From an uncultured Bifidobacteriaceae bacterium (lineage in GTDB: Bacteria > Actinomycetota > Thermoleophilia > Miltoncostaeales > Miltoncostaeaceae): a stretch of DNA of 64,000 nucleotides. Within the stretch, counting starts at the first letter, position 1, and each line of letters starts with the position of its first letter. Positions 1 to 64,000 of this stretch are shown here, one piece after another. A program made the position numbers and the translations under genes. Where the stretch lies: the NCBI GenBank assembly GCA_964406645.1, contig CAYOSM010000001.1:5564-69563 (forward strand), given 5' to 3'. Under the pieces are notes generated by a model. It saw only the letters and a program-made list of their open reading frames with translations, was not told the DNA's origin and did no database searches.

Positions 1-177
1 GATCTCGGGGTGACCGGTGACCTGGTCCACACTGATGACCTCGAGGCCGGCGTCGCGAAGCGCGGCCGCGGTGCCCCCGGTGGACACGAGCGTGATGCCG
101 AGCGCGGCGAGCCCCTGGGCGAACGGGACGAGGCCGTCCTTGTCCGACACCGACAACAGAGCGCGCTTGACCTTCAT
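1..177 (-). CDS. purH: Bifunctional AICAR transformylase / IMP cyclohydrolase PurH, N-terminal 59 codons only (gene runs off the window start)
   Basis: Minus-strand ATG at 177 immediately after the purN stop (TAA, 178-180). My translation is [59 protein letters not shown], which has the PurH MGS-like N-terminus (SVSDK, STGGTA, TGxPE). Absent from the ORF track because it is truncated. Confidence 0.8.
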
Positions 178-822
178 TTAGGAACCCCCATCTTGGATCA
201 CGACTCGACGCCTCTTCGCGGGATCACGCGAAACCCGCCCCGCGGCGAACAGTGCAACGGCCTGAGGGAGGATCCGATGCTCCACCTCGCGGATCCGCTC
301 TCGCAGCGACTCTACGGAATCGTCGGTGGAGACGAGCACCGGTTCCTGCAGGATCGGCGGTCCGCCGTCCACAACCGGGTCGGCGTAGTGCACGGTCACG
401 CCGGTGTAGCGGACGCCCCACTCCAGGGCCTCGTCGATGGCGTGCATCCCGGGGAACGCCGGGAGCATGGACGGGTGCAGGTTGATGACCCGGTCCGGGA
501 AACGGTCGAGGAAGTCGGGTGTGAGGATGCTCATCCAGCCCGCCAGGACCACGAGCTCGGGACCGGCGGCCGCGACCACGTCGGCCAGCGCGCGGTCGCG
601 CTCCTCGCGGCTCGCGTAGCGCTCACGGTCGACGACCTCGGTGGCGATGCCCGCCGACCGGGCTGCCTCCACCGCCGGAGCGTCGGCCGCCGAGACCACC
701 ACGCGGGTGATGGTCACGGGCGATGACGCGTCCCTGTGGAGCTTGTCGATGAGGGCGATGAGGTTGGTGCCCCGGCCGCTCGCGAGCACGACGACCGGGA
801 AGGACCCGTCAGGCTGAGACAC
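178..822 (-). CDS. purN: Phosphoribosylglycinamide formyltransferase (GAR transformylase)
   Basis: 214-aa ORF with VVVLASGRGTNLIALID and INLHPSMLPAFPGMHA motifs; sits in the pur operon; 14-nt overlap with purM. Confidence 0.9.
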   Translation of the reverse strand: MSQPDGSFPVVVLASGRGTNLIALIDKLHRDASSPVTITRVVVSAADAPAVEAARSAGIATEVVDRERYASREERDRALADVVAAAGPELVVLAGWMSILTPDFLDRFPDRVINLHPSMLPAFPGMHAIDEALEWGVRYTGVTVHYADPVVDGGPPILQEPVLVSTDDSVESLRERIREVEHRILPQAVALFAAGRVSRDPAKRRRVVIQDGGS

Positions 823-1768
823 GGCGGAACCCCTCTCCCCTCTCGATGTGCCCGATGACGGACGCGCCCTCGACGAGGTCCACGACCCGCTCGGCGTCGG
901 CCCGCGGCAGGATCACGCAGAGGCCGATGCCCATGTTGAACGTGTCCCAGGCGTCGTCCTCCGGGACCGCCCCGGTCGCGAGCACGGCCTCGACGGCCGG
1001 GTTGCGCGTCCACGCGGTCGGGTCCACGACGGGACGCAGCCCCTCGGGAAGGACGCGCGGGAGGTTCTCGGGCATGCCGCCGCCGGTGATGTGGGCGATG
1101 GCGTGGAGATCGAGACCGGCCTCCTGGAGGCGCCGGACGTCCTCCGTGTAGAGACGCGTCGGAGTGACGAGGACATCGGGATCGGCCACGAGCGCGCCGT
1201 CGGCGACGAGCCGGCGGACGAGGCTGAAGCCGTTGGAGTGGAGACCGCTCGAGGTGACGCCGACGATGACGTCGCCGTCCACGACGCGGTGGGGTCCCAG
1301 CATGTCGGCGCGATCCACGATGCCGCAGGCGAAACCGGCCGCGTCGAGGTGGTCGTCGGCGACGACGCCGGGGTGCTCGGCCGTCTCGCCCCCCAGGAGG
1401 AGGTAGCCCGTCTCGCGGCAGGCCTGGGCGACGCCCTCCACGAAGGCGCCCGCGATCTCGGGATCGAGCCGGCCGACGGCGAGGTAGTCGAGGAAGAAGA
1501 GCGGGCGCGCTCCGGTGCAGGCCAGGTCGTTGACGCACATGGCGACCAGGTCCTGGCCGAGACCGTCCACCCGGCCGACCGACTGGGCGAGGGCGATCTT
1601 GGTGCCGACGCCGTCGGTGCATCCGACGATCAGGCGGTCGGGGTCACCGGGAAGCTCCATGGCACCGGCGAATCCGAGTCCGCCGGAGACGAGTGACGCG
1701 ATGTTGGCGGTGTGCGCACGGGCGGCCTCGAGGCTGACACCGGAGTCCTCGTAGGTGACGCGCGTCAT
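809..1768 (-). CDS. purM: Phosphoribosylformylglycinamidine cyclo-ligase (AIR synthetase)
   Basis: C-terminal 319 aa of the 595-aa track ORF, starting MTRVTYEDSGVSLEAA; motifs CTDGVGTK and LLGGETAEHPG. The ATG at 1768 overlaps the purF stop (ATGA). The upstream part of the track ORF is an out-of-frame shadow over purF. Confidence 0.88.
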   Translation of the reverse strand: MTRVTYEDSGVSLEAARAHTANIASLVSGGLGFAGAMELPGDPDRLIVGCTDGVGTKIALAQSVGRVDGLGQDLVAMCVNDLACTGARPLFFLDYLAVGRLDPEIAGAFVEGVAQACRETGYLLLGGETAEHPGVVADDHLDAAGFACGIVDRADMLGPHRVVDGDVIVGVTSSGLHSNGFSLVRRLVADGALVADPDVLVTPTRLYTEDVRRLQEAGLDLHAIAHITGGGMPENLPRVLPEGLRPVVDPTAWTRNPAVEAVLATGAVPEDDAWDTFNMGIGLCVILPRADAERVVDLVEGASVIGHIERGEGFRRVSA

Positions 1769-3213
1769 GCGCCGCTCGCCACGCTCTGCGGCGCGTCCTC
1801 GAAGCTGAGCTTGAGCGCCTGACCGGGGACGGGGATCGGGTAGTCGCCGGTGAAGCAGGCGCGGCAGTAGCGCTCGGCGGGAAGGCCCAGCGCGGTCTGC
1901 AGGCCGTCCAGGGAGATGTAGGCGAGGCTGGTGGCGCCCACCTCCTCGCGGATGTTCTCGACCTCGTTGTCGGCGGCGATCAGCTCGTCGCGGGTGGCCA
2001 TGTCGATGCCGTAGAAGCAGGGCCAGCGGACCGGCGGGCTCGAGATCCGCAGGTGCACCTCGATGGCGCCGGCGTCCTCGAACATGCGGATGACCTGCTG
2101 GATGGTCGTGCCGCGCACGATGGAGTCGTCGACGATGACGACGCGCTTGCCGGCGAGGATGCTGGGCAGCGGGTTGAACTTGCGGCGCACGCTGTTGCGG
2201 CGGAGCTGCTGCTCGGGCTGGATGAAGGTGCGGCCGACGTAGCGGCTGCGGACGACGCCCTCCCCGAACGGGATGCCGGACTCGTTCGAGAAGCCGATGG
2301 CCGCGGGCGTGCCGGAGTCGGGCAGACCCACCACCAGATCGGCGTCGACCGGTGCCTCGATCGCGAGCTGACGCCCCATGCGACTGCGCAGGTCCCAGAC
2401 GGCCTGGTTGTCGATGATGCTGTCGGGCCGCGCGAAGTAGATGGTCTCGAAGACGCAGAGCTTGGAGTCGGCCTTGGGCATCGCCTGGATGCTCTCGATA
2501 CCGTCCGGGGTGAGGCGGATGGCCTCGCCGGGGACGACGTCGCGGACGTAGGTGGCGCCGATCTGGTCGAAGGCGCACGTCTCGCTGGCCACGCACCAGC
2601 CGCCGTCCGGAAGCTGCCCGATGGCGAGCGGCCGGACCCCGTACGGGTCGCGGAACGCGATGAGCTCGCTGGATGACAGGGCCACGGCCGAGAAGGCGCC
2701 GGAGAACCGGGGCATGGCCTGGCGCACGGCCTCCAGCAGGTCGCCGTCGGTGCCCGCGAGGGCGGCGACGATGAGCTCGCTGTCGGTGGTGGCGGAGAGG
2801 TCACCGTCCTGCTGCAGATCGCGTCGGAGTGACACCGTGTTGCAGAGATTGCCGTTGTGGCCGAGCGCGATCAGCTCCTGGCCGCGCGTGTGGACCACCG
2901 GCTGGGCGTTGTCCCACTTGTTGGCCCCAGTGGTGGAGTACCGCACGTGCCCGATGGCCATGTCCCCGGTCAGCGTGCGGAGGGTGTTCTCGTCGAAGAC
3001 GTCGGTCACGAGGCCGAGGTCGCGGAACACGGTGACGTGCCCCTGCTCGGCGACGGCGATCCCCGCGCTCTCCTGGCCGCGGTGCTGCATCGCCATGAGG
3101 GCGAAGAAGGTGATGCGCGCGACGTCACGTCCCGGTGCCACGACACCGAAGACGCCGCACTCCTCCTTGGGCTCGTCGTCGCGGGTCTCGTCGTGATCCA
3201 AACCGATGGTCAT
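1765..3213 (-). CDS. purF: Amidophosphoribosyltransferase
   Basis: 482 aa; short propeptide then CGVFGVV (Ntn Cys), HRGQESAG, and the PRTase loop VVIVDDSIVRGTT; a C-terminal Cys cluster (CFYGID, CRACFTGDYP) is consistent with an Fe-S type PurF. Confidence 0.93.
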   Translation of the reverse strand: MTIGLDHDETRDDEPKEECGVFGVVAPGRDVARITFFALMAMQHRGQESAGIAVAEQGHVTVFRDLGLVTDVFDENTLRTLTGDMAIGHVRYSTTGANKWDNAQPVVHTRGQELIALGHNGNLCNTVSLRRDLQQDGDLSATTDSELIVAALAGTDGDLLEAVRQAMPRFSGAFSAVALSSSELIAFRDPYGVRPLAIGQLPDGGWCVASETCAFDQIGATYVRDVVPGEAIRLTPDGIESIQAMPKADSKLCVFETIYFARPDSIIDNQAVWDLRSRMGRQLAIEAPVDADLVVGLPDSGTPAAIGFSNESGIPFGEGVVRSRYVGRTFIQPEQQLRRNSVRRKFNPLPSILAGKRVVIVDDSIVRGTTIQQVIRMFEDAGAIEVHLRISSPPVRWPCFYGIDMATRDELIAADNEVENIREEVGATSLAYISLDGLQTALGLPAERYCRACFTGDYPIPVPGQALKLSFEDAPQSVASGA

Positions 3214-5387
3214 CGAAGTGCGTCCGGGATCGCGTTTTCGTACGCCTTGCGTGCGCCTGTAACCGTAAGGATGACGGATGTCGCCCCGGCGTGCACGGTG
3301 AGCTCATCGCCGCCGACCGTTCCGATCTCGCGGACGGCCACGTCACCTGCCCGGGAGCGGATGTCGGCGACGGCGTCGGGGGCCGCCGTGAGGAGGATGC
3401 GCCCGCCGGACTCGCCGAAGAGCTGGACGTCCGCGCGGACGTCGTCGTCGAGGCTGACGGTGGCACCGAGTGAGCCGGCCACGGCCGACTCGGCGAGGCT
3501 GACGGCGAGCCCTCCCTGCGACACGTCGTGGGCGGAGCGGACGAGCCCGGAGCGGACGGCGTCGGCCACGAAGCGGCAGAGGGCGACCTCCGCGTCGATG
3601 TCCGGCGCGTCGGGGCGACCCTCGGCGCGGCCGAGGTACTCGCTGGCGTCGAGCCGCGGCTCACCGGATCCGACGAGCAGGATGACGTCGCCCTCCGCGA
3701 CGAACGCGTGACCGGTCGTGGCGGAGGCGTCATCCAGGACGCCGACCATGCCGACGACGGGGGTCGGGTAGATCATCCGCTCGGCGCTCTCGTTGTAGAG
3801 CGAGACGTTGCCCGACACGACCGGGGTGCCGAGCGCGCGGCAGGCGTCGGCCATGCCGGCGATGGCCTGCGCCAGACGCCAGCCGGTGTGGCCCTTCTCG
3901 GGGTTCGGGAAGTTGAGGCAGTTGGTGATGGCCGCCGGGGTCCCGCCGACGCAGGCGACGTTGCGGGCGGCCTCCAGCACGCCGGCCGCACCACCGGCGC
4001 GGGGGTCGACCTGGCAGTGACGCTCGGCGCAGTCGGTCGTCAGGGCGAGACCGGTCCGGGTTCCGGGGACGCGGATGACGGCCGCGTCGCCGCCGGGACG
4101 GACCACGGTGTTCGCGCCGACGAGGTGGTCGTACTGCTCGTAGACCCAGCGCTTGCTCGCGATGGTGGGCGTGGAGAGGAGGCCGGTCCAGGCCGCCGCG
4201 AGGTCGTCGGGCTGGGGCACCGTCGCCGGGTCGATCGGGTCCGGAAGCGGCGCGGGGGTCTGGGGGACCTCATAGACGGGGGCGTCGTCCGCGAGGAGGC
4301 GCGCGGGGATGTCCACCACGACCTCGCCGTCGTAGACCGCGACGAGCGCGTCGCCCTCGGTGACCTCGCCGATGTCGGTGGCGTCCAGATCGTGCTCGGT
4401 GCAGAGCGCGATCGCGGCGTCGACGTCGTCGGGGGTGACGACGGCGAGCATCCGCTCCTGGCTCTCCGACACGAGGATCTCGGCCGGGGTCATGCCCTCC
4501 TCGCGGAGCGGGACCCGGTCGAGGTCGATGCGAAGACCGACGCCGCCCTTGCTGGCCATCTCGCTGGAGCTCGACGTGAGGCCGGCGGCTCCGAGGTCCT
4601 GGAGGGCGACAAGGAGTCCGCGGTCCGCGAGGGCCTGGCAGCAGTCCATGAGCTTGCGCTCGGTGAACGGGTCGCTGACCTGCACCGAGGGGCGCTTGTC
4701 CTCGTCGTGGGAGAACTCGGCACTGGCGAGGACGCTGGCACCGCCGATGCCGTCCTTGCCGGTGCGGTTGCCGAAGAGGATCAGCCGGTTGCCGACGCCC
4801 TCGGCGGCCGCGCGCAGGATGCGGTCGGCCGGCAGGACGCCGACGCACATGGCGTTGACGAGGCATGAGTCCTCGTAGACGGGGTCGAAGCCGACCTCGC
4901 CGCCCACGGTGGGGATGCCGATGCAGTTGCCGTAGTGGCCGATGCCCTCCACCGCGCGGCGGAAGAGGTGGCGGCTGCGGTTGCTCCCGAGACTTCCGAA
5001 GCGCAGCGAGTCGAGCAGCGCGATGGGCTTGGCGCCCATGGCGAGGATGTCGCGGATGATGCCGCCGACGCCGGTGGCCGCACCCTCGAACGGCTCGACG
5101 GCGGACGGGTGGTTGTGGCTCTCGATCTTGAACGTGATCGCGAGTCCGTCGCCGATGTCGATGGCGCCGGCGTTCTCGCCCGGCCCCTGCAGCACGGCCG
5201 GTCCCTCGGTGGGGAATCCCCGCAGGAGCGGCTTGGAGTGCTTGTAGGAGCAGTGTTCGCTCCACATCAGGCTGAACATGACGAGCTCGGGGCCGGTGGG
5301 TTCACGGCCGAGGAGCTCGGGGATGCGGTCGTTCTCCCAGTCGGTGAGGCCGAGCTGGCGGTGGAGGGGCGTGGTGTCGGTGCTCAT
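3210..5387 (-). CDS. purL: Phosphoribosylformylglycinamidine synthase subunit PurL
   Basis: Track ORF 3210..5579. The likely start is M65 (MSTDTTPLHRQLGLTDWE) at 5387, overlapping the purQ stop (ATGA). Motifs EHCSYKHSK and ESHNHPSAVEPFEGAATGVGG. Confidence 0.9.
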   Translation of the reverse strand: MSTDTTPLHRQLGLTDWENDRIPELLGREPTGPELVMFSLMWSEHCSYKHSKPLLRGFPTEGPAVLQGPGENAGAIDIGDGLAITFKIESHNHPSAVEPFEGAATGVGGIIRDILAMGAKPIALLDSLRFGSLGSNRSRHLFRRAVEGIGHYGNCIGIPTVGGEVGFDPVYEDSCLVNAMCVGVLPADRILRAAAEGVGNRLILFGNRTGKDGIGGASVLASAEFSHDEDKRPSVQVSDPFTERKLMDCCQALADRGLLVALQDLGAAGLTSSSSEMASKGGVGLRIDLDRVPLREEGMTPAEILVSESQERMLAVVTPDDVDAAIALCTEHDLDATDIGEVTEGDALVAVYDGEVVVDIPARLLADDAPVYEVPQTPAPLPDPIDPATVPQPDDLAAAWTGLLSTPTIASKRWVYEQYDHLVGANTVVRPGGDAAVIRVPGTRTGLALTTDCAERHCQVDPRAGGAAGVLEAARNVACVGGTPAAITNCLNFPNPEKGHTGWRLAQAIAGMADACRALGTPVVSGNVSLYNESAERMIYPTPVVGMVGVLDDASATTGHAFVAEGDVILLVGSGEPRLDASEYLGRAEGRPDAPDIDAEVALCRFVADAVRSGLVRSAHDVSQGGLAVSLAESAVAGSLGATVSLDDDVRADVQLFGESGGRILLTAAPDAVADIRSRAGDVAVREIGTVGGDELTVHAGATSVILTVTGARKAYENAIPDALR

Positions 5388-6055
5388 GCGGCCACCGCGG
5401 ATCCGGAGATGAGGCCGCCCATGATGACGCGTCCGTCGGCCGAGCCGAGGAGGTCCTCGCAGGCCATCTCCGGGTGCGGCATGAGGCCCATCACGTTGCC
5501 CTCCACGTTGGCGATGCCGGCGACGCGGTCCTGCGAGCCGTTGGGGTTCTCGCCGCGGTACCGGAAGACGATGCGGCATGCGTCGGCGTCACCCTGCCAG
5601 GCGCCGTCGTGATGCTTGATGGGGACCGACAGCGTCTCGCCGCTCGCGTGCCCGCCCGTCCACGGCGTGGCGTCGTCCACGATCGCGAGGGTGGCCTGAC
5701 GGCAGATGAACGCCTGCGTGTCGTTGGGCCGGAGCACGCCCGGAAGGAGCCCGGACTCGCAGAGGATCTGGAAGCCGTTGCAGATGCCCAGCACCGGGCC
5801 ACCACTCTCGGCGAACGTGCGGACGGCGTCCATGATGGGGGCGCGACTGGCGATGGCCCCGCAGCGCAGGTGGTCTCCGTAGGAGAAGCCCCCCGGGAGG
5901 ACCACGGCGGCGGTGTCCTCGGGAAGCGAGGCGTCGCGGTGCGAGACGATGGTCACCCTGTGGGACTCGCGGGCGATCTCGTCCATGACGCGGGTGGCGG
6001 CCTCGTGGTCGAGGGAGCCCGGGAAGTGGATGACGGTGACGGTGGGTGTGCTCAC
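5384..6055 (-). CDS. purQ: Phosphoribosylformylglycinamidine synthase glutaminase subunit PurQ
   Basis: In-frame GTG at 6055 (VSTPTVTVIHFPGS) gives 223 aa; GGFSYGD, LGICNGFQ (catalytic Cys) and GLMPHPE motifs. The N-terminal 100 aa of the track ORF are Arg/Pro-rich shadow. Confidence 0.88.
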   Translation of the reverse strand: MSTPTVTVIHFPGSLDHEAATRVMDEIARESHRVTIVSHRDASLPEDTAAVVLPGGFSYGDHLRCGAIASRAPIMDAVRTFAESGGPVLGICNGFQILCESGLLPGVLRPNDTQAFICRQATLAIVDDATPWTGGHASGETLSVPIKHHDGAWQGDADACRIVFRYRGENPNGSQDRVAGIANVEGNVMGLMPHPEMACEDLLGSADGRVIMGGLISGSAVAA

Positions 6056-6057
6056 GG

Positions 6058-6303
6058 TCAGCCCCGCACCTCGATCTCGTAGTCCTCGACCAGCCTGTTG
6101 ACGAGGAGCCGTTCGCACATCTGGCGGGCCTCGCCCTCCGGGTCGTCGCCCGAGAGGTCGAGGACGATCTGCTTGCCGATGCGCACGTCGGTGACGTCGT
6201 CGAATCCCATGGTGTGGAGCGCGCGCACGACGGTCTGACCCTGCGGGTCCAGAATCTCCGCGCGCGGCATGACGGTGACGACGACTCGGGTCATTCGGTG
6301 CAC
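6058..6303 (-). CDS. purS: Phosphoribosylformylglycinamidine synthase subunit PurS
   Basis: 81-aa ORF (possibly starting at MTRVVV, 6294) with VMPRAEILDPQGQTVVRAL, typical of PurS; lies between purC and purQ. Confidence 0.85.
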   Translation of the reverse strand: MHRMTRVVVTVMPRAEILDPQGQTVVRALHTMGFDDVTDVRIGKQIVLDLSGDDPEGEARQMCERLLVNRLVEDYEIEVRG

Positions 6304-7166
6304 TCCTGGATCCAGCTGTCGAGTGTGCGGCCGGTGAGCCGCTCGTTGGCTTCAAGGTAACGGTTGCGGGTGCCGGTGACGACGTCCGGCGGAAGGGCGG
6401 GCGCGGGCGGCGTGTGGTCCCACCCGGACGCGTCCAGCCAGTCGCGCAGGTACTGCTTGTCGAACGAGGGCGGGCTGGTGCCGACGGCGTACTCGTCGGC
6501 CGGCCAGAACCGGGACGAGTCGGGGGTGGCGACCTCGTCCCCGATGGTGAGGACCCCGTTCTCGTCGCGACCGAGCTCGAACTTGGTGTCGGCCAGGATG
6601 ATCCCCGCCTCCTCCGCGCGCGCCGCGACGTGCTCGTAGAGGGCGATGGAGATGCGCTCGGCCTCCTCGAGCGTCTCGCGTCCCACGATGTCGGCGGCCT
6701 CGTCGCGGGTGATGTTCTCGTCGTGCCCCGTCTGGGCCTTGGTGGCGGGGGTGAAGATGGGCTCGGGCAACCGTTCGGACTGCCGCAGCCCGGCGGGGAG
6801 GACGTGGCCGCACACGGTATCTTTTGCCGTGTAGTCGCGCCAGCCGCTTCCGGAGAGGTAGCCGCGCACCACGCACTCGATGGGGAGCATGTCGAGCCTC
6901 TTCACCACCATCGACCGGCCGGCCAGGTCGTCCCCGGCCTCGGCGGGCATGTCGCGCACGTGGGTGCTGACGAGGTGGTTCGGCGCGATGTGGCCGGTCT
7001 CCGCGAACCAGTGGGCGGAGACGGCGGTGAGCACCCGGCCCTTGTCGGGTATGGGTGTCGGCATCACGACGTCGTAGGCGCTGATGCGATCGCTGGTGAC
7101 GATGAGCAGGCGGTCGCCGCCGAGGTCGTGAACGTCACGGACCTTGCCCTGGAGAAGGAGGCGCAC
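6291..7166 (-). CDS. purC: SAICAR synthetase
   Basis: LLLQGKVRDVHDLG and VTSDRISAYDVVMPT motifs. The start is uncertain: GTG at 7166 gives 291 aa, and the track ORF extends to 7322 through Arg-rich sequence. Confidence 0.85.
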   Translation of the reverse strand: MRLLLQGKVRDVHDLGGDRLLIVTSDRISAYDVVMPTPIPDKGRVLTAVSAHWFAETGHIAPNHLVSTHVRDMPAEAGDDLAGRSMVVKRLDMLPIECVVRGYLSGSGWRDYTAKDTVCGHVLPAGLRQSERLPEPIFTPATKAQTGHDENITRDEAADIVGRETLEEAERISIALYEHVAARAEEAGIILADTKFELGRDENGVLTIGDEVATPDSSRFWPADEYAVGTSPPSFDKQYLRDWLDASGWDHTPPAPALPPDVVTGTRNRYLEANERLTGRTLDSWIQECTE

Positions 7167-7411
7167 TCCCCGGAGTCTACCGGTCCCGCGTCGCCTCCAA
7201 AGTTGGTGACGATGGGAGCAAAGCCGGTGTGCGCGGCGGTGTCGACGCTCCTCGCCGCAGGTGTGGACTCCTCCCGCGCCACGTGCATGACGAGAGCTCG
7301 TTCTCGGTCTCCGGCACTCCACGGTCCTGAGGCCATCCGAGCCCGGAGCCGCGGGCTTCTTCCCCGTGCGGCGGACGCCGCCGCCACCGAATCACACCGC
7401 GACGCGAGGAG

Positions 7412-8335
7412 TCACACGGCGGAATCCTCCAGCCAGCCCTCGCTGCGGGCGAGCTCACGGATGACCGTGACGGCGTCCTCCACCACGGACGACGTGGCGT
7501 CGGCGTTCGTGACGAGGCAGATGTCGATGCGGGCGTCGGGGTCCCGGATCGGCAGGTGCGTCACCCCCTCCCATGTCAGCGAGGCCATGGAGACCGGACC
7601 GAGGAACAGCTCGCCCGGGTGCCGGCGGAGGTGGGCCAGGAGCGGCTCCCGGCTCTCCGGGCGCGACAGCACGACCTGCGTCGGGGTGAATCCCCGGGCG
7701 GTGCACAGACGGGCGGCGAGTCCGTGGAAGCCCGGGGCCAGGTCGGCGGGGACCACGAGGATGGTCTCGTCGCGCAGATCGTCGACCGCGAGGTCCCCCC
7801 GGCCCGCGAGATGGTGTCCGGTGCTCATGAACGCCGCCAGCGGTTCGCGGCGGATCACCTCGGTCACGAGGCCCGGCTCCCCCGGGAACTCGCGCATCAG
7901 CACGATGTCGGTTGCGCCGCTTCGTACATCCTCCAGAGCCTGCACGGACCAGGCGCGGCTGGTGAGCACGTCCGGCGACGGCCCGTCGGCGAGCCGGTCG
8001 AGGATGCGTGGAAGGGCGTCGTACGCGGTGCTGGCGGTGTAGGTGAGCCGGATCGGCGATGCGTCCGCACCGCGATCGCGCCGGGCGTGGGCGACGGCGC
8101 GGTCGAGCCCGTCGAGCACGGCGGTGATGTCGTCGTGAAACCGCCGACCGGTCTCGGTCAGTTCGACGGAACGGCTCGAGCGACGCAGCAGCTCGACGCC
8201 GAGGGCACGTTCGAGGGACCGGATCTGCACGCTCAGGGCGGGCTGCGAGACGTGGAGGAGCTCGGCCGCACGCGTGAAGTTGAGCTGCTCCGCGACGACC
8301 GCGAAGTAGCGCAGCTGCTTGAGCGTCACATCCAT
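7412..8335 (-). CDS. LysR-family transcriptional regulator
   Basis: N-terminal HTH LKQLRYFAVVAEQLNFTRAAELLHVSQPALSVQIRSLE; 307 aa, typical LysR length; divergent from the methyltransferase gene. Confidence 0.9.
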   Translation of the reverse strand: MDVTLKQLRYFAVVAEQLNFTRAAELLHVSQPALSVQIRSLERALGVELLRRSSRSVELTETGRRFHDDITAVLDGLDRAVAHARRDRGADASPIRLTYTASTAYDALPRILDRLADGPSPDVLTSRAWSVQALEDVRSGATDIVLMREFPGEPGLVTEVIRREPLAAFMSTGHHLAGRGDLAVDDLRDETILVVPADLAPGFHGLAARLCTARGFTPTQVVLSRPESREPLLAHLRRHPGELFLGPVSMASLTWEGVTHLPIRDPDARIDICLVTNADATSSVVEDAVTVIRELARSEGWLEDSAV

Positions 8336-8546
8336 AAGCGCACGTTATCGATCCATTCGCACTCCGTCTTGGACACCCGCACCGATGCGCCATACCGTGA
8401 GTCATGTCCCGCCAGCCGGGGGACACGCCGCCCGCGAGGCACCGTCAGGTGCGGACGGCGTCACCCGCGCGGTGCCGGCCGCCTCGCGCATCGGGCGCGG
8501 GCCCCGTCGCCGCGAATGCCACGGTCCACGCAGGAGGCCGATCACC

Positions 8547-9368
8547 ATGACGCACACACAGACGGGCGTTGACTACTCCGAGGTCCATCGGATCGACAGC
8601 CCGGCCAACCGCGTGCTTCGCGCCGACATCTGGCCGGCGGGACAGGATCTGGGTCAGCAGTCGTTCGCCACCCTGAAGTACTTCGACGACATCGCCGACC
8701 GCCTCGCCCTCGACGGGACCACCCGCGTCCTCGATCTGGGGAGCGGCACGGGCGGGCCGGCGATCTACATCTCCGAGCGCAGCGGATGCCGGATGACCGG
8801 ACTCGAGGTGAACCAGGTCGGCATCGACGTCGCTGAGCGCATGGTGGCCGCCGCGGACATCGGGGACCGCGTCGACTTCGTACTGGCCGACGGCATGGAC
8901 ATGCCCTTCGACGACGACGCGTTCGATGTCGTCATCAGCATGAACGTGCTGAACGTGTTCGCCGACAAGGTCGCCCTGCTCCGGGCGGTCCGGCGCGTGC
9001 TGCGGCCCGGAGGTGTCTTCGCGTTCCTGTCGGGCACCTTCGAATGGGGACCCGACGACGACGCGAGCCGGAAGATGATCGAGACCGGCTACGCCATCCC
9101 GCAGTACACCGACAGCCTGGCGAGCTACAAGACCAAGCTGGCCGAGGCCGGATTCGTGGTCGACGAAGTCGTCGAGTACATCAGCGACTTCGGCCGGCAG
9201 ATGCGCCGCTGGCGTGACGGCTGGACGACGCATCGGGACATCCTGGCGGAGGAGCAGGGTGCCAAGCAGACCGACCACCACATCGATTACTTCAACGTGT
9301 ACCTGGCGCTCGTGGAGTCCGGAAAGGCGTCGAACCACCTGATCATCTCGCACCGGCCGGAGGACTGA
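8547..9368 (+). CDS. Class I SAM-dependent methyltransferase
   Basis: ATG at 8547 preceded by CAGGAGG (8531-8537); motif I VLDLGSGTGGPAIYI and post-I/II DVVISMNVL, LRPGGVF. The upstream part of the track ORF (from 8319) is probably not translated. Confidence 0.85.
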   Translation: MTHTQTGVDYSEVHRIDSPANRVLRADIWPAGQDLGQQSFATLKYFDDIADRLALDGTTRVLDLGSGTGGPAIYISERSGCRMTGLEVNQVGIDVAERMVAAADIGDRVDFVLADGMDMPFDDDAFDVVISMNVLNVFADKVALLRAVRRVLRPGGVFAFLSGTFEWGPDDDASRKMIETGYAIPQYTDSLASYKTKLAEAGFVVDEVVEYISDFGRQMRRWRDGWTTHRDILAEEQGAKQTDHHIDYFNVYLALVESGKASNHLIISHRPED

Positions 9369-9657
9369 CACGAGCCGGTGCCCGGTGTCGCGTCACGTCG
9401 GGTGCGCGGTACGGGGCGGGGCCACGAGTGGCGATCGCCGCGACGGCTGCGACGTATCGCGCTGGGTGCCGGCCACCGGGCGCGACATCGCGCCCTCTTC
9501 ATCCGGTGTCACGCGAGCGGCGATGCACCCGTAAATCCGGAGCGCCCCACTACGAGCGGCGCTCCGTGTCAGGCACCCGGTGCTGCATGCCCGGCGGCGG
9601 CCCGAACCCCGAGAGACGGCTCGTCGAGATACCCGGCGCGCAAACCTGCCGACACAA

Positions 9658-9694
9658 GCCCGCGTCAAGTTAAGTGCCAGGCACCGGGCTTGAC
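9658..9694. repeat. 37-nt intergenic repeat, copy A (GCCCGCGTCAAGTTAAGTGCCAGGCACCGGGCTTGAC)
   Basis: 35 of 37 nt identical to 11799-11835, same orientation. Terminal inverted hexamers GTCAAG/CTTGAC and an inner GTGCC-A-GGCAC palindrome. Lies 3' of the minus-strand SBP gene. Confidence 0.8.
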
Positions 9695-9719
9695 GCAGCC
9701 CGGTGACGGCCCCTCGGTG

Positions 9720-10526
9720 CTACTTCAGGATCGGCAGCTTGTCGATGTCGACGGCGAGCCATTTCTTCTCGAGCTTGTTGATCGCCCCGCTCGCGGTCAT
9801 GCGACGGAGGGCCGCGTTGACCGGCGGGAGGATCGCGCTTCCCTTCGGCACCGCGATGCCGTAGGTCCCGTTGGTGCGGATGCGTCCGGCGAACGCGCCG
9901 TACCGGCTGGGGACCCGCTTGCGCAGCGTGGCCAGCGAGGGGGCGTCGTACACCACCGCCTGGCACCGGCCCGTCTGCAGCGACTGCATCATGGTGTCGA
10001 CGTCCTTGTATGCGGTCGCCGCGGTCTTCGGCTTCACGCGGGTCCGCACGATCGCGGCCCCCGTCGACGACGCGGCGACGCACAGGCGCAGGCTGCGCAG
10101 CCCAGCGATGTTCTTGGGCACCGTGGTGACCTGCCGCGTGAGCAGGACGCCCTCGTCGGCCAGCATGTACGGGATGCTGAAGTCCGTGGTCTTCCGGCGG
10201 GTCGCCACGATCGAGATCTGCCCGATCGCCACGTCCCACGGCTTGGCGCCGGCCGAGTAGAGGTTCGGGAACGGCGACTGCACGAAGCGCGGGGCGCCGA
10301 GCTGCAGCTGGGTGGCGAGCTGCTTGGCCAGATCGATCTCGAACCCACGGGCGTAGACGACCTCGTCACCGCGGACCGCGCCGGTCTGGAAACCCTCGCT
10401 GGGCATCGCGACGCCGACGGTGAGCCGGCCGGGGCTGACGGTCGCCGGTGGCGCGGCGTTCGCTGCGACGGCCGGGGCGAGGGCCGCGATGGCCAGGACT
10501 GTGAGCGGGATTCGTTTCATCATCAT
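9720..10526 (-). CDS. ABC-transporter solute-binding protein, family 3 (amino-acid type)
   Basis: Start MMMKRIPLTVLAIAALAPAVAANA (signal peptide); GFEIDLAKQLA and DVAIGQISIVATRRKTTDFSIPY resemble SBP_bac_3. The track ORF extends further upstream over the Ldt gene. Confidence 0.75.
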   Translation of the reverse strand: MMMKRIPLTVLAIAALAPAVAANAAPPATVSPGRLTVGVAMPSEGFQTGAVRGDEVVYARGFEIDLAKQLATQLQLGAPRFVQSPFPNLYSAGAKPWDVAIGQISIVATRRKTTDFSIPYMLADEGVLLTRQVTTVPKNIAGLRSLRLCVAASSTGAAIVRTRVKPKTAATAYKDVDTMMQSLQTGRCQAVVYDAPSLATLRKRVPSRYGAFAGRIRTNGTYGIAVPKGSAILPPVNAALRRMTASGAINKLEKKWLAVDIDKLPILK

Positions 10527-11638
10527 CACCTCGCCAGGACCTTGACCTGGGTGCCGACCGACGCGAAGTTGTAGAGCCACTGTGCGATGCCCGCCGTGAT
10601 GCGCACACATCCGTGTGACGCCGGCTGCGTCGGCACCGGTGCGTACTCGTGGAAGGCGATTCCGCCGTCGAACGCCAGCGCGTAGGGCAGCCAGGTTCGG
10701 AACGGCACCGACCACCAGTTGCGCGTCTTCAGGTAGACCGAGAAGGTCCCGACCCGGGTGGGCGTCGCGGCCGTACCGGTCGAGACGTGGATCGTCCGCA
10801 CCACGCGGTTGTTTTCGATCGCGAGCGCGACCTGGCGGTCCAGGAGCACCTCAATCCGCCGGCCGGATCCCCCCTTCGTACGCGGGGTCGGACGGGTGGC
10901 CTTCGCGAGACGCGCGCGCGTGGCGGGTCCGACGACACCGTCCCTGCCCAGCCGCTCCCATTTCTGGAAGGCGATGATCGCGGCCTGGGTCTTCGGACCG
11001 GTCCGCCCGTCCACGTCGGCGGTGGTCAGGTAGCCGAGCGCCGCGAGACGCTGCTGGATCTGCCTGGTGGAGGCCGTTGCGCTTCCGGTGGATCCGGACG
11101 GATACGTGGGCTTGGCCGTGGCCGGTGTCTCGAGAGTCGCGGAGGTGATCGGCTGGTCCGTGCGGATCCCAGGGAAGAGTCCCAGCGGGACGCCGCCCTG
11201 GATGAGGAGCTGCATGCGCTTCACCGGTGTGGTGGAACCAGCAGTGCCGACCGTCCCGGTGACCGTCGACATCAGCTGGGCGAGCCGGGCGTTCTGGCTC
11301 TCGGCGCCCTGATCGCCGAGCACGAACTGGAGACCGAGGTCGACGGTGACGAGGTCGCCGTCGACGGTGACGGACCGCACCGGGGTCCCGGCCGGGATCT
11401 GGGTGCGCACGCCCTTCTTGCGCTCAGCTGCGGTGGGACCGGCAAGGAGCTGACGGACGGCGTCCTCGGTCGTGGTGCCCGGACGGGCCACCTTTCCGAG
11501 CTGCTCGCCGTTGACGAACCAGACCTGCACGTCCGCATTGGCCACCGCGGGTACTCCGAGGAGCATCACGGATAGGACGAGGATCACAAGGGACGGGATG
11601 CGCCGACGATGGGCGGAGGAACGTGTCACGGGCGACAC
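10526..11638 (-). CDS. L,D-transpeptidase with GerMN-like and peptidoglycan-binding domains
   Basis: N-terminal TM/signal; PG_binding_1-like IQQRLAALGYLTTADVDGRTGPKTQAAIIAFQ; YkuD catalytic block GIAFHEY...SHGCVRI. Confidence 0.85.
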   Translation of the reverse strand: MSPVTRSSAHRRRIPSLVILVLSVMLLGVPAVANADVQVWFVNGEQLGKVARPGTTTEDAVRQLLAGPTAAERKKGVRTQIPAGTPVRSVTVDGDLVTVDLGLQFVLGDQGAESQNARLAQLMSTVTGTVGTAGSTTPVKRMQLLIQGGVPLGLFPGIRTDQPITSATLETPATAKPTYPSGSTGSATASTRQIQQRLAALGYLTTADVDGRTGPKTQAAIIAFQKWERLGRDGVVGPATRARLAKATRPTPRTKGGSGRRIEVLLDRQVALAIENNRVVRTIHVSTGTAATPTRVGTFSVYLKTRNWWSVPFRTWLPYALAFDGGIAFHEYAPVPTQPASHGCVRITAGIAQWLYNFASVGTQVKVLAR

Positions 11639-11798
11639 CTCTGAGCGTGGTCGGGAACGTGCGTGGCTCGCGCGCGTTCCGCGACCCTACAGGCCGATCC
11701 GTATCGCGTCGACTCGGGGCCGCGACCGGCCGAGGATGTCGCGCGACATCACGCGTGGCCGGAGAACGAATGACATGACGCGCCGCGGCTCGCTCAGG

Positions 11799-11835
11799 CC
11801 CCGCGTCAAGTTAAGTGCCAGACACCAGGCTTGAC
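11799..11835. repeat. 37-nt intergenic repeat, copy B (GCCCGCGTCAAGTTAAGTGCCAGACACCAGGCTTGAC)
   Basis: See copy A. Lies between the DJ-1/PfpI stop (11870) and the Ldt start (11638). Confidence 0.8.
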
Positions 11836-11869
11836 ACCTGCGGCGCCGAGCCGGACGTGCGGCGCGCCG

Positions 11870-12397
11870 TCAGCCGACGCTGTCGACGAAGAGCGCGATC
11901 AGTTCGCGCTCGAAGTCCGGGATGTCGGCGACCACCCGCCCCCAGACCTGGTTCCCGTCCCGGAACGCGGGCTCGTCCACCCAGGTGCCACCGGCGTTGA
12001 CGAGGTCGTCCTTGATCCCAAGCGAGCCGGTGACCCGGCGGCCGGAGACGATGTCCGCCGAGATGGCGACCGAGCCGCCGTGGCAGATGATCCCGATCGG
12101 CTTGCCCTGCGCGTTGACGGTGCGGACGAGGTCGACGATCGCCGGGGAGCGGCGCATCTTGTCGGGTGCCCAGCCTCCCGGGATGACGATTCCGTCGAAC
12201 GCGTCTGCGCTCACGTCGGAGGCGAGCGCGTCCGCCCGCACGGCGAGGCCGTTCTTCCCGCGGTGCGCGTCGAGATCGCTGCCGACCGACACCACGGTGG
12301 CGCCCTCCTCCTGGATGCGCATGACGGTGACCCAGTACTCGAGGTCCTCGACCCCGTCGGCCACCAGCACCGCGTACGTACGTCCCGTCAGCCGCAT
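11870..12397 (-). CDS. DJ-1/PfpI family protein (type 1 glutamine amidotransferase-like)
   Basis: 175 aa; IVIPGGWAPD and nucleophile elbow PIGIICHGGSV. Confidence 0.88.
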   Translation of the reverse strand: MRLTGRTYAVLVADGVEDLEYWVTVMRIQEEGATVVSVGSDLDAHRGKNGLAVRADALASDVSADAFDGIVIPGGWAPDKMRRSPAIVDLVRTVNAQGKPIGIICHGGSVAISADIVSGRRVTGSLGIKDDLVNAGGTWVDEPAFRDGNQVWGRVVADIPDFERELIALFVDSVG

Positions 12398-12581
12398 CGT
12401 CCACTCCTTGTCGCCGTCTGCCTGCCGCGGACCACTCGTCGCTCACGCTACTCCGGGGCGGGCCCTCCGGTGTCCGTCGTCGGTCCTCCCGCCCACCCGG
12501 ATCCGGGCGATCCCGCCGAGGCTGCGTCTACCATGCGCGCACCCAGGACGCGCGACGGACCCCCGAAGGAGCCCGCCCCAC

Positions 12582-13193
12582 GTGACAGACCCCTCTGCCG
12601 CACCCCAAGTCCCGCCGAAGAAGCGCTCGGCCACGACCCGCGCGCTCGCCGGATTCCTCTTCGCGTCGCGATGGCTGCAGGCGCCGCTCTACGTCGGCCT
12701 GATCGTCGCCCAGCTCTTCTACGTGTTCACGTTCATGAAGGAGCTGTGGCACATCGCGGACGGGATCACGGATCTCTCCGAGGCGGAGATGATGCTGATG
12801 GTCCTCGGGCTCGTCGACGTGGTCATGGTCGCGAACCTTCTGATCATGGTGATCATCGGCGGCTACGAGACCTTCGTGTCGCGCATCGACCTGGACGACC
12901 ATCCGGATCAGCCGGAGTGGCTCAGCCACGTGAACGCCAACGTGCTCAAGGTCAAGCTGGCGATGGCCATCATCGGCATCTCCTCCGTGCACCTCCTGAA
13001 GTCCTTCGTGGGTGCCGCGGACATGTTCAACAACAGCGATCCCCAGATCGCAGACAACGCGGGTGAGATCCTCATGTGGCAGACCATCATCCACATGGCG
13101 TTCATCTTCTCGGCGATGGGTCTGGCGTGGATCGACAAGATCGGCGACCGCCGGCACCAGGAGGGACGCGAACTGGAGAGCGCCGCGCACTGA
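12582..13193 (+). CDS. YqhA / UPF0114 family membrane protein
   Basis: C-terminal ~200 aa of the track ORF: FASRWLQAPLYVGLIVAQ..., VMVANLLIMVIIGGYETFVS, KVKLAMAIIGISSVHLL. The start (GTG 12582) is uncertain. Confidence 0.75.
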   Translation: MTDPSAAPQVPPKKRSATTRALAGFLFASRWLQAPLYVGLIVAQLFYVFTFMKELWHIADGITDLSEAEMMLMVLGLVDVVMVANLLIMVIIGGYETFVSRIDLDDHPDQPEWLSHVNANVLKVKLAMAIIGISSVHLLKSFVGAADMFNNSDPQIADNAGEILMWQTIIHMAFIFSAMGLAWIDKIGDRRHQEGRELESAAH

Positions 13194-13512
13194 GACCGGT
13201 CACACGAGGCGGCTCCGCACCGATCTCATAGACCGGACGCGTCGTGCCCGGGTCCGAACCGGTCCTGACTGCGCCGACTGATTATGCCTGCAACGGCGCA
13301 CCTTACGACGAGGTGAATGCGGGCCGATCAGCCGTCGCACTACCCGTGAGCTAGGGCAGTCGGGGAACGCTCCTGAAATCGCGGTCGCCTCACGCCGGAA
13401 TTCCGTCCCGCACGGTGCGGCGTCCCGGCCATCATTCACATGCCGGAAGCAGCGTATGGCCAGCGTCCGCATGGTGTCTCGTCGACACGTACTCCACCAG
13501 AGCGACTGCCGG

Positions 13513-13539
13513 CGATCGGATGCGGACCGCATCCGATCG
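13513..13539. promoter_or_regulatory. Perfect 13+1+13 palindrome CGATCGGATGCGG-A-CCGCATCCGATCG upstream of the CAP-domain gene
   Basis: Read directly from the sequence; 79 nt upstream of the ATG at 13618. A one-nt spacer favours a dimeric protein operator over an RNA hairpin. Confidence 0.35.
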
Positions 13540-13617
13540 GAATGACAGCCGAGATTGACGACGCTGACGAATCCAACCACAGACACCGATAGGCAAGTGA
13601 CCATCTTCGAGGAGCGC

Positions 13618-15111
13618 ATGAACACGAGACTCACATCACGAGTGGCCCGCCGGCTCACGTTGGCGGCGATCGCGGTGACCCTGATCCCAGCGAGCGCGCA
13701 CGCGGTCGCGGTGGACCCCTGGAATCGAGACTCGGTGAAGGAGGCCTACACGGTCGCCGTCGCCGACGGGGAGCGCATCGATCCCGGATGGACCGGCAGC
13801 ACCGCCGCCTGCACAGTCGGGAGTGAGTCGTCCGCTTCGCAGAACGCGGCCGTTGAGGCAGTCAACTACGTGCGCGGCATGAATGCCCTCCCTCCCGTGG
13901 TGCTCGACGCGGACATGAGCCGGACGGCACTCGCGGCGGCACTCATCATGAGCGCCAACGGCAGCCTGTCGCACTACCCTCCTCCGTCCTGGCGCTGCTG
14001 GAACCAGCTGGGTGCCGACGGCGCCATGTCGTCGAACCTCTTCCTCGGGCCCCGGACGTCCGTCTCAGCCGTCATCGGATACATCGCGGATCCCGGTTCT
14101 AACAACGTGGCCGTTGGACACCGGCGCTGGGTCCTGTACCCACCGCTCGGTGCGATCGGCACGGGAAGTACGTCCAACACCAACGCTCTCACCGTATTGG
14201 GCGGGACACCTCAGGATCGTGTGACTCCGCTCACGGTGTCTTGGCCGCCGTCCGGACACGTGCCGTGGCCGCTCATCTTCGACCGGTTCAGCATGTCGTC
14301 CGCCGCCTATCCGGACGCGGACTACTCGCACGCTCAGGTAACCGTAACGGCAAACGGCACCCCCCTCCGGCTCACCGTCAATCCGGTGCAGAACGGATAC
14401 GGCGACAACACCATCGTCGCGGAGGTCACGATCCCCGGCTCGCTTCGAACATCCGCCGCTGAAACCACCTTCGTGATGACCGTCGCGAACGTGGTGGACC
14501 CCGCGACGGGCGCATCGATGACCCTCCGATCGCAGACGCAGGCGTTCGACTTCGCGGTGCCCGAGCTGACGAGGATGACCTCCGTCGGGACGCGGGGACA
14601 GGTTCGCTGGACCACCGTCGAACACGGATCTCCGATCACCGGGTTCACCCTCTCCTACACGCCGCCTCGTGGTCGAGGGGCGCCGCAGACCTACAACCTC
14701 CCGCCGTCTGCCCGCTCCTTCACGCCGCCCCGCCTCGCGCTGAACAACGTGCCCTACACCGTGCGGCTGGTCGCCCGTTCGCGCCTGGGCGAGACCGATT
14801 CGACCACCTACCTGGTCACCCGCCCGCCGCAGATCACACTGGGTATCCCGCGGATCGCCGTGGTCAAGAAGGCGCGGGCCGTGCAGATCACGCTCAATAC
14901 CCCGGCTGCGGTCAGCGCAACGGTCTACCGTCGCAACCCACGTCTCGGCCGATATGTGCCGTACCGCGTTCTGAAGGCCCGGACGCTGGCGACCGGGAAG
15001 CGCCGGGTGATGATGGGCGTCCTTCCGAAGGGCACCTACCGCGTCGTGACCACCGCGAAGCGACGCGACTGGACAACGGCGAAGACAACCACCGGGTTCA
15101 CCGTCCGTTGA
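13618..15111 (+). CDS. Secreted CAP/SCP (PR-1-like) domain protein with C-terminal beta-rich region
   Basis: ATG 13618 after GAGGAG; signal peptide MNTRLTSRVARRLTLAAIAVTLIPASAHA; CAP-like AVNYVRGMNALPP, HYPPPSWRCW, NVAVGHRRWVLYPPLG. Confidence 0.65.
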   Translation: MNTRLTSRVARRLTLAAIAVTLIPASAHAVAVDPWNRDSVKEAYTVAVADGERIDPGWTGSTAACTVGSESSASQNAAVEAVNYVRGMNALPPVVLDADMSRTALAAALIMSANGSLSHYPPPSWRCWNQLGADGAMSSNLFLGPRTSVSAVIGYIADPGSNNVAVGHRRWVLYPPLGAIGTGSTSNTNALTVLGGTPQDRVTPLTVSWPPSGHVPWPLIFDRFSMSSAAYPDADYSHAQVTVTANGTPLRLTVNPVQNGYGDNTIVAEVTIPGSLRTSAAETTFVMTVANVVDPATGASMTLRSQTQAFDFAVPELTRMTSVGTRGQVRWTTVEHGSPITGFTLSYTPPRGRGAPQTYNLPPSARSFTPPRLALNNVPYTVRLVARSRLGETDSTTYLVTRPPQITLGIPRIAVVKKARAVQITLNTPAAVSATVYRRNPRLGRYVPYRVLKARTLATGKRRVMMGVLPKGTYRVVTTAKRRDWTTAKTTTGFTVR

Positions 15112-15257
15112 CGGGCAACGAACCCAGAATCGCTGATGCAGGCGAAGCGGATCGCGACGTCGCTCGAGCGTCCGTCCCGAGAGAGTCCGGTCCTACGAGA
15201 GAGACCGTTCGCCACTAGGCACCGGACGACGATCCCAATGCCTTCCACCGGAGACAC

Positions 15258-15983
15258 ATGACCGACGACAATCACGACGACGGGGATAAGCGGCCGCTCG
15301 ACGGTGAAGAGTTCGACTTCGTGTTCGACTTCGACGAGCACTTCGAGTTCGAACTGGCACACGAGCGTGTCGTCGATGACCGATTCGACGGGCAGGTGTG
15401 TGACTTGATCCGACGCGTCATCCGATATGCAGATCCGCCGGCACAGCCTTCGTCACCATCGGTGCTCACCGACGAACTGGCCGGCGCTACCGCGCGTGTG
15501 TGGTTTCTGGCCTCCGAGAGCTCCGACGCCGATCAGTTCGTCATCTCCGACGCGTTCGTCGCCGTAGCTCGGCAGGCTCTGAAAGCGGCCACGGAGTATG
15601 GATACACCTTCGAGCCTCTCGACATCGAGGGGCCGTTCGACGACACCATCGCGAACGGGTACTACAACCTGATCTGTTGGGAGACCCAGGTGGAACACCC
15701 TCTCGACAAGACGACGCCATCTGATCTGTTGGAAGGCCTACTGATGATGGTCTGCCGTATCGCAGGGCTGCGCCGGATGATCGATCCAAGGCCCGAGGAC
15801 GAGGAATGGTCCACCACCGCACTACGCGACCTCACTGACCATGCGGAGAGGGACGGGGTAACCCCTCATGCATGGGCGACATCACGATTTCGCCGGGTGA
15901 GCGACTCCGTGGCGGCCCTCGCCATCTATGCGGCGGTGGCGTTCCGCGGCTCGGCAAACACCGACGCACCCGGGGAGCTGTGA
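15258..15983 (+). CDS. Hypothetical protein (acidic N-terminus)
   Basis: 241-aa ORF with G/C-rich third codon positions; no motif recognised. Confidence 0.55.
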   Translation: MTDDNHDDGDKRPLDGEEFDFVFDFDEHFEFELAHERVVDDRFDGQVCDLIRRVIRYADPPAQPSSPSVLTDELAGATARVWFLASESSDADQFVISDAFVAVARQALKAATEYGYTFEPLDIEGPFDDTIANGYYNLICWETQVEHPLDKTTPSDLLEGLLMMVCRIAGLRRMIDPRPEDEEWSTTALRDLTDHAERDGVTPHAWATSRFRRVSDSVAALAIYAAVAFRGSANTDAPGEL

Positions 15984-16144
15984 CCGTCCCACCAGGAATG
16001 CTTACTCCGACGACACCCCCGGCCCCGCTCGTTCCGGATGTGTCAACCGCACGCTGGACGACCACTGCAGTCCGTACGGCTCGTCTCCCATACGCTGCCG
16101 GAATCCCGGCCACAGGCCATGGCATCCGTACGCATCATGCGTGT

Positions 16145-17167
16145 ATGCCGAACATTCCCAGCCTCACCATTCACACCACACCGCGGGACATATCGAACAC
16201 GTGGGCCGATCCACGCGACACACACCAGCACGTCACGGCGTTCAGCATCCGGGCGGAGGACGACGCGATGGATCACGCCGGCTTCCTCGACCGGCTCGAA
16301 CCCCATCTGGGCGTTGTGCTCGACGCGGGATGTGTCCCCGGTCGCGTGGCGCTCGCCATCGATCTCGAGATCGTATCCGGACCCCCGCAGGCACTTGAGG
16401 CCGTGATGCTGGTGGGGATGACCGGCGATGAAGACCCCCGACCCCTTCGCCAGCTTGCGGGGCTTCTGGCGGGAATCCTCCACGACTCAGAGCTGTTCAC
16501 CGTTCGGCGTGTCGACGCCCGACGACTCCGGTCGCTCCTTGCGGTGGAGTTCACCACTCAGATCGTCCAACGAACGTGCCTGGATGACGAGGACTCGCCG
16601 ATCGTGAGGCACTGGGACGCCCCCGACCGCGTTCCCATGTGGACCGAAGCCGCCATCTACGTCTGCTCGATGCAGACCGATGTCCGCATCCGCACCGTCC
16701 TTACCCCGGCACCGATCGATCCCGCACGCGGACAGACGACCCTGGAGGACGACCCCGACGAGGACCCGGGTCCGTCAGACATACCGTGGGTGATCCCGGA
16801 GGCGGACCCGGTCTCCCGCACGATCGGCAATCTGTGGATTGCGCGCATCGGCGTCAGCACCGGGGTGGATGAGCCGGTCACGCGGCTGGTCGGCGGACGG
16901 ATCTCGCAGCGCGCGGGCTTCACCACCTGGCCCGTCCGCCGTGGAGCGATGTCGATGCTGACCTCCCTCACCCCTGGGGGCACGGGGCCATGTCTGCGTG
17001 ATGAGCTTGTGGACCGTGCGGTGGCGATTTGCCTGATGGTGCCCCCGCTCGTGGCGATCGGCGCAGCGGTCGACGATAAGCGACGAGCCGGATCATCGTC
17101 CACTGCTGCTTCTGCAGCGAACCCCGCCGATGCCGCACCGATGCCCGCGGCAGACGTGAGCGTGTAA
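16145..17167 (+). CDS. Hypothetical protein
   Basis: In-frame part of track ORF 15872..17167. The start is ambiguous (ATG 16145 or 16268; the track start overlaps the previous ORF). No motif recognised. Confidence 0.45.
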   Translation: MPNIPSLTIHTTPRDISNTWADPRDTHQHVTAFSIRAEDDAMDHAGFLDRLEPHLGVVLDAGCVPGRVALAIDLEIVSGPPQALEAVMLVGMTGDEDPRPLRQLAGLLAGILHDSELFTVRRVDARRLRSLLAVEFTTQIVQRTCLDDEDSPIVRHWDAPDRVPMWTEAAIYVCSMQTDVRIRTVLTPAPIDPARGQTTLEDDPDEDPGPSDIPWVIPEADPVSRTIGNLWIARIGVSTGVDEPVTRLVGGRISQRAGFTTWPVRRGAMSMLTSLTPGGTGPCLRDELVDRAVAICLMVPPLVAIGAAVDDKRRAGSSSTAASAANPADAAPMPAADVSV

Positions 17168-17219
17168 CCGCGCAGGGAGAACCGCTCGGGGACGGACCGC
17201 GGTTACGCTCCCCGAGCGG

Positions 17220-19430
17220 ATGTGTTTGAGTTCCCACGTGTCATCACCGACTGCGTTCCACGACGCCCGTTCGCGGTCGGCCACCGATGCGGCAGGAGAA
17301 ACAATCACCGAGGGTGCCCTGGCCACGGCCACCTTCCTCATCCGCCGCTGGGCGATCGTGGCACGCCTTCTGCCCGTGCTCGTCGGCGCGGCGACGGTGG
17401 CAAGCCACGAGCCACACTGGATCTGGCTTCCGCTCCTCGGCCTGGTCGCTGCATGTCTCCCTCTGGAGCCCGGCCGGGACGCCCGCCGCGATCGCGGTGC
17501 GCTCGTGGCGCAGACGGCGGTCGCCGTGGTCGCCGCCCTGGCGCCGGGACCGGCGGCGCCTCTGATCCTCCTGCCGGCGGTGAGTGTCGGTATCGAGCTG
17601 TCGATCGTGAGTCTCGGATCACGTCTCGATGCGGTTCCTCCTCTCCGGGGAGTCTGGGTGTCGCTCGGATTCCTTCCCGCGATCCTCGTGCTCGCCGATA
17701 TGGCGGACGCCAGTGCGTACTCCATCATCGTTGCCGGCCTGTCTGTCGTCTGCCTGTCACTTCCCGGCGTCTGGGCGGCAGCCGTCGAAGCGAACGATCT
17801 CGATGACCTGGTGGAATCCACGATCCGCCCCGCCGCCGCCGCACGGGCGAGCGGCCGACTGCACGATCCGATCCGGCACGCGGAGCGTGCTCTCGAGGAC
17901 TTCGCCGAACGCAGCGAAGTGATCTCCGAGGCCGCATCACGGCAACTGCTTCAGAACGCCGAAGAGATCGGCGCGATCCTTGACGAGGTGACACAGATGT
18001 GGTCGGAGTACGACCATCCCCAGATCCGAGCCGGAATCCCGGCACGTATCAGGACCACCCTCGGATCATCATTGAGGCGGATGTTCCGACCCTGGTCCAC
18101 ACAGGAGGCGGTACCGGCGTGGTGGCCACGCGCGATGCGCGCTGCCTGGCTTCGGACTGTGGCCCCCTGGCTCGACACGGTACGGATCATCCACACCCGG
18201 CAGATCGAGGCCGTCGCCCTCAACGTCACTCTGTGGTTGCGTGCCGTCACCGTCCTTTCCGTTCCGACGATCGGATCCGCACTTCTCGGTGGGGTGACCC
18301 CCGACGGCGACCCGCTGCGGACGATCGTATGGATCGCCCTCGCAGCAGCCGCATCCATCACCGCGCTCGGTGCGGTACCCCTGGTCGACCGCGTGATGGA
18401 TGCCGACCGGGCCCGGTTCCGCCGAAACCTGTTCCTCGTTGAGGAAACACTGGTGCTCACCGCCCTGATCGTCATCCCATCCTGGGCGGTGTTCGTGTTC
18501 TCCGGTGGTCCCCAGAACTGGTTGCAGCGCCCGGACTGGCGTATGCGCCGCGCCCTGACACCGCTCCTACTTCACCTGTCCGTGATGTCCGTATCACTGA
18601 ACTTTCACGGAGCGAGCGCTAGGAGCATCGCGCTTCAATGCACCGTCGGGCTGGTGGTTCTCCTGCTGACATCCAACAGCTACGGACTGATGATTCCGTT
18701 CGTCATCTACGCGGCGATCGGGAGACCGTTCATCGCACATTCGCGACGTGAACGGCTTGAGGAGACTCTGGTCGACCCCCGCGTCGACCGGGCGCTGCGG
18801 ATCATCGACGATGCCGAGAGCACCATCCGCGCCGAAGCGTTGCGGCTGGGCACGGAGGATGCGGATCACGCGACCTCAGCGATGGTTGAACAGCTGAGGG
18901 TCGCGCGGAGCGCCGTTCACGACGCGGCCGAGCCCCGTCAGCGGTCCCTCCCGGCGAGGACGCTCAGCGTCATCCTTCACGAGGCGATCCGCACGCACAT
19001 CGCCGCGACATCGACGGAGACAAGCGCGTACATCCAGGCGACTGCGGTCCATTTCGCACCACCCTCGCTCGGTGCGCGTCGGGTTCGATCGCGGGCGCTG
19101 GCACAACATCTCGGCGACGCCATGAGGACCATCAGCGCCGAAGCATCCGTGCACGGCATCGGGCTCTTCCAGGTGCGATGCACCGAGGATGACGGACGCA
19201 TCAGCATCCTCGCCGCGAACGATGTCGACTCCTCGTCAGCGCCGGATCCAGGAGGAGCCGTGGGACGTCGGGCGCTGCAGGAAGCCATCAGCGACCTACC
19301 AGGAGGAAGCATCGTCTGGCGTGGCCTCACGGACGGACGCATCGTCGGTGAGTCCGAAACGATCCCCGTATTCGCCGTCGAATTCGCATTCTCGTCATCG
19401 ATCCTGCAACCGGAAAGGGTTGCACGGTAG
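17220..19430 (+). CDS. Polytopic membrane protein, possible degenerate sensor-kinase-like partner of the adjacent response regulator
   Basis: 736 aa with many hydrophobic segments in the N-terminal and central parts. The soluble C-terminal ~220 aa only loosely resemble a HATPase fold (GIGLFQV..., DPGGAVGRRAL); no clear H-box or N-box. Ends 9 nt before the RR gene. Confidence 0.5.
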   Translation: MCLSSHVSSPTAFHDARSRSATDAAGETITEGALATATFLIRRWAIVARLLPVLVGAATVASHEPHWIWLPLLGLVAACLPLEPGRDARRDRGALVAQTAVAVVAALAPGPAAPLILLPAVSVGIELSIVSLGSRLDAVPPLRGVWVSLGFLPAILVLADMADASAYSIIVAGLSVVCLSLPGVWAAAVEANDLDDLVESTIRPAAAARASGRLHDPIRHAERALEDFAERSEVISEAASRQLLQNAEEIGAILDEVTQMWSEYDHPQIRAGIPARIRTTLGSSLRRMFRPWSTQEAVPAWWPRAMRAAWLRTVAPWLDTVRIIHTRQIEAVALNVTLWLRAVTVLSVPTIGSALLGGVTPDGDPLRTIVWIALAAAASITALGAVPLVDRVMDADRARFRRNLFLVEETLVLTALIVIPSWAVFVFSGGPQNWLQRPDWRMRRALTPLLLHLSVMSVSLNFHGASARSIALQCTVGLVVLLLTSNSYGLMIPFVIYAAIGRPFIAHSRRERLEETLVDPRVDRALRIIDDAESTIRAEALRLGTEDADHATSAMVEQLRVARSAVHDAAEPRQRSLPARTLSVILHEAIRTHIAATSTETSAYIQATAVHFAPPSLGARRVRSRALAQHLGDAMRTISAEASVHGIGLFQVRCTEDDGRISILAANDVDSSSAPDPGGAVGRRALQEAISDLPGGSIVWRGLTDGRIVGESETIPVFAVEFAFSSSILQPERVAR

Positions 19431-19439
19431 CCTGCGGCG

Positions 19440-20189
19440 GTGACCGAGCCCACGACAGAAACCAGGGAGATCAGCGTTCTCGTCTGCGAAGACGCCGAAC
19501 TCCAGATGAACACATTCAAGGAGGCCGTCGCCGGCACCTTCGAGGGTGTCACCATCAGCCAGTACGGATTCACGGCGATGTCCGTCGCCGACGCCGTGCA
19601 GCGGGCAACGCGAGCATCCGTGGACATCGTCCTCATTGACGACCACCTCCCGAGAGCACACGGTCAGAGCCCGGAGTACACGGGTGTAGAGACCGCAATG
19701 CGCATCGCGTTGACACATGACAAAAAGGGGACGAGGTGCCCGAGACTCGTCCTTTGGACCCGTGATCCTTCGCCCGTCCGCTGTTGCGGTTTCATGCTCT
19801 GCGGTGATCACGTGCTCCCCAAGGAGATGTCGGTCGAAGCAACCCGGCGCCGCCTTCTCGCCGTGATAGAGGGCGAGCGCTGGAAGCGCCCACCGCTACC
19901 CGACGGAGTCTCTCCGGCGGACACCGACCTCATCCCCTACATCCAGGCGGGGTGGACGACCTTGGAGATCGCGGATGCAACCGGCCGCACGGAAGACTCC
20001 GTGGACTCGGCGCGTAAACGTCTGGCCAATGCCCTCGGGGTGCCAGCCGGTGCAGGGCGTGCCGTACGGATTCCACAGGCAGCGACAGCTATCGGAATCG
20101 GATGGGTCTCTCTCGGGGACCGCGACCTCCTGACCAGCCTGCAGGCCGAGTACGGCCTCCCCAAACGGAGTCGTCCGGTCGCGCGCTGA
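19440..20189 (+). CDS. Response regulator, receiver + LuxR/FixJ-type HTH
   Basis: GTG start. Receiver features ISVLVCEDAEL, DIVLIDDHLP (acceptor Asp context), RLVLWT. C-terminal HTH GWTTLEIADATGRTEDSVDSARKRLANALGV. Confidence 0.75.
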   Translation: MTEPTTETREISVLVCEDAELQMNTFKEAVAGTFEGVTISQYGFTAMSVADAVQRATRASVDIVLIDDHLPRAHGQSPEYTGVETAMRIALTHDKKGTRCPRLVLWTRDPSPVRCCGFMLCGDHVLPKEMSVEATRRRLLAVIEGERWKRPPLPDGVSPADTDLIPYIQAGWTTLEIADATGRTEDSVDSARKRLANALGVPAGAGRAVRIPQAATAIGIGWVSLGDRDLLTSLQAEYGLPKRSRPVAR

Positions 20190-20271
20190 GAATAGGATCC
20201 GCCTCTGCCCGAGGGTCGTGACCTTCCCGTCCGTTGACGCCACCTACAGGTGGCGGCGCTTCCAGTGGTGG

Positions 20272-20302
20272 GGTGTGATCGGGCTTACCTCCCGATCACA
20301 CC
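20272..20302. terminator. 12-bp perfect stem hairpin GGTGTGATCGGG-cttacct-CCCGATCACACC (candidate bidirectional terminator)
   Basis: Read from the sequence. Lies 83 nt after the RR stop on the plus strand and 83 nt after the micro-ORF stop on the minus strand. No strong U-tract. Confidence 0.5.
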
Positions 20303-20384
20303 GTTCGACTTCCGAGGTTACCTCGAAAGGAGAGCGCCCCGCGTGTGAGGCCCGCCGTGCGTCATACGTCAGACGCGAGCACTG

Positions 20385-20477
20385 TCAGCCCTTGCACCAC
20401 CACGGACACGCCTTGTGGTTACCCTCTTTGCAGTGGGCACACTTGGAGCCTCTCTCAGTTTCACATGCACAAGCCAT
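20385..20477 (-). CDS. 30-aa cysteine-rich micro-protein MACACETERGSKCAHCKEGNHKACPWWCKG (metallothionein-like or zinc-binding)
   Basis: Hand-translated from the minus strand: ATG at 20477, TGA at 20387-20385. AAGGAG (complement of 20483-20488) lies 5 nt upstream of the ATG. 6 Cys + 2 His in 30 aa (CxC, CxxC, CxxxC). The 20272-20302 hairpin follows. Below the ORF-track length cutoff. Confidence 0.55.
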   Translation of the reverse strand: MACACETERGSKCAHCKEGNHKACPWWCKG

Positions 20478-20813
20478 ACCAACTCCTTCTGTCGTGTTCA
20501 CTCGTATCAATCGATTCGCACCGCAGGTACATCAGTCTATCACCCCCCCGACCCGACTACATAGACGAATCACCGCGGCACCACGAACACAGGCACGACT
20601 GGTGGTCACGAACATGCCGTCGGCGCCATTTCTCCGCGCATAACGATGCGGCGAGTGCCCACACATCGCATCTCGATTCATGCAGATACTACGTGACCTT
20701 CCTCTAACGCCAATAGCCACTATCATCGGTGCCTTGCAAGCGGCCATCCGCAACCGAACGGGTCTGAGCCACACACACCCAGCGCCTTCTGCAAGCACAA
20801 CCAAAGGACTCAC

Positions 20814-21650
20814 ATGGGTTTCTTCTTGAAACGTAAGTCAGCACCCACGTTGCCCGTGACACAGAGCGACCTGGCACGTCTCGGCTCCACCGGATTCGGG
20901 GGGGAGTCGCCCTTCCCCCCAGGACTCGCGCCGATCATGACGGAGCTCGACCAGATCGCGCTTCGCTGCATCGAACTGTACGGAGCCCACTCGATGCTAG
21001 GCACACCGGACTGGGATCGGGCATGTACATCGCTGATCGGAGAGTTGGATCAACTCGTCGACGATGACCCATGGGCGGGTATCGGAGCGCTATGCGCATC
21101 GGAGAACCTGGTCACCAACCGGGAGCTCCCGGCCTATGTGTCGCTCCTTGAAATGGGCCTGACCTTTCTTCGCACCGATGGTGTCGCGCTCGCCGCACTT
21201 CCCCAGAGTTGGGTCACCCACTACACGAAGAAGAACACGTTCACCTCGTGGCCCGGGAGTATGGACTACCTACCACCCGAGCAGGTCGGCGATCCCGGCG
21301 TGAATCTGGCTATCCCCAACGTCGGGGATTCGGTTGTCCTGGCGCGTACGCACTTCAGCGGATTCGAGCGCGAACTTTGCGCCGAACGCCGCGAGACCGA
21401 CCGCATCGTGGCCGTCTTGGAGGGCGCCACTCCCGAGAGAACCTCACAGCGGTGGGACTGGACGCTTGCCGACGGGCCCGTTCAAGGGAGCAACGACTAC
21501 ACCTTCTGCATGGCATTCGGAGACGCCGTGGGGTTCCCACCCACAATCTGGTGTGACCCGCGCATCGCATCGTTCTTCCCACGGCGTCCACGGACCCGGC
21601 AGCAGATGCGGGAGATCGCACGCGCACAACCGGCCGACGGCGGGATCTGA
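20814..21650 (+). CDS. Hypothetical protein (N-terminus MGFFLKRK)
   Basis: 278-aa ORF in an AT-richer segment; no motif recognised. Confidence 0.55.
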   Translation: MGFFLKRKSAPTLPVTQSDLARLGSTGFGGESPFPPGLAPIMTELDQIALRCIELYGAHSMLGTPDWDRACTSLIGELDQLVDDDPWAGIGALCASENLVTNRELPAYVSLLEMGLTFLRTDGVALAALPQSWVTHYTKKNTFTSWPGSMDYLPPEQVGDPGVNLAIPNVGDSVVLARTHFSGFERELCAERRETDRIVAVLEGATPERTSQRWDWTLADGPVQGSNDYTFCMAFGDAVGFPPTIWCDPRIASFFPRRPRTRQQMREIARAQPADGGI

Positions 21651-21936
21651 CAGCGTACGTCGGTATCAACGCATAGTGCGGAATCAACGGGCCATTCCAG
21701 TTCTCGTATGGCGGGCGGTTTCGGATGCGGGGGGTGACGGCTTGGCGGCTCCTCCGATTGTCTCCACCGTCTCCTCGCGCAACGGCAACCGCGGGTCCTC
21801 CAGATTGGCCTCCTGCACCAACCCCACCTGTCCGCTGCCTGGTCTCTGCGAGCAAATTCGCCCTGAAGAATGGGTGCCCTCAGCCTTTCCATGAATAGCT
21901 TCTCGACTAACCTACGGTCGCTTGATCGCGCCGAAG

Positions 21937-22845
21937 CTACATTGGACGGACTAGCGGATCCATGCGGCCGGATGTTGCCAAGCGCAGGCGCGCGATGCTG
22001 TGCCAGCACAGCATTTCCGCCGCGACGTCATCGCGGTTAAGCCAAAGATCCCAAATGTTCCCGGGGCCCTGCCATTGACTCAGCAAGACGCAGGCCGCAC
22101 CGCCGAGACTCTTGGCGGCTTCCCGCACGGCTCCACTCGCTTGTTGCGCGCCCAAGGCCTCGTCTGTCGCGCCCATCAGACGCATCGCGTCATCTGCTAC
22201 CTGTGGATCCTTGCTTTCCACGAGCAGATCGACGACGACCATAGAACCACACTGTCGGCAGTCGTCCGGGCTTTCGAGCCGATGGAATACGCACTGCATA
22301 GCTTCTTCCAGACCCGAGCCTTCTCCGAATGGCATGCCGAGCCTGTCCGGAGTTGCGAAAATACGCAGGTCGTCGATGAGATCGTGGAGACGTTGCAGTT
22401 GCGCATCTCCGGTTGGGGACGCTGCCGTTGGATCAGCGACCTCCGATCCATTGCGACTCACGTGCACGGCCTCACGAAGACCGTTCGAGAATGACTCGGC
22501 TTGCTCAGGACTTGCAAAGTACGCGGTAGCCGGACTTCCGGTGGCGGTCTCAAAGTAAGCCTCCCAAGTCGGTCCGACTCCTCGAAGGGGGCGAAACCCA
22601 GTGTTCACGACATCAGTGAGTTCAACTGTCACCGTCGGCTTTGACTTGCCGAAGATCTTGTCCTTCGCCACGAGTAGCCGTTGACTTGTAATAAGCAGCA
22701 TAGGTGCCTGAAGATCGTGCGACCTGTGTTTGAACATCAGCGACCACGCCCCTACCAAGGGTTCCTCACTATGGCGCAGCGACTGCACCAAAGCCGCGAT
22801 GACCTTCGGGCTCGGCTGCGCACCCTCGACTTCCCTGTAGGCCAT
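21937..22845 (-). CDS. Hypothetical protein with possible bacterial PH (YokE-like) N-terminal domain
   Basis: 302 aa. LLITSQRLLVAKDKIFGKSKPTVTVELTDVVNTGF resembles bPH-type domains; the rest is unassigned. Confidence 0.5.
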   Translation of the reverse strand: MAYREVEGAQPSPKVIAALVQSLRHSEEPLVGAWSLMFKHRSHDLQAPMLLITSQRLLVAKDKIFGKSKPTVTVELTDVVNTGFRPLRGVGPTWEAYFETATGSPATAYFASPEQAESFSNGLREAVHVSRNGSEVADPTAASPTGDAQLQRLHDLIDDLRIFATPDRLGMPFGEGSGLEEAMQCVFHRLESPDDCRQCGSMVVVDLLVESKDPQVADDAMRLMGATDEALGAQQASGAVREAAKSLGGAACVLLSQWQGPGNIWDLWLNRDDVAAEMLCWHSIARLRLATSGRMDPLVRPM

Positions 22846-23244
22846 ATGTGTCGTTCCTCGAAGTGCTGATTGTCGACGCCGACGCCGCCGGTTTGCGTAC
22901 GCCTCTACGGTCGCCGCCTAAGAAGGCGACCAACTAGCTTGAGGCTACTCCATCGCGAAGCGTTAGGCAATGCGATAGCCGGTACGAGCAACGCAACCAC
23001 ACATTGAGTTCTTCGTTCCCGGTGCCGTCGCACACGAAGAGAAACTGCTCGCGCGTAGCCCGCCGGTAGCAACAGCTACTCGCAGGCGTTTCGCTATTCA
23101 CACTCGACACGAACTCGACCGACAACGATGTGCCACGGTACACATGACGAGTAGCACTTCATATCGTTCGTCTGTCATAATTGGTCGTCGCTGCCGCAAA
23201 GAACGTCCGCAGGCATTCGGTCGGTGGACAACACGTAGAAACGA

Positions 23245-24531
23245 ATGCTCATGGGACTATTCCGCCGAAAGCACGCCGATCGCGCTCGGACAGAGGGCGC
23301 ATCAGCAGTTCGCGCGACTCTGACCAAAGCGGATTGCCGGTCCGCGCTGGAAGCGCTCGATGAGGTCGGCGCCGTTATGAACCAGGGCGACGCCCAGATC
23401 CGCGCCGCACTCACCCGCCTGGGACGACTCGCAAGCAGCTCAGATATTCCGGCCACGACCGGCGTCCCCTGGGCATGGCTCGCCGCCGCGTGCCGCACCA
23501 CGACAAGTGGATCACCGACCGAGCGCATCGCGCCACACTCGATCGCTCTGTGCGATTGGTGGCGCCGAATCTCTCCGAGCCTGACGCCGTTGGACTACCA
23601 CGACCTGGGCTTCTCCGGACTATCGGATGAGGCACACGGCGAGATCCTGGCCGCGGCACTGCCCGTACTGGAACACATGGGAGGCGTAGGACTCGACCAG
23701 TTTGCCGGTACCGGGCTGATGTCCACGGGCCAGCTGAAAGGCTTCGGCATCGGAGCGCTTGTCGACCTCGTCTCACGGGGCGTTCATGTCGACGACCGAG
23801 CCCGGGCCTTTGCCGCCCGGCCGAATGCCCTCATTGATCCGGCGCTGCTCTCGTCTCTTGCAGCGTACGCTCGAGGTGAGTTCGCGCCGCTCGACCCTGA
23901 CATCGTTCCCGCCCTGGAGGCGGAGCTCGAGGTCGCCAAGCGATTCGCGCACTTCGGCGACGACTTTGTCAAGGCCCTCGTCGGAGCGGCCTCGACGCCC
24001 AGTTGGCACGCGGTCGGGGCGGAGCGCGCGCTTCTCACTGTGACACCGATCGGGGGGACGAGCGAGTCCCTGCGTCCTCTTCTCGATGCGGCGGTCGCGC
24101 ACCTTCGCGCCCGGCTCATTCCGCCGATAATGCTAAGCGGGGTCGAGTGGAACCGTTGGCTCGATATCCGCGCCGAACGCGAGAGCCGGAACGAACCCAC
24201 GGATTGGTGGGTGCCCGCCGCCGAGCCGCAACCCGGCTCTCACGACCTACGCCCGCTATCCGACGGCGAGTCGCGCCATGTCCTCACGCTCGACCACAGT
24301 CCCGAGTCCAACATGTACTTCGTTCGCCGAGACGGGGACAAGTACATCTGGGAGAACGATCGGCCGTGGAGCATCGACGACCCGAGACGCGTTCGAAGCG
24401 AGACTTCTCGGTCGTCGAGCCTGTGGGCCCTCTACTTGGAGATGGGACGCAGCCTGGGAATGCGGCCAGCCTGGACAACGGAGGACTTCGCGCCGTTCGA
24501 TGGACTGCCTCGCCCGGATCTCTCGGCGTGA
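23245..24531 (+). CDS. Hypothetical protein (N-terminus MLMGLFRRK)
   Basis: 428-aa ORF upstream of the TraD-like ATPase; no motif recognised. Confidence 0.55.
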   Translation: MLMGLFRRKHADRARTEGASAVRATLTKADCRSALEALDEVGAVMNQGDAQIRAALTRLGRLASSSDIPATTGVPWAWLAAACRTTTSGSPTERIAPHSIALCDWWRRISPSLTPLDYHDLGFSGLSDEAHGEILAAALPVLEHMGGVGLDQFAGTGLMSTGQLKGFGIGALVDLVSRGVHVDDRARAFAARPNALIDPALLSSLAAYARGEFAPLDPDIVPALEAELEVAKRFAHFGDDFVKALVGAASTPSWHAVGAERALLTVTPIGGTSESLRPLLDAAVAHLRARLIPPIMLSGVEWNRWLDIRAERESRNEPTDWWVPAAEPQPGSHDLRPLSDGESRHVLTLDHSPESNMYFVRRDGDKYIWENDRPWSIDDPRRVRSETSRSSSLWALYLEMGRSLGMRPAWTTEDFAPFDGLPRPDLSA

Positions 24532-24757
24532 TGCCCAAAAAGGGCGACCCGAAGCCGCCCGCCAGCGCGTTCGCCCGAGAGAGACGGGCAACGGTGCTCG
24601 GAAGGGTGTCGTACACCACGGCATCCGCACGGTGGATCGTGCGCGCCACCGACAGCCAATCTCGGATACCTCGCGTGAGCCAACACGGAGAGAACGGTCA
24701 CCTCCGCGAATGTCGGCCGGCACCGAACACTGACGGATCAACTGTAGCCGGGAAGCA

Positions 24758-27271
24758 ATGAGACCTAACTCTCCTGAGATCAAAACCGTCACGCACGGTG
24801 GACGACGGGTGGCGGGACTGCAGCTCACGGAGCTTCGTGCGGATCGACGGCTGGAGTGGGCGTCGGTGCAGCGCGACATCGTCGCCTTCGTGATCGGGCT
24901 GGAGGGCTTCACCGATGCATCGGTCGTATTCCAGCTCGTCGGCCGGCCAGTGCCCGACGTCCCCGAAAGAGGGACCGTCGCAATCAACCTCCTGGCCGTC
25001 GTCGATGACACGCCGGATGCGACAGAACGCCTGAACATCGTCACAGAGGACCTGCTCGACCTGAGCACCGTCGCCCCGACGCGATGGACCTTCGAGCCGA
25101 TCGATGACGACGCGGGACTGAAGAACGCGGTCTCACCTGTTCCGACGACCCACACAGCCGAGATCGCGCGGAGCGAACATCCACTCTGGAATGACGATGC
25201 CTGGGCGGAAGCCGGGTTTCGTCCGCAGTCTCGCCAGATCCCCGCCCTTTGGGCGATGTGGCACCTCAGCCCACCGACGACTCCTGATCTCGCACGCCTC
25301 GCGCGAGTACTCCTTGCACAGGACCACCCGGTCGCGATCCGCACCATGGTTGCGCCCACAAAGCTCACCGATGTCGAGCGACGGACCCTGGAAGAGCTGA
25401 TTCAGGCGGAACGCCAGGGGCCACCGCGACGGGGACTCCACGCCGCCGCACTTCACTCGGTCGAACCGTTCCTGGTACAGCGCCAGCTGTTCGAGGTCCG
25501 CCTCACCGTCGCCAGTGGAGAGCCGCTCAGCGCCGCGCTCCTCTCGGCGCTGGGACACAGCGTCAGCGAGCCGCAGGACCCCGTCAAGGACGGCCAGATG
25601 TTGCGCGGCGGCTTCACCGTCGTGCGCGCGCGCGACGGCCGACACGACGACACGATCGCGGCAGCACACAACCTCGGGCGAGCCGACCCGCTCTCCGGCC
25701 TGGGGCCGGCCGGCCTCAGCCGACTTCGTCATCTGATGCCCGTGCGTGAAACGGCGGGGCTCGCTTGGTTGCCCGCCACCGAGGACGACTTCCCCGGCGT
25801 GGATGTGGTGAGAACCCCGGCCCTGCCGCCGGAGATCGATCGACTCCCGACGATGGGCACTCGGATCGGGCGATTGGTCGGCTTTGGCCGGCATGGCGTG
25901 CACCTCGACCCCGTGGAACGCTTCCGCCACATGTATGTATCGGGCCAGACGGGCACCGGAAAGAGCACGCTGCTCCTCAACTGCGCCCTCGACGATATCC
26001 GCCGCGGCGTCGGCGTCGTCGTCCTCGATCCCCACGGTGACCTGGTCGATGAGATCCTCGGCCGGGTACCGGATGATCGCATCGACGACGTGGTCCTCAT
26101 CGATCCCGCCGACCCGGATGCAGTCGTCGGTCTCAACCTCCTGGAGGCAGAGACCCCGACCCAGTCCTCATATGTACTCACCGAGTTGTCGGAGATGTTC
26201 CAGCGTCTGTTCGACCCCCAGAACCAGGGCATCGTCGGTCCCCGCTTCCAGACGATCTTCCGCCAATGCGCGATGCTGCTCCAGCAAAGCGATATGCCGT
26301 CGTCCTTCCTGGACGTCACCACGCCGCTGGCGGATCAGGCGGTGCGACAAGAGATGCTCCAACAGGTCACGGACCCAATCCTCCTCGAATTCTGGCACGG
26401 GGAGATGACGCAGAACAAGAGCAACGAACAATGGGAGGTCATCGCCTGGGTGCGGTCCAAGTTCGAGGTCTTCCGCACGTCCCCGCTACTGCGTCGGGTG
26501 CTCGGCCAGACATCGTCCACGGTCTCGTTCACTGATGCCCTCGCATCGCAACGGATCATCCTGGTGAACCTCTCGAAGGGACTCCTCGGGGAGTACAACT
26601 CCGCGATGCTCGGGTACCTCGTCTTCATGAAGCTCTGGGCTGCCGCGCTCGAGCGGGTCGCGATCCCCGCTGATGAACGACCCGAGGTCCAGGTCTACGT
26701 CGACGAGTTCCAGAACATGACGAATCGCTCGCTGCCCGACGTGCTGTCCGAAGCACGGAAGTTCCGTCTGGGCCTGACACTGGCCAATCAGTTCTTCACG
26801 CAGATCCCCGAGGACACGCGCGATTCCCTGATGGGCAACGTAGCGACGAGGATCACGCTCCGGATGGGGCCACGCGACGCGGGGGCCTTCGCAACATGGC
26901 TGGGCGAGGACGTCGGGGCGCGAGAGGTGACCTCGCTTCCCAACTACACGGCGATCGCCGCGACGAGCGCCCGTGGCGTTCCAATCGACCCGATGGTCGT
27001 CCAGTTGAGCGCTCCTGACGACGACTACGACCGTGACCGCGCGGCCGAGGTGCGGCGTCGATCCAACGCGCGCTGGGCAACACCGATCGACGGCCTCGAC
27101 CACGCCTTCTTCACGCGTTGGGCACAGGTGGACGGTTCGTTCGCACAGCGCGCCGCCGCTGCACGCGTCCCGAAGGAGCCCGAGCCCGACACCACGTTCA
27201 TCGACGACTGGCTGCAGAGTGATGAGCGACGCCACGATAGGACGCCGGCTCCGACGCCGGACCCGGAATGA
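24758..27271 (+). CDS. TraD/VirD4 (type IV coupling protein)-like P-loop ATPase with ~370-aa unknown N-terminal region
   Basis: Walker A YVSGQTGTGKSTLL; Walker B and TraM-recognition-type block VQVYVDEFQNM ... ARKFRLGLTLANQFFTQI; LVNLSKGLLGE. No TM segments noted. Confidence 0.8.
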   Translation: MRPNSPEIKTVTHGGRRVAGLQLTELRADRRLEWASVQRDIVAFVIGLEGFTDASVVFQLVGRPVPDVPERGTVAINLLAVVDDTPDATERLNIVTEDLLDLSTVAPTRWTFEPIDDDAGLKNAVSPVPTTHTAEIARSEHPLWNDDAWAEAGFRPQSRQIPALWAMWHLSPPTTPDLARLARVLLAQDHPVAIRTMVAPTKLTDVERRTLEELIQAERQGPPRRGLHAAALHSVEPFLVQRQLFEVRLTVASGEPLSAALLSALGHSVSEPQDPVKDGQMLRGGFTVVRARDGRHDDTIAAAHNLGRADPLSGLGPAGLSRLRHLMPVRETAGLAWLPATEDDFPGVDVVRTPALPPEIDRLPTMGTRIGRLVGFGRHGVHLDPVERFRHMYVSGQTGTGKSTLLLNCALDDIRRGVGVVVLDPHGDLVDEILGRVPDDRIDDVVLIDPADPDAVVGLNLLEAETPTQSSYVLTELSEMFQRLFDPQNQGIVGPRFQTIFRQCAMLLQQSDMPSSFLDVTTPLADQAVRQEMLQQVTDPILLEFWHGEMTQNKSNEQWEVIAWVRSKFEVFRTSPLLRRVLGQTSSTVSFTDALASQRIILVNLSKGLLGEYNSAMLGYLVFMKLWAAALERVAIPADERPEVQVYVDEFQNMTNRSLPDVLSEARKFRLGLTLANQFFTQIPEDTRDSLMGNVATRITLRMGPRDAGAFATWLGEDVGAREVTSLPNYTAIAATSARGVPIDPMVVQLSAPDDDYDRDRAAEVRRRSNARWATPIDGLDHAFFTRWAQVDGSFAQRAAAARVPKEPEPDTTFIDDWLQSDERRHDRTPAPTPDPE

Positions 27272-27606
27272 GCGACGACTGGTTCGACGAACAGTTCTTC
27301 CATCGGGACGTCGGGCTGGTCGGGCTGCCCGCTGAGGCCGTCGAGGAGCTTGCCACCCTCTGTCAAGAGGAACTCGAGCTACGGGTCGGGCGCGCCATCT
27401 TCGCGATGTTCACGCCCGAGCAGTTCGAGGAGTTCGAGTCACTCCAGAACGATCCGCCCGCTGCTGTCGAGTGGCTGGACCGGGTGTGCCCGCAACGACC
27501 GGAGATTGTCGCGGCTGAGATGGAGGGGATCGTCCGAGCCCTGCACAAACGTGCGCCTGAGATCCGTAAGCGGTACGGCATATGGAACCTCTTCGACGAG
27601 AGTTAA
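27268..27606 (+). CDS. Small acidic hypothetical protein translationally coupled to the TraD-like ATPase
   Basis: 112 aa; its ATG overlaps the upstream stop (ATGA at 27268-27271). Confidence 0.6.
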   Translation: MSDDWFDEQFFHRDVGLVGLPAEAVEELATLCQEELELRVGRAIFAMFTPEQFEEFESLQNDPPAAVEWLDRVCPQRPEIVAAEMEGIVRALHKRAPEIRKRYGIWNLFDES

Positions 27607-27900
27607 GCGGTGGTGAACTGGCCGGATGTTCCAAGGGTCTCCGCATACCGGTGGTGCCCGACACGCGACGCCACACAGAGTGGCTCTTCGCGGAGGATCT
27701 GTTCCCGCGTTACCTCAGTCTTCTCGTACCCATCGTGTGAACCTCCTCCACCCACCACCGTGGACTAGAAGCCAGAACCCACACAACCACAAGACCCACC
27801 CGACGGGTCACGCCACGGGAGATCGGGCGATCAGCGCCGCAACTCAGCACATGCTCTTTGTCCAGGACACGCAACCGGTGTCCGTGGGAGAATCGCACTT

Positions 27901-30813
27901 GTGAGTATCGCGGCAGACAACGGACCGTTAGGGAAGCTCCGAGTCTTCGTCAGCTACGGCCATGATGAGCATTCCGAGCTCGCCGAGAAGCTGAGGCTCG
28001 ATCTTCTCGAACGCGGACATGAGGTCTGGTTCGATCAGACTGAGCTGACGGTGGGTGAGGACTGGGAGCTTCAGATCGAGACGGGCCTCGATTGGCTCGC
28101 CGAGAAACGCGATCGCGCGCGCATGATCGTGTTGATGACGCCGCATTCGGTCCGCCGACCGGATGGCTACTGTCTCAACGAGATCGCGCGGGCGGTCTCG
28201 CGTCGCATCGGCATCATCCCAGTGATGGTCGCGCAGTGCGAGCCGCCCTTGTCCATCTGCCGTATTCAGCATCTGGACATGTCGAGGTGCACTCCGGTGT
28301 CCGAGAAGGAGTCCGAGTACGCGGAGTCACTACGGGTGCTTCTCGGCGCGATCGAAGGGAAGGGGCCGGATGTTGAGGGATTCGCTGCACGGAAGGCGAC
28401 CGTACTCAACCCGATCGACTTCTCCGTCGAGCTGGCAGCCCACAAGGACTTCGTAGGACGCGGGTGGATCCTGAAGGAACTCGATTCGTGGATTAGGGAT
28501 CCAGACGGGAAGCCCGTGTTCACATTGGTCGCCCCACCGGGGTTCGGGAAATCGGCCCTGGCAGTCGAAGTGATACATCAGAGCGGGCACGTAACAGCGT
28601 TTCATATCTGTAACCACTCGAATCAGGAAAAGAATGACTCGAAGCGTCTCGTCATGTCGCTGGCGCATCAGATCTCGACCCAGATGCCGACCTATGACGC
28701 TGTGCTGAAGACGCTGGACCTCGACTACGTGGTCAACGAGTATGACGCAGCCACCCTCTTCGACGTTCTGCTTGCGACCCCGTGCGGGCAGATCCTGCCG
28801 CCCGGTCGGACGATGGTAATCGTGATCGACGGCCTGGACGAGGCGACGAAGGACGGCCGAAACCCCGTAGCCGAATTCGTCGCCGATCGCGCGGCGACGC
28901 TGCCCAATTGGATCCGGATTCTTGTGACGACGCGGCCGGAGCCTGAAGTGCTCGGTCCACTAGAGCCGCTGGGACTGCACCGAGTAGATCCACTCGACTT
29001 GGAGAATCGTGCGGATGTCCAGGACTACTTGAGGGCAAGAATCGGGGAGATCGATGCACCTGCGGCCGCGCATGAACACGCCGTCGATGTCGTCGCAGAA
29101 CGCTCGTCAGGCGTGATGCTCTATGCGCGCTCAGCATGCGAGATGCTGCACCGTGATGGCATCTCAGAAGAGAGCCTCAACGCGCTCCCGGACGGGCTTT
29201 CCTCTCTCTACTACCGCCAGTTCTCAGCACGGTTTCCCGATGTCGACCGCTACGGCTTCTCGGTCCGACCGATCCTCAGCTTGTTGATCGCGGCGTTTCA
29301 GCCGATCGGCTTTGACCTCCTGGCCGCGAGCCAGGGCACCTCTGAAGACGAACTCTGGCAGTCGATTCTCGGGCTTGGATCACTGGTGGTCGACAACGGT
29401 GACAGTGTCACCCTTCACCACAAGACACTGCGCGACTGGCTTTCAGACCGAAGAGCTGCCCATCGCTACTTCGTCTCGGAAGATGCCGGACACCGCTTGC
29501 TGGCATCGGCCACGGCGGAGTGGAAGAAGGTCCCACGCGAGGCTCGTCAGTATCTCTTCAAGTTCGGGCCTCGCCATCTGCTCCACGAACGTGACTGGGA
29601 CGGTTTGTTCCGGGTTATCCGGGAACCGCGGTTTGCCGAGGGGAGGATGCAGCTTCTCGACGACACCATTCGCGACCCGACCAAGACGGATCTGCTCTTA
29701 GACTTGGTCGAACACCTCGTGGATTCCGACGAATCGGGGCTGCTGGATGTCCTCATCGACCGTCTTCATGTCGCTGTCGAACTCGGGTTGTGGCATTCAG
29801 TGATGCCGATCGTCGATGAGGTCATGCTTGACCTGACGTCCGGTCAGCGGAACCGGATCGGGTTTCTTCGCGCCTGGTCGCTCCAAATGTCTGGGGATCT
29901 TGAGAGGGCTGTCGCCGCCTACGAAGACCTTGGAGACGACGTGGACGACCCAGACGGTCACATCGCGTTCAGGCGAGCTGACGCAGTACGCGAGGCCGGG
30001 AACTTCGACGAGGCATTTGAGACCTATCGGGATCTCCAATCACAGGCGGAGGCTCCGGTCCGCCTGCAAATCCTCTACGGGCAACAGTACGCAGACCTTC
30101 TGTATGTGCGCGGGCAGTACCAGGATGCGCTCGATGCTCTGAATACGGCCCTCGAGCGTGGGCACCGCGGGGCACCTGAGATGTTCGCTGAGGCACTCCG
30201 GATCCGTGGCCACATCCACCGCGTCATGCTGGATTCGCAGGAAGCTCTCGCTGACTACGCGGAAGCGCGCGAGATCTTTTCCGAGATCGGCCATCGTTCG
30301 GGAATCGCGCGCATCGAGACCAATCTCGCAGAGGTCTACGCTCTTACTGACCCCGATCGAGGAATCTGGCATGCCGAACAGGCCGCCCACCTGAACGGTG
30401 AGGTCGGCGCGAACCTAGAGGTCGGTAAGGCCATCCGAGCGAAGGGACTCGCCCTCGCCGCAAGAGGTTCCTATGGCGATTCGAGGAGCGTTCTTGATGT
30501 GGCTGAGAGTCGGCTTACCGAAGTCGGCTACGCCGCCGGAGTGTGTGAGACGCAAGCGAACAGAGTCGTCCTCCATGTGCTTGAGAAATCCATTGACGAC
30601 ACCCGGGATTTGATCGTCTCACTTGCTGGTCGGCTCAAGGCACTGAACGCTTATCCGTTGCTGGTTGTCCGTTCGTGCATTCTCCTTGGACGCCACGAAG
30701 CGCTCGATTCGACACTGGCGGCGATCGAGCGCACGTCGGCGGATGCCATTCAATGGCCGATCACTCGAGACGACTACGCGAATCGCCTCCTGGCGGGGCT
30801 AGGACTTTTGTGA
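27901..30813 (+). CDS. TIR-NACHT (STAND NTPase)-TPR protein (TIR-STAND 1)
   Basis: GTG start after GGGAGA. TIR-like LRVFVSYGHDEHSELAEKL...DWELQI...RMIVLMTPHSVRRPDGYCLNEIARA. Walker A VAPPGFGKSALA. NACHT-type Walker B MVIVIDGLDEA. TPR-like helical repeats in the last ~350 aa. Confidence 0.85.
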   Translation: MSIAADNGPLGKLRVFVSYGHDEHSELAEKLRLDLLERGHEVWFDQTELTVGEDWELQIETGLDWLAEKRDRARMIVLMTPHSVRRPDGYCLNEIARAVSRRIGIIPVMVAQCEPPLSICRIQHLDMSRCTPVSEKESEYAESLRVLLGAIEGKGPDVEGFAARKATVLNPIDFSVELAAHKDFVGRGWILKELDSWIRDPDGKPVFTLVAPPGFGKSALAVEVIHQSGHVTAFHICNHSNQEKNDSKRLVMSLAHQISTQMPTYDAVLKTLDLDYVVNEYDAATLFDVLLATPCGQILPPGRTMVIVIDGLDEATKDGRNPVAEFVADRAATLPNWIRILVTTRPEPEVLGPLEPLGLHRVDPLDLENRADVQDYLRARIGEIDAPAAAHEHAVDVVAERSSGVMLYARSACEMLHRDGISEESLNALPDGLSSLYYRQFSARFPDVDRYGFSVRPILSLLIAAFQPIGFDLLAASQGTSEDELWQSILGLGSLVVDNGDSVTLHHKTLRDWLSDRRAAHRYFVSEDAGHRLLASATAEWKKVPREARQYLFKFGPRHLLHERDWDGLFRVIREPRFAEGRMQLLDDTIRDPTKTDLLLDLVEHLVDSDESGLLDVLIDRLHVAVELGLWHSVMPIVDEVMLDLTSGQRNRIGFLRAWSLQMSGDLERAVAAYEDLGDDVDDPDGHIAFRRADAVREAGNFDEAFETYRDLQSQAEAPVRLQILYGQQYADLLYVRGQYQDALDALNTALERGHRGAPEMFAEALRIRGHIHRVMLDSQEALADYAEAREIFSEIGHRSGIARIETNLAEVYALTDPDRGIWHAEQAAHLNGEVGANLEVGKAIRAKGLALAARGSYGDSRSVLDVAESRLTEVGYAAGVCETQANRVVLHVLEKSIDDTRDLIVSLAGRLKALNAYPLLVVRSCILLGRHEALDSTLAAIERTSADAIQWPITRDDYANRLLAGLGLL

Positions 30814-31775
30814 ACAACGGCCCACGGACGATTGCGCTCGTCGGTCTCGGTGCCATTTCCACTACCCATGTCGCGGCGCTGAAACTCCTACCGGATGAGT
30901 TTCACCTTGTAGCGGCTTGTGATCCCGATGTGTCGAAGCACGATCACTTAGGTTGTCGGACGTTCGCCTCCATGGAAGCGATGGCCCGCGAAACGAGACC
31001 CGACGCGATCGTCGTGGCCACGCCACCCGGCACCCACTACAAGCTAGCGCGAGAAGCGCTCGGACTCGGCGCACATGTCCTGATCGAGAAACCGGCGACT
31101 CCCACACTGGACGAGTTCGACGATCTGTGTCGAGAAGCTGACAAAGCGGACAGGGTGCTCTACTCGGCGCTACATTTCAGTTTCGGGCGTGAACTCCTTT
31201 GGTTCGTCAACCACCGTGCTTCGATCGACTCCTCATGGGGGACCGTAACCGACATCGAGTGCGGATTCTTCGATCCATACATCGAGGAGGGCGAGGTCGT
31301 CCCCCGCGCAAGGGGCTTGGAAGGCAGCTGGTCTGATAGCGGGCCGAACGCGTTGAGCGTAGTGGCAGCGTTCTGTGACCATCTGAGCATGGTCGAGTGC
31401 AGTACCGAGCGGATTGACGGCTATCCGTTGGATGTTGCGGCGAGGAGCAGAGTCTCTTTTCGAGATCGTCGAACGGGCGCACCCGGTGAGGCCCACATCG
31501 TGACCGACTGGAGGCGGGGAATCAGCCGAAAGTCCACGACACTGCACTACACGGAGTCCCGCGAACGGATCGAACTTGATCACAGTATTGAACGCGTCAT
31601 CTCTCATGCCCCGGACGGAGCTACGCGAATCCTGTTTGAGTCCGACTGCCCGAACCACCACATGCTGGCGCACTACGAAGGGGTGTATAAGGATTTCGCT
31701 CGCTTCCTCCACCGTGGGCAGGACAATAGGGTGCTCGGCCGCGCGGTGGTTGATGCGACTCAGCTGTCGCGGTAG
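30810..31775 (+). CDS. Gfo/Idh/MocA-family NAD(P)-dependent oxidoreductase
   Basis: GTG at 30810 overlaps the TIR-NACHT stop (GTGA). Rossmann start IALVGLGAISTTHVAAL, then DAIVVATPPGTHYKLAREALGLGAHVLIEKP (EKP motif). The part of the track ORF before 30810 lies inside the upstream gene. Confidence 0.8.
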   Translation: MNNGPRTIALVGLGAISTTHVAALKLLPDEFHLVAACDPDVSKHDHLGCRTFASMEAMARETRPDAIVVATPPGTHYKLAREALGLGAHVLIEKPATPTLDEFDDLCREADKADRVLYSALHFSFGRELLWFVNHRASIDSSWGTVTDIECGFFDPYIEEGEVVPRARGLEGSWSDSGPNALSVVAAFCDHLSMVECSTERIDGYPLDVAARSRVSFRDRRTGAPGEAHIVTDWRRGISRKSTTLHYTESRERIELDHSIERVISHAPDGATRILFESDCPNHHMLAHYEGVYKDFARFLHRGQDNRVLGRAVVDATQLSR

Positions 31776-31993
31776 TTAGTCGCCCCGCGACGAGTAGACC
31801 GGGCATTTTCTCGGCTCGTTGAGTCACCCGTGTGGCTTCTATCAGCTACGGGTGCGATGAGATGAAGCTCCAGCAAGAAGTCCGGGCGATCGGTCCCAGC
31901 TACGGTCGTGGCTAGAGAGGTGCGCCGCTGAGACGACGTAGGCTTGCCGCCGGGCGCCAAGACCCGAGCTACGACCGAGGGAGAGGTTGCCAG

Positions 31994-34900
31994 GTGTTCG
32001 ACATCTTCATCAGTTACGCACGCCACGATGACAGCGACGGCTGGGTCACCGGTCTGCGAGATGTGATTGTCGCGGATTTCCAGCGGTTTGAGCGGACGCC
32101 ACGGATCTTCTTGGACCGCGAGGACATCCGTGACATGGACGATTGGCGGCACCGAATTCTGGTTGGCTTACGCGAATCACGGGTACTTTTGGTGTGTCTG
32201 TCGCCCGCGTACCTGAAGAGCGAGTACTGCCGGTGGGAGTGGCAGGAGTACGCGCGCCGACAGGCCCGGCTGGCGGGCGGAGGAGACACGGTCGCCGGGA
32301 TCTACTGCGTCGAGATGAACGATCCGGACACCGACGACGTCACCCAGTGGCGACGCGAAGTCGAAACCATCCAGATGACCGACGTGCGCCCCTGGTTCCC
32401 ACAGGGACGATCCGTGCTGGAACAGGACGCCGTCAAGGAGCGACTGTCGGCACTCGGCGAGAGCCTGTCGAAACGTCTGCAGCGCGCTCGGCTGGCACAG
32501 GATTCGCCGGGCAACCTGCAGCGATTCGATCCGTACTTCGTGGGCCGCAAACGCGAGCTGCACGCGCTGCGCGACAGCCTCAGCGCCGGCCGAGTCGGCA
32601 CCGTCACCGCGCTCAGCGGCCTCGGCGGCATGGGCAAGACCGAACTCGCCGTCATCTACGCACACGGCTACCGACACGCCTACCCCGGCGGCACCTGGCA
32701 GATCGGATGCGAGGGTGCAGCCGACCTGGTCGATGTGATCGCAAGCCTCGCCTTCGAACTCAACATCAACGCACCCGACGGAACCCCAACCGACGCCCGC
32801 GCACGCATGGTACTGAGTCGCCTCAGAGAACTCGCACACACACCACGCGAGGACACCCCGGACGACAGCCCGGAACCGGCGACACTTCTCTTGCTGGACA
32901 ACGTCTCGAAACAGAGCCTGTTCTCACCGGAGAGCCTGCGGATCCTGCCAGAGGAGTCCTGGCTACACGTCATTGCAACCACCCGGCTGGGTGAAACCGA
33001 CGTGCAGGCCGTCGGTGCGAAACCCTACGTCAATCTGCTGACGATCACGGCTCTCGACGCCGGTGACGCACTGGAAGTGATTCGCGATCACCAGGAACCC
33101 CGCGACACCGACCGGCTGCACCCCGACTTCGTCGATGCGGACGCCGAGCAGGAAGCAGGGGAGTTGGTCAACGTACTGCAGGGCTTCACGATGGCAGTCA
33201 AACAGGCAGCCGTGTACCTCGGTGCCAACCCCGACCTACGCCCCAGTGATCTCCTCAACACCTTGCACGACCACAGTGTCACCCATCTGGACGACCTGAC
33301 GTCGGAAACCCAGCGGCGCTCGGTGGGAGTGATCCTCGACCAAACCCTCGCCCAACTCACCCCGCGCTGCCTCGAAGCCCTCCAACTCGCCGCCCTCATG
33401 CCACCCGACCACATCGTCTGGCAATGGCTCGAAGAGTTCACCGCACACCTCGACGAAAACCACCCCGACGGCGAACGCTGGCCCGTCGTCCAACGCACAC
33501 TCCTAGGACGCCACCTCATCACCCCCGGCGACACGCTCGAGACGGCCCGCATCCACCGTCTCATCGCCGCCCATATCACCAACAACCTCAGCCCGCCTCA
33601 GGCCGCCGACATCACCGAACGATTCGACGCCTGGGTCGTCGAAGCCGCTGATATCTGCAGTGTCCAGGGCACCCGCCTGACACAGGCGTTCGTGGAACTC
33701 CTCATTCACCGCACCCCCCACAACACGGAGCTCACGCACCAGGCCGTCTACTACGCGCAGACCCTTTCCAGCCTCATCGACCTCGACCACCAAACGCGTC
33801 TGGCAGACACCCTCCACCACCAGCTACGCGGCCTCGCCACCCGCGACGACACCAACACACAGTGGCTCCGGGACCTCGCCGTCAGCCTCAACAACGTAGG
33901 AGACATCGCCACAGCTCAAGGAGAACTGGACAGTGCACACGACGCCTACCAAGAGTCCCTCGACACCATGCGCGAACTCGTCACCCGCGACCCCACCAAC
34001 ACCACCCGGCTCCACGATCTCGCCCGCAGCCTCCTCAACGTCGGAGACGTCACCCGAGCACGCGGCGACCTCGACACCGCCCACACAACGTTCCAAGAGT
34101 CCCTCAACACCATGCGCGACCTCGTCACCCGCGACCCCACCAACACCCAGTGGCTCCGCGACCTCACCATCAGCCTGGACAGAGTCGGAGACGTCACCCG
34201 AGCACGCGGCGACCTCGACACCGCCCACACAACGTTCCAAGAGTCCCTCGACATCCGGCGCGACCTCGTCACTCGCGACCCCACCAACACCACCTGGCTC
34301 CACGGCCTCTCTATCAGCCTCGGAAAGGTCGGTGACATCGCGCACGAACGTGGCGACCTCGACACCACCCAAGACGCCTACAGAGAGTTCCTCAACATCA
34401 TGCGCGAACTCGTCACCCGTGATCGCACCAACACACAGTGGCTTCGCGACCTCACCGTCAGCCTCAACAACGTCGGAGACGTCACCCGAGCACACGGCGA
34501 CCTCGACACCGCCCAATCCATGCACGAAGAATCCCTCAACACCCGGCGCGACCTCGTCACCCGCGACCCCACCAACACAGAATGGCTCCGCGACCTCACC
34601 ATCAGCCTGGACAGAGTCGGAGACGTCACCCGAGCACGCGGCGACCTCGACACCGCCCACACAATGTTCCAAGAATCCCTCGACATCCGGCGCGACCTCG
34701 TTACCCACGACCGCACCAACACCCAGTGGCTCCGCGACCTCACCATTAGCCTCGAGAGGGTAGGAGACGTCACCCGAGCATGCGGCGACCTCGACACCGC
34801 CCAATCCATGTACGAGAAATCCCTGGACATCATGCGCGACCTCGTCACCCGCGACCCCACCAACACGGAATGGCTCGGAGATCTCACCATCAGCCTTAAC

Positions 34901-35185
34901 AACGCCGCCGATATCGCCCTAGCTCGAGGAGACCTCGACACCGCCCAAGACGCCTACCAAGAGTCCCTCGGCATCTTGCGCGACCTCGTCACCCGTGACG
35001 ACACGAACACCAACTGGCTCCACGATCTTGCGTTCAACCTCGGCCGAGTCTGGAACGTCCACCACGAGAACGCACTCCTCGCAGAGGCCCGCACAATCCT
35101 CACGGAGCTTGGCGAGCGGGGCCTATTGTCGCCCGACGGCGTCGAAGTCCTCGCACAGATCAATACCATCCTCGACGCCGACTGA
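31994..35185 (+). CDS. TIR-NB-ARC-like (STAND)-tandem helical repeat protein (TIR-STAND 2)
   Basis: GTG start after GGGAGAGG. TIR-like FDIFISYARHDDSDGW...VLLVCLSPAYLKSEYCRWEWQEY. FVGRKRELHAL; Walker A GLGGMGKTELA; Walker B TLLLLDNV. C-terminal 8.5 copies of a 48-aa repeat. Confidence 0.88.
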   Translation: MFDIFISYARHDDSDGWVTGLRDVIVADFQRFERTPRIFLDREDIRDMDDWRHRILVGLRESRVLLVCLSPAYLKSEYCRWEWQEYARRQARLAGGGDTVAGIYCVEMNDPDTDDVTQWRREVETIQMTDVRPWFPQGRSVLEQDAVKERLSALGESLSKRLQRARLAQDSPGNLQRFDPYFVGRKRELHALRDSLSAGRVGTVTALSGLGGMGKTELAVIYAHGYRHAYPGGTWQIGCEGAADLVDVIASLAFELNINAPDGTPTDARARMVLSRLRELAHTPREDTPDDSPEPATLLLLDNVSKQSLFSPESLRILPEESWLHVIATTRLGETDVQAVGAKPYVNLLTITALDAGDALEVIRDHQEPRDTDRLHPDFVDADAEQEAGELVNVLQGFTMAVKQAAVYLGANPDLRPSDLLNTLHDHSVTHLDDLTSETQRRSVGVILDQTLAQLTPRCLEALQLAALMPPDHIVWQWLEEFTAHLDENHPDGERWPVVQRTLLGRHLITPGDTLETARIHRLIAAHITNNLSPPQAADITERFDAWVVEAADICSVQGTRLTQAFVELLIHRTPHNTELTHQAVYYAQTLSSLIDLDHQTRLADTLHHQLRGLATRDDTNTQWLRDLAVSLNNVGDIATAQGELDSAHDAYQESLDTMRELVTRDPTNTTRLHDLARSLLNVGDVTRARGDLDTAHTTFQESLNTMRDLVTRDPTNTQWLRDLTISLDRVGDVTRARGDLDTAHTTFQESLDIRRDLVTRDPTNTTWLHGLSISLGKVGDIAHERGDLDTTQDAYREFLNIMRELVTRDRTNTQWLRDLTVSLNNVGDVTRAHGDLDTAQSMHEESLNTRRDLVTRDPTNTEWLRDLTISLDRVGDVTRARGDLDTAHTMFQESLDIRRDLVTHDRTNTQWLRDLTISLERVGDVTRACGDLDTAQSMYEKSLDIMRDLVTRDPTNTEWLGDLTISLNNAADIALARGDLDTAQDAYQESLGILRDLVTRDDTNTNWLHDLAFNLGRVWNVHHENALLAEARTILTELGERGLLSPDGVEVLAQINTILDAD
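33851..35070 (+). repeat. In-frame 144-bp tandem repeat array (8 full + 1 partial units) encoding TNTxWLRDLxxSLxxVGDVxRAxGDLDTAxxxxxESLxxxRDLVTRDP
   Basis: The same motif recurs at 33991 and 34135 (144-bp offset) and onward. Several 35-40-nt stretches are identical or nearly identical between units (e.g. gacctcgacaccgcccacacaa[c/t]gttccaaga[g/a]tccctc at ~34070, ~34210, ~34640). This produces the pile of shadow ORFs in all frames. Confidence 0.9.
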
Positions 35186-35193
35186 CGCGGCCG

Positions 35194-36636
35194 TCACCCC
35201 GCGCGCAGGGCTCCGACGTCGAAGGTCGTCAGTAGGTGCCGGGCCGCCGTGTGCTGGCGCTTGAAGGGTCGCACCGTCACGACGATACCGTTGGTCGGGT
35301 TGGCACCCCGCACCGCATCGACGACCACACCTTTCCCCTCTAACAGTTCCTCGAACGCGGCGGTGATCTGCTTCACCGATGTCGATGTCTTCGCGATGGT
35401 CACCACCAGGACGTAGCGATGGTCGTAGATCCGCACCTGAACCCCGGAGCGCACGAACTCCGCGTAGAGATCCACCAGCCCTGACTCTTCGTACACCCGG
35501 ACCGATGTCGGCACCGACGGTGTCGACCGCGGCCGAACGCCCGGAGGCCGCACAAGGCGCTCGAGCACCACGGGCAGAGGATCGCGCTCGAGATCCTCCG
35601 CGTCCACGACCTGGATCCCGTACTCCCAGCACAGACTGCGGAACTCCTGCGCGATCCGCTGAAGAGGACGAAGCAGGATGTACTGATCTCCTCCATCGCC
35701 GAGCTGCCGACGCGTGGCATACGCCTCCCGGATCTGAGTGCTCAGCGGAAGTGCCCGCTCCTCGTCCATCAGTTTGCAGTCGATGACGTGGAGCCGGCCT
35801 CGTGAGTTGACCACGACATCGACCTCCTGCACGCGGAGTATCCCGTCGTAGAGAACCGCGCTCACCGCGACGTCGTCGGCCGCCACCCCCATACCGCGCA
35901 TCAGCGCCATGACGAACTGCTCGAAGACATGTCCCCCCTGGATCCGGTCCTTGGTGTCCTCGACCGCTTGCGTGAAGTGCGTGTACCAGCTCGGCGGATC
36001 GGCGAGCGCCTGAGCGGCGGCAGCCTCGACCTCGGGGTCGATCTCCGTGTGCTGCGCCCGCACCGTCCGTTCCTCATCGGCCCAGGTGACGTTCAGCAAC
36101 GACGCGACCGAGAACCGCTCGATCGCACGGTCGTCGTAGCCGGCCAGTTCACGGATGGCCCCGCCCGACAACAGCTCGTACCATGGCGGCCCTTCCGCAT
36201 CGCAATAGACGACCCGTACGCGCTCCGACCGGTCCGCGAGGCGGGCCGCACCCGCGAACATCAGCCGCGTGCCACCGGAGGCGACGACCAGCCAGTCGCG
36301 CTCGGCGGCCGACGCGTTGATCGGATCGACGACAGCGGCCACGACCGCAGGAGGATCGTCATCGGGAATCGGCTCGTGCCGATGCACGGCGATCCCAGGA
36401 AAACTGTCGGTGATGAAGGCCTCGAGACGGTCCTCGGGGCCACCGGGCTCGTTGTCGCCGTACGCCGTGATCAGGTGCACATCACGGACCCCCTCACCCC
36501 ACTGGGCCAACGCGTCCAATTGACGCCACAGCCCTTCACTCGCAAACATCACCATGCCATCAGGCTGGCCCAGTTGATCCATGCTTTCCGTCTCCATGTC
36601 GGTAACCGCGCCAAGACGCCGTTGACCTCGGGCCAA
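35194..36636 (-). CDS. Card1/Can2-like CARF + PD-(D/E)xK (DUF1887-type) nuclease with extra C-terminal domain
   Basis: The N-terminal Rossmann-like block ends in WLVVASGGTRLMFAGA (CARF GGT[KR] loop). Nuclease block GHVFEQFVMALMRGMG...VQEVDVVVNSRGRLHVIDCKL...QLGDGGDQYILL...YGIQVVD. ~110 unassigned aa follow. The start is uncertain (M1, M14 or M19). Confidence 0.7.
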   Translation of the reverse strand: MARGQRRLGAVTDMETESMDQLGQPDGMVMFASEGLWRQLDALAQWGEGVRDVHLITAYGDNEPGGPEDRLEAFITDSFPGIAVHRHEPIPDDDPPAVVAAVVDPINASAAERDWLVVASGGTRLMFAGAARLADRSERVRVVYCDAEGPPWYELLSGGAIRELAGYDDRAIERFSVASLLNVTWADEERTVRAQHTEIDPEVEAAAAQALADPPSWYTHFTQAVEDTKDRIQGGHVFEQFVMALMRGMGVAADDVAVSAVLYDGILRVQEVDVVVNSRGRLHVIDCKLMDEERALPLSTQIREAYATRRQLGDGGDQYILLRPLQRIAQEFRSLCWEYGIQVVDAEDLERDPLPVVLERLVRPPGVRPRSTPSVPTSVRVYEESGLVDLYAEFVRSGVQVRIYDHRYVLVVTIAKTSTSVKQITAAFEELLEGKGVVVDAVRGANPTNGIVVTVRPFKRQHTAARHLLTTFDVGALRAG

Positions 36637-36696
36637 GATTACTCGGGCGCTGCTCTGGGCCGCGCACTCAGCAGCATGTCCCCTGACGTAGGCGAA

Positions 36697-36715
36697 GGCA
36701 TGACGGCGTCATGCC
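36697..36715. other. Short hairpin GGCATGAC-ggc-GTCATGCC in the spacer between the SLOG-RyR gene and the CARF-nuclease gene
   Basis: 8-bp perfect stem read from the sequence; located in the 354-nt minus-strand intergenic spacer. Confidence 0.3.
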
Positions 36716-36990
36716 CATCCCCCCACAAGAGCGGACGGTATCCAACTCCGTGGTCCTGTCGATGTGCATTTGACGACGACCGGTGCAATACCCGATGTCC
36801 CGAGGGTTTCATCTCGATCCAGAGCGTGTCTCGTCGGGTTATCCAGACCGGACGCATCGGAGCACACGAGGCCCGACACGGGCGCGTTGGCAAGACCTTT
36901 CGAGGCAAAGCTAAACACACTCATAGGCATCATCACGCGATCATCCTGGGAGTGAGCACCGCGTACAGGACGAATCCGAAGAACGCACGC

Positions 36991-39822
36991 TCATTCATCG
37001 CGGACGAGAACGTACCCGCATCGCTCCGCCTCGTAGAGAGCTGCGAGGACTGTCCGGCGATCCTTCACCCGCTCGTCCTCGGCGAGGACGTCCCAGGGTA
37101 TGAGCACCTGCGTCGTCATCCGGATGGGGTTCCGCACCCCGTCACTCCAACCGCTGAGCAGACGCTCGCTGCAGTAGCGACCATGCTCGAGTTCGGCCAG
37201 ACGGTCGAGCGTCTTGCCGGGAGCGGTCTCGGTTCCGAGGGCGCCGGTGGGCACCGCGTGCACCGCAGACCCATGCGTGGTGCGCTGCAGACGCAACCCC
37301 TCCCTGGCGAGTTTCAACGCCAGGTCGTCAGCGACCGCGATATTCGAATCGCGCAGGTTCTGGGGCTGCCCCTCCCAGGATCTCATGGCGATGTCGTCCG
37401 GCATCTGGGTCTCGGCTTTGACATACGCCATGTGGACGGCCCGCCCGATGCGCTGGCGCTCCTCCTCATCCGGCCAGGTCGCGAAGCGGAGAAAAGAGCG
37501 GATGGTCGCTCGATCATCGATCAGGCGGACGACACCCTGATCGCCACCCGGCAGTTCCTCGTCCCAGTCGGTCTCGTCGCCAGGAAGGGGAAGCCAGCCC
37601 ACCCGAACGTTCAGCGCGCGGGCAATCATGACTTCCCTGCGGGTGATGGGGCCCCCTGAACAGACGATGACGCGCACGTCGTTAAGGTCCACTCCGGAGC
37701 GCGCGATGTCCTCCCATCCCGCAATCGCCTGTTCGATCGAGCCTTCTGCTCCAACCTCACTGCGGCGGTCACGATGGTACCCGTCGTGAAAAGTCGCCCC
37801 TCGCCACGCATATCCGGCCGCGTCGAGGCCGAGTTCCTCGGCCACATCGCCGATAACACCGGGCAAACCACTCTCTGTTCCGCCGCTGACGACGACACCC
37901 TCGAACTGAGGCGCACCGAGGGCGAACGAGAGCGTCGCACGAAGCCAGTCCTTGATGTCCTTGGCGTCCTTCCGCTCGTCGAGCGACTTCGCGCCACCGG
38001 CGAACACAGCCACTGGGCCACGCATGGGATGACGATCCGAGGCCTTCCCGTCGCGGGGCAACAGGCATTCATCACGATCGTCGTGTGTCTCCGACAGGAA
38101 GGCGATCCGGACACCGAGGATCCTGCGGATCCACCCTGCCATCGGTACGTCCGGATTCCGCACTTCGGCCATGTCATTCCACAGATCGATCAGTGCCGCC
38201 CGATCCGTTGAACGACGAATGACCTCACACCACAGCATCAGGGCAGCCTCATCGTGCGCACCGTCGGTGAGCAGACACTGAGCAATGCGGGAACGCGCAT
38301 CCACCCGATCGATGGAGAGATCAATGGAGGCATCCTCCAAGAGGTCGGGAAGACCCGGGTTGATCGCTTCGACTACCGCTCGGGCACCGGCCCGGAAATG
38401 GACGAACTCGCGGGTAACCGCCGCCGTTCTGAGAAGGTCGATCCCCTTGAGCTCCTGGCCCTCATTCTCCTCTCGAAGGCGCTCATCAATGGGCTGCCTT
38501 CTCAACAGGTCGAGGTCCGCGGAGGTCTCCTCGATGTCGACCGGCCCCTCCGATATCCGGCCGGCGAACCCGTGGATCCGCGAGCCGACCCAGTGGAGAT
38601 CCACCGAATCGCCGAGGCACCCCTTCAGCCCACCGACGATGGTCTCGACCCCCGCGACCTCATCCCCGGCCACCACAAGGTGCATGGGTTCCCGCCAGGC
38701 GGCGATCCTCCGACGGATCGCCGACGGAAGACCATCCTGGTCGACCTCACAGGGTGCGGCCTCCACCTCCGGAATGCCCAAAGCACCCTCGTACAACGGA
38801 CGCAGCCGATCGACGAACGCTTCGGCATCCGGCGCCATCACCGTGACAATCCTCCACCCCTGTCCTTCCTCCTTCCGTCGGCGCGACCGAGTCACCCGCA
38901 GAGCCTCAAAGATCAGGGCGCGAGTGAATGGTCCGGCGCCGACGATCAGAAGACGCTTTCCGTCGCATTTGCCTACCGACGAATGGAGCTTCGCCGCCGC
39001 GATCACCTCGGCTCGACACGCGACCACGGTTCGCGACTCGCCGTTGGATGATTCGTCGTTGGATCCACACACGACGGCGGATCGCGGCTCCTCGTTCGTC
39101 ACCATCTCGGCAAGCGCACGATCCGCCAGACAGACATACACGGGGATGGCGTGCGGACCGACCGCGCGAGATCCGACATCCCGCATACACCATCCCTGAA
39201 ACGGGACGTACGCCTGGGTTCCCGGACGGGCTGCCAGTAGAGAATCCGCCACGTCGATGCTGAGTTCGTCGTCCCCGGTGGCAACCACAACGTTCTCAGC
39301 CCGGTGGGCAGCGGCGCGGGCCCGGATATCAGAGGCGAGCAACTCGACGGACACCGTCCTCACACCCTCACGACGAAGCGCGGCCAGGATCTGCGGATCA
39401 CCACCGTCATCGGCGACAACAACCTTCCGCTCAGCCACCTCATGGCGGGCGAGTGCCACAGCGAACGGACTCAATCCGATGATGAGCAGGTGACCGCGCG
39501 AGAGGCGTGTCCACAGGTTGCGTACCCGCTCGGAGAAAGTGGCGACCAATCCACCCACGAGAAGGATGGGCGCAAGAAGTCCCGCCAACAACAGGAGCCA
39601 GGGAGTCCCTACGCCGTCCGGCACCGCCATCCCCGCAAAGAACAGCGTGAACACCCGGTACAGGATTCCCCGGAACCCCGGTTCCTGCCCCGCGGGCCAG
39701 TCCACCTGGAGGTATCCGATGACGCCCACCACGGACACGACCAGTACCGCCATGAGCAGGGCCACGTACTCCGGGGAGCGGCGCCACCACGATCGAGATC
39801 GTCCTTCACCGCGAGATGTCAT
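36991..39822 (-). CDS. 2TM - tandem Rossmann (TrkA-N/RCK-like) - SLOG (LOG/DprA-like) - RyR domain protein
   Basis: Two N-terminal hydrophobic helices (YVALLMAVLVVSVVGVIGY; WLLLLAGLLAPILLVGGLVA). GxGxxG-like HLLIIGLSPFAVAL and RLLIVGAGPFTRAL. SLOG-like VAVFAGGAKS...GVVVSGGTESGLPGVIGDVAEE...VIVCSGGPITRREV. C-terminal RyR-like LAELEHGRYCSERLLSGWSDG...LIPWDVLAEDERVKDRRTV. Confidence 0.65.
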   Translation of the reverse strand: MTSRGEGRSRSWWRRSPEYVALLMAVLVVSVVGVIGYLQVDWPAGQEPGFRGILYRVFTLFFAGMAVPDGVGTPWLLLLAGLLAPILLVGGLVATFSERVRNLWTRLSRGHLLIIGLSPFAVALARHEVAERKVVVADDGGDPQILAALRREGVRTVSVELLASDIRARAAAHRAENVVVATGDDELSIDVADSLLAARPGTQAYVPFQGWCMRDVGSRAVGPHAIPVYVCLADRALAEMVTNEEPRSAVVCGSNDESSNGESRTVVACRAEVIAAAKLHSSVGKCDGKRLLIVGAGPFTRALIFEALRVTRSRRRKEEGQGWRIVTVMAPDAEAFVDRLRPLYEGALGIPEVEAAPCEVDQDGLPSAIRRRIAAWREPMHLVVAGDEVAGVETIVGGLKGCLGDSVDLHWVGSRIHGFAGRISEGPVDIEETSADLDLLRRQPIDERLREENEGQELKGIDLLRTAAVTREFVHFRAGARAVVEAINPGLPDLLEDASIDLSIDRVDARSRIAQCLLTDGAHDEAALMLWCEVIRRSTDRAALIDLWNDMAEVRNPDVPMAGWIRRILGVRIAFLSETHDDRDECLLPRDGKASDRHPMRGPVAVFAGGAKSLDERKDAKDIKDWLRATLSFALGAPQFEGVVVSGGTESGLPGVIGDVAEELGLDAAGYAWRGATFHDGYHRDRRSEVGAEGSIEQAIAGWEDIARSGVDLNDVRVIVCSGGPITRREVMIARALNVRVGWLPLPGDETDWDEELPGGDQGVVRLIDDRATIRSFLRFATWPDEEERQRIGRAVHMAYVKAETQMPDDIAMRSWEGQPQNLRDSNIAVADDLALKLAREGLRLQRTTHGSAVHAVPTGALGTETAPGKTLDRLAELEHGRYCSERLLSGWSDGVRNPIRMTTQVLIPWDVLAEDERVKDRRTVLAALYEAERCGYVLVRDE

Positions 39823-40095
39823 CAGCTATCCAGACTCCGAGCACGCACAGTTACCGATCGCCGGAGAAGATAATGGACGCGCACGACCCAGATCACCGGT
39901 GCTCAATCGATTCGTGCGTCTCCCGCACAGACGATTCCACACCGCGTGTGGGGCATCGGCACTGGGCTACTCTCGGACTATCACGATGCAGGGGGAATCC
40001 TGAACGATCATCTCCGGAGTTGCGCGGAGGCCGGGATTCCGGCAGGAACCGTCAGCGGTGGTACGTAGGGTCGAACTGACAACGCGACACCACCC

Positions 40096-41193
40096 GTGAC
40101 ATTGACACCCTTGCCGGGCGACGTCCCAGTGGTGCCACCGGAACATCAACGGATCACCAGTAGCATCACGAATGGCCGTCGCAGCGGCGGCCGCAACCCG
40201 TACTCATCACCCACAGCAAGGCTACACGTGACCATTCCCCCACCTGCCTTCGGATGTTCTCCGTCCCACGATCAGATCGTGGAGGACATATCCCGCTGGT
40301 TGGCAGCACCCGCTCTCCACGAACTCCTGACGCGGTTCGGAGGGCCGACCCCGGCTAACGTCGACGATCTCGATCACGTCGCCGAATGGGCCGCGACGCA
40401 CTGGGATTTCCGGTCCGGCAGAGAGCGGAACCTGGTCCACGCGAGTGAGGTTGCAGCCGGAGATGAGGAACTCATCGTCGCGTGCGCCGACGAACTCGGC
40501 TTGGTCACCCCGAGGAAACCCGAGCGCGACTCCTACGACGCGATCGCCATGCTGGGAGGACTGATCCGTGCGTGCGTCTGGCGACCAGAATATGCGGCCC
40601 ATCTGGTCGCCCAGGGCGTACGCGCCAATAGCGTCGCCGCCATCTCGGGCTTCCGCACCCTCAACGATGCCGAGACCGTGATGCTCCCCGCGTTCGGGCT
40701 GAACGGCGTGACGGAAGAACACCAGGTGATGGAAGGCGCGCTGCGGACGGCGTTCGGGATCGACACCATGGACGACCGGATTCCCCTGGATGAGACGCTG
40801 CCGCCGAATCTGCGGCACTACGTGCGCACCGGACAGAGTTCGTCCGGAGTGCCCGCGATGATGGTCGTCGCACCGTCGACCGATCCTTCCCGCCGCGCGA
40901 ACACTCCGGACGGATACACGTACTGGTCGACTGAGGTCGCACATCTGCGCCCCGGTGACCGCGTGCTCCTCGTCACGACCCAGATCTACCTGCCGTTCCA
41001 ACATGCCGATGCCATCCGCATTCTGGGACTCACACAGGGATGCATCATCGAAACCGTCGGTGTCGACCGCGACGCGGTGGACGACCGCGGCCACGACCAA
41101 CCGTTCACGGGGGTCAACTACCTGCAGGAGATCAACTCGACCCTGAGGTCGTACCGAGGACTCATCGCCGTCGTCGAAGGCCAGAACCTCTGA
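40096..41193 (+). CDS. DUF218 (YdcF/SanA/ElyC)-like Rossmann-fold protein
   Basis: YDAIAMLGG, ISGF, TEEHQV, RANTPDG and VLLVTTQIYLPFQHADAIRILG follow the order of conserved DUF218 blocks. The stop overlaps the TIR-STAND 3 start (TGATG). The start is uncertain (track start 40096; GTG 40228 possible). Confidence 0.5.
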   Translation: MTLTPLPGDVPVVPPEHQRITSSITNGRRSGGRNPYSSPTARLHVTIPPPAFGCSPSHDQIVEDISRWLAAPALHELLTRFGGPTPANVDDLDHVAEWAATHWDFRSGRERNLVHASEVAAGDEELIVACADELGLVTPRKPERDSYDAIAMLGGLIRACVWRPEYAAHLVAQGVRANSVAAISGFRTLNDAETVMLPAFGLNGVTEEHQVMEGALRTAFGIDTMDDRIPLDETLPPNLRHYVRTGQSSSGVPAMMVVAPSTDPSRRANTPDGYTYWSTEVAHLRPGDRVLLVTTQIYLPFQHADAIRILGLTQGCIIETVGVDRDAVDDRGHDQPFTGVNYLQEINSTLRSYRGLIAVVEGQNL

Positions 41194-44114
41194 TGCCCCT
41201 GCCGTCCTACCACGACGTCTTCATCTCGTACGCCAGCGAGGACCTCCACACGGCGACCCGGTTGCGGGATGCCCTAGACGTGCACGACTGCTCCGTGTGG
41301 CTCGACAAGGTCGAGATCAGAGATCTTGACCCCATAACCGAACGTCTGGAGAACGGCGTCAATCGCAGCCTGCTGACGGTGGTGTTGGTGTCAGCGAGCC
41401 AGATGTCCTCCCGCGTGTGCCGATGGGAGATACTCCGATCCCTTGCACTAGGCGACGCGCGCGGGTACGACCGGATCGATCTCGTCCAGATCGATGACGC
41501 GCTGGCCGACATGTCGCCATCACCGCGTCGCCGTCGATCCATCGATCTGCGCACGACAGCCGTCGATGACGCGGCAGCGGCTTTGTTCGAACGCGTCAAG
41601 GAGGCCCGCGCACTCGACACGGACGCGTGGGGTGAGGAGGACGCGATTGATACGACGGTGAAACGCGGGATTCCTGGAGGCTCTGGGCACCGCTACTTCG
41701 GCCGTCTCCCCGAGCTCCAGGCGATCTACGACAGCCTCTGCGGCCCATGGCGGCACATGGATCGAGGGCACATCTCGCGCCACGATGCCTGCGTCGTCCA
41801 GGGCATGGGAGGCGTCGGCAAGAGCATCCTGGCCACGTTCTTCGCAGAGCAGTTCGCCCGGTCCTTCTCCGGTGGCGTCGTCTGGCTGGGTGCCGGCGGC
41901 GACCAGGTCGACAACGATGCGGCCTCCCTTGAGGCGAAGGACGAGACGTTCCTCCGCCTGGGTGACGCGGTCCTGGAATGCGCATCCGAGCCACCCGTCA
42001 TCGTCATCCCGACGGAAGCGGTGCCCATCGAACCACGCAAACGATGGCGTCATCTGTGCCAGGAGGTTGTACCCGAGTTCGGCCAGGGACAACGAACACT
42101 CCTCATCATCGATGACCTGCCGAGGGGCATCGATGCGAAGGACGTCTGCCCGGACGCCGAGAACGTCGCGGTCCTGATCACCGCACGGGATGCCGTACAC
42201 GCCGCTCAGGGCATCCACCTGGTGAAACTCGAGCCGTTCGATATCGATGAGGGTGTGCTCTTCCTCGCGGACGCACTCGACCCGACGCGCTCGATCAGGC
42301 GTGCCGGCGGTGATCCATTCGATGGAGAGGCGAAGCAGGCCCGTGCTCTGGTGGAAGCCGTCGGAAGTCATCCCCTCGCGCTGGATCTCCTCGCCGTTCG
42401 CATCATCGAGCAGAGGGACCGGATCGCGGATCTGCTCCACGAGATCGAGGCCCAGGCAGAGAGGTTCCTTGACCTTCCCGCATACGCCGCCGACCTGCCG
42501 ACCCAACACACACCGAGTATCCTCGCAACGGTGAGCGGGTCGCTCCGAAGTCTTCACTCGACCGACGCTGCCGGGGTGGTCCTGCCCATGTTGCGGGCGA
42601 TGATGGTTCTGCCCGCCGGTCAGGCGATCCCGCATGACCTGATGGAGAGAGTGGCCGGACACGACGCCCGAAGTGGCGCACACGTGCTGCATGACCGGTC
42701 GGTCGCCAAACTGGATCACGATGGCATCCGATTCCACGCCCTCACCCGTGGAGTGGCGCGGATCCTTTGGGACCAGCAGAGTGAGCCCTTCGGAAGCTGC
42801 CGCGAGATGGAACCGGGTCTCTCACTCACGATCGCAACCTGGTTACATGAGACGGCAGAGGAGGAGGGCCTGACGCCCACGGCACTTCGACTCGCCCGCG
42901 AGCTCATCGACGTGATCGACGACGTCACCGTCACGTTTCCCGACGCCGTCGGGCCCGATCAGCGTCGGCAGCGCAGCGAAGCATGGTTGCGACTCGCCCG
43001 TGAACGCAACCGCACCCCCGCCCCTCTCACCGACAAGGATCCGGAGGCCGCTGAGCAATGGGCCAAGGATCTGGAGGCCGCTGAGCAATGGGCAGAGGAG
43101 GCGAAGCGCGACCTCCCCAAGGGCCGGCCGGATCTGGAGGGAATGCAGTGGTGGCGAGCGGAGGCGATGCAGGCCCTCCTCCGCTCAAAGCTCAACGAGC
43201 AACGCATCAAGAAAGGAGATGCCGAGGCACGGAAGCATGTACTGGTCATCCTCGAACGCTTGATCCGATCGGCCGAGGTGCGTGAGGAGTACGCAGAAGT
43301 GCTCCTCGCAGACCCCGCGATCGACGAAGCGTCACGGGATTGGATCGCCGTCAACCGCATGGCGGCGAAAGGGAACCTTCCCGGTCGATACCTCGACATC
43401 GCGAAACTCCACGCTGATGACGGAGCCAGCGACGACACGGTCGGGGAATATCTCGACCTCATGGAGCTGACGCATCACGAGCTGATCGTACTCCGGGAGG
43501 CGCACACGAATCCTCGGATCGCCGACCTGGCAAGCAACCACGAAGGTCTCGGGTCGGTGGCCTATCATCGCGCCGTCCTACTCACCGAGTCCGGCTCGGC
43601 CAAGACCCAGCACCTTCGATCCGCCCTTGCCCCGCTGATCGAGAGCATCCAACTGCGAACGAGCGTGAAGAACCTGCAGGACGAGGTCGACATCTCGAAG
43701 TCGCTGCGGCTGCTACTCAAGGTCACGGTCGCGATCGCGGCGCTCGACGGCGGACCGCAAGAGGCTCAATCACTCCTCACCGACCACCACGCCACCGCCG
43801 CTTCCGAGGTGAGCGCGTTGGAGCCCGGCGACTACCGCGGCGGACCGGGGTCGGCCGAACAGGCAACCCGTGACCAGACAGCGGCGGGACGCTACCGAGA
43901 CGCCCAGGCCCGGTCGATCCTGGACGCCGGCGACGTGACCGCACCGGACATCGCTGGCCTGATCGGAGCGTGCGTCAGGTGGCTTGTTGTCGCGGATGAG
44001 CGCACAGCCGATCCGGAGGGCCGACAGGCACGCCGTGTGACCGTGGACGACGTTGCCAAGGCCCTGTTCGACATCGACAACGAGATCGCGCGGATGATGG
44101 ACACGATGGCGTAG
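41193..44114 (+). CDS. TIR-NB-ARC-like (STAND)-helical sensor protein (TIR-STAND 3)
   Basis: ATG 41193 (MPLPSYHDVFISYASEDLHTA). TIR-like LLTVVLVSASQMSSRVCRWEILRSL. YFGRLPELQAIYDSL; Walker A QGMGGVGKSILA; Walker B LLIIDDLP. Helical C-terminal ~450 aa. The 51 codons before 41193 in the track ORF lie inside the upstream gene. Confidence 0.85.
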   Translation: MPLPSYHDVFISYASEDLHTATRLRDALDVHDCSVWLDKVEIRDLDPITERLENGVNRSLLTVVLVSASQMSSRVCRWEILRSLALGDARGYDRIDLVQIDDALADMSPSPRRRRSIDLRTTAVDDAAAALFERVKEARALDTDAWGEEDAIDTTVKRGIPGGSGHRYFGRLPELQAIYDSLCGPWRHMDRGHISRHDACVVQGMGGVGKSILATFFAEQFARSFSGGVVWLGAGGDQVDNDAASLEAKDETFLRLGDAVLECASEPPVIVIPTEAVPIEPRKRWRHLCQEVVPEFGQGQRTLLIIDDLPRGIDAKDVCPDAENVAVLITARDAVHAAQGIHLVKLEPFDIDEGVLFLADALDPTRSIRRAGGDPFDGEAKQARALVEAVGSHPLALDLLAVRIIEQRDRIADLLHEIEAQAERFLDLPAYAADLPTQHTPSILATVSGSLRSLHSTDAAGVVLPMLRAMMVLPAGQAIPHDLMERVAGHDARSGAHVLHDRSVAKLDHDGIRFHALTRGVARILWDQQSEPFGSCREMEPGLSLTIATWLHETAEEEGLTPTALRLARELIDVIDDVTVTFPDAVGPDQRRQRSEAWLRLARERNRTPAPLTDKDPEAAEQWAKDLEAAEQWAEEAKRDLPKGRPDLEGMQWWRAEAMQALLRSKLNEQRIKKGDAEARKHVLVILERLIRSAEVREEYAEVLLADPAIDEASRDWIAVNRMAAKGNLPGRYLDIAKLHADDGASDDTVGEYLDLMELTHHELIVLREAHTNPRIADLASNHEGLGSVAYHRAVLLTESGSAKTQHLRSALAPLIESIQLRTSVKNLQDEVDISKSLRLLLKVTVAIAALDGGPQEAQSLLTDHHATAASEVSALEPGDYRGGPGSAEQATRDQTAAGRYRDAQARSILDAGDVTAPDIAGLIGACVRWLVVADERTADPEGRQARRVTVDDVAKALFDIDNEIARMMDTMA

Positions 44115-44544
44115 GCTGGCGCTTGGAGGGCGCGGCGTCGCTGGCCAGTATCGGACGATTCAGAGCCGATCCTCACATAGGAACGGCAGAGCATCTGGGG
44201 CGGTTCACGTCCACCCAACTCAGTCAACCACGCTCACCGCCGACCGAGCGTTCCGCTCCGACGCGGCCCGTTCACCATCAGTCACCTCAAGAGGCACGGC
44301 AGATAGAAGAAGCATACCCGCACGAAGGCGAAGCCCTTTGTGCGTCACATCACTCGTTATAATCACGCTGACTGAAACCGTTAGACCTTTGACCCTTTAA
44401 TCCCCTGGAACCGGTGGTGAAGAAATGGCCTGCCCATGTGTTGCCGCTCGCGGCTCTCAGTGCAAGTGGTGTAAGGAGGCCCAGACAGCGGGTAAGCCCC
44501 CGTCGCAGCACAACTGCCAATGGGGGCGCTGCACGTAGCGCAAA

Positions 44545-44840
44545 GCCCGTTCTGGACAGGGCTTTGGGACACCGACAGCAGGATCTGGTTCGTGCGGCGC
44601 AGCTCGGCGTTCTTCCGTCGGGGCCGACGTATCTTCACATAGCATCCGACGACACACCATCGACTACTCCTGCGCTACCTCGGACCGCATATCCAGTTGT
44701 GCAACGTCGCTTCCGCGACGCCCCACCGGATCGTCCGCTCCAGAAATGACTCTGAGCACTTCCTCGGCATCATCCAATCTGCCCGTATCAAGAACTGGAA
44801 ACGAAACTCAGGACGCTTCGGTGAACCCCCTTCGCCCACC
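44545..44840 (-). pseudogene. Relic of an IS3-family transposase orfA (frameshifted, truncated; no orfB/DDE)
   Basis: Two minus-strand frames carry orfA hallmarks: PEFR...WGVAEATLHNWI (HTH region) and RRKNAELRRTNQIL (leucine-zipper region). No intact ORF. Approximate borders. Confidence 0.5.
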
Positions 44841-44972
44841 TGCGTGGGCTCTAGAACTCGCACGACCACCGGACCCACCCCTTGAAGCACGCCGACTCAG
44901 CGCACGTATTCACCCGCGACGATCGCCGACGACTTCAGTAGCACAACGAAAGTATCGCCTGCAATAAGGAGA

Positions 44973-45425
44973 ATGAGTATGGGCCTCTTCCGACGTCAGC
45001 CGAAAACACACGGATCAGAAGATCCTTCCACAGGCCACCCCGGCGCGCTCGATTCCGGACGCCGCTTCTCGAGTCTGCTCCCTCTTGGTGATGCCGTCAG
45101 CACAGTGCAGCAGTTGATCGCCTCCTACGGGTGCGGGCCCATCGCGTCGGCAGAGTTCACATGGCACGGCCCACCGGACGAAGCCCCGGTTGAGGTGTTT
45201 GTCGCCGACATCACCGGCGCGTCCCATCCAGGTGACTATCTCGTCATCAGCTTCCGGGCCGACGGGGGCAGCACCGAGATCGGAGTCTTCCCCGAAGGAT
45301 CCGGCGACGATCGGCTAGCCATCCCATTCGCCGGCAACCTCAAGATGCTCGACAGATCCCTGAGTTCAACCGGGACCGTTCCCGGTGGCCAGCTCTCAGT
45401 TGCCTCGCCGCTGCTGGGCGGCTAG
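44973..45425 (+). CDS. Hypothetical protein (N-terminus MSMGLFRRQ)
   Basis: 150 aa; AAGGAG 6-7 nt upstream of the ATG; no motif recognised. Confidence 0.55.
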   Translation: MSMGLFRRQPKTHGSEDPSTGHPGALDSGRRFSSLLPLGDAVSTVQQLIASYGCGPIASAEFTWHGPPDEAPVEVFVADITGASHPGDYLVISFRADGGSTEIGVFPEGSGDDRLAIPFAGNLKMLDRSLSSTGTVPGGQLSVASPLLGG

Positions 45426-45502
45426 GTTCGTCGGGCATCGCACACCGAGAGTCCGGATCATTCGCCTGCTGATTCGGGTCTCATCGATTTCAGCACCGTC
45501 GG

Positions 45503-48454
45503 CTACGAAGCCGCCTGGAACACCGAGCCCTGATGGCGCCACCAGTCTGCGAGCCATGGAAGCGCACCTGGCCGTTGCATCAGCACGAACCGGCGATCCG
45601 GTTCGAGGCGCCACGCCACGAATGCGATCCCCTGGCTACTCCAGCACGCGACGTCCCCAAGGATCACAGACGGATTGTCATCTCGATACCACGCCCCCAG
45701 GTGCGATCCCTTTTCGCAGGTTGTGCCACCCCAGCTACGGCGATCAGCACCCGTCACCTCACGGAACTCGGCATCCGCGAGCCTCTGCGTCCGAAACTCG
45801 GACATCACAGCGGATGTGGCCCCGTGCACGCACCGGACGCGGAGCTTCATCCAAGCGGTTGACCGCGGCGATGGCTTCGGAGCGGGCTGGCACTTCCACT
45901 CCGACCCGGTGATCCCCTGAGCAACCTCTCGTGACTGCTGGGCAAAGTCACGATGCTCGGCGGCCTTCGCCCGTGAGGCGACGATCCACCCGAAGCCGAC
46001 AGCCACCAACAGCGCCACAGCGACCGTCGCCGACATCGCATCGGAGCGCATTCTCGCCCCCGTTCGCTCCTGAGCCCGAACATCCAGCGGAAGAACCCTT
46101 CGTGCGGTGAGGCAGAGGAGGTGAGCGATGGCCGCGGCACACAGTGCCCATCCGGCGGTGGTCCCCGCCACATTTCGAATACCCCCGGCGACGATGGCGG
46201 GAGCGGCGAACGCGGCGATCGCCGCCAACGCCACGGTTCGGCGGTGCCACGGCGGAACTGGACGGGCAAACCCACGCCAGAGCCCATTCACGGAGGTAGC
46301 AATGCTGAAGATGATCTCCGATACCAGGCCAATAGCGACTGCAGCTACAAGATACGGCCAGAGGCGCAAGGCCGCGAGACCGAAAACCGATGCCGGATCA
46401 GTTGACGTCCAAAGAGGTCCGGCAACCGTCGTGATGTACGCGGCGAGTCCGCCCAGAAACCCCCAGGCGAGTATCCCTCGTAAGCTCGCGCCGAGTGCCC
46501 CTCCAAGAGCCGCCCTCGCGCGTTGACGCTCTTCACGACGCGCCCGTTCCGCCTGCTGACGTCGCTGATCCGCCTCCTGCTGGGCATCTCGGTGAAGAAG
46601 TCGGATGACGATGTCACGCGCCGGGCTTGGTGCGCTGCCCGAGGGCCGGGCAGCCGTCTGGAACCACGCGACGTCGCGCACCGCCCCATCACTTCGGGCG
46701 ATCTCCCCGTCCGCGGCGACGCGCTGACGGGCCTCGTCATCGAGCAGAAGATGAAGAATCTGCGCGCACATGGTGTTGCGTTGGGCAGCATCGAGATCAC
46801 GTGCGCCCTCAAGTCGCGTCGCGTGGCTTTGCAACTGTGCCTGTATCCAGTCCCAGTTACGCGCCCACTGCGCCTCGAGGGCGGCCCAGCCCTCGCGAGC
46901 CGCCGAACCATCGTCGTACAGGGTGAGCGCACCATGTTCGAGAATGCCCGCCGTGATCTCGGCCGCCCGGGCATCGCCGGACGCTCCGTTCGCCGCGAGT
47001 CGTCGAAGCCCACCCTCGGCGAGATCGACCCCGTCGAAGACCGGCTCCGTCTCGGGATCCATCGCGATGCGCAGACGGAGGAGCCGGTCGGTCGGTGTGC
47101 CCTCACCGGCCTGCAGAACCTCCAGCGCCCCGGGAAGACCGGCCGTTCTGAGGAAGTCGGCCAGTTGCCGATGCTGGCGACGATGCGCGGCGTCGTTGGC
47201 GACGACTCCGAGCGCCTCATCCCAGTGGTGTCCCATGACACCGGCGAGTCGCACCGGATCACGGTACTGAAGGATCTCGTCGCCGTCTGGCGCCGCAAAG
47301 CTGACGGGCATGATCGTGGTGGACGCCTCGGTCGGTGCTGTCCGACGAATACGGGGGGCGCCGCCCTCCATCCACTCGGTGACCTCATGGAGGCCCCATC
47401 GGTGCTCCGAACTACGGGTCGTCAGACCTCCACACAGGTCGCGCCAACGCCCCTCCTCGACCTCGTCGACCGGCACGTCGTTGGTCGCGAGGAACGCACC
47501 GATCACCTGCTCCTCGCGTGCCGTGCCATCGCTGGCCGACGGTGCGAGCGGATGCCGACCGGTCAACATCTCGATGATCATGATGCCCAGAGACCACCAG
47601 TCGAGCGCAGGACTGACCGCCCCGAATGCGGCCTCAGGCGCCGCGTAGAGGACCGTGCGCGACGCAGTCGCCGCGAAGACCTTGCTCTCAGCTCCCATTG
47701 ACCGAGAAAGACCGAAATCGGTAAGCACCAGATCGAACGTCGGTCGGAGAGAGCGAACCAAGACGTTCGCCGGTTTGAGGTCACGATGCGTGATGCGAAG
47801 TGAGTCGTCGTGGAGGTGAGCGAGGGCGGGGACGATCTCGTCCAGAATCGCGCGGACCCGCTCCTGGCTCAGCTTGGGCCCCTCGTGATCGATGAGGTCC
47901 CTCAGCGACCCATGCGCACAGAACTCGAGCACCTCGTACCAGCGGCCGTCCGACATGCCGCGGTCGATGACGTCGACGACGTGGGCACGATTCGCGGCGT
48001 CGAGCGTGTCGAGGACACCCTGCGGTGGAGGGGTGCGCTGGAAGCGATACACCTTGACGGCCACCTGGCGACCACTCGTACGGTGCTCTGCGACCAGCAC
48101 ATCGGCCTCCGCCCCCTGCGTGGGGATCTCTCTCAGGATCCGATAGTCGGCCCGCAACGCGGAGGGGAGGTTGACGATCGTGTGGAAGGCATCACCATCC
48201 ACTCCGTCACTCCCGACACCGCCGGTGGACGCATCAAGAGCGGTCGAATCAGGTGAGCGATCATCGGCGTGATCCAACCGCGTGCCGTCCGACGACGCGG
48301 CTGTCGTCCCCGGATCCAGCGTCGTCGAATCGGAGCCATCGGCCGAGCTCGTCGATCCGGCGGAGGGATCGAGAGTGGTCGAATCACCACCCGCGTCTCC
48401 ACCGTCGCCATCCAACCGGGTCAGATCCGGGTCACGCCGATCGTCGTCACTCAC
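45503..48454 (-). CDS. Membrane-anchored Ser/Thr protein kinase (Hanks type) with long helical middle, ~5 TM segments and Cys-containing C-terminal domain
   Basis: VAVKVY, HRDLKPANVLV, TDFGLS, YAAPE and WSLG motifs. N-terminal D/S/T-rich repeats (DSTTLDP x2, DSTALDA). TM-rich region ~670-830. Confidence 0.88.
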   Translation of the reverse strand: MSDDDRRDPDLTRLDGDGGDAGGDSTTLDPSAGSTSSADGSDSTTLDPGTTAASSDGTRLDHADDRSPDSTALDASTGGVGSDGVDGDAFHTIVNLPSALRADYRILREIPTQGAEADVLVAEHRTSGRQVAVKVYRFQRTPPPQGVLDTLDAANRAHVVDVIDRGMSDGRWYEVLEFCAHGSLRDLIDHEGPKLSQERVRAILDEIVPALAHLHDDSLRITHRDLKPANVLVRSLRPTFDLVLTDFGLSRSMGAESKVFAATASRTVLYAAPEAAFGAVSPALDWWSLGIMIIEMLTGRHPLAPSASDGTAREEQVIGAFLATNDVPVDEVEEGRWRDLCGGLTTRSSEHRWGLHEVTEWMEGGAPRIRRTAPTEASTTIMPVSFAAPDGDEILQYRDPVRLAGVMGHHWDEALGVVANDAAHRRQHRQLADFLRTAGLPGALEVLQAGEGTPTDRLLRLRIAMDPETEPVFDGVDLAEGGLRRLAANGASGDARAAEITAGILEHGALTLYDDGSAAREGWAALEAQWARNWDWIQAQLQSHATRLEGARDLDAAQRNTMCAQILHLLLDDEARQRVAADGEIARSDGAVRDVAWFQTAARPSGSAPSPARDIVIRLLHRDAQQEADQRRQQAERARREERQRARAALGGALGASLRGILAWGFLGGLAAYITTVAGPLWTSTDPASVFGLAALRLWPYLVAAVAIGLVSEIIFSIATSVNGLWRGFARPVPPWHRRTVALAAIAAFAAPAIVAGGIRNVAGTTAGWALCAAAIAHLLCLTARRVLPLDVRAQERTGARMRSDAMSATVAVALLVAVGFGWIVASRAKAAEHRDFAQQSREVAQGITGSEWKCQPAPKPSPRSTAWMKLRVRCVHGATSAVMSEFRTQRLADAEFREVTGADRRSWGGTTCEKGSHLGAWYRDDNPSVILGDVACWSSQGIAFVAWRLEPDRRFVLMQRPGALPWLADWWRHQGSVFQAAS

Positions 48455-49220
48455 CAGCCGCTCCTTCGAGATGAACCATCACCACTGTCACGTTGTCCGG
48501 AGCCCCCGCGCGCAGCGCTTCGTCGACGAGGATCCGGACGGCCTGCACATCCGCACCGGCGTCACGGACGATCTGCGCGATCTGAGCGCGGGACAGCGCC
48601 GCCTCGAGCCCGTCGCTGCAGACGAGAAGGCGGAGACCAGGCTCGGTCGGGCACCGGCCGACATGAGGCTGCGGCAGCACCGCGCGATCCGCGCCGCCGA
48701 CGACCTGGGTGACGACCGACGATCGCGCCTCCGGGTCGACTCCGGGTGGGCGCGGCGGATGATCGTCGATGCTGAGCTGAAACAGTTCGTCGGAACCGAG
48801 ATCGAAGACCGCCGAATCACCCACGTTCGCGTAGAGGGTGTCCTGAGGTGTGACGACCAGTGCCGCGATCGTGGTGGCCATCCCCGACGACTCCGGTTCG
48901 ATCGTCATCTGATCATGCAGGGCGTGGTGGGCGGAGACGATCGACTCGGCCAGCGCCGCGGTCGTCGAAGTAACGGCTCCGGATGCCATCGACGCCAGCG
49001 CATCTGCACTGGCGCGTTCGCCGAACGGGTGACCACCGGCGCCGTCGGCCACGGCGATGAATACAGGGTGACCCAACAGCAGTCGCCGTCTCAGGAGCAC
49101 GCCGTCGGGCACGAGCCATCCGGCGACGAGGGCTCGGTCCTGATTGCGAACGCGCCGCGCACCCCGGTGACTGAATGCGGTGATCTCAACGGTGGGCACG
49201 CGCCTACCGAGGTTCCTCAT
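48447..49220 (-). CDS. PP2C-family Ser/Thr phosphatase
   Basis: SHRGARRVRNQDR, AVADGAGGHPFGE, GMATTIAAL, NVGDSAV, CSDGL and DNVTVVMV motifs. Confidence 0.88.
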   Translation of the reverse strand: MRNLGRRVPTVEITAFSHRGARRVRNQDRALVAGWLVPDGVLLRRRLLLGHPVFIAVADGAGGHPFGERASADALASMASGAVTSTTAALAESIVSAHHALHDQMTIEPESSGMATTIAALVVTPQDTLYANVGDSAVFDLGSDELFQLSIDDHPPRPPGVDPEARSSVVTQVVGGADRAVLPQPHVGRCPTEPGLRLLVCSDGLEAALSRAQIAQIVRDAGADVQAVRILVDEALRAGAPDNVTVVMVHLEGAAGE

Positions 49221-49806
49221 CCGCCACTCCCACGGTGATCAGCTGGGCGGTCAGTGTGACCGTGCGTCCGAGACCGATGCGGTCACCGTTTCGGACCGCG
49301 GCGACGTCTGTGACGCGGATGTCGTTGACATAGGTGCCGTTCGTGGATCCCAGATCCCGAACGACCACCCGGCCACCCTCGATCGCAAGGGATGCGTGGC
49401 GTCGCGACACGCGATCGAGTGAGGCGAGTGCGGGTGTGTCGGAGGAATGCCTCCCCAGCACCCATGGACCGATTCCCGCCAGAACGAGGGTGACCAGCGG
49501 GCTGACCAGCCGTATCGTCTCGATGACTCCGACGACGGCGCTGTCCGATCCCTGGCGTCCCCCGCAGTACGGACAGGGCGCGCCTACCGGGATGTCGCTC
49601 ACCCCGCATCCTGGTGCCGTGCACGCCCAGCCGGACACGGCCGGGACGGGTGCCCCACGCGAAGAAGTTTCCGTGGTGTCCGGCGTCGCAACCGGCGCCG
49701 GAGTGGCAATCGGTGGCGCGGCCAGCAGATCCTTCCCGCAGGACGGACACCACACCTCCGATGACAGAGTGACCTCCGTCGCGCAGTAGGGACAGCGCGC
49801 GCTCAT
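49204..49806 (-). CDS. Zinc-ribbon + FHA domain protein
   Basis: N-terminal CPYCATE...CPSCG plus a second Cys cluster CTAPGCG...CPYCGG. FHA core VLGRHS...VSRRHASLAIEGGRVVVRDLGSTNGTYVN. Confidence 0.85.
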   Translation of the reverse strand: MSARCPYCATEVTLSSEVWCPSCGKDLLAAPPIATPAPVATPDTTETSSRGAPVPAVSGWACTAPGCGVSDIPVGAPCPYCGGRQGSDSAVVGVIETIRLVSPLVTLVLAGIGPWVLGRHSSDTPALASLDRVSRRHASLAIEGGRVVVRDLGSTNGTYVNDIRVTDVAAVRNGDRIGLGRTVTLTAQLITVGVADEEPR

Positions 49807-51656
49807 CCGAGGTCCACCTCGAAGGTCCGGCCAGTCGGTCGGATCGCACGCACGGCGATGGTACCGTCCCCATAGGACTCCCGCGCGAAAAGCGCCCGTG
49901 CAAGCGGGTTGACGAGGGCGTTCTCGACCACCGACGCCACGCCGCGGCCACCGTTCTCCAAGTTCGACAGCACGTACTGCTCAAGAGACGCACGCGCTGC
50001 AGGATCGATTGTCAGATTGGCGCCCAGCTCCCGCTCCACGCGCGAAACCACGTTCCGCAGCTGAAGATCAAGGATCTGACGTCCAACCTCGTCGGAGATG
50101 AAATCGAAAACCACGATGTTGTCACCGATCCGGTTGAGGAGCTCGGGACGGCCCAGCACACGTGTGAAGTGATCCTTGATCGCCGAGAGGATACTTTCCT
50201 CCACATGCTCGGAGCTGTCACCCCGCGTCACGTTCGGCGTCCGTGTCCCGTCGCCGGATTCGACCCATATCCCCAGGTTCGACGTGAACACGATCACCGC
50301 TTCGGAGAAGAACACCGTCGCCCCACGCCCGTCGGTGAGCCGACCGTCCTCCAGGATCTGGAGGAACTTGTCCAGGATGCGGCCGTCGGCCTTCTCGATC
50401 TCATCGAACAGCACGAGGCTGAACGGTCTCTGACGAATCGCGTTGGTCAGCTCACCGCCGGCGTCATGCCCCACATAGCCGGGCGGGGCGCCGATGAGTC
50501 GTGCCGCGGTGTGCTCCTGCGAGAACTCGCTCATGTCGAAACGGATGTACGCCCGCTCGTCCCCGAAGATCATCCGTGTGAGCTGCTTCGCGAGCTCCGT
50601 CTTGCCCACACCCGTGGGTCCTGCGAAGAACAGCACACCGCGGGGTCGTGTGCCGTACGGGGACCCTTGGGCACCGGTGAGGCCTGTGGCCGACCGGACC
50701 ATGATGTCGAGTGACTTGCGGACTGCGTCTCGCTGGCCGAGCACCTGTCGGGTGAGAGTTTCCTCACCGTTGCGGAGTCTGGCCCGTAGATGATCAGTTC
50801 GCCAGGGATTGTCGAGAATCCCCACCCGATACGCGCGAGCCGCGTCGTCGATGCGATCCAGGCCGAGGTCGGCGTCGTCGGCGAGTAGAACGATCGAGAA
50901 CAGCGACGAGAGTGTCATGCCTTCCGTCTGTTGGGTGAACCTCGCCACCGCCTGACCGCGGTCACTCTCGTCGGCTTCGTTCCATCCACTGACCCGCCGC
51001 AGAAGCATCGCGACGAGCCGCTCCCGTTCGCCGTAGTCCGGGAGGGGAAGCGCGATCGAACGGACACGATCCGTGTGATCGAGCAGCCATGTGGGAATCT
51101 GACGATCGCGGTCGACCGTCCAGAACACCGGGTTGAAGAGACCCACGGATCGCCCGTCACCCGCCGGCGCCGCCGTCGCCGAGAGAGCCATCCGTTCGGC
51201 CAGGCGGAAGAAGGTGAGCGCCACCTCGTCGTAGTGCCCGTCCAGATCGGCAAGGCGACTGGTCCGTTCGACCACCACTGCGGCCCGACGCGTGGTGTTG
51301 ACGATCCGTACGAGATCCTCTCCGAAGGCCGCCAGCGTCTGCGGCATGGGCTGTGAGAGGTCACGCCCGAGGATCTCGCGCACCACACCGGGCGCCACGT
51401 CGCACTGGTCATGAACACGGAGTCCGGTGGTCGGATCGAAACAGAAGAGAACCTCGAAGCCCTGATCCACCAGGCCCATCCAAAGAGCGCACGGGAGATC
51501 GCGAACCGGCACGAACTGGTCCTCGCCGGACGGCAGCAGGTACCGGTCGAACACGTTGCCCTCGAGGACGAACTGCGACGCGATACCGAGGGATCCCATG
51601 ACCTCCCGATACCACGCTGGTGCATCGTCCGGAACCCGTGCGCGGACCGCGGTCAT
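49803..51656 (-). CDS. AAA+ ATPase, ClpA/ClpB D2-like module with ~300-aa unknown N-terminal domain
   Basis: Start MTAVRARV at 51656 (ATGA overlap). VLFFAGPTGVGKTELAK, GAPPGYVGH, SLVLFDEIEKA, LQILEDGRLTD, FTSNLG, and the D2-small-like PELLNRIGDNIVVF. Confidence 0.85.
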   Translation of the reverse strand: MTAVRARVPDDAPAWYREVMGSLGIASQFVLEGNVFDRYLLPSGEDQFVPVRDLPCALWMGLVDQGFEVLFCFDPTTGLRVHDQCDVAPGVVREILGRDLSQPMPQTLAAFGEDLVRIVNTTRRAAVVVERTSRLADLDGHYDEVALTFFRLAERMALSATAAPAGDGRSVGLFNPVFWTVDRDRQIPTWLLDHTDRVRSIALPLPDYGERERLVAMLLRRVSGWNEADESDRGQAVARFTQQTEGMTLSSLFSIVLLADDADLGLDRIDDAARAYRVGILDNPWRTDHLRARLRNGEETLTRQVLGQRDAVRKSLDIMVRSATGLTGAQGSPYGTRPRGVLFFAGPTGVGKTELAKQLTRMIFGDERAYIRFDMSEFSQEHTAARLIGAPPGYVGHDAGGELTNAIRQRPFSLVLFDEIEKADGRILDKFLQILEDGRLTDGRGATVFFSEAVIVFTSNLGIWVESGDGTRTPNVTRGDSSEHVEESILSAIKDHFTRVLGRPELLNRIGDNIVVFDFISDEVGRQILDLQLRNVVSRVERELGANLTIDPAARASLEQYVLSNLENGGRGVASVVENALVNPLARALFARESYGDGTIAVRAIRPTGRTFEVDLG

Positions 51657-52873
51657 CGCTCCTCCAGCGTTCGTGTCCGCTGTGCACGCTCGCGCCGACG
51701 TCGACCAGCGGTGGGCAGATTGTCGATGACCTGCACAGGGTGAACGCCGGCCTCGACGGAATGCGTGACTGCCGCCGAGATCCCCGCCCGCCCGAGCCCC
51801 GCCAGAATCGCGGGCATCGACTCGCACCACGCACCCTCGACCTCGCGATCCCGGAGTTCCTGCGATTCGTCCGCGACACCGCGAACCACGTTGAATCGGA
51901 CTGAACCATCACGCGCCTGGAAACGAACACGGACGGCATATCCCGACCACGCGGGACGCACGACATCCGCGAAGCCGTCCTCGGCCAGCATGGTGTCGAA
52001 CTCGGGACCGCACTCATAGCCGAGATCGGCCAGCACACCCTCCAGCGCATCGATCGTATGATCGCGCGCCGCCAGACGACAGCCCTCACGCTCGGCGTCT
52101 TCCAGAGCGGCGACCTGGGCCGGCGGCAGCGGCGTTTCCGGCGCCCATGCCGCGAGCACCGCCCGTGCGGCCTGACATGCGCTGCCCGGAAGACCGGCCA
52201 AGCGCTCCTCCCAGGCCGCGTGCTGCACCGCTGCCGCCCGCCTGCCCGCAGCCGCGTCGTTGGCCGACCGGACCCGCGACCGGATGAGGTCGACGAGAAG
52301 CGCCGCCGTGTCTCTTTCAACGGCAAGCACACGCTCCGCATCGGCGTGGATCGCGTCCACCACCTCGCCGTCCACATCCGCGTCCAATCGATCGATGATG
52401 CGTTTGACCGTTTCGGTCAGCTCCGTCCGGTGATCGTCCTCGACCGATTCTCGGACGGCCAGTCGCTCCTCCATGCGCTCAAGCGAGCGGTCCCGGAGAT
52501 CCTCGCGCCCCTCCACCGGTACCAGCGCGAGAACCGACGCGGCGAAAGCGGCGCCACGACAGCGGCGGGTGGCCGCAGCGAGATCCTCCTCGCATGCGCG
52601 GAGGTCGCCCTCGGCGCGCTGCAGCTCATCCTCGAACTCGCCGGAGTCCTTCCTGGTCGAAAGCGCACCCGGTCGACGGATATCGCCGAGTTCGCGGCCG
52701 AAGCGCGCACGGGCATCACTTAGCGCACCAGCGAAGGCCTGCATCCGGGCCTCTACGTTCGCGCGGCGGGCCACAAGCTCTGCGCGCCGCCGCTGAGCCG
52801 CCAGGACAGCGGGATCGACCGTGTAGCTCACCGACTTGGGACCGGACACGGACTCCTCCTTCAGAGTGCCCAC
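51653..52873 (-). CDS. Hypothetical coiled-coil protein
   Basis: 406 aa; Ala/Arg/Glu-rich helical N-terminal two thirds, mixed C-terminal ~130 aa; coupled at both ends. Confidence 0.6.
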   Translation of the reverse strand: MGTLKEESVSGPKSVSYTVDPAVLAAQRRRAELVARRANVEARMQAFAGALSDARARFGRELGDIRRPGALSTRKDSGEFEDELQRAEGDLRACEEDLAAATRRCRGAAFAASVLALVPVEGREDLRDRSLERMEERLAVRESVEDDHRTELTETVKRIIDRLDADVDGEVVDAIHADAERVLAVERDTAALLVDLIRSRVRSANDAAAGRRAAAVQHAAWEERLAGLPGSACQAARAVLAAWAPETPLPPAQVAALEDAEREGCRLAARDHTIDALEGVLADLGYECGPEFDTMLAEDGFADVVRPAWSGYAVRVRFQARDGSVRFNVVRGVADESQELRDREVEGAWCESMPAILAGLGRAGISAAVTHSVEAGVHPVQVIDNLPTAGRRRRERAQRTRTLEER

Positions 52874-53538
52874 GAGGGTTGTTCGAATGTCACGCCTGCC
52901 TGCCTGAGCCCTTGCTCCATCCGCTCCAGGTCACCGGGTCGAGGAATCCCGATCATCCAGAACGATTCGTCCACCGCAACCTGGAGATGAGGACGGTCGA
53001 CTTCGCGATCGATGAACGGCTCATATCGCACACGCCCCAGATCCGTGAGCGGTGTGATGACCTGATTGTCCGATCCGCACCAGATACGCCGAGTCGGGCG
53101 ACCAGCGACATACGGACCACAGACGACGGCGTCGATCATGCCAATGACACGCGCATACCGACGACGCAGACCGCTCAGTGAATGTGAGGTGAACACCAGT
53201 ACATCAAGGTCGGATCGTCCCCGACGTGACCGAAGCTCCTCGATTCCGGACAGCAACTCGTGAAGTGCATCGGGCTGCTCGAACGGTTCTCCTCCGCTGA
53301 TCGTGATCCCGGTCAGCGGGGAGACCCACATCAGTTCGTCGATCCAGCCGATGACCGTCGTAACCTCGACCATGCGGTGTTCCGCGTGACTCCATGTGTC
53401 GCGGCTGGCGCATCCGGCACAGCCGACGGTGCATCCCTGGAACCAGACGCCGGCCCGCGTGCCCGGCCCCAGAGCGGTCACCGGATGGTGCAAACGACTC
53501 AGATTGATCCGGTGCGCGCGCTCGCCTGGCACCATCAC
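52861..53538 (-). CDS. NrdG/QueE-like radical-SAM activase-type protein (4Fe-4S single-cluster domain)
   Basis: GVWFQGCTVGCAGCASRDTW (CxxxCxxC followed by W, as in anaerobic RNR activases) and ITISGGEPFEQP. No glycyl-radical enzyme or queuosine genes nearby. Confidence 0.75.
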   Translation of the reverse strand: MMVPGERAHRINLSRLHHPVTALGPGTRAGVWFQGCTVGCAGCASRDTWSHAEHRMVEVTTVIGWIDELMWVSPLTGITISGGEPFEQPDALHELLSGIEELRSRRGRSDLDVLVFTSHSLSGLRRRYARVIGMIDAVVCGPYVAGRPTRRIWCGSDNQVITPLTDLGRVRYEPFIDREVDRPHLQVAVDESFWMIGIPRPGDLERMEQGLRQAGVTFEQPSWAL

Positions 53539-53972
53539 GCCGCCCGGACAGCCACACCCGCGTCACGCTTGCGGATCGCCTTCTCAATGGCCCCGACGGC
53601 TCCTTTGGCCTTCGTGATCGCACCAACCTGTTTGATTCCCCCGCGGGACGTCCACTCGGCGTCGGTGATCGCGCACCGGAGCATCGTCTTGCCGTCGGCG
53701 ATCGAGTCCACATCCACCTGCAATCTCGCCATGCTGTCGCCTACACTCCGAAACTCTCGCGCCAACGACTGTCCTCGCTTCTGAACCACCCCTAGTCGCA
53801 CGGGGCCCTTGAGTGTCTTCTGTGCAAGGTCAAATGCTTCGCCCGCGCTCAGTGATGTCGTGATGATCGTTCCGCCCTCAGCCTCAGCGATGACCCGACG
53901 GCTCCAGGCCATGGCCCATGCATAAAGACCAATGAAACCGGCAATGACGACAACAACGATAAATCCGGCCAC
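53535..53972 (-). CDS. Small N-terminally anchored membrane protein
   Basis: 145 aa; MAGFIVVVVIAGFIGLYAWAMAW TM helix; otherwise unassigned. Confidence 0.55.
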   Translation of the reverse strand: MAGFIVVVVIAGFIGLYAWAMAWSRRVIAEAEGGTIITTSLSAGEAFDLAQKTLKGPVRLGVVQKRGQSLAREFRSVGDSMARLQVDVDSIADGKTMLRCAITDAEWTSRGGIKQVGAITKAKGAVGAIEKAIRKRDAGVAVRAA

Positions 53973-54021
53973 GAATCAGCCCCTTCTAGTTATGATGATC
54001 GCTCCAAGTATCCCATCGGGC

Positions 54022-54465
54022 TCAACGGCCAGCCGACGGAATTCCGGCCCATGTATCGTCATTGCCGTCGTTGACTGAAGTGCTTACTGCGTCCTCATGA
54101 TCGAACTCGAGGACGCCCAGGCAGTAAACGATCAGCGCCACGAGGTGTCCCGGACCCTCCCCGGCCAGCGCGGCCAGTTCCTGGCGATCACCGGATCCGA
54201 TCGACGCCATCACGGCATTGACGATGTCGAGATCCGGTACACGGTCCGATGCATGCGCCTGAACCTGGATCCAGCGGCGCTCGATCTCGTCTCGGTTGAT
54301 CTCGCGATGGCGGCGGAGGCGCGTCAACGCCGCCTCGACCACGGAATCGGCGTCGAACACCATCAAGCGGGCAATCGAGCGGAACGCGGTCTCACGGTCA
54401 CGTCGATACACGTCGAAGACGGCCGTGTCCAGCACCGGCGATAGATCCCGCGCGTCCGTGTTCAT
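54022..54465 (-). CDS. Hypothetical protein
   Basis: Start MNTDARDL at 54465 (ATGA overlap with the upstream stop). The track ORF extends further 5' through the neighbouring gene. Confidence 0.5.
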   Translation of the reverse strand: MNTDARDLSPVLDTAVFDVYRRDRETAFRSIARLMVFDADSVVEAALTRLRRHREINRDEIERRWIQVQAHASDRVPDLDIVNAVMASIGSGDRQELAALAGEGPGHLVALIVYCLGVLEFDHEDAVSTSVNDGNDDTWAGIPSAGR

Positions 54466-55139
54466 CGTCCCCTCTTCGCTCGATAGGCGACCTCGTTGAG
54501 CGCTTCGCCCACACTCCAGTGACTGAAGCGTGGCAGTCGGGCGAAGCGTCCGGCAACCGCATCGACCGCCTGGTCCAGCTTCCCCGATTCGAACGCCCAT
54601 CCGGTGACGTCCGCCACGCGCGATCCCGTCTCGAATCCCAGCATCTCGGAAGCCTGTCCCACAAGGTCGAGAGCCGGTCCCGGCCAGTCGCCGTGCTCCC
54701 GACGGATCTGGCTGGCGACCGTGACCGCTCCGACGGCCTCCCCGCACTCAGCGCCGGCCTGGCCCAGTATCTCCATGACCTCGTCCACCCTGCGGCGGAG
54801 GTCTGCGCACATGATCCGCACATCATTCGCCCGGTCGAGCGCCGTTTCCCGCTCCACCTCGGCGACACCGAGCCGCTCACGGACAGCCGCATCGGCGTCG
54901 GTCACCTCGCCCAGCGTCGACTCGACCGCAGCCCGGCGATCGTCGACCTCTTCGCTCATCGCCGTCACGAACAAAAGGCCACGATGCTGAACGGCCGCGC
55001 TCTCAAGCGCTGGTGCGATCCATCGGTTCCGTATCTCCGCCGTGGCGGTATCGCGCCAGGCGGCCGGCAGATCCTTCATCGACCCCCTGAGGGCCATGGA
55101 CCGTTGACGAAGATGGACGAGGGGCGAATCGTCGGACAT
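54462..55139 (-). CDS. Hypothetical helical protein
   Basis: 225 aa; no motif recognised; coupled to neighbours. Confidence 0.55.
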   Translation of the reverse strand: MSDDSPLVHLRQRSMALRGSMKDLPAAWRDTATAEIRNRWIAPALESAAVQHRGLLFVTAMSEEVDDRRAAVESTLGEVTDADAAVRERLGVAEVERETALDRANDVRIMCADLRRRVDEVMEILGQAGAECGEAVGAVTVASQIRREHGDWPGPALDLVGQASEMLGFETGSRVADVTGWAFESGKLDQAVDAVAGRFARLPRFSHWSVGEALNEVAYRAKRGR

Positions 55140-55145
55140 CGCAGT

Positions 55146-56096
55146 TCACACGAACCGATCGAATTCCCGAAGGGTCGCGGCACGATCGGCGCACGCGCGT
55201 GAGCCCTGCCCGGCCGCTCGTGCGACCTCGGATTGATCCTCAGTGGCACGGGACAGATGCCGCGACACCTCCGACATGGCCTCCTCGCAGTGTTCGGACA
55301 CCGCCCGCATCTCGTCCACCCGCACCGCCATCTCCTCGTGGTGCGAGTGCAGGTCGGCGACGATCCTGATTCCTCCCGTGAGCCGATCCTCGGCCTCGGA
55401 CGCGGTCCCCCTGACCGTCGTGCACATGTCGCGGAGACGGTTGGCGACATCGAGTGCCGCTTCGCACCGTGTCACCGCGGTCAGACAGCACTCGACGCGA
55501 CTAATGGCCTCCTCCAGAAGCGACTGGAGACGTTCTTGCTCTTGGCGGGCGTGAAGGAGATCCGCCTCCGCCTGCCGCAGATCGGCTTCGGCTTCGCTCA
55601 CCGCGCGAGCCTCCCGGGCACCCGCCCGTTCCTCGCGCGCCCGAGCGCGAGCGTTGTTGAGCCGCTGGCGGCACTGGTCGACACCGAACGCGCACCGGCG
55701 GATCTCGGCCTCCGCCATCTCGACCGCCCGTTGCACCTCGTCTCGCCGACGTTCGGCATCACGAAGCCGGGTGCTCCAGAGATCGACGTACTGTTTCGCC
55801 GTCGAAACCGTCTCCTGACAGAGCCGGTCCGTGGAGTGATAGTCGGTGAGCGCCTCCTGGACGACGGTCGCCGACTCCTCGAAGATCGACTGGGCGCTCC
55901 TCAGATTCTCGGCACAGTCGTCGAGGACGACGCGCGCGCGATCGGCGATCACCCGAATATGAGCGACGCCGTCCTGCACTCCTCGACCGGTCACCTCACC
56001 ATGCGACTGCGCCGTCGAGGCCGCGGAGACCAAGCGTTCGGCGTCACTCTGAACCTGGTCGAGGCGTGCAGCGAGACGACCCGGGTCGACAGCCAT
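55146..56096 (-). CDS. Hypothetical all-helical coiled-coil protein, Cys-rich
   Basis: 316 aa; long heptad-like Ala/Glu/Arg helices with at least 10 Cys; its start overlaps the upstream stop by 1 nt. Confidence 0.6.
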   Translation of the reverse strand: MAVDPGRLAARLDQVQSDAERLVSAASTAQSHGEVTGRGVQDGVAHIRVIADRARVVLDDCAENLRSAQSIFEESATVVQEALTDYHSTDRLCQETVSTAKQYVDLWSTRLRDAERRRDEVQRAVEMAEAEIRRCAFGVDQCRQRLNNARARAREERAGAREARAVSEAEADLRQAEADLLHARQEQERLQSLLEEAISRVECCLTAVTRCEAALDVANRLRDMCTTVRGTASEAEDRLTGGIRIVADLHSHHEEMAVRVDEMRAVSEHCEEAMSEVSRHLSRATEDQSEVARAAGQGSRACADRAATLREFDRFV

Positions 56097-56371
56097 CAGA
56101 ATCCGTCCCGGTCCATCTGGCGGAGCACGGTCAACCGTTCGTTGATGAAGATGATGAGGGCTCTGCTCCCCTCGGTGTGTTCAGCGAGCGCCTCCTGTGC
56201 CTGCCTCCACGCCCTCTTGAACTCGTCGGCCGCATTGCCCCCGTAGCGCGCACTGAGGTGGTCATAGCGGTCACCGACACGTCTCAATGCGTTCTCGGCC
56301 GCCGCGCGCTGCTCTTCGAGTACCGCGAGATAGCGTTCGAGGGCCCTGATGATGAACGTGACATCAGCCAC
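56096..56371 (-). CDS. Small helical protein, possibly WXG100 (ESAT-6)-like
   Basis: 91 aa; predicted helix-turn-helix with central YGGNAADEFKRAW; size and position next to the FtsK-like ATPase fit WXG100, but there is no canonical WxG. Confidence 0.4.
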   Translation of the reverse strand: MADVTFIIRALERYLAVLEEQRAAAENALRRVGDRYDHLSARYGGNAADEFKRAWRQAQEALAEHTEGSRALIIFINERLTVLRQMDRDGF

Positions 56372-56636
56372 CGTTCAGATACCTCGCCAGATGCCGCAGG
56401 CGGCTGTGGATGAACGAGTGGAACTTCGGGGCGTCGACTGTGAGATAGGTCGTCAGATTCTCTTCAAAGGGAGATCGCAACCGTTGGAACTCCTTGTACG
56501 CCCGGTCGTCCCAGACGCGCTTAACCTCGGCCTCCGCATCCTCCAGCGCCGAGTTCATCACTCGGAGCGACCTGTGGAACTCGTCCAGTGCGCGACAGAA
56601 CTCCTTCATCGAGATATCGGTCTGATCGAGGTTCAT
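56364..56636 (-). CDS. Small helical protein, possibly WXG100 (ESAT-6)-like
   Basis: 90 aa; central VWDDRAYKEF (W-x-D in place of W-x-G); immediately downstream of the FtsK-like ATPase (ATGA overlap). Confidence 0.4.
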   Translation of the reverse strand: MNLDQTDISMKEFCRALDEFHRSLRVMNSALEDAEAEVKRVWDDRAYKEFQRLRSPFEENLTTYLTVDAPKFHSFIHSRLRHLARYLNGG

Positions 56637-59506
56637 GCGAGGTCCCGGACGAACGCCGCGATCTGATCCTGAAGGAGTCCGGATCTGTCGCCGGCGGGAA
56701 GACGCTGATCCTCAACGGTGAAGGGGATGCAGATCTGGGTACGGTTGATGCCGGCATCGGCCAGCAGCGCCTTGACCGGCTCGGCGTCGGCACCCTGGAC
56801 GGTCCGCGCATCCGCGGTGCCCAGCACCGTGAACGAGTCGTCCTCACCGCATTGAAGAACCATCTTGTGATCGAAGGCACTCATGTGACGGTTGCCACCC
56901 TGCGTCTGCAAGACGCGCGTCAGTCCGACAACGCTCCTGCCCACCACGACGACATGGACACCTACGGTCGGCCCACGGTCGAGTACGTCTCCCAACTGAC
57001 GTCCCAGATCGCTGGGTTCGTCACCGTAGGCATCCCGGACGTGTTCGAGCGCGGCGATGTACTCGGGCTCCAGGATGACGAGCATCACGCTTCGGGCATC
57101 CAGCTGTGCCTGCGGATCGAGGTCACGGCGCTCATCGATGAGCCCCACCAACCTGCCGAGCGTGTCCGCAAGTCCCGAAGGTTGGACCACATGGGCATCA
57201 TGGCCCAGATCGCGCGACACCCCAGGGAGGATGTCGGTGAACAGACCGGTCCAGTCGCCCGGACGCGAAGCCACGACCGTGATCATCTCCAGTCCCCCGG
57301 CCGGCATCGAGAGCGCGACCGACGTGAGTCCGGCAGCGCAGGCACCGAAGACGATCTCGAGATCCTGACCGACGATGAGGAGGTTTCCGCCCCTCCGCCG
57401 GGAGAGGGTGGCGATCGCCTGTCCGTGGACACTCAGGCCCTTCCCGAGCAGCAGGGGAACGGGGCGGTCCGCATCGTGCCATTGGGCGATTCCGAGCCCT
57501 CCACGGTCGGGAACGCTCTCGGCCAACTCGCGACGGCTCTGCGCATCGAGCCCACGCAGCGCGGCGATCCTCGGAAGCGCGGCGTTGGCGCGGAGGAACG
57601 GTTGGCAGTCACCGACGAACACGATCGGCCGTCGGTCCTCGTAGCCTCCAGCGTCCGCCTTGGACCGAATGTCGGATATGCACGCCGACAGCTCCGCATC
57701 GTCAAGCATGGCAATTCGGCCTGCCCGGTTGGCCGCATCCGCTCCGGCACGGGAGTTGACGACGGCCTTGCCGGGTGAATCACAGTGGCGCTTGATGAGA
57801 TCGCGCCCCTGCTTTCCGAACTCGACGAGTGACGCCTGCTCAGATTGACCCAGCGCGACGAGGTTGTGCATGTTCTCCATCATCGCGCTACTCCCGACCA
57901 TTCCCTGGGCGACGAAGCGCTGCGAGACAAGGAACAGGTGAACACCGGCCGCCCGCCCCTGCGCGGCGATCTTCTTAAGAGCATTCGAGGCGCGCTCCGA
58001 CTGCTCGATGGTGGATCCGAACAGTTCGTGGTACTCGTCGACGATGATGACGAGCCGGGGAAGCCGACGATCGTCAACCGCAGCTCGAAGGGCCGAGTAC
58101 TGGCGGACGTTGTCCTCGACACCGAGATCGTCGAACAGCCCGAAGCGGCGGTCAAGCTCCTCGGCCGCGTCCAGAAGGACGCTCAGCATCATCTCGGGTT
58201 GCGTCTTCAGCGACACCAATCGGGCGTGCGGGAGATCGCGGTAGATGCGGAACTCCACTCCCTGTTTGCCGTCGATGAGGTAGAAGGCGACCTCATCCGG
58301 TCCGTATCGCGTTGCCGCGCCGGTGATGAATGAGTGCAGAGCGATCGACTTGCCCATGCCGGGCATCCCGGCCTGGATCGTGTGCGCATAGACCTGTCGG
58401 TCCATGACCCCTGCCGGCCCCGGAGCCACCACCTCGCCGTAGGTGAGTTCGAGAAGCTGCGACGGGCCCGCCTGACCGATGGGCACGGTCACCGCCTCGA
58501 GACTCGAATGCTGCCACCAGCGACTCGGTTCGGTCTGGTTGATGGACGCCCACGTGACACGCGGTTGAACGGGCGTGAACCTCGAGAGAACACCGAGCCG
58601 CTCCCGTGCCGTCGTGAGGTCGCCACCCAAGGAGTCGAGCCGGAGTTCGCAGGCGAGTCCGCCCCACTCGACGCGCGTACGATCACCGGCGATGTCGACC
58701 GTTGTCGTCTCGCCGAGGTCGAGGCCCCCGGCATCACGGGTGTCGACATCGAGATCGTGATGGACGACGACGAGCGCACCGGCGGGAGCGAACCGGACCA
58801 CACGTCGCAATGCGTCCAGCGCCCGTCTGTCACACCCATTCGGGATGTCAGCCGCGACGACGAGGTTGAACCGCTCGCTCATGCGAAGCTCGTCGGGAAG
58901 ATCCGCCAGTGGTACGTCCGGGTAGAGATCGGTGACCCGCTGGCAATACGCAGCCACCTGGGCGAGCTGCTCGGCGATGTCGCCGCTCGCCGCTACGACG
59001 CCCGGGATGTCCGCCGAGAGGGGAAAGCTCCGCCCCATGCCGATCGGATCGATGAGGTGCACGCGCACCTGATGAGGCATAGAGAGCGCCACGCGCAGGG
59101 CGATGGACTGGAGGAACTCCTTGGCCCGGGCCGCCGCGTCCCCGCCGCGCGTCCGGATGACGATCGGACGGTCGGACCCGACGAACGGCACAAGCGCGGG
59201 AGCCACGAACTCGCCCTGATCCAGGAGGTCTCCGATCCGGATCCACCGTGGTGGGGCGGCGTGATCGGGTTCCCATGTCGACCATGCGGCATGGCTCCAC
59301 GGACGCCGCGCAGCGACTTCATCGTCACCGACAGCCGCATCGATGGCCACACGGTTGCGGCTGAGTTCATCAACCACATGGCGGTCGGCGACAGTCGCGG
59401 CGGCAAGACCGGCACCGATCTGGCCGCGAAGCTCCGCCCGGGCGGCATCGAGTTGCTGACGGATCGTGTCAAGCTGTGCGCGGGCACTGTCGATGGCGGC
59501 GCTCAC
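56633..59506 (-). CDS. FtsK/SpoIIIE-family ATPase, EccC/EssC-like, soluble (no TM seen)
   Basis: Walker A QAGMPGMGKSIAL; Walker B LPRLVIIVDEYHELF; AAQGRAAGVHLFLVSQRF. Downstream ATPase-like modules lack a P-loop (degenerate). N-terminal coiled coil. Confidence 0.82.
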   Translation of the reverse strand: MSAAIDSARAQLDTIRQQLDAARAELRGQIGAGLAAATVADRHVVDELSRNRVAIDAAVGDDEVAARRPWSHAAWSTWEPDHAAPPRWIRIGDLLDQGEFVAPALVPFVGSDRPIVIRTRGGDAAARAKEFLQSIALRVALSMPHQVRVHLIDPIGMGRSFPLSADIPGVVAASGDIAEQLAQVAAYCQRVTDLYPDVPLADLPDELRMSERFNLVVAADIPNGCDRRALDALRRVVRFAPAGALVVVHHDLDVDTRDAGGLDLGETTTVDIAGDRTRVEWGGLACELRLDSLGGDLTTARERLGVLSRFTPVQPRVTWASINQTEPSRWWQHSSLEAVTVPIGQAGPSQLLELTYGEVVAPGPAGVMDRQVYAHTIQAGMPGMGKSIALHSFITGAATRYGPDEVAFYLIDGKQGVEFRIYRDLPHARLVSLKTQPEMMLSVLLDAAEELDRRFGLFDDLGVEDNVRQYSALRAAVDDRRLPRLVIIVDEYHELFGSTIEQSERASNALKKIAAQGRAAGVHLFLVSQRFVAQGMVGSSAMMENMHNLVALGQSEQASLVEFGKQGRDLIKRHCDSPGKAVVNSRAGADAANRAGRIAMLDDAELSACISDIRSKADAGGYEDRRPIVFVGDCQPFLRANAALPRIAALRGLDAQSRRELAESVPDRGGLGIAQWHDADRPVPLLLGKGLSVHGQAIATLSRRRGGNLLIVGQDLEIVFGACAAGLTSVALSMPAGGLEMITVVASRPGDWTGLFTDILPGVSRDLGHDAHVVQPSGLADTLGRLVGLIDERRDLDPQAQLDARSVMLVILEPEYIAALEHVRDAYGDEPSDLGRQLGDVLDRGPTVGVHVVVVGRSVVGLTRVLQTQGGNRHMSAFDHKMVLQCGEDDSFTVLGTADARTVQGADAEPVKALLADAGINRTQICIPFTVEDQRLPAGDRSGLLQDQIAAFVRDLA

Positions 59507-59829
59507 AGAGCCACCACGAGAATGAGGATCAGGACGATCACAGCGATGGCGATACCGACGCCGATCATCACATTGCGACGCTGAGCCTCGAGGCGGGCGA
59601 TCTCGGCTTCCTGCGCCTCCAGGCGCTGAGCGGCATCAGCGATCTGCGTGTTCGCCTCACGCGCGGACGACAGGGCACGCTCGAGCGTAACGGAGGCGGC
59701 CGCCGGCTCACCATCGAACTGACGGGTGTCCGCATCGCCGAAGCCGGCGAGTTCCGCGCGCAGATCGGCGATCCGCGCCCTGTCCAGGTGAAGGTCGGCT
59801 CTCTCTGAGAGCAGGCTGTCAATCATCAT
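59503..59829 (-). CDS. Small coiled-coil protein with C-terminal TM anchor
   Basis: 108 aa; C-terminal VMIGVGIAIAVIVLILILVVAL. Confidence 0.55.
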   Translation of the reverse strand: MMIDSLLSERADLHLDRARIADLRAELAGFGDADTRQFDGEPAAASVTLERALSSAREANTQIADAAQRLEAQEAEIARLEAQRRNVMIGVGIAIAVIVLILILVVAL

Positions 59830-59862
59830 TCGTCTCCGATCCGTCGGTGGACAGCGCAGGAA

Positions 59863-60672
59863 TCAGTCGCCGACGACATCCGTGATCTTCTTGGCATCGG
59901 TCTCCATGAACACGTCGGCTCCCGATGGCGCCAGGAGGTCCTCCCACAGCCGTTCCACCGCCGGTCCGCGGTCCGTCGTGATGCGTCGGTCGCGTCCGAC
60001 CCCGACGAGCCAGATCCGGAACCCGGAGAGGTCAGGCGGCTTGAACGTCGACCGGATCCTCTTGAGGGTCTGCTGGTAGCGCTGCTCATTCTCGATCGGG
60101 GTCCTCGTCAGCGCGATCCCCTTGTCGAGATCGACGATGAGGCCGTTAGTGACGAACACCATGCGTGCCTCGAGGTCGTTCTGCCGTGAACGTTGCACAA
60201 CGCGCTTGTGCTCGTTGGCAGTCTGCCGGAACACCCCGAGAAGGTCGGATTCACAGGGTTGTCCCGTGGGCCGCCGTGTGACGACCGGGAGCAACTCCTG
60301 GAGCGCCGCGTCCCGCGCGTCGATGGCGTTCGAGATCCGGACCGTCGCGTTGTTACCCCTGGCCGCGAAGTTGACCTCTTCGAAGTCGATGTTCTGCGAC
60401 GCCAGCGCACGCACGGTTCCGACCTCCAGGCGACCGCCGTTGACCGCCGCCGCCGTCGCCGCCATCTGAAGGCCGACCTTCAGGTCCTCCTTGTCCTTCG
60501 GCTCGTCCATGTCACAACTGACGTCCGCGACGAAGTAGACGACCTGCTTGCCGTTGCCCGTGTCGCCCGGAAGGGCGAGTCCCGTCTCGGGATCCTCCTG
60601 GCTCGCACCGGCGCAGCCCGCTCCGGCCACGAGCAAGCCCACAAACAGCAATGACACCGCGATCCGCCTCAT
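59863..60672 (-). CDS. Lipoprotein with vWA-like domain
   Basis: Lipobox LLVAGAGC; MIDAS-like VVYFVADVSCDM (DxSxD); overall alpha/beta alternation. Weak call. Confidence 0.45.
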   Translation of the reverse strand: MRRIAVSLLFVGLLVAGAGCAGASQEDPETGLALPGDTGNGKQVVYFVADVSCDMDEPKDKEDLKVGLQMAATAAAVNGGRLEVGTVRALASQNIDFEEVNFAARGNNATVRISNAIDARDAALQELLPVVTRRPTGQPCESDLLGVFRQTANEHKRVVQRSRQNDLEARMVFVTNGLIVDLDKGIALTRTPIENEQRYQQTLKRIRSTFKPPDLSGFRIWLVGVGRDRRITTDRGPAVERLWEDLLAPSGADVFMETDAKKITDVVGD

Positions 60673-61580
60673 ATCAAGACTCCCTCTCTGATTCGCGTGG
60701 CCTCCGCGGCCAGCAGTTTGTCGATCCTCTGAATACGATCGGCAGTGGATGGGTGTGTGTCGAGCAGACGCTCGGTGGACGGCACCAGATCCTCACGTGT
60801 GAGAGCCGCGCGATGCGCGAGCAGTTCGCGCAGAGGACGGCCATACCCGCACGCGACAGCAAAGGCGTCCGCCATGAACTCCCGGCGCCGGGAGGAGATC
60901 CCCCACAGGAAACGGAACGGCCCGGTGACGCTGGCGGTCAACCAGAGGATGAACCTCCCGACGAGCCTCCCGACAGCGCCCAGCCGGGCGATGGCCAGCA
61001 CGACCCGATCGACCAGATGAACGGGCATCAGGTACCAGTAGACCGCCCCGGTGAGAAACTGATCTCGGTGCACGTGGTGGCCGACCTCGTGGGCGACCAT
61101 GGCCTGGACGTATGTCGGTGGAAAGAACAGTGCTCCCCCGAGGACATCCGCTGAGACCGCGACGGTGCTGTCGCTGGAGTACGTCGCGTTGAACCACATC
61201 TTCGCGACCCGGAGACGGAATACATCGGGGCGTATACCACCGGCCGTGCACACGGGCCCGAGCGCACGCTGAAGCTGTGTGAGTTCGACGCCCGTGGGCG
61301 CCCGATTGGAGGCGACCTCCGCCTGAATGGCGTGCGCCAGGGACGGAATGAGAAAAACGAGGCCGAGCAGAACCCAGATCACCACAACCGCCCAGAGCAC
61401 CCCCCATCCGAACTGCCATTGGAGCAGAGCCCAGACGGGCAGGAGCACTGTGGCTCCGGCGGCAGCGGCGGCGGCGATGGCGAGACAGCGGCCGATCGAC
61501 GGTGTAGCGGTCAGCGGGCGACTGACGGTGTAGCCGACTCTGGGATCATCACCCTCCGCCCACGGGACGGGAGCCGTCAT
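60669..61580 (-). CDS. M48-family (HtpX/Ste24-like) membrane zinc metallopeptidase
   Basis: HExxH MVAHEVGHHVHRD; downstream EFMADAFAV and THPSTADRIQRI; N-terminal TM helices. Confidence 0.8.
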   Translation of the reverse strand: MTAPVPWAEGDDPRVGYTVSRPLTATPSIGRCLAIAAAAAAGATVLLPVWALLQWQFGWGVLWAVVVIWVLLGLVFLIPSLAHAIQAEVASNRAPTGVELTQLQRALGPVCTAGGIRPDVFRLRVAKMWFNATYSSDSTVAVSADVLGGALFFPPTYVQAMVAHEVGHHVHRDQFLTGAVYWYLMPVHLVDRVVLAIARLGAVGRLVGRFILWLTASVTGPFRFLWGISSRRREFMADAFAVACGYGRPLRELLAHRAALTREDLVPSTERLLDTHPSTADRIQRIDKLLAAEATRIREGVLI

Positions 61581-62530
61581 GCCACGTCCTTCTGGGGAAC
61601 GTTGGTCTTAATGGCGTCATCGATCTCTCGGTACTTCTCGGCGATCAACTCCCGGTCGTCGGGACCGTCGCCCGCGACCTGATTGACGGCGTGCGTGAAG
61701 TATTCACGAGCCTTCCCGAAGTAGTTCACCTCGAGCTCGTCGAGATCACGAACCAGACCATCGATCTCGGCAGTCTCCTGAGGAATGGTGATGTCGAGTT
61801 CGCTCTTCGCCGCCGCCACCGCGTTCGCCCAGGCACGTTCCCGCACGCGGAAGTCCCGTCGTGGTCCCCCGCGGATGACGCCGTCCGAGATACCAAAGAT
61901 GATCGCTGTGGCGGCCCCTGCCAGAAGCGCCCCTCCGAGTCTCTCCATCGTGGTGTGTGCGTCGTCGATCAGCGCTGCCATGAGCACAGCGGCGACGATC
62001 GCCGCCACCGCCAGCACGCCGAGCCGTCCCCTCTCACGAATCCCGAGCCCGCGCGTGGCGAACAGCCCACCGAGTCCGAATGCGATCGCGATGGCTCCAG
62101 CAACCGCACCGACACCCCAGGAGAGTCCGAGAAGTCGCGCGAAGCCGACGGTGGCTCCGACCGCTGCGCCGCACGCCAGGACCGCGACGGTTCGCCCATA
62201 TGCGGGGCCGTGGGCAGCGTCGTATTCCGTCGGGGCCTCGGGCGCCGTTCCCAGTTGTTCGATCCGTTCCTTAAGAGCGTCGGTCCGGACCTCGAGCGCG
62301 TCGGCCCGAGAGAGCAGCCGTTCACGCAGCCCGTCCACAAGATCGTCGATGACGTGGATTGTCTGGAGCGTACGCGCGGCGACACTCTGGATCGTCCGTC
62401 TATCTCCCTCCGTCGGAATACGGCGATCATCGACGATCTCGCTGCGAAGACCGGAAACCGACGCCTGTACCAGGGTCTCGACGCGAGCGCTCTGCTCGCC
62501 CAGCAGCATGCCGTGCGAATCGTCAGGCAT
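61577..62530 (-). CDS. Membrane protein (helical N-domain + Gly/Ala-rich TM bundle)
   Basis: Start MPDDSHGM at 62530 (8-nt overlap with the upstream gene); TM-rich core GRTVAVLACGAAVGATVGFA...; no motif recognised. Confidence 0.55.
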   Translation of the reverse strand: MPDDSHGMLLGEQSARVETLVQASVSGLRSEIVDDRRIPTEGDRRTIQSVAARTLQTIHVIDDLVDGLRERLLSRADALEVRTDALKERIEQLGTAPEAPTEYDAAHGPAYGRTVAVLACGAAVGATVGFARLLGLSWGVGAVAGAIAIAFGLGGLFATRGLGIRERGRLGVLAVAAIVAAVLMAALIDDAHTTMERLGGALLAGAATAIIFGISDGVIRGGPRRDFRVRERAWANAVAAAKSELDITIPQETAEIDGLVRDLDELEVNYFGKAREYFTHAVNQVAGDGPDDRELIAEKYREIDDAIKTNVPQKDVA

Positions 62531-63710
62531 CGGCCGAACCGTTCGCTGCGACCATTCCCTGAGCGCCCGGCACCTCGCCGCCCGTGCGCATGCGCTCCAG
62601 GAGAGCTTTGGCCTCGTGCTGGTGCTCCTCCACGAGCCTCTTGACGTCAGCCTCGGCGTCGGACACCTGGGCAATGAGTGCCTTGACAGACTGAGCCAAA
62701 TCGTCACGCTCGTTCACGTAGTTGTTCTGGGCGGTGTGCCCTCTTCCCTCGCTTGTCAGGCACTCGTTCGCAATCATCACGACGACGTTCGGCACCGTGG
62801 AGATGGCGCCGTGATACGCCTGCGTGATGGTGCCCAGATGCAGGAGCGCCTTGCTCCGAGCGGCCGTGGCGTCGTGGAACGCACGGTCAGCTGCAACCGC
62901 CTCCTTCTGCGCGTTCTCACACGCATGCTTGGCCTCTCGGTACTCCGCCGTTCGTGCGTGATTGATCCCGGCCACCGCCGCCGTGAGGGTGGCGAGCCCG
63001 GAGATCCCACCGAGGGCGACCAGGACCCAGAATTTGAAGCTGTCACGGTCGATGTTCAATCCGGCGACCCGAAAATCCTGAGCGCGGAGAAACGTCAGTG
63101 ACACCAAGATCAGAACGATCAGAAGACCGGCGGCCACCGCGAGGAACATGAGCGGCCGTCTCTGTCGTGCGTTCTCACCCGTCGCGATCCAGCGTTCTCC
63201 GAGCCAGCCATAGAGCCAGTGAATGACCCAGGTGAGGAGGCCCGAGATGAGCACGACCAGCCCCAGGATGGCCCACTCTGGGAAGTCAAGGTTCTGAAAA
63301 GCAATGAAAAGAAGAAAGCACTCCAGGAGGAATGAGAAGCCGAGCAGGATGATCTGCCCAAGCAGGGCCGAGTGCGGTGGCGGACCGAGCGTCCTCAGGC
63401 GATCACTCGCGCTGATCTCAATCGACCGCGCGGACTCAAGGTCGTGCTGGGTTCGAATTGCCGCTCCGGCCTCCGTGATGACCGTCGTCACGGAGTTATG
63501 AAGCGCCTCCGCTCCGTCCTGAGCCAGGTCGCGGGCATTGGCCTCACCCTCCTGGAACACGGACTGCACATACGGATGCGCGGGGAGTGCATGAACGGTC
63601 CCCTCGTCCAGCGGTCCTCGCTCCTTCGCCTCCTCCAGCCAGCCATTGATGCCAACCCGGACGATCTCCAGACTCGGCGTCACACGGACGCCGCGCTCAC
63701 CACGTGCCAT
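62523..63710 (-). CDS. Membrane protein, first gene of the long operon
   Basis: 395 aa; AGGAGG (complement of 63716-63721) 5 nt upstream of the ATG; 4-5 TM helices in the centre; helical C-terminus. The ~290 nt upstream are non-coding. Confidence 0.6.
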   Translation of the reverse strand: MARGERGVRVTPSLEIVRVGINGWLEEAKERGPLDEGTVHALPAHPYVQSVFQEGEANARDLAQDGAEALHNSVTTVITEAGAAIRTQHDLESARSIEISASDRLRTLGPPPHSALLGQIILLGFSFLLECFLLFIAFQNLDFPEWAILGLVVLISGLLTWVIHWLYGWLGERWIATGENARQRRPLMFLAVAAGLLIVLILVSLTFLRAQDFRVAGLNIDRDSFKFWVLVALGGISGLATLTAAVAGINHARTAEYREAKHACENAQKEAVAADRAFHDATAARSKALLHLGTITQAYHGAISTVPNVVVMIANECLTSEGRGHTAQNNYVNERDDLAQSVKALIAQVSDAEADVKRLVEEHQHEAKALLERMRTGGEVPGAQGMVAANGSADA

Positions 63711-64000
63711 GCCTTCCTCCTATCGTGTCCGACGACACCCTGCCATCCCGACATTCATGCCATCGACGGAATCCCGGCATCTCCGCCGCTCGTCATGTGC
63801 ACGGAAAGCGAGGGTACAGGAACAAAACACAGCCCTAGCCCCATACTTCGTGCGCGAACAGTTTCGCGTCCGTAGAACTCGATTGCAGGTACTCACGGGG
63901 CAACAGAGTCCTGCTCGCCCCTGATCGGGCTCCCCACGCTTCCCAAAGAAGCTGCGAGGCTACGGAGAACACCGGCCGCGCCTGGCACCCACTCAAACCC

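What the first reader, a model, noticed from the sequence alone, without database searches (positions are those of the whole stretch)
20385..20488. Unannotated 30-codon cysteine-rich micro-ORF with canonical Shine-Dalgarno and hairpin terminator
The minus strand reads AAGGAG-ttggt-ATG GCT TGT GCA TGT ... TGG TGG TGC AAG GGC TGA, giving MACACETERGSKCAHCKEGNHKACPWWCKG (6 Cys, 2 His). It sits in an otherwise ORF-poor, AT-richer 620-nt spacer. A 12-bp perfect hairpin (20272-20302) follows 83 nt downstream. The CxC / CxxC / CxxxC spacing suggests metal binding (metallothionein-like or a mini zinc ribbon). A disulfide-rich or RiPP-type peptide cannot be excluded.
Basis: seen in the sequence. Interest (0 to 1): 0.6.

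Follow-up and report, generated by a model that had tools for sequence, protein, structure and literature searches.

The report
Conserved six-cysteine micro-protein gene family
The 30-codon cysteine-rich reading frame is a real gene that gene callers appear to miss; it belongs to a rare, undescribed family of 30-38-residue proteins with six invariant cysteines, found in mobile and defence islands of Actinomycetota, and it probably folds around a metal ion, though its function is untested.

Summary
The ORF is not a chance frame. A HMMER search of 1.8 billion proteins, plus genome and metagenome scans, recovered about 35 loci with homologues of 30-38 aa (consensus MACACEKDRGxGNKCAHCKEGNHKACSSFGKCS). 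They come from Streptomyces, Streptacidiphilus, Blastococcus, Nocardioides, Propionibacteriaceae and actinobacterial MAGs.

Six Cys are invariant, as is Glu6, and a His always lies 2-3 residues before Cys5. Among 13 distinct 33-codon genes, 28/33 third positions vary against 9/33 first and 9/33 second positions (dN/dS about 0.07). Conservation ends at the start and stop codons, and a Shine-Dalgarno site precedes 30 of 31 distinct genes.

A profile built without the window's sequences finds this ORF (E=7.6e-11). It also finds a second, unnoticed paralogue at 44425-44538 (+) (E=2.2e-6).

No Pfam, NCBIfam, PHROG, PADLOC, PDB or literature match exists. Flanking genes vary (TIR/STAND, FtsK, TraG, IS) and include no modification enzyme or metal-homeostasis gene, but two uncharacterised protein families recur nearby.

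My best reading is a stand-alone metal-thiolate (probably Zn) mini-protein carried as island cargo. The metal binding and the cellular role are inferred, not shown.

The parts
20385..20477 (-). Micro-gene copy 1: 30 codons plus TGA, MACACETERGSKCAHCKEGNHKACPWWCKG. This is a divergent short form of the family (C3, C5, C13, C16, H21, C24, C28).
   Evidence: A leave-out family HMM scores it 43.5 bits, E=7.6e-11 against all 49,498 six-frame segments of the genome. All six family-invariant Cys are present.
20483..20488 (-). Shine-Dalgarno site AAGGAG, 5 nt upstream of the ATG.
   Evidence: A purine-rich SD at the same distance precedes 30 of 31 distinct family genes, although the upstream DNA is otherwise unrelated.
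20272..20302 (.). 12-bp perfect stem with a 7-nt loop and no U-tail. It is a probable intrinsic ('I-shaped') terminator and may serve both the micro-gene and the convergent gene ending at 20189.
   Evidence: The 161-nt 3' region folds at -78.4 kcal/mol, z = -3.67. Strong stem-loops lie within 100 nt of the stop in most other family loci. No shuffled control was run on those loci, so they are suggestive only.
44425..44538 (+). It belongs to the long subfamily, and its SD is weak (GGTGGTGAAGAA).
   Evidence: Leave-out HMM 29.2 bits, E=2.2e-6; the next best hit in the genome has E=0.87.
20814..21650 (+). Divergently transcribed 278-aa gene of 'family A' (about 246 aa, N-terminus MxWFxRRPK, uncharacterised). 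This is the most frequent neighbour of the micro-gene.
   Evidence: No Pfam, PADLOC or PHROG hit.
23245..24531 (+). 428-aa gene whose C-terminal half is a second family-A domain.
   Evidence: seed member. No Pfam hit.
44973..45425 (+). 150-aa gene of 'family B' (about 130-150 aa, uncharacterised), 435 nt downstream of micro-gene copy 2 on the same strand.
   Evidence: Family B lies beside the micro-gene in L037, L039, L041, L045/55, L046 and L053. No Pfam or PHROG hit.
19440..20189 (+). Convergent 249-aa receiver-like plus HTH protein with weak domain scores. Response regulators also neighbour the micro-gene in L045/L055, where a 123-aa receiver ends 25 nt before the micro-gene start.

Best explanation
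The ORF is a translated, independently transcribed micro-gene with its own SD and a hairpin terminator. It is one of two paralogues in this window of a previously undescribed family of 30-38-residue cytoplasmic proteins, patchily distributed in Actinomycetota. SHOWN: protein-level purifying selection; six invariant Cys with spacing C-x-C-x(7,9)-C-x2-C-x(7,14)-C-x(3,5)-C; an invariant Glu6; a His always 2-3 residues before Cys5; an aromatic residue between Cys5 and Cys6; conservation that stops at the start and stop codons; a rare, patchy distribution in variable accessory regions rich in conjugation and defence genes. INFERRED: the peptide has no signal peptide and would sit in a reducing cytoplasm, so the six thiolates plus His (and perhaps Glu6) most likely wrap the chain around a metal centre. 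The likeliest centre is Zn(II): one ZnCys4 site from C3/C5/C13/C16 plus a second, partly open His/Cys/Cys site, or a binuclear Zn2Cys6-type cluster. That would give a rigid mini-domain. The strong conservation of non-ligand surface residues (K17, E18, G19, N20, A4, A14) suggests it acts by binding a specific partner, protein or nucleic acid, rather than by bulk metal buffering. SPECULATIVE: the partner belongs to the mobile-element or defence cargo it travels with, for example the recurrent family A/B proteins.
For: Homologues: two small hits in 1.84 billion representatives; 8 loci in 185,579 species genomes; 16 metagenome loci; further contigs. Selection: in 13 distinct 33-codon genes, variable sites are 9/33, 9/33 and 28/33 at codon positions 1, 2 and 3; mean dN 0.083, dS 1.14. 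Every alternative frame is broken by stops in some members. The start codon varies (ATG/GTG/CTG) at one fixed place, and an SD precedes 30/31 genes. Flanks are unrelated between loci. Invariant C3, C5, C13, C16, C24, C28 and E6. The leave-out HMM finds exactly two hits in the genome, E=7.6e-11 and 2.2e-6, with the next at 0.87. AlphaFold2 on the family alignment gives a compact model, mean pLDDT 81.5, with three short helices. No modifying enzyme or metal-homeostasis gene recurs. Contexts seen: TIR, STAND, FtsK/SpoIIIE, TraG/TrwB, UmuDC, IS, CHAT, DUF4192. Family A or B lies within about 2 kb in about 12 independent loci. One of four family-A loci picked without regard to the micro-gene also carries it.
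Against: Foldseek against PDB gave no match, and the PDB profile search gave only insignificant motif-level hits to FdhE and a LIM domain, E about 0.5. Seven conserved ligands do not map cleanly onto any standard one- or two-zinc site. The window copy 1 has an atypical C-terminus (C-x3-C instead of C-x5-C) and lower GC3 than its neighbours (0.61 against about 0.75), so it could be a decaying copy. The neighbour association is partial and variable in order and orientation. It may reflect only shared residence on the same mobile elements.
Confidence: 0.6

Rival explanations
1. It is a miniature metallothionein: a cytosolic buffer or detoxifier that stores Cu(I) (for example a Cu4(S-Cys)6 cluster) or Zn/Cd on its six thiolates, carried as a metal-resistance cargo gene.
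For: C-x-C and C-x2-C motifs, 18-20% Cys, small size, six thiolates matching the known Cu4S6 stoichiometry (established knowledge of Ace1, Mac1 and fungal Cu-metallothioneins), and a cytoplasmic location.
Against: No match to bacterial metallothionein models or any other Pfam/NCBIfam model. Cys content is below typical metallothioneins. A conserved aromatic residue and strongly conserved non-Cys residues (dN/dS 0.07) are atypical for them. None of about 25 independent loci has CsoR, ArsR/SmtB, CopZ, a P-type ATPase or another metal gene nearby.
Confidence: 0.15
2. It is an iron-sulfur or redox-switch mini-protein. Four of the Cys hold a [2Fe-2S] or [4Fe-4S] cluster, or the thiols form reversible disulfides, and the protein signals redox or NO stress in the manner of WhiB-type proteins.
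For: Actinobacteria use small Cys4 Fe-S proteins (WhiB family; established knowledge). There are six invariant Cys. The weak motif-level resemblance is to the rubredoxin-like FdhE segment CACE...KCSHCEE (E=0.53, not significant).
Against: No homology to Wbl proteins or ferredoxins. The spacing differs from known cluster-binding motifs. At 30 aa it is very small to shield a cluster.
Confidence: 0.1
3. It is a RiPP precursor or a disulfide-rich secreted peptide, processed by enzymes encoded elsewhere.
For: Small, Cys/Ser-rich C-terminus (CSSFGKCS). One locus (L047) has a radical-SAM gene about 1 kb away on the opposite strand.
Against: Only 1 of about 25 independent loci has such an enzyme. No LanB/C/M, YcaO, rSAM-SPASM, protease or transporter recurs. 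There is no signal peptide. The whole 33 residues are conserved from Met1 rather than showing a leader/core split. No NCBIfam precursor model matches.
Confidence: 0.05
4. It is a cysteine-sensing leader peptide (attenuator uORF), like the Cys-rich uORFs described in mycobacteria.
For: Cys-rich short ORFs with regulatory roles were proposed in mycobacteria (PMC4633059).
Against: In the window the next gene downstream is convergent, and a strong hairpin closes the unit. Downstream genes differ in every locus. The Cys codons are dispersed, and the amino-acid sequence itself is under strong selection, which an attenuator does not need.
Confidence: 0.02
5. It is not a protein gene: a chance ORF, or a conserved RNA element or antisense ORF that happens to be open in this frame.
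For: Short length. GC-rich genomes have many open frames: 32 ORFs of 20-60 aa with at least 6 Cys genome-wide. Antisense frames are open in many members.
Against: Third-position-biased variation, dN/dS 0.07. Stops interrupt every alternative frame in some members, while the micro-ORF frame is always open with a fixed start and stop. Indels come in whole codons. An SD is always present. No Rfam hit.
Confidence: 0.02

Closest known systems
Small zinc-finger micro-proteins and zinc knuckles (e.g. CCHC knuckle C-x2-C-x4-H-x4-C, Pfam PF00098; haloarchaeal CPxCG zinc-finger micro-proteins; ribosomal bL36, C-x2-C-x12-C-x4-H)
   Same: Size of 30-40 aa. A C-x2-C knuckle followed by a short helix and a His/Cys pair: the window peptide has C-x2-C-x4-H-x2-C. 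Cytoplasmic, stand-alone, with conserved surface residues.
   Different: No sequence-model match. The H-to-C spacing differs, and the knuckle spacing is not kept in the long subfamily (C-x2-C-x12-H-x-C). Three further invariant Cys have no counterpart.
Fungal Zn2Cys6 binuclear cluster (Gal4 type, PF00172)
   Same: Exactly six invariant Cys in about 30 residues with short helices. It could in principle hold two Zn with bridging thiolates.
   Different: The spacing C-x2-C-x6-C-x(5-12)-C-x2-C-x(6-8)-C is not met. No Pfam match. There is no attached DNA-binding linker or dimerisation region. The phylum is different.
Bacterial and fungal metallothioneins (SmtA/BmtA PF02069; mycobacterial MymT; Neurospora 25-aa Cu-metallothionein)
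   Same: Very small, with C-x-C and C-x2-C motifs and His among the ligands. The thiolate count is compatible with a Cu4S6 or Zn cluster.
   Different: Lower Cys content, a conserved aromatic residue, high conservation of non-Cys residues, no metal-responsive neighbours and no model match.
Cys-rich uORF attenuators of mycobacteria (PMC4633059)
   Same: Actinobacterial, unannotated, Cys-rich short ORFs.
   Different: Those lie upstream of, and co-directional with, Cys-metabolism genes and carry Cys-codon clusters. This gene is a terminated stand-alone unit in variable contexts.

Membership tests
New 'MACACE' Cys6 micro-protein family (defined here) | N-terminus M-[AS]-C-x-C and six Cys with spacing C-x-C-x(7,9)-C-x2-C-x(7,14)-C-x(3,5)-C in 30-38 aa | tested here: met
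   The window peptide has C3, C5, C13, C16, C24 and C28; all six columns are invariant in 21 sequences.
New 'MACACE' Cys6 micro-protein family (defined here) | Significant score against a profile built without the window's own sequences | tested here: met
   43.5 bits, E=7.6e-11 for copy 1 and 29.2 bits, E=2.2e-6 for copy 2, against 49,498 six-frame segments; the next hit has E=0.87.
New 'MACACE' Cys6 micro-protein family (defined here) | His 2-3 residues before Cys5, an aromatic residue between Cys5 and Cys6, and C-A-[HW]-C-K-E | tested here: met
   H21-K-A-C24, W26/W27 and C13-A-H-C16-K-E in the window peptide.
Metallothionein (operational class; SmtA/BmtA PF02069, MymT) | Match to a metallothionein sequence model | tested here: not met
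   No Pfam or NCBIfam hit at E<=1.
Metallothionein (operational class; SmtA/BmtA PF02069, MymT) | Very high Cys content (about 25-35%) with few or no aromatic residues | tested here: not met
   6 of 30-37 residues, or 16-20% Cys. An aromatic residue between Cys5 and Cys6 is conserved in all members.
Metallothionein (operational class; SmtA/BmtA PF02069, MymT) | Genomic or regulatory link to metal sensing or efflux | tested here: not met
   No metal-homeostasis gene in any annotated flank. Upstream regions share no operator-like motif.
Metallothionein (operational class; SmtA/BmtA PF02069, MymT) | Metal-thiolate cluster with high metal-to-protein stoichiometry | not testable with these tools
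   Needs native MS or ICP-MS of the peptide.
CCHC zinc knuckle (PF00098) | C-x2-C-x4-H-x4-C spacing and a model match | tested here: not met
   The window has C-x2-C-x4-H-x2-C and the long subfamily C-x2-C-x12-H-x-C. No Pfam hit.
Zn2Cys6 binuclear cluster (PF00172) | C-x2-C-x6-C-x(5-12)-C-x2-C-x(6-8)-C | tested here: not met
   The spacing differs. No Pfam hit.
RiPP precursor (ranthipeptide/SCIFF, lanthipeptide, etc.) | Conserved adjacent modifying enzyme, protease or transporter | tested here: not met
   Only L047 has a radical-SAM gene nearby, on the opposite strand. Nothing recurs across about 25 loci.
RiPP precursor (ranthipeptide/SCIFF, lanthipeptide, etc.) | Leader/core architecture, or a match to a precursor model | tested here: not met
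   Uniform conservation from Met1 to the C-terminus. No NCBIfam hit.
Cys-responsive leader peptide (attenuator uORF) | Lies upstream of, and co-directional with, a regulated operon | tested here: not met
   The downstream gene is convergent and a 12-bp hairpin follows the ORF. Downstream genes differ between loci.

The most novel reading that the evidence does not exclude
The family is a new class of mobile-element-borne metal-cluster micro-protein that acts in trans on the conflict machinery it travels with. It might act as a zinc-clasp adaptor, or as an inhibitor or regulator of the recurrent family A/B proteins, of conjugative FtsK/TraG translocases, or of TIR/STAND immune sensors. That would explain two paralogues sitting in one defence island, one of them 311 nt downstream of a TIR-STAND gene.
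Probability: 0.12. Interest if true: 0.8.

Novelty: new variant of a known kind. Interest (0 to 1): 0.55.

Why it matters
Micro-proteins under 40 residues are routinely missed by annotation. This one is demonstrably under strong purifying selection, has two copies in one defence island, and matches no described family. It offers a compact, chemically tractable 30-33-mer that can be synthesised, with which to define a possibly new Cys6His metal site. Its patchy distribution on conjugative and defence-rich accessory DNA, beside two equally uncharacterised protein families, points to a set of unexplored actinobacterial cargo genes. One of those families, family A, gives a confident predicted fold with no PDB relative. 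If the peptide modulates conjugation or immunity it would join the small but growing group of micro-protein regulators.

Tried and rejected
- Single-sequence search of 60 relatives found only noise (best E=0.007, with an internal stop).
- A DNA search of the 631-nt spacer in 400 class genomes found only 23-63-nt chance matches. The locus is therefore not syntenic in relatives.
- Pfam, NCBIfam, PHROGs and PADLOC returned nothing for the peptides. Rfam returned nothing credible.
- The promoter scan found no sigma-70-like site.
- IMG/VR, INPHARED phages and PLSDB plasmids gave no match. BLAST low-complexity filtering may have contributed to the two tblastn negatives.
- The PDB profile search gave only E about 0.5 motif hits. 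Foldseek on the 30-aa model found nothing.
- Literature string searches for MACACEK and CAHCKEGNH found nothing relevant.
- The neighbour 278-aa protein has no close homologue by word search.
- The family-A AlphaFold model (pLDDT 92) has no PDB structural relative; best Foldseek E=0.31.
- The repetitive hits P0001-P0004, P0006 and P0007 in the representative search are repeat proteins sharing only a '(G/Q)(G/R)HKACPY'-type word, and were discarded.

Full report
**1. Observation**

The minus strand of 20477..20385 reads ATG GCT TGT GCA TGT GAA ... TGG TGG TGC AAG GGC TGA, which gives MACACETERGSKCAHCKEGNHKACPWWCKG.
- AAGGAG sits 5 nt upstream, at 20488-20483.
- The ORF lies in a 624-nt gap between a convergent 249-aa receiver/HTH-like gene (19440-20189, +) and a divergent 278-aa gene (20814-21650, +).
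- GC in the gap is 0.591, against 0.657 for the window and 0.69 for the genome.
- The inverted repeat 20272-20283 / 20291-20302 is 12 bp, perfect, with a 7-nt loop. It dominates the predicted fold of the 3' region, whose overall z-score is -3.67. It lacks a U-tail, and the simple terminator scan did not list it.

All parts of the description are correct.

**2. Chance**

In the whole 2.63-Mb, 69%-GC genome there are 1,544 ATG/GTG ORFs of 20-70 aa preceded by an SD-like pentamer. This ORF is the most Cys-dense of them. Unlike the others with at least 5 Cys, it lacks the Arg/Pro/Ala/Ser-rich composition of off-frame GC-rich DNA. That is suggestive but not decisive, because 32 first-start ORFs of 20-60 aa with at least 6 Cys exist genome-wide.

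**3. Homologues**

Relatives of the host genome do not carry it. This holds for 60 relatives searched by protein, 400 class genomes searched by DNA and 400 phylum genomes searched by profile.

An exhaustive HMMER search of 1.84 billion representative proteins returned two small proteins sharing the first 26 residues (P0005 and P0008). Seeding from these gave:
- 8 loci in the GTDB species genomes: two Streptomyces, Streptacidiphilus carbonis, a Blastococcus MAG, Nocardioides mangrovicus, Propionibacteriaceae UBA7704 and two Actinomycetota MAGs;
- 16 loci in JGI metagenomes;
- further contigs.

In total there are 31 distinct gene sequences. Where sources name the protein, the name is 'hypothetical protein'.

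The commonest form is 33 aa, MACACEKDRGxGNKCAHCKEGNH[KR]ACSS[FYW]GxCS. A 37-aa subfamily reads MACACEKERKSKCAWCKEAE..G.PKS.H.CQWGxCS. Short 31-aa forms (L069, L070) and a 38-aa bridging form (L071) connect them. The window peptide combines the short N-terminal spacing with the CAHCKEGNHKAC block and a shortened C-terminus.

**4. It is a protein-coding gene**

- Among the 13 distinct 33-codon genes, variable sites number 9/33, 9/33 and 28/33 at codon positions 1, 2 and 3. Mean pairwise dN is 0.083 and dS is 1.14, a ratio of about 0.07.
- Length differences come in whole codons.
- The start codon varies (ATG, GTG, CTG) at one fixed position. A purine-rich SD lies 5-10 nt upstream in 30 of 31 distinct genes, while the rest of the upstream and downstream DNA is unrelated between loci.
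- Each of the five alternative frames is interrupted by stops in some members: 2, 24, 8, 17 and 3 of 31.
- A profile built from 20 family members, excluding the window's sequences, was searched against all 49,498 six-frame segments of the genome. It gives exactly two hits: this ORF (43.5 bits, E=7.6e-11) and a second ORF (29.2 bits, E=2.2e-6). The next best is E=0.87.

**5. A second paralogue**

The second hit is window 44425-44538 (+), MACPCVAARGSQCKWCKEAQTAGKPPSQHNCQWGRCT. It is a 37-aa member of the long subfamily and starts 311 nt after the stop of a 1,024-aa TIR-STAND gene. Neither window peptide is in the 15-billion-protein collection, although the neighbouring 278-aa product of this genome is. 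The gene callers therefore seem to have skipped both.

**6. Anatomy of the protein**

- Invariant residues are C3, C5, C13, C16, C24, C28 and E6, in window numbering.
- K17 and E18 are nearly invariant.
- A His always lies 2-3 residues before Cys5, and an aromatic residue always lies between Cys5 and Cys6.
- The residue between C13 and C16 that is His in most members is Trp in the long subfamily, so it is not a ligand.
- There is no signal peptide or hydrophobic segment.
- AlphaFold2 on the 17-sequence alignment gives mean pLDDT 81.5 with three short helices, at 4-7, 14-18 and 25-28. Foldseek found no PDB match.
- No Pfam, NCBIfam, PHROG, PADLOC or PDB-sequence hit exists.

**7. Context**

No gene is always adjacent. 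Flanks contain:
- TIR and STAND NTPases (both window copies, L047, L049, L053);
- FtsK/SpoIIIE ATPases (window 56633-59506, L044, L045/L055);
- TraG/TrwB coupling proteins (L054, L077, and the window's TrwB/HerA-like 24758-27271);
- UmuDC, IS transposases, DUF4192, CHAT, DUF900 and WYL regulators.

Earlier notes of this scan on the same genome describe 27.9-44.1 kb as a TIR-STAND defence island and 45.5-63.7 kb as containing a type-VII-like export cassette. My own Pfam results agree on the TIR/STAND and FtsK domains.

Two uncharacterised protein families recur.
- Family A is about 246 aa with N-terminus MxWFxRRPK. It appears twice in the window (20814-21650 and 23245-24531) and in L039, L044, L045/55, L046, L049 (twice), L050-52 and L077.
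- Family B is about 130-150 aa. It appears at window 44973-45425 and in L037, L039, L041, L045/55, L046 and L053.
- A zinc-ribbon-containing family C occurs in L039, L045/55 and L070.

In L045/L055, families A, C and B form a tight operon with the FtsK-like gene, and a 123-aa receiver gene ends 25 nt before the micro-gene.

I also tested the association from the other side. Of four family-A loci chosen without regard to the micro-gene, one (L077, beside a TraG-type gene) carries it. For a gene found in only 8 of 185,579 species genomes, that is far above chance. The association is still partial and variable in order and orientation, so co-residence on related mobile elements is the safest reading.

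Family A gives a confident AlphaFold model (pLDDT 92) with no PDB relative.

Strong stem-loops follow the stop codon in most loci. This fits a monocistronic unit, but no shuffled control was run for those loci.

**8. Mechanism**

Shown: this is a translated-type gene under strong purifying selection, with six invariant Cys, moving horizontally among Actinomycetota in accessory DNA.

Inferred:
- It most likely forms a cytoplasmic metal-thiolate mini-domain, because a 30-residue chain with six invariant thiols, a His and no export signal has few other ways to fold.
- Zn(II) is the most likely metal.
- The C13-x2-C16...H21-x2-C24 segment resembles a CCHC knuckle. However, the spacing is not conserved in the long subfamily, and three more Cys must be accommodated.
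- Candidate arrangements are therefore a ZnCys4 site (C3/C5/C13/C16) plus a partly open His/Cys/Cys site, or a binuclear Zn2Cys6-like cluster.
- The high conservation of non-ligand residues argues for a specific binding surface rather than bulk metal buffering.

Rivals:
- Metallothionein-type Cu/Zn storage (0.15). It is weakened by modest Cys content, the conserved aromatic residue and the absence of any metal-homeostasis neighbour.
- Fe-S or redox switch (0.10).
- RiPP precursor (0.05). No recurrent enzyme and no leader/core split.
- Cys-sensing leader peptide as in mycobacteria (PMC4633059) (0.02). It is excluded by gene order.
- Non-coding or chance ORF (0.02).

**9. Limits**

There is no metal evidence. 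The host taxon was not named. The family census depends on pattern-seeded scans and will miss divergent members. Window copy 1 has lower GC3 (0.61) than its neighbours (about 0.75) and an atypical C-terminus, so it is the most divergent member and could be under relaxed constraint, although all invariant residues are intact.

**10. Verdict**

It is a founding-level description of an uncharacterised Cys6 micro-protein family with two copies in this window. The kind of thing it is, a small Cys-rich and probably metal-binding micro-protein, is known, but the family, its ligand pattern and its mobile/defence-island habitat are not described in any library or paper I could search.

Noticed in passing
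window 44425-44538 (+): Second, previously unnoticed paralogue of the micro-gene (37 aa, MACPCVAARGSQCKWCKEAQTAGKPPSQHNCQWGRCT). It starts 311 nt after the stop of a TIR-STAND gene and lies 435 nt before a family-B gene.
   Followed up: yes
window 20814-21650 (+), 23245-24531 (+); L050 660-1400 (-): 'Family A', about 246 aa: 61 close homologues, all named hypothetical or unnamed, with a conserved N-terminus MxWFxRRPK and no Pfam, PADLOC or PHROG hit. The AlphaFold2 model has pLDDT 92 (helical N-domain plus beta-rich C-domain) with no Foldseek match in PDB (best E=0.31). It may be a new fold typical of actinobacterial defence or mobile-element islands.
   Followed up: partly
window 44973-45425 (+); L041 5441-5893; L053 4577-5014; L055 4789-5187 (-): 'Family B', about 130-150 aa, is another uncharacterised recurrent neighbour. 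Together with a zinc-ribbon 'family C' (L055 4087-4779) and a family-A-like gene, it forms a tight operon behind a 1,093-aa FtsK/SpoIIIE gene in L045/L055. Many of these proteins begin with a similar M-x-[LFW]-F-x-[RK]-[RK] motif.
   Followed up: partly
L038 426-551 and L053 6161-6286: A second conserved micro-protein (41 aa, MAYNPEKAGSKS[FY]ETKPRET.APSEKVVKALG.TAIKGS..; 88% identical between the two loci). It lies 60-160 nt downstream of the Cys6 micro-gene.
   Followed up: no
L038 715-1236, L049 4386-4661, L053 6839-7120, L063 390-671, L068 3550-3864: A family of about 90-aa proteins that look like two-TM membrane proteins (conserved ...WP(V/I)(V/F)L.VW...G(R/K)P..PW). It recurs within 0.3-2.6 kb of the micro-gene in five loci.
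   Followed up: no
window 24758-27271 (+): An 837-aa TrwB/HerA-like ATPase matches the PADLOC model mad8 of the MADS defence system (E=2.2e-13) as well as TrwB_AAD_bind.
   Followed up: no
L037 237-377: One family member (P0005, 46 aa) diverges completely after Cys5 (..KACSYTESAPDRLL..) and lacks the sixth Cys. It is probably a frameshifted or decaying copy.
   Followed up: no
L046 1522-4348: A D-2-hydroxyacid dehydrogenase and a D-Ala-D-Ala-ligase-family gene (a vanH/vanA-like pair by domain content) lie 1.6-4.5 kb upstream of the micro-gene in an uncultured actinomycete chromosome.
   Followed up: no

Follow-up and report, generated by a model that had tools for sequence, protein, structure and literature searches.

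TIR-STAND proteins as candidate signal generators for a SLOG-RyR membrane protein in an island of an uncultured Bifidobacteriaceae bacterium

In type I Thoeris, the small TIR protein ThsB is paired with ThsA, a separate protein of SIR2-SLOG architecture, and a cADPR isomer made by the TIR turns the effector on. Type III Thoeris groups several TIR genes with one SLOG-containing effector (van den Berg et al. 2024, summarized in 10.64898/2025.12.03.692087), and type X combines a TIR with an ion-channel effector (Yirmiya et al. 2025 preprint). TIR-STAND proteins of the Avs/bNACHT type, which carry an N-terminal TIR, a central STAND P-loop NTPase and a C-terminal repeat sensor, are described as single-gene systems in which the TIR is a NAD-depleting effector, and those of the Avs type are generally regarded as self-contained NADases (Yirmiya et al. 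2025 preprint). Because they were taken as such, Avs/STAND TIRs were removed beforehand from the systematic Thoeris survey in that preprint, and its text and the supplements examined make no mention of RyR, NUDIX or TrkA domains. On the phage side, RyR Repeat12 domains bind 2'/3'cADPR with nanomolar affinity or cleave it, their ligand residues following the pattern H-x-x-W ... H ... D (PMC13232231; 10.64898/2026.06.04.730250; 2026 preprints). One of them, RyDEP, is a cADPR-isomer glycosidase that acts via a His/Asp dyad, and of eight phage RyR-domain homologues tested, six bind the signals and none cleaves them, despite high sequence conservation with RyDEP (PMC13232231).

The locus considered here was found in a 64-kb window (the whole stretch of DNA that was analysed) from an uncultured Bifidobacteriaceae bacterium. 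This window forms a low-GC island, more than 50 kb long and dense in conflict-type genes. Five ORFs, all intact, are central to it: three TIR-STAND genes (T1, T2, and T3), a CARF nuclease gene, and a gene for a membrane protein with SLOG and RyR domains. With a probability of about 0.55, we read them as parts of two unrelated, interleaved modules. Module A would be a Thoeris-like NAD-signalling pathway, running from TIR-STAND proteins to an RyR effector and comprising T1, T2, the TM/TrkA_N/SLOG/RyR protein and, probably, T3 with its companion u365. Module B would consist of the CARF nuclease, a HerA/VirD4-like ATPase, and a DUF5663 protein. As judged from gene content and neighbourhood, module A is most likely a variant on the Thoeris theme, with TIRs of NLR type signalling to effectors that contain an RyR domain, a pathway that we did not find described in the literature.

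T1 (27901..30813, forward strand, 970 aa) is composed of a TIR domain (Pfam TIR_2, E = 2.3e-17), a STAND P-loop NTPase of NPHP3_N/AAA_16 type, a winged helix and TPRs. T2 (31994..35185, forward strand, 1063 aa) joins a TIR (TIR_2, 1.3e-13) to an NB-ARC-like NTPase, which matches the FxSxx_TPR and AfsR-type NB-ARC models of NCBIfam, and to TPR_12/TPR_10 repeats (TPR_12, 7e-34). T3 (41193..44114, forward strand, 973 aa) harbors a TIR (TIR_2, 6.6e-16, plus ThsB_TIR), an AAA_16/NB-ARC-like NTPase that matches both Pfam models, and a helical C-terminus without recognised repeats. The motifs from which a preliminary description of this DNA had recognised three TIR-STAND proteins are all present in the translations, in the order TIR, C-x-x-E, P-loop, and Walker B: FVSYGHDE, YCLNEIA, GFGKS, and IDGLDEA in T1; FISYARHD, YCRWEWQ, GMGKT, and LLLDNV in T2; FISYASED, VCRWEIL, GVGKS, and LIIDDL in T3. 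The glutamate at the catalytic position is E94 in T1 (codon 28180-28182), E82 in T2 (codon 32237-32239), and E79 in T3 (codon 41427-41429), and the P-loop lysines are K217, K215, and K210, respectively. In PDB alignments, this C-x-x-E glutamate aligns with the W-x-x-E glutamate of AbTIR-like TIRs and of ThsB1. Its column is the sole invariant one among 37 TIRs neighbouring SLOG-RyR genes, all of which match TIR_2 (37/37). The three proteins have the Avs/NLR-like plan, in which one chain combines an N-terminal effector domain, a STAND NTPase bearing both Walker motifs (A and B), and a C-terminal repeat sensor, and T1 alone matches a PADLOC Avs model, marginally and over the NTPase (Avs1b, E = 1.3e-4).

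Two further ORFs accompany these genes. The first, u365 (40096..41193, forward strand), encodes a 365-aa protein of unassigned family, with no match in Pfam, PADLOC, NCBIfam, or the PDB and homologues in none of the fetched loci; since its stop codon overlaps the start codon of T3 (TGATG), the two are probably co-translated. T3 itself is 26% identical to T2 and finds weak matches at most in other loci, so that no T3 type was seen in related loci. The second is a GFO/IDH/MocA-family NAD(P)-binding oxidoreductase (30675..31775, forward strand; Pfam GFO_IDH_MocA, 8.7e-24), whose true start probably lies downstream of the T1 stop codon. With no homologue in T2-type loci and one weak match (E = 1.4e-5) in RyR loci, it does not count among the conserved components of the TIR/RyR system.

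The predicted effector of module A (36991..39822, reverse strand) is 943 aa long, or 920 aa by the start in the public record. Its N-terminus consists of TM1, a pore-like segment, and TM2 (about 39532-39771, reverse strand), and is followed by a TrkA_N (RCK) Rossmann domain (39226-39486, reverse strand), a second Rossmann-like domain, and a helical linker. An LSDAT-type SLOG domain (about 37498-38025, reverse strand) and an RyR Repeat12-like domain with H880, Y883, and D921 (about 37003-37455, reverse strand) complete the protein. In single-sequence Pfam searches the two sensor domains score below the cut-offs (RyR 20.6 bits against 27.4, LSDAT_prok 17.6 against 25.4). RyR is matched in 51/51 of its relatives and LSDAT_prok in 13/51 (best E = 3e-8), the family profile matches TrkA (1.4e-14) and an RyR of Bacteroides (5e-18), and structural matches of the AF2 model (pLDDT 85.5) include Repeat12 of human RyR3 as well as the N-terminal SLOG of TRPM2 and TRPM4. 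The SLOG and RyR calls of the preliminary description are thus confirmed at the family level and by predicted structure. Its label 'SLOG' understates the key part, the constant domain among TIR-linked partners being RyR and not SLOG. The protein has no SIR2 domain and no match in PADLOC or NCBIfam.

Both sensor domains resemble known nucleotide-binding modules. The SLOG part is structurally similar to the MHR1/2 region of TRPM2, which is an ADPR-binding site of that channel. In the RyR pocket, H880-G-R-Y883 and D921 occupy positions matching the phage RyR ligand residues, with Tyr883 replacing the stacking Trp. Across the family, H880 does not vary and D921 hardly does. The position of the phosphate-binding His is taken by Ser or Thr in the family and by Val in the window protein. 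This RyR domain shares Pfam PF02026 and the H-x-x-aromatic ... D pocket pattern with RyDEP and the RyR Tad proteins. However, those are small phage-encoded anti-Thoeris counter-defence proteins, whereas here RyR forms the C-terminal domain of large host proteins that have several domains and are encoded next to TIR genes, and the phosphate-binding His is replaced. At the other end of the protein, a hydrophobic loop lies between the two TM segments. TrkA_N and two TMs recall K+ or RCK-gated channels of the Kch and MthK type, but the TVGYG selectivity filter was not found, its position reading AGMAVPDGVG, and the protein has no Pfam match to Ion_trans_2. Because the pore-like segment is without a K+ filter and the first Rossmann GxGxxG motif is degenerate, the label 'channel' is weakly founded. 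In the relatives, RyR is attached variously to TM-TrkA_N, to AAA/nSTAND5, to RelA_SpoT-TPR-SLOG, or to NUDIX, and on its domain composition the RyR partner appears to behave like a sensor-effector fusion.

The linkage of SLOG-RyR genes to TIR genes was followed in both directions. The forward sample comprised 80 species-representative genomes with SLOG-RyR homologues, with loci from at least six phyla (Actinomycetota, Verrucomicrobiota, Planctomycetota, Bacteroidota, Fibrobacterota, and Methanobacteriota). The SLOG-RyR gene has a TIR_2 gene no more than 300 bp away in 11 of these loci; the number rises to 19 at 1.5 kb and to 28 at 10 kb. TIR ORF density falls about five-fold with distance, from 9.1 per 100 kb at 0-1.5 kb to 1.9 at 5-10 kb, and even the latter value suggests island-level clustering. 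DUF4062-STAND genes were found in 12 loci (hhalign gave no support for DUF4062 as TIR-like), and either TIR or DUF4062 occurs within 10 kb in 38/76 loci; about half of the loci are without either, and the partner can therefore use other inputs or act alone. Tight co-directional TIR/RyR operons are exemplified by L023, L020, L007, L008, L076, L031, L037, and L080, and some pairs overlap or sit within 50 bp on the same strand. The single commonest neighbour of SLOG-RyR is a small NUDIX gene, found within 300 bp in some 31 loci and fused to SLOG-RyR in three genome loci (L057, L066, and L077) and one metagenome locus (L119). In the reverse direction, metagenome loci were fetched by T2-type TIRs and counted if at least 15 kb long (n = 15; some metagenome loci are duplicated, namely L102/L103/L105 and L141/L142). 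An RyR-domain gene is present in 11/15 of them, mostly 0-1 kb upstream and on the same strand.

Two of the TIR-STAND types in the window recur beside RyR genes. An HMM built from the TIR-NB-ARC-TPR neighbours of SLOG-RyR genes matches T2 at 1.9e-39, and T2, which shares 40% identity over 911 aa with its best full-length relative (L091), represents the TIR-STAND type with the tightest linkage to RyR-domain genes in other genomes. In L020, a Methanobacterium MAG, a T1 relative that is 33% identical over 557 aa follows a SLOG-RyR gene at a distance of 45 bp. T1-like and T2-like genes adjoin each other in L133, L095, and L138, as do a T1-like TIR fragment and a T2-like gene in L141/L142, and both types occur together with RyR genes in L133 and L141. 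A single TIR subtype, its TIR domains 42-45% identical, accompanies RyR genes in phyla far removed from one another, and also in an archaeon. Gene neighbourhoods thus provide strong evidence, proximity-biased and in both directions, that SLOG-RyR is linked to TIR and specifically to the T1- and T2-type TIR-STAND genes. Recurring across many phyla, the pairing points to a Thoeris-like immune pathway, and its conservation argues against stand-alone action of the T1 and T2 types. Within the window itself, the RyR gene neighbours TIR-STAND genes and shares an operon with none of them.

The CARF nuclease gene (35194..36636, reverse strand; likely start at Met14 or Met28 of the ORF) lies between T2 and the SLOG-RyR gene, in the same direction as the latter. 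It encodes a Card1/Can2-like protein that joins CARF to a PD-(D/E)xK nuclease and ends in an additional domain of about 110 aa; the key residues are SGGTR (R124), E239, D273, D286, and K288. Apart from a weak Pfam score (Card1_endonuc, E = 0.0075), this identity, already proposed in the preliminary description, is solid: PADLOC gives CARF4--CARF_PDDEXK at 5.6e-9, the family profile matches Can2 (7bdv) across both domains at 2.4e-8, and the AF2 model (pLDDT 89.9) retrieves Card1, VC1899, Can2, Cdn1, and Can1 in Foldseek at E = 1e-14 to 1e-10. The protein shares with Card1 and Can2 (Foldseek E = 1e-14 to 1e-12) a CARF domain with the GGT(K/R) motif joined to the nuclease. Unlike these type III CRISPR ancillary proteins, it occurs without type III CRISPR genes in the window and in eight homologue contexts, where the Pfam lists contain no cas family; its long forms add the C-terminal domain, and the conserved partners are others. 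These are a HerA/VirD4(TrwB)-like ATPase and a DUF5663 protein (24758-27271 and 27268-27606 in the window, both forward strand, by Pfam), separated here from the nuclease gene by T1, the oxidoreductase and T2. The window ATPase is 47% identical to that of L006, where the operon order is CARF, a 137-aa protein, ATPase, and DUF5663, and the ATPase-DUF5663 pair also occurs in the homologue contexts L088 and L089/L090.

The preliminary description had gone further, and proposed that a single diffusible signal from the TIR-STAND proteins acts on the CARF nuclease as well as on the SLOG-RyR protein, an interpretation that is partly supported, in its SLOG-RyR arm and not in its CARF arm. The gene order between T2 and SLOG-RyR lends it some colour, as does the window's content: in line with that description, no Cas10, CD-NTase or other cas family appeared in those ORFs that were scanned with Pfam and PADLOC, and a repeat scan gave no CRISPR-like array (nor was a tRNA found). 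One CARF context, L002, even has a divergent DUF4062 neighbour, with a weak match to the SLOG-RyR module 8 kb away (E = 9e-7, without Pfam support). Yet conserved linkage to TIR genes, the test set beforehand for both putative effectors, holds for SLOG-RyR (28 loci within 10 kb across 80 genomes; 11/15 in reverse) and fails for the CARF gene, with no TIR_2 gene in the eight CARF-homologue contexts (about 154 kb), no CARF nuclease in 160 RyR and T2-type loci, and the ATPase and DUF5663 as its conserved operon partners. Crystal structures of the closest solved relatives, Card1, Can2, Cdn1, and Can1, contain cA4 or cA3. Both are cyclic oligoadenylates, which TIR domains are not known to make. The claim that the TIR-STANDs surround the two genes is true of the flanking order but topological only: T2 and the CARF gene are convergent, with 8 nt between their stop codons, and T3 is divergent from SLOG-RyR. 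A signal shared by both effectors is very improbable, and on its neighbourhoods the CARF nuclease is judged to belong to a module apart from the TIR/RyR system.

Two other explanations concern the TIR/RyR pair itself. The genes might be independent systems piling up in the same defence islands, as the conflict-gene content of the window, the residual TIR density at 5-10 kb and the lack of TIR and DUF4062 in about half of the SLOG-RyR loci would allow. This is quite unlikely in view of the five-fold proximity bias, the overlapping or closely spaced same-strand pairs, the recurrence of one TIR subtype with RyR genes in distant phyla and an archaeon, and the agreement of both directions; moreover, CARF-nuclease islands of similar character hold no TIR in 154 kb. 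Somewhat less improbable, though still unlikely, is that the TIR-STANDs are autonomous Avs-like NAD-depleting killers, in keeping with their treatment as NADase effectors in the literature, and that the RyR protein, with NUDIX in most relatives, is, in place of an effector, a regulator or safeguard binding and hydrolysing stray TIR products. RyR would then be a glycosidase and NUDIX an ADPR pyrophosphatase, preventing autoimmunity or resetting the cell afterwards. The dyad with which RyDEP cleaves cADPR isomers has its equivalent in the conserved H880 and D921, and NUDIX is the commonest and sometimes fused neighbour. However, a plain detoxifier needs no protein of 600-1200 aa with membrane/RCK, AAA, or RelA_SpoT domains, a variety that is the usual signature of effector domains joined to a sensor; the phage homologues mostly bind and do not cleave (6/8 and 0/8; PMC13232231), and no NUDIX gene was found in the window.

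On the preferred reading, TIR-STANDs signal to the RyR protein. Two hallmarks of a Thoeris-like system are present, a catalytic-Glu TIR and a conserved adjacent gene for a putative effector with small-molecule sensor domains, and phage defence through a TIR-made nucleotide that activates this effector is predicted. [quoted passage not shown] By contrast with type I, the TIRs are not small ThsB proteins but parts of larger chains with STAND NTPases and TPR sensors, the SLOG is of LSDAT/TRPM and not ThsA type, SIR2 is lacking, and the effector part is a TM/TrkA_N module, with RyR following SLOG. The likeness to type III, as summarized for that type, lies in several TIR-domain genes with one SLOG-containing effector, and that to type X, as described in the preprint, in a TIR gene paired with a predicted ion-channel effector; in both cases effectors are compared by description. 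From type III the window TIRs differ in their STAND fusion and in their scores of 29.9, 19.3, and 18.9 bits with the NCBIfam ThcB4 model (NF058526, cut-off 220 bits). The Avs/bNACHT plan is shared, but here TIR-STAND subtypes are conserved partners of a ligand-sensor protein.

T1-T3 would act as NLR-type sensors whose TPR or helical C-termini recognise an invader, upon which the STAND NTPase would oligomerise and bring the TIR domains together in an active NAD-cleaving assembly. We infer that, beyond depleting NAD, the TIRs release a diffusible ADPR-based nucleotide, most plausibly a cADPR isomer. This nucleotide would be bound by the cytoplasmic SLOG-RyR module, switching the channel-like N-terminal TM/RCK part, so that ion homeostasis would collapse and the infection be aborted. 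Since it keeps the catalytic His/Asp pair of phage RyDEP, the RyR domain may in addition break down the signal and restrain the response, a task that a neighbouring NUDIX hydrolase would complete in most relatives. Module B, a Card1/Can2-like CARF nuclease with its HerA/VirD4-like ATPase and DUF5663 protein (24.7-27.6 kb), would be a separate system of Nocardioides type.

A broader proposal, which we put forward tentatively and at somewhat less than even odds, is that NLR-type TIRs of bacteria and archaea are signal generators and not terminal NADases, their cADPR-type product gating host-encoded RyR effectors (here SLOG-RyR, with an RCK-regulated channel-like part) and NUDIX serving as an off-switch. 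Animal TRPM2 (N-terminal LSDAT/MHR and NUDT9H) and ryanodine receptors use the same parts, an ADPR-sensing SLOG, NUDIX, and an RyR Repeat12 nucleotide pocket, attached to ion-conducting membrane proteins, but have other channel cores, and in the prokaryotic loci the parts are separate genes. If the proposal is true, the TIR/RyR pathway would be to prokaryotes what signalling from TIR-NLRs to helper channels is to plants, and the logic by which cADPR or ADPR acts on the RyR and TRPM2 ion channels of animals could plausibly descend from it.

The window DNA is high-GC and of actinobacterial type. At about 12 kb its GC content falls from 0.71 to 0.61-0.67, a drop of 5-10 points that is sustained up to the window end (12000-64000), so that the genes of interest belong to an island exceeding 50 kb, whose genes have their nearest relatives in Nocardioides. 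Pfam and PADLOC recognize nothing in most of the large ORFs at 15-24.5 kb. Further along, the island encodes a HerA/VirD4-like ATPase and a DUF5663 protein (24758-27606), then a module made up of Ser/Thr kinase, PP2C, FHA, ClpB-like AAA_2 and radical SAM (Fer4_12) proteins (45503-53538) and, 3' of this module, an FtsK/SpoIIIE protein (56633-59506). The latter points to an integrative or conjugative element of actinomycete type; neither an integrase, nor a tRNA gene, nor a CRISPR-like repeat array is seen in the 64-kb window, and plasmid searches at DNA and protein level gave no match. Assignment of the island to the MADS systems was rejected, the PADLOC mad6 and mad8 matches reflecting generic kinase/ATPase similarity: the MADS-type match scores 74 bits against an NCBIfam cut-off of 460, no further mad genes were found, and mad8 recurs only as a generic ATPase match of PADLOC on the FtsK/SpoIIIE protein. 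The kinase/PP2C/FHA module, including its ClpB-like AAA_2 and radical SAM genes, is also present in another locus (L005:10822-18451), directly 3' of a CARF nuclease homologue, and its AAA protein matches the PADLOC candidate PDC-M37B at 1e-28.

The five ORFs singled out in the preliminary description are genuine and intact: the TIR-STAND genes T1 (27901-30813), T2 (31994-35185) and T3 (41193-44114) on the plus strand, and the genes of a CARF nuclease (35194-36636) and a SLOG-RyR protein (36991-39822) on the minus strand. The common plan proposed for T1, T2 and T3 holds: each begins with a TIR_2 domain (Pfam, E 1e-13 to 1e-17) and continues with a P-loop STAND NTPase, and its C-terminus is helical or consists of TPRs. 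Every motif quoted for them is found in the translations. The glutamate of their C-x-x-E element (E94 in T1, E82 in T2, E79 in T3) aligns with the W-x-x-E glutamate of AbTIR-like TIRs and ThsB1. The three are only distant relatives, as T2 and T3 share 26% identity and BLAST aligns T1 with neither of them. Within the region encoding the T3 C-terminus, a 30-nt tandem duplication (43034-43093) is in perfect register and 97% identical, and yields KDPEAAEQWA / KDLEAAEQWA. T3 is preceded by u365 (40096-41193, plus strand), an ORF that encodes 365 aa and ends in a stop codon overlapping the start of T3 (TGATG). The codon GC pattern of u365 is that of a genuine gene (GC3 0.77); searches of Pfam, PADLOC, NCBIfam and PDB sequences, and of all fetched loci, gave no match to its product.

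Along the SLOG-RyR protein, a hydrophobic loop between two TM segments is followed by a TrkA_N (RCK) domain, another Rossmann-like domain, a linker of helices, SLOG and, last, RyR. Taken alone, it gives Pfam LSDAT_prok and RyR scores below threshold, and it has no match among PADLOC or NCBIfam models. Word-indexed homologue searches returned only the protein itself, or three proteins when a 51-sequence profile was used; exhaustive HMMER searches were hence performed, and these retrieved 2332 relatives with a shared core at about residues 595-927. Among 51 aligned relatives, Pfam recognizes RyR in 51, TrkA_N in 36, RelA_SpoT in 14 and LSDAT_prok in 13. The family profile matches a Bacteroides RyR protein (5e-18), animal RyR2 Repeat12 (6e-12) and TrkA (1.4e-14). 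An AF2 model of residues 590-943 (pLDDT 85.5) resembles human RyR3 Repeat12 bound to ADP, as well as the N-terminal SLOG region of TRPM2/TRPM4 and LOG-like Moco carrier proteins. Profile and model thus uphold the SLOG and RyR calls made from the sequence. In many relatives (14/51 in the alignment; e.g. L102:6284-8929), RelA_SpoT and TPR domains are fused to the SLOG-RyR module, and this RelA_SpoT part might act as a toxic effector of the (p)ppApp/ppGpp type or as an additional generator of nucleotides.

The surroundings of the module were analysed in 80 loci from species-representative genomes, collected with an 8-sequence alignment as query, by clustering of the neighbouring ORFs. A small NUDIX hydrolase recurs near the module, as do DUF4062-NACHT/nSTAND1, TIR-NB-ARC-TPR and AAA-RyR proteins. 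HMMs derived from these neighbours place a TIR ORF at most 10 kb from the SLOG-RyR gene in 28 loci; in 19 the distance is no more than 1.5 kb, and in 11 no more than 300 bp. TIR density is 9.1 per 100 kb at up to 1.5 kb versus 1.9 per 100 kb at 5-10 kb. Many of the pairs are co-directional and overlap or are separated by gaps below 50 bp. All 37 TIR candidates submitted to Pfam match TIR_2, the catalytic glutamate being the sole invariant column of their alignment. In 31 loci a NUDIX gene is no more than 300 bp away from the SLOG-RyR gene, and NUDIX is fused to the SLOG-RyR protein in three genome loci (L057, L066, L077) and in the metagenome locus L119. DUF4062-STAND genes are present in 12 loci, and either TIR or DUF4062 in 38 of 76. 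The DUF4062-NACHT/nSTAND1 proteins, often with WD40 repeats, form a second class of STAND partners in RyR/NUDIX operons (L025, L030, L031, L036, L037, L080, L083, L119, L125, L133); profile comparison gave no support for DUF4062 as a TIR-like domain (hhalign probability 1.4%), and it was not counted as TIR. Represented among the loci are Actinomycetota, Verrucomicrobiota (Lentisphaerae and Kiritimatiellia included), Planctomycetota, Bacteroidota and Fibrobacterota, as well as a Methanobacterium sp. MAG. In the latter (L020:8546-13515), the SLOG-RyR gene is followed after 45 bp by a T1-type TIR-STAND gene (33% identity to T1 over 557 aa), and the pairing therefore crosses the boundary between bacteria and archaea. 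As for T2, the TIR HMM of the TIR-NB-ARC-TPR neighbours matches it at 1.9e-39, and their TIR domains are 42-45% identical to its own. T1 and T2 thus belong to RyR-linked TIR-STAND types; T3, for which the fetched loci contain no close relative, gains no support for membership from them.

The association was also approached from the TIR side, by scanning metagenomes with the T2-type TIR, which gave 80 loci, two groups among them being duplicates. A RyR-domain gene is present in 2/29 loci shorter than 5 kb, 3/21 of 5-10 kb, 2/15 of 10-15 kb and 11/15 of at least 15 kb, and mostly lies directly upstream of the TIR gene on the same strand. Some loci (e.g. L133, L119, L125) are single co-directional arrays of T1-like, T2-like, DUF4062-STAND and RyR genes. 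According to Pfam analysis of ten partners of T2-type TIRs, RyR is the constant domain, and it is joined to N-terminal parts of the TM-TrkA_N type (about 600 aa, no SLOG), AAA/nSTAND5 type (900-1200 aa) or RelA_SpoT-TPR-LSDAT type. CARF, SAVED and ThsA-type SLOG effectors likewise combine a constant ligand-binding domain with interchangeable outputs, next to a nucleotide-producing enzyme; the RyR partners resemble them in having a fixed RyR domain and varied outputs beside a TIR gene.

The CARF nuclease probably belongs elsewhere. Its identity, proposed from the sequence, is secure: although the Pfam signal is marginal, PADLOC CARF_PDDEXK models match it at 5.6e-9, a profile of 28 homologues matches Can2 over the CARF (GGT-K/R motif) and nuclease domains, and its AF2 model (pLDDT 89.9) retrieves Card1, VC1899, Can2, Cdn1 and Can1 at E 1e-14 to 1e-10. 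The catalytic E...D...D-x-K is invariant in this small family of 28 clusters, mostly from Nocardioides. No TIR_2 gene is found in eight distinct contexts of its homologues (154 kb), and the nuclease is absent from all 160 SLOG-RyR and T2-type loci. One of the eight contexts (L002) has a DUF4062 neighbour and a weak, Pfam-negative match to the SLOG-RyR module, the sole such cases; an 882-aa gene upstream of another homologue (L001) was dismissed as a SLOG-RyR relative, having no BLASTP similarity. Instead, in L006 (10001-14050) and L089/L090 (L089:5162-9571) the nuclease shares an operon with a HerA/VirD4-like ATPase and DUF5663, and in L088 (1038-11146) it lies near such a pair. The window ATPase is 47% identical to that of L006, and T1, an oxidoreductase and T2 lie between the window pair and the nuclease. 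The simplest reading of this gene order would be that two modules are interleaved in the window, one of TIR-STANDs and SLOG-RyR protein, the other of nuclease, ATPase and DUF5663. Neither the window nor those contexts of nuclease, HerA/VirD4(TrwB)-like ATPase and DUF5663 show a cas10 or CD-NTase gene, and the set could be an undescribed CARF-based module. Other homologues are followed by a Sa_NUDIX (PF18167) gene (L087:11208-12011) or by a gene with a sub-threshold match to cREC_REC, a cyclic-phosphate processing domain (L002:4253-5149), which hints at nucleotide-signal turnover around the nuclease.

Starting from the observed domain identities, conserved residues and linkage, we favour, at a probability of roughly 0.55, a Thoeris-like scheme in which the TIR-STANDs signal via an ADPR-based nucleotide to the SLOG-RyR membrane protein. 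T1, T2 and perhaps u365 with T3 would be NLR-type sensors; upon activation, their oligomerised TIR domains would make the nucleotide, which would be bound by the SLOG-RyR module and switch the TM/RCK part, presumably leading to abortive infection. The channel function is the weakest step, because the membrane part has no K+ selectivity filter and no Ion_trans_2 match and its first GxGxxG is degenerate. The preliminary description had both the SLOG-RyR protein and the CARF nuclease respond to the TIR signal; two-way linkage sustains the SLOG-RyR arm, and the nuclease arm falls with its separation from TIR genes, which makes the full model very improbable. Mere co-location of TIR-STAND and RyR genes in islands, to which the setting of the window genes would conform, is also improbable, given that the linkage predicted between SLOG-RyR and TIR genes was found in both directions and with a bias towards proximity. 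A more serious, if still unlikely, alternative is that RyR and NUDIX regulate or detoxify TIR products.

According to two 2026 preprints, phage proteins with a RyR Repeat12 domain block Thoeris in one of two ways, by cleaving 2'cADPR and 3'cADPR or by sequestering them with nanomolar affinity; the cleaving protein, RyDEP, has an H75/D117 dyad, a stacking W78 and H100 (PMC13232231; 10.64898/2026.06.04.730250). At positions matching RyDEP ligand residues, the window protein carries H880-G-R-Y883 and D921; H880 is conserved throughout the family and D921 almost throughout. In place of the second histidine of the RyDEP pocket, the family has Ser/Thr and the window protein has Val. Under the signalling scheme that we favour, the dyad, plus NUDIX in relatives, may serve to end the signal.

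A full-text literature search for Thoeris together with RyR gave, among the matches listed, only the two phage RyR studies and an unrelated review; outside its scope lay the work of Burroughs and colleagues from 2015, which reportedly defined SLOG families including LSDAT and may already mention LSDAT-RyR-TIR neighbourhoods. The link between RyR Repeat12 and TIR signals dates only from 2026 and concerns only phage counter-defence proteins (PMC13232231; 10.64898/2026.06.04.730250). The largest systematic survey of TIR signalling, which describes 29 putative Thoeris types, explicitly left out TIRs belonging to Avs/STAND proteins, on the presumption that these are effectors that deplete NAD, and neither its text nor the supplements examined mention RyR, NUDIX, TrkA or CARF (10.64898/2025.12.03.692087).

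The comparative evidence for a putative Thoeris-like variant of TIR signalling, using STAND-fused TIRs and RyR-domain effectors, is broad and two-way and fits the recent biochemistry. If it is correct, STAND-fused TIRs, set aside as self-contained NAD-depleting effectors, would join the signalling class via a conserved sensor-effector partner, and bacteria would possess a relay from TIR-NLR to downstream effector like that of plant TNLs. Host RyR-domain effectors beside TIR genes would be the missing host side of the phage RyR story, and RyR would take a place next to CARF, SAVED and SLOG as a newly defined domain that senses cADPR-type messengers. Finally, the combination of TRPM2-type SLOG, NUDIX, RyR and a channel-like part would offer a simple system for the long-debated direct action of cADPR/ADPR on RyR/TRPM domains, for which the compact operons L125, L031, L080 and the archaeal L020 would be ready constructs.

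What the first reader, a model, noticed from the sequence alone, without database searches (positions are those of the whole stretch)
35194..36636. Orphan Card1/Can2-like CARF-PD-(D/E)xK nuclease far from any CRISPR-Cas locus, with an extra C-terminal domain
The ORF contains a Rossmann-like N-domain ending in VVASGGTRLM, the CARF ligand-loop GGT[KR] context. A restriction-endonuclease-like core follows (FEQFV...EVDVVVNSRGRLHVIDCKL), matching the DUF1887 pattern E...D...(D/E)xK. About 110 residues of unassigned beta/alpha sequence come after it. There is no cas10, csm/cmr or repeat array in the window. Its stop is 8 nt from the stop of TIR-STAND 2.
Basis: partly seen in the sequence, partly recalled or inferred. 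Interest (0 to 1): 0.72.

Follow-up and report, generated by a model that had tools for sequence, protein, structure and literature searches.

The report
Stand-alone Can2/Card1-like signal-gated nuclease
This gene encodes a divergent relative of the CRISPR helper nucleases Can2 and Card1, which cut nucleic acids when a small nucleotide alarm signal binds them; here it sits in a defence-gene island with no CRISPR system nearby and carries an extra tail domain of unknown function, making it an interesting variant of a known kind.

Summary
The ORF at 35194..36636 (-) is real, with a probable true start at ATG 36582 (462 aa). It has an N-terminal CARF domain (SGGTRLMF), a PD-(D/E)xK nuclease core (E239, D273, D286-C-K288) and a roughly 105-residue C-terminal alpha/beta domain. 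Family profiles hit Can2 and Card1 in the PDB (4e-14 and 4e-11). An AlphaFold model (pLDDT 88) matches Card1, VC1899, Can2 and Cdn1 (Foldseek 1e-15 to 1e-13). Pfam's own model stays below threshold, and all relatives are unannotated.

The family is rare: 7 loci in 185,579 species genomes. The window holds no cas genes and no array. Sixteen of 17 distinct contexts lack CRISPR. One 45%-identical ortholog, with the same pocket and tail domain, lies inside a type III CRISPR-Cas locus.

The wider family keeps the cA4-contact residues. The actinobacterial subclade, including this protein, has changed several of them (T to A, K to R, Q lost).

TIR neighbours are not a conserved partner. A HerA/TrwB-like ATPase is the most recurrent neighbour. 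The C-terminal domain matches no known fold.

Verdict: a new variant of a known kind, of moderate interest.

The parts
35194..36582 (-). Coding sequence of the Can2/Card1-like nuclease (462 aa from ATG 36582). The mechanical ORF extends to a TTG at 36636 (480 aa). Residue numbers in this report use the 480-aa numbering.
   Evidence: ORF list. Homologues start at M19. GGAG lies 9 nt upstream of ATG 36582. The exact 462-aa product is called on public contigs.
36127..36582 (-). CARF (Rossmann-like) sensor domain, residues 19-170
   Evidence: The family profile aligns to the Can2 7BDV CARF domain (res 47-133) and the Card1 6WXW CARF domain (res 3-137). Foldseek matches Card1, Can2, Cdn1, and the CARF domains of Csm6, Cam1 and ring nucleases. 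Model pLDDT is about 90-97 here.
36265..36276 (-). GGTR ligand-loop motif (G121-G122-T123-R124), equivalent to Can2 G96-G97-T98-K99
   Evidence: Translation check. G121 and R124 are invariant in 30 close homologues. The position is K in 115 of 122 distant family members. It aligns to Can2 K99, Card1 K102 and Cdn1 K104. These are cA4 phosphate contacts (PMC7969007, PMC12825302).
36532..36540 (-). Loop after beta-1, S33-E34-G35, equivalent to Card1 S11-E12-Q13 and Cdn1 T9-x-Q11
   Evidence: Translation. Alignment to Card1 'LVSEQTIPN'. S-E-Q is conserved in the wider family, whereas the close subclade has G-E-x.
35947..36126 (-). Helical linker/insert between the CARF and nuclease domains (residues 171-230)
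   Evidence: Model secondary structure. Aligned inside the Card1/Can2 matches.
35542..35946 (-). PD-(D/E)xK nuclease domain (residues 231-365). Catalytic residues: E239 (35920..35922), E271/D273 (35818..35820), D286-C-K288 (35773..35781).
   Evidence: Pfam Card1_endonuc, weak (16.3 bits, cut-off 26.4). PADLOC CARF4--CARF_PDDEXK 5.6e-9. Profile alignment to the Can2 and Card1 nuclease motifs 'FE..., E(L/V)DVV..., LHVIECK'. These residues are invariant or nearly invariant in 156 family members.
35197..35508 (-). Extra C-terminal alpha/beta domain (residues 377-480), of unknown function. It is present in about 60% of close homologues.
   Evidence: Alignments A1 and A2. Models have pLDDT 83-97. 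No significant structural match in the PDB (best E 0.01, uL23/Rpb11-like sandwiches) or in viral models (best E 0.01). No PDB sequence match. Within the fetched loci it is found only in the nuclease itself.
24758..27271 (+). HerA/TrwB(FtsK)-like P-loop ATPase (837 aa, Walker A GQTGTGKS). This is context, as the most recurrent neighbour of the nuclease family. A functional link is not shown.
   Evidence: Pfam TrwB_AAD_bind, DUF87, nSTAND_NTPase5. PADLOC mad8 and HerA. Orthologues lie directly next to the nuclease in L014, L015, L022 and L030.
27268..27606 (+). Small DUF5663-like protein following the ATPase (context)
   Evidence: It clusters with the DUF5663 genes of L015, L028 and L030.
31994..35185 (+). 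Convergent neighbour TIR-NB-ARC-like-TPR STAND protein ('TIR-STAND 2'). This is context and not a conserved partner.
   Evidence: Pfam TIR_2 and TPR families. It shares no similarity with the TIR-type neighbours in L031 and L004.

Best explanation
The gene encodes a divergent, previously unannotated member of the Can2/Card1 (CARF4, DUF1887-like) class of ligand-gated nucleases.

By analogy with Can2, Card1 and Cdn1, it should act as a homodimer. The two CARF domains would form one composite pocket. A phosphate-rich nucleotide messenger would bind there, contacted by the S33-E34 loop, the GGTR loop (R124) and Y144. Binding would rotate the two PD-(D/E)xK domains together, so that E239, D273, D286 and K288 with a divalent metal cut DNA and/or single-stranded RNA. 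The result would be arrest of the infected cell or the invader. The fold, motifs and their conservation are shown here. Dimerisation, ligand gating and substrate are inferred.

The most likely class of ligand is a Cas10-type oligoadenylate-derived signal, because a close ortholog with the same pocket and tail domain sits inside a type III CRISPR-Cas locus. In this window, and in most relatives, the gene is detached from CRISPR and lies in defence or conflict islands. It would therefore either be served in trans by a system elsewhere in the genome, or answer to a different, still unidentified signal source. The altered pocket residues of the actinobacterial subclade (T58 to A, K124 to R, Q35 lost) leave the exact ligand open.

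The C-terminal alpha/beta domain is an optional add-on, possibly an oligomerisation or regulatory module. Its role is unknown.
For: Architecture and fold:
- PADLOC CARF4--CARF_PDDEXK 5.6e-9.
- Family profile A1 against PDB: Can2 7BDV 2.6e-7, with both domains aligned.
- Wider profile A3 against PDB: Can2 4.3e-14, Card1 4.1e-11, Cdn1 2.1e-10, VC1899 1.4e-7.
- AF2 model pLDDT 88, pTM 0.75.
- Foldseek against PDB: Card1 6XL1 1.3e-15, VC1899, Can2, Cdn1 and Can1 as the top 23 hits.

Selection on both domains:
- G121, R124, W152 and R70 in the CARF domain, and E239, E271, D273, D286 and K288 in the nuclease, are invariant in 30 sequences at about 45% identity.
- They are almost invariant in 156 sequences.

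Pocket:
- The wider family keeps S33/E34/Q35, T58, K124 and Y144. These are the equivalents of Can2 S19/T42/K99/Y118 and Cdn1 T9/Q11/T37/K104/Y124, which contact cA4.
- The window protein keeps S33 and Y144 and has R124.

CRISPR link:
- In L021 the ortholog lies between Cas6/RT-Cas1/array/Csm3-like RAMP and a CorA-like accessory gene.

Defence-island context:
- Neighbours include TIR-STANDs, type I and MmeI restriction-modification, GmrSD, PemK, integrase and transposases.
Against: - Pfam Card1_endonuc is below its gathering score (16.3 against 26.4), and there is no NCBIfam hit.
- Sequence identity to solved Can2 and Card1 structures is only 10-17%.
- No cas10, csm/cmr genes or array occur in the window, or in 16 of 17 contexts. 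No signal generator is identified.
- The subclade has lost T58 and Q35 and swapped K124 for R, the same K-to-R change as in the cA4-unresponsive orphan VC1899.
- The mapping of S33 and T58 rests on sequence alignment, not on a superposition with ligand.
- Nothing biochemical was tested.
Confidence: 0.72

Rival explanations
1. The nuclease is the effector of a HerA/TrwB-like ATPase module, analogous from my own knowledge to the DUF4297-HerA or SIR2-HerA defence pairs. In this reading the ATPase assembles with or licenses the nuclease. The CARF-like domain would serve as a nucleotide or assembly sensor independent of CRISPR.
For: - Orthologous ATPases (intact Walker A) lie directly beside the nuclease on the same strand in L014 (4-nt overlap), L015, L022 (52-nt gap) and L030. 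One lies 8 kb away in the window.
- The L022/L030 pairs diverge in step: ATPase 74% identity, nuclease 74%.
- A small DUF5663-like gene travels with the ATPase.
- PADLOC scores the ATPase as mad8 and HerA ('type III coevolved').
Against: - Twelve of 17 contexts have no such ATPase within 10 kb, yet the nuclease is just as well conserved there.
- In the window, two TIR-STAND genes and an oxidoreductase separate the two genes, which are on opposite strands.
- ATPase identities (29-47%) are generally lower than nuclease identities (43-50%).
- No interaction was tested.
Confidence: 0.15
2. The nuclease is switched on by a TIR-made NAD-derived signal (a cADPR isomer or an ADPR conjugate) from the adjacent TIR-STAND proteins. 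That would make it a Thoeris-like pair with a CARF sensor.
For: - A TIR-STAND gene ends 8 nt from the nuclease stop, and two more lie within 8 kb.
- A TIR-NACHT gene is the divergent neighbour in L031, and a DUF4062-TPR gene in L004.
- ADP-ribose-related neighbours occur elsewhere: a Macro-domain protein in L021 and Sa_NUDIX in L029.
- The subclade's pocket differs from the canonical cA4 pocket.
Against: - Only 3 of 17 contexts have a TIR-type neighbour. The three share no BLAST similarity with each other and have three different orientations.
- From my own knowledge, STAND-TIR proteins are usually self-contained sensor-effectors.
- The window already holds a better candidate receiver for a TIR signal, the SLOG/RyR membrane protein at 36991..39822.
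- The ortholog with the same pocket sits in a type III CRISPR locus.
- From my own knowledge, no CARF domain is known to bind a TIR product.
Confidence: 0.07
3. [quoted passage not shown]
For: - It is an orphan in most genomes.
- It carries Arg instead of Lys in the GGT[KR] loop, as VC1899 does, and it has lost the Thr and Gln contacts.
- The family is very rare: 7 loci in 185,579 species genomes.
Against: - Both domains are under strong conservation across Actinomycetota and Planctomycetota.
- The ORF is intact and full length in every locus.
- The pocket is not acidic or hydrophobic as in VC1899. S33, R70, R124, Y144 and W152 are kept, and R145 is kept in nearly all close relatives, although it is Cys in the window protein.
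Confidence: 0.06

Closest known systems
Can2 (Sulfobacillus thermosulfidooxidans, PDB 7BDV; Thermoanaerobacter brockii 8Q3Y) and Card1 (Treponema succinifaciens, 6WXW/6XL1): type III CRISPR ancillary nucleases of the CARF4/DUF1887 class
   Same: - Same order of domains: N-terminal CARF, helical linker, C-terminal PD-(D/E)xK.
- Shared GGT[K/R] loop.
- Shared S-E-(Q) loop after beta-1, as in Card1.
- Aromatic residue at the Can2 Y118 position.
- Shared catalytic FE...E-x-D...(D/E)-x-K motifs.
- Best structural and profile matches.
- One ortholog lies inside a type III locus.
   Different: - Only 10-17% identity.
- Pfam model below threshold.
- K to R in the ligand loop, T42-equivalent replaced by Ala, and Q lost.
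- An extra 105-residue C-terminal domain with no known fold.
- No CRISPR-Cas in this window or in 16 of 17 contexts.
VC1899 of Vibrio cholerae (PDB 1XMX), the founding orphan DUF1887 protein
   Same: - It is an orphan, not next to a type III system.
- It has Arg at the GGT[K/R] position.
- Its nuclease catalytic residues are retained.
- It is the third-best structural match.
   Different: - VC1899's pocket is acidic and hydrophobic (Asp9, Asp34, Val115), and cA4 does not activate it (PMC7969007).
- This protein keeps Ser33 and Tyr144, and the family has a strongly conserved, basic pocket (R70, R124; R145 in nearly all close relatives, though Cys in the window protein).
- VC1899 lacks the C-terminal domain.
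Cdn1 (Psychrobacter lutiphocae, PDB 8Z4I/9U49), a Can2-family RNase activated by cA4 and cA6 that also binds cA3
   Same: Same fold and motifs. The key contacts T9, Q11, T37, K104 and Y124 map onto family positions 33, 35, 58, 124 and 144.
   Different: Cdn1 is encoded in a type III-B locus. The window protein has S, G, A, R and Y at those five positions.
Type II Panoptes CARF-TM effector controlled by mCpol-made cA3 (PMC13577387)
   Same: It is a CARF sensor working outside CRISPR-Cas in an anti-phage system. This shows that non-CRISPR signal sources for CARF domains exist.
   Different: - No mCpol-like gene was recognised next to this nuclease in any context.
- The Panoptes effector is a membrane protein that is held inactive by its ligand, which is the opposite logic.
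HerA-partnered defence nucleases (DUF4297-HerA, SIR2-HerA; from my own knowledge)
   Same: A PD-(D/E)xK nuclease is encoded beside a HerA/FtsK-type ATPase in 4 of 17 contexts.
   Different: The nuclease here carries a CARF domain. The pairing is absent in most contexts and split in the window. It was not tested.

Membership tests
Can2/Card1 (CARF4, DUF1887) ligand-gated nucleases | N-terminal CARF Rossmann-like domain with the GGT[K/R] ligand loop | tested here: met
   SGGTRLMF aligns to Can2 TGGTKIM and Card1 TGGTKIM. Foldseek matches cover the CARF domain. G121 and R124 are invariant.
Can2/Card1 (CARF4, DUF1887) ligand-gated nucleases | C-terminal PD-(D/E)xK nuclease domain with an intact E...D...(D/E)xK catalytic set | tested here: met
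   E239, E271/D273 and D286-C-K288 align to the Can2 and Card1 catalytic motifs. They are invariant or nearly invariant in 156 sequences.
Can2/Card1 (CARF4, DUF1887) ligand-gated nucleases | Scores above the curated threshold of the Pfam family model (PF09002 Card1_endonuc) | tested here: not met
   16.3 bits against a cut-off of 26.4. None of the 29 homologues has any precomputed Pfam domain. This is a divergent branch, recognised only by PADLOC CARF4 models, family profiles and structure.
Can2/Card1 (CARF4, DUF1887) ligand-gated nucleases | Conserved cA4-contact residues (Can2 S19, T42, K99, Y118; Cdn1 T9, Q11, T37, K104, Y124) | tested here: inconclusive
   The window protein has S33 (kept), G35 (Q lost), A58 (T lost), R124 (conservative change) and Y144 (kept). 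The wider family keeps all of them. The mapping is by sequence alignment only.
Can2/Card1 (CARF4, DUF1887) ligand-gated nucleases | Encoded in or beside a type III CRISPR-Cas locus | tested here: not met
   No cas genes or array occur in the 64-kb window. Sixteen of 17 contexts lack them. One ortholog (L021) is inside a type III locus. The rest of this genome was not available.
Can2/Card1 (CARF4, DUF1887) ligand-gated nucleases | Homodimer whose nuclease activity is switched on by cyclic oligoadenylate | not testable with these tools
   This needs purified protein, or at least a dimer-plus-ligand model.
Thoeris-like TIR signalling pair | Conserved co-occurrence of the effector with a cognate TIR signal producer | tested here: not met
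   TIR-type neighbours occur in 3 of 17 contexts. They are mutually unrelated and differently oriented.
HerA/FtsK-type ATPase + nuclease defence pairs | Conserved adjacent ATPase partner | tested here: inconclusive
   An ATPase is adjacent in 4 contexts, 8 kb away in the window, and absent in 12.

The most novel reading that the evidence does not exclude
The actinobacterial subclade of Can2-like nucleases, with its altered pocket (G/S33, A58, R124) and its private C-terminal domain, may have been recruited away from type III CRISPR. In this reading it responds to a non-cOA ligand or a non-Cas10 signal source. Candidates are a product linked to the recurrent HerA/TrwB-like ATPase, the ClpB-like/radical-SAM/kinase cluster, or NAD-derived nucleotides from neighbouring TIR, Macro or NUDIX genes. 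It would then be a CARF nuclease operating in a new, CRISPR-independent signalling system of actinobacterial conflict islands.
Probability: 0.17. Interest if true: 0.75.

Novelty: new variant of a known kind. Interest (0 to 1): 0.42.

Why it matters
CARF effectors were defined by their link to type III CRISPR. Only recently have CRISPR-independent uses been shown (Panoptes). Most orphan CARF proteins, such as VC1899, remain unexplained.

This small, well-conserved and wholly unannotated subfamily has three useful properties. It keeps an intact nuclease and a conserved but altered ligand pocket. It is detached from CRISPR in 16 of 17 contexts. It still has one member inside a type III locus. 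That makes it a tractable case for asking whether orphan CARF nucleases are served in trans by distant CRISPR systems or have acquired new signals.

The extra C-terminal domain, and the recurrent ATPase and ClpB-like/radical-SAM/kinase neighbours, give concrete handles for that question. It does not overturn anything known.

Tried and rejected
- **C-terminal domain as a shared adaptor with neighbours.** I asked whether it is an 'effector-associated domain' of the kind described for actinobacterial conflict systems. An HMM of the domain found it only in the nuclease itself, across the window and 31 loci. Rejected at HMM sensitivity.
- **Fold assignment of the C-terminal domain.** Foldseek against PDB and BFVD gave nothing below E 0.01. 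A PDB profile search gave only noise. A database search with its alignment returned nothing at all, not even the family itself, so that search is uninformative.
- **TIR neighbour as a conserved partner.** No similarity between the TIR-type neighbours of the window, L031 and L004.
- **The 943-aa upstream gene as a conserved partner.** No similarity to the upstream genes in L001 and L002.
- **Plasmid, phage or viral origin.** No relatives in PLSDB, INPHARED or IMG/VR.
- **MADS defence system.** The kinase and ATPase give only partial hits to MAD6 and mad8, with no methyltransferase or other mad genes. Not pursued.
- **Promoter and terminator scan around the gene.** Nothing found. The consensus used is poorly suited to high-GC actinobacteria.
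- **Direct sequence search of the single protein against PDB.** No hit. Family profiles were needed.
- **Papers not held.** The Rostol 2021 (Card1) and Makarova 2020 (CARF classification) papers are not in the library.
Full report
**1. The observation**

The minus strand carries an ORF at 35194..36636 (480 aa from a TTG). All homologues begin at the position of M19. A GGAG lies 9 nt upstream of that ATG (36582). Public gene calls use exactly this 462-aa product. I keep the 480-aa numbering.

The stop is 8 nt from the stop of the convergent TIR-NB-ARC-TPR gene at 31994..35185.

The window has no CRISPR-like array and no Rfam match. No cas family was found among the roughly 38 ORFs I scanned. 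A tblastn with the Cas proteins of a related locus found nothing. A long antisense ORF (35929..37659, +) overlaps the gene and is the usual high-GC artefact.

**2. What the protein is**

The single sequence gives only a sub-threshold Pfam hit (Card1_endonuc, 16.3 bits against 26.4) and nothing in NCBIfam or in the PDB by phmmer. PADLOC's CARF4--CARF_PDDEXK models score up to 5.6e-9.

The family is small. The 5.8-billion-protein collection holds 29 clusters, all 'hypothetical' and none with a Pfam domain. Their alignment (A1, about 45% identity) has invariant G121 and R124 in SGGTRLMF, and invariant E239, Q270-E271-V-D273 and D286-C-K288.

- A profile of A1 finds Can2 (7BDV) at 2.6e-7, with separate alignments of the CARF and nuclease domains, and Card1 at 0.0019.
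- A broader profile (A3, 60 sequences) gives Can2 4.3e-14, Card1 4.1e-11, Cdn1 2.1e-10 and VC1899 1.4e-7. Weaker hits to the CARF domains of Csm6 and ring nucleases follow.
- An AlphaFold2 model built on A1 is confident (pLDDT 88, pTM 0.75).
- Its 23 best Foldseek matches in the PDB are all Card1, VC1899, Can2, Cdn1 or Can1 (1.3e-15 to 9.5e-10).

The CARF plus PD-(D/E)xK reading is therefore well supported, although the protein is a divergent branch at 10-17% identity to solved structures.

**3. How rare and how wide the family is**

- Only 7 loci were found in one genome each of 185,579 species. They are in Nocardioides (4), Aeromicrobium, Rarobacter and one Planctomycetota MAG.
- 8 loci were found in JGI metagenomes.
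- None was found in plasmids, phages or viral contigs.
- An exhaustive HMM search of 1.84 billion representatives found 310 proteins at E<=1e-3 and 83 at E<=1e-30. There are about 12 close clusters, and a more distant tier of roughly 490-aa proteins that includes a Gemmatales (Planctomycetota) protein.

**4. The ligand pocket**

Zhu et al. (PMC7969007) name four cA4 contacts shared by Can1 and Can2: S19, T42, K99 and Y118. In the cA4-unresponsive orphan VC1899 these positions are D, D, R and V. The Cdn1 paper (PMC12825302) names T9, Q11, T37, K104 and Y124.

In the profile alignments, K99/K102/K104 align with position 124. Y118/Y124 align with position 144. Card1's S11-E12-Q13 aligns with positions 33-35.

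| Position | 122 distant members | 34 close, mostly actinobacterial sequences | Window protein |
|---|---|---|---|
| 33 | S (102) | G | S |
| 34 | E (97) | E/D | E |
| 35 | Q (107) | variable | G |
| 58 | T/S (110) | A | A |
| 124 | K (115) | R | R |
| 144 | Y (120) | Y/H/F | Y |

The ancestral pocket therefore looks like a canonical oligoadenylate pocket. The subclade's pocket is conserved but altered, and far less degenerate than that of VC1899. The equivalence of positions 33 and 58 rests on sequence alignment only. I could not superpose coordinates.

**5. The extra C-terminal domain**

Residues about 377-480 form a compact two-layer alpha/beta domain (pLDDT 90-97 in its core). It is present in about 60% of close homologues and in some distant ones, and absent in the 345-375-aa forms.

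It has no significant structural neighbour in the PDB or in viral models. The best E is 0.01, to uL23- and Rpb11-like sandwiches. It has no PDB sequence match. It occurs in no neighbouring gene of any locus. Its function is unknown. An oligomerisation or regulatory role is a guess.

**6. Genomic context**

The window changes from 71% GC (purL region, 1-12 kb) to 61-66% GC (12-64 kb). The low-GC part is packed with conflict-type genes:

- three TIR-STAND proteins (27901..30813, 31994..35185, 41040..44114);
- a HerA/TrwB-like ATPase (24758..27271);
- a membrane TrkA_N/SLOG/RyR protein (36991..39822);
- a cluster of Ser/Thr kinase, PP2C, FHA, ClpB-like AAA+, a 406-aa unknown protein and an NrdG-like radical-SAM protein (45503..53538);
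- an FtsK/EccC-like ATPase.

I compared 17 distinct contexts of the family: the window plus L001, L002, L004, L005, L012-L016, L020-L022 and L028-L031.

- The most recurrent neighbour is an orthologous HerA/TrwB-like ATPase. It is directly adjacent on the same strand in L014, L015, L022 and L030, and 8 kb away in the window. A DUF5663-like small gene often accompanies it.
- An orthologous ClpB-like/radical-SAM/FHA/kinase cluster accompanies the nuclease in the window, L014 and L016. A different ClpB-like subfamily with a TY-Chap1 gene occurs in L021 and L031.
- TIR-type neighbours occur in the window, L031 (TIR-NACHT-His_Phos_1) and L004 (DUF4062-TPR). They share no BLAST similarity and differ in orientation.
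- Other neighbours are typical of defence islands and mobile elements: type I and MmeI restriction-modification, GmrSD, PemK, Sa_NUDIX, integrase and transposases.
- The Planctomycetota locus has housekeeping neighbours.

**7. The CRISPR link**

A k-mer screen for arrays across all loci flagged only L021. This locus carries the following, in order:

- thirteen 36-nt repeats (1216..2110);
- RT-Cas1 (2617..4686) and Cas6 (4909..5727);
- a partial large Csm3/Cas7-III-D-like RAMP at the contig-proximal end (8e-19);
- downstream of the nuclease, a CorA-like accessory protein (1.4e-10), with a Macro-domain protein and a RiboL-PSP HEPN protein in between.

The L021 nuclease is 45% identical to the window protein. 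It has the same G/A/R pocket type and the same C-terminal domain. So the altered pocket is compatible with life inside a type III locus.

The presence of CorA, which from my own knowledge is linked to SAM-AMP signalling, leaves open which Cas10 product is involved. Cas10 itself was not within the fetched stretch. No other locus, nor the window, has homologues of these Cas proteins.

**8. Interpretation**

The best-supported reading is a Can2/Card1-type ligand-gated nuclease that is detached from CRISPR in this genome region.

- Shown: domain architecture, fold, catalytic and loop motifs, their conservation, the absence of CRISPR nearby, and one CRISPR-embedded ortholog.
- Inferred: dimerisation, activation by a nucleotide messenger, nucleic-acid cleavage and a defence role.
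- Unknown: the ligand, its source in this genome, and the role of the C-terminal domain.

The rivals are weighed in their own sections. They are a HerA-type ATPase partner, TIR-derived signals, and a decayed relic. The ATPase association is the only one with real, though partial, comparative support.

**9. Novelty**

Orphan DUF1887 proteins (VC1899), abundant CARF homologues outside CRISPR islands (PMC12669027) and a CRISPR-independent CARF effector (Panoptes type II; PMC13577387) are already known. The concept is therefore not new.

What is new is this unannotated subfamily, its private C-terminal domain, its altered pocket and its recurrent non-CRISPR neighbours. I rate it a new variant of a known kind, of moderate interest.

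Noticed in passing
L021 1..16713 (metagenome contig WBZP01000136.1): A type III CRISPR-Cas locus. It holds a partial Csm3/Cas7-III-D-like RAMP, thirteen 36-nt repeats, RT-Cas1 and Cas6. Its accessory region contains a ClpB-like AAA+ protein, TY-Chap1, the Can2-like nuclease, a 679-aa Macro-domain protein, a RiboL-PSP HEPN protein and a CorA-like protein. This is an unusual accessory set for one locus.
   Followed up: partly
window 36991..39822 (-): A 943-aa protein with N-terminal membrane segments, TrkA_N, a weak SLOG (LSDAT_prok, E 0.0024) and a C-terminal RyR domain (PDB RyR 1.8e-8). It is flanked by TIR-STAND genes. A SLOG-type receiver next to TIR enzymes would be a Thoeris-like arrangement with a channel-like effector. 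It is not a conserved neighbour of the nuclease.
   Followed up: partly
window 27901..30813 (+), 31994..35185 (+), 41040..44114 (+): Three different TIR-STAND NTPases lie within 16 kb: TIR-NPHP3/NACHT-like-TPR, TIR-NB-ARC-like-TPR and TIR-AAA_16.
   Followed up: no
window 33827..35025: The TPR region of TIR-STAND 2 is a tandem array of a 144-nt (48-aa) unit, 8.3 copies at 78% identity. This suggests recent expansion or diversification of the sensor repeats.
   Followed up: no
window 45503..53538 (-): A cluster of Ser/Thr kinase (983 aa), PP2C, zinc-ribbon-FHA, ClpB-like AAA+ (675 aa), a 406-aa unknown protein and an NrdG-like radical-SAM activase (225 aa). Orthologous clusters lie next to the nuclease family in L014 and L016. 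No described system was recognised; there are only partial hits to MADS MAD6.
   Followed up: partly
window 24758..27606 (+): A HerA/TrwB-like ATPase (PADLOC mad8 2e-13) followed by a DUF5663-like 112-aa gene whose start overlaps the ATPase stop. The same pair recurs beside the nuclease family in other loci.
   Followed up: partly
window 1..12000 versus 12000..64000: GC content drops from about 71% (purL and neighbours) to 61-66%. This is consistent with a large acquired island holding all the conflict genes. An FtsK/EccC-like ATPase (56633..59506) and an M48 peptidase lie near its far end.
   Followed up: no
L029 11208..12011 and L004 4253..5149: Genes immediately downstream of the nuclease ortholog encode an Sa_NUDIX protein (L029) and a protein with a weak cREC_REC 'cyclic-phosphate processing receiver' hit (L004, E 0.0022). 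Both families are predicted nucleotide-signal processors.
   Followed up: no
window 35929..37659 (+): A 576-aa antisense ORF overlaps the nuclease gene and the intergenic region. Antisense ORFs of the nuclease gene also cluster across loci. This is a high-GC artefact, not a gene.
   Followed up: yes
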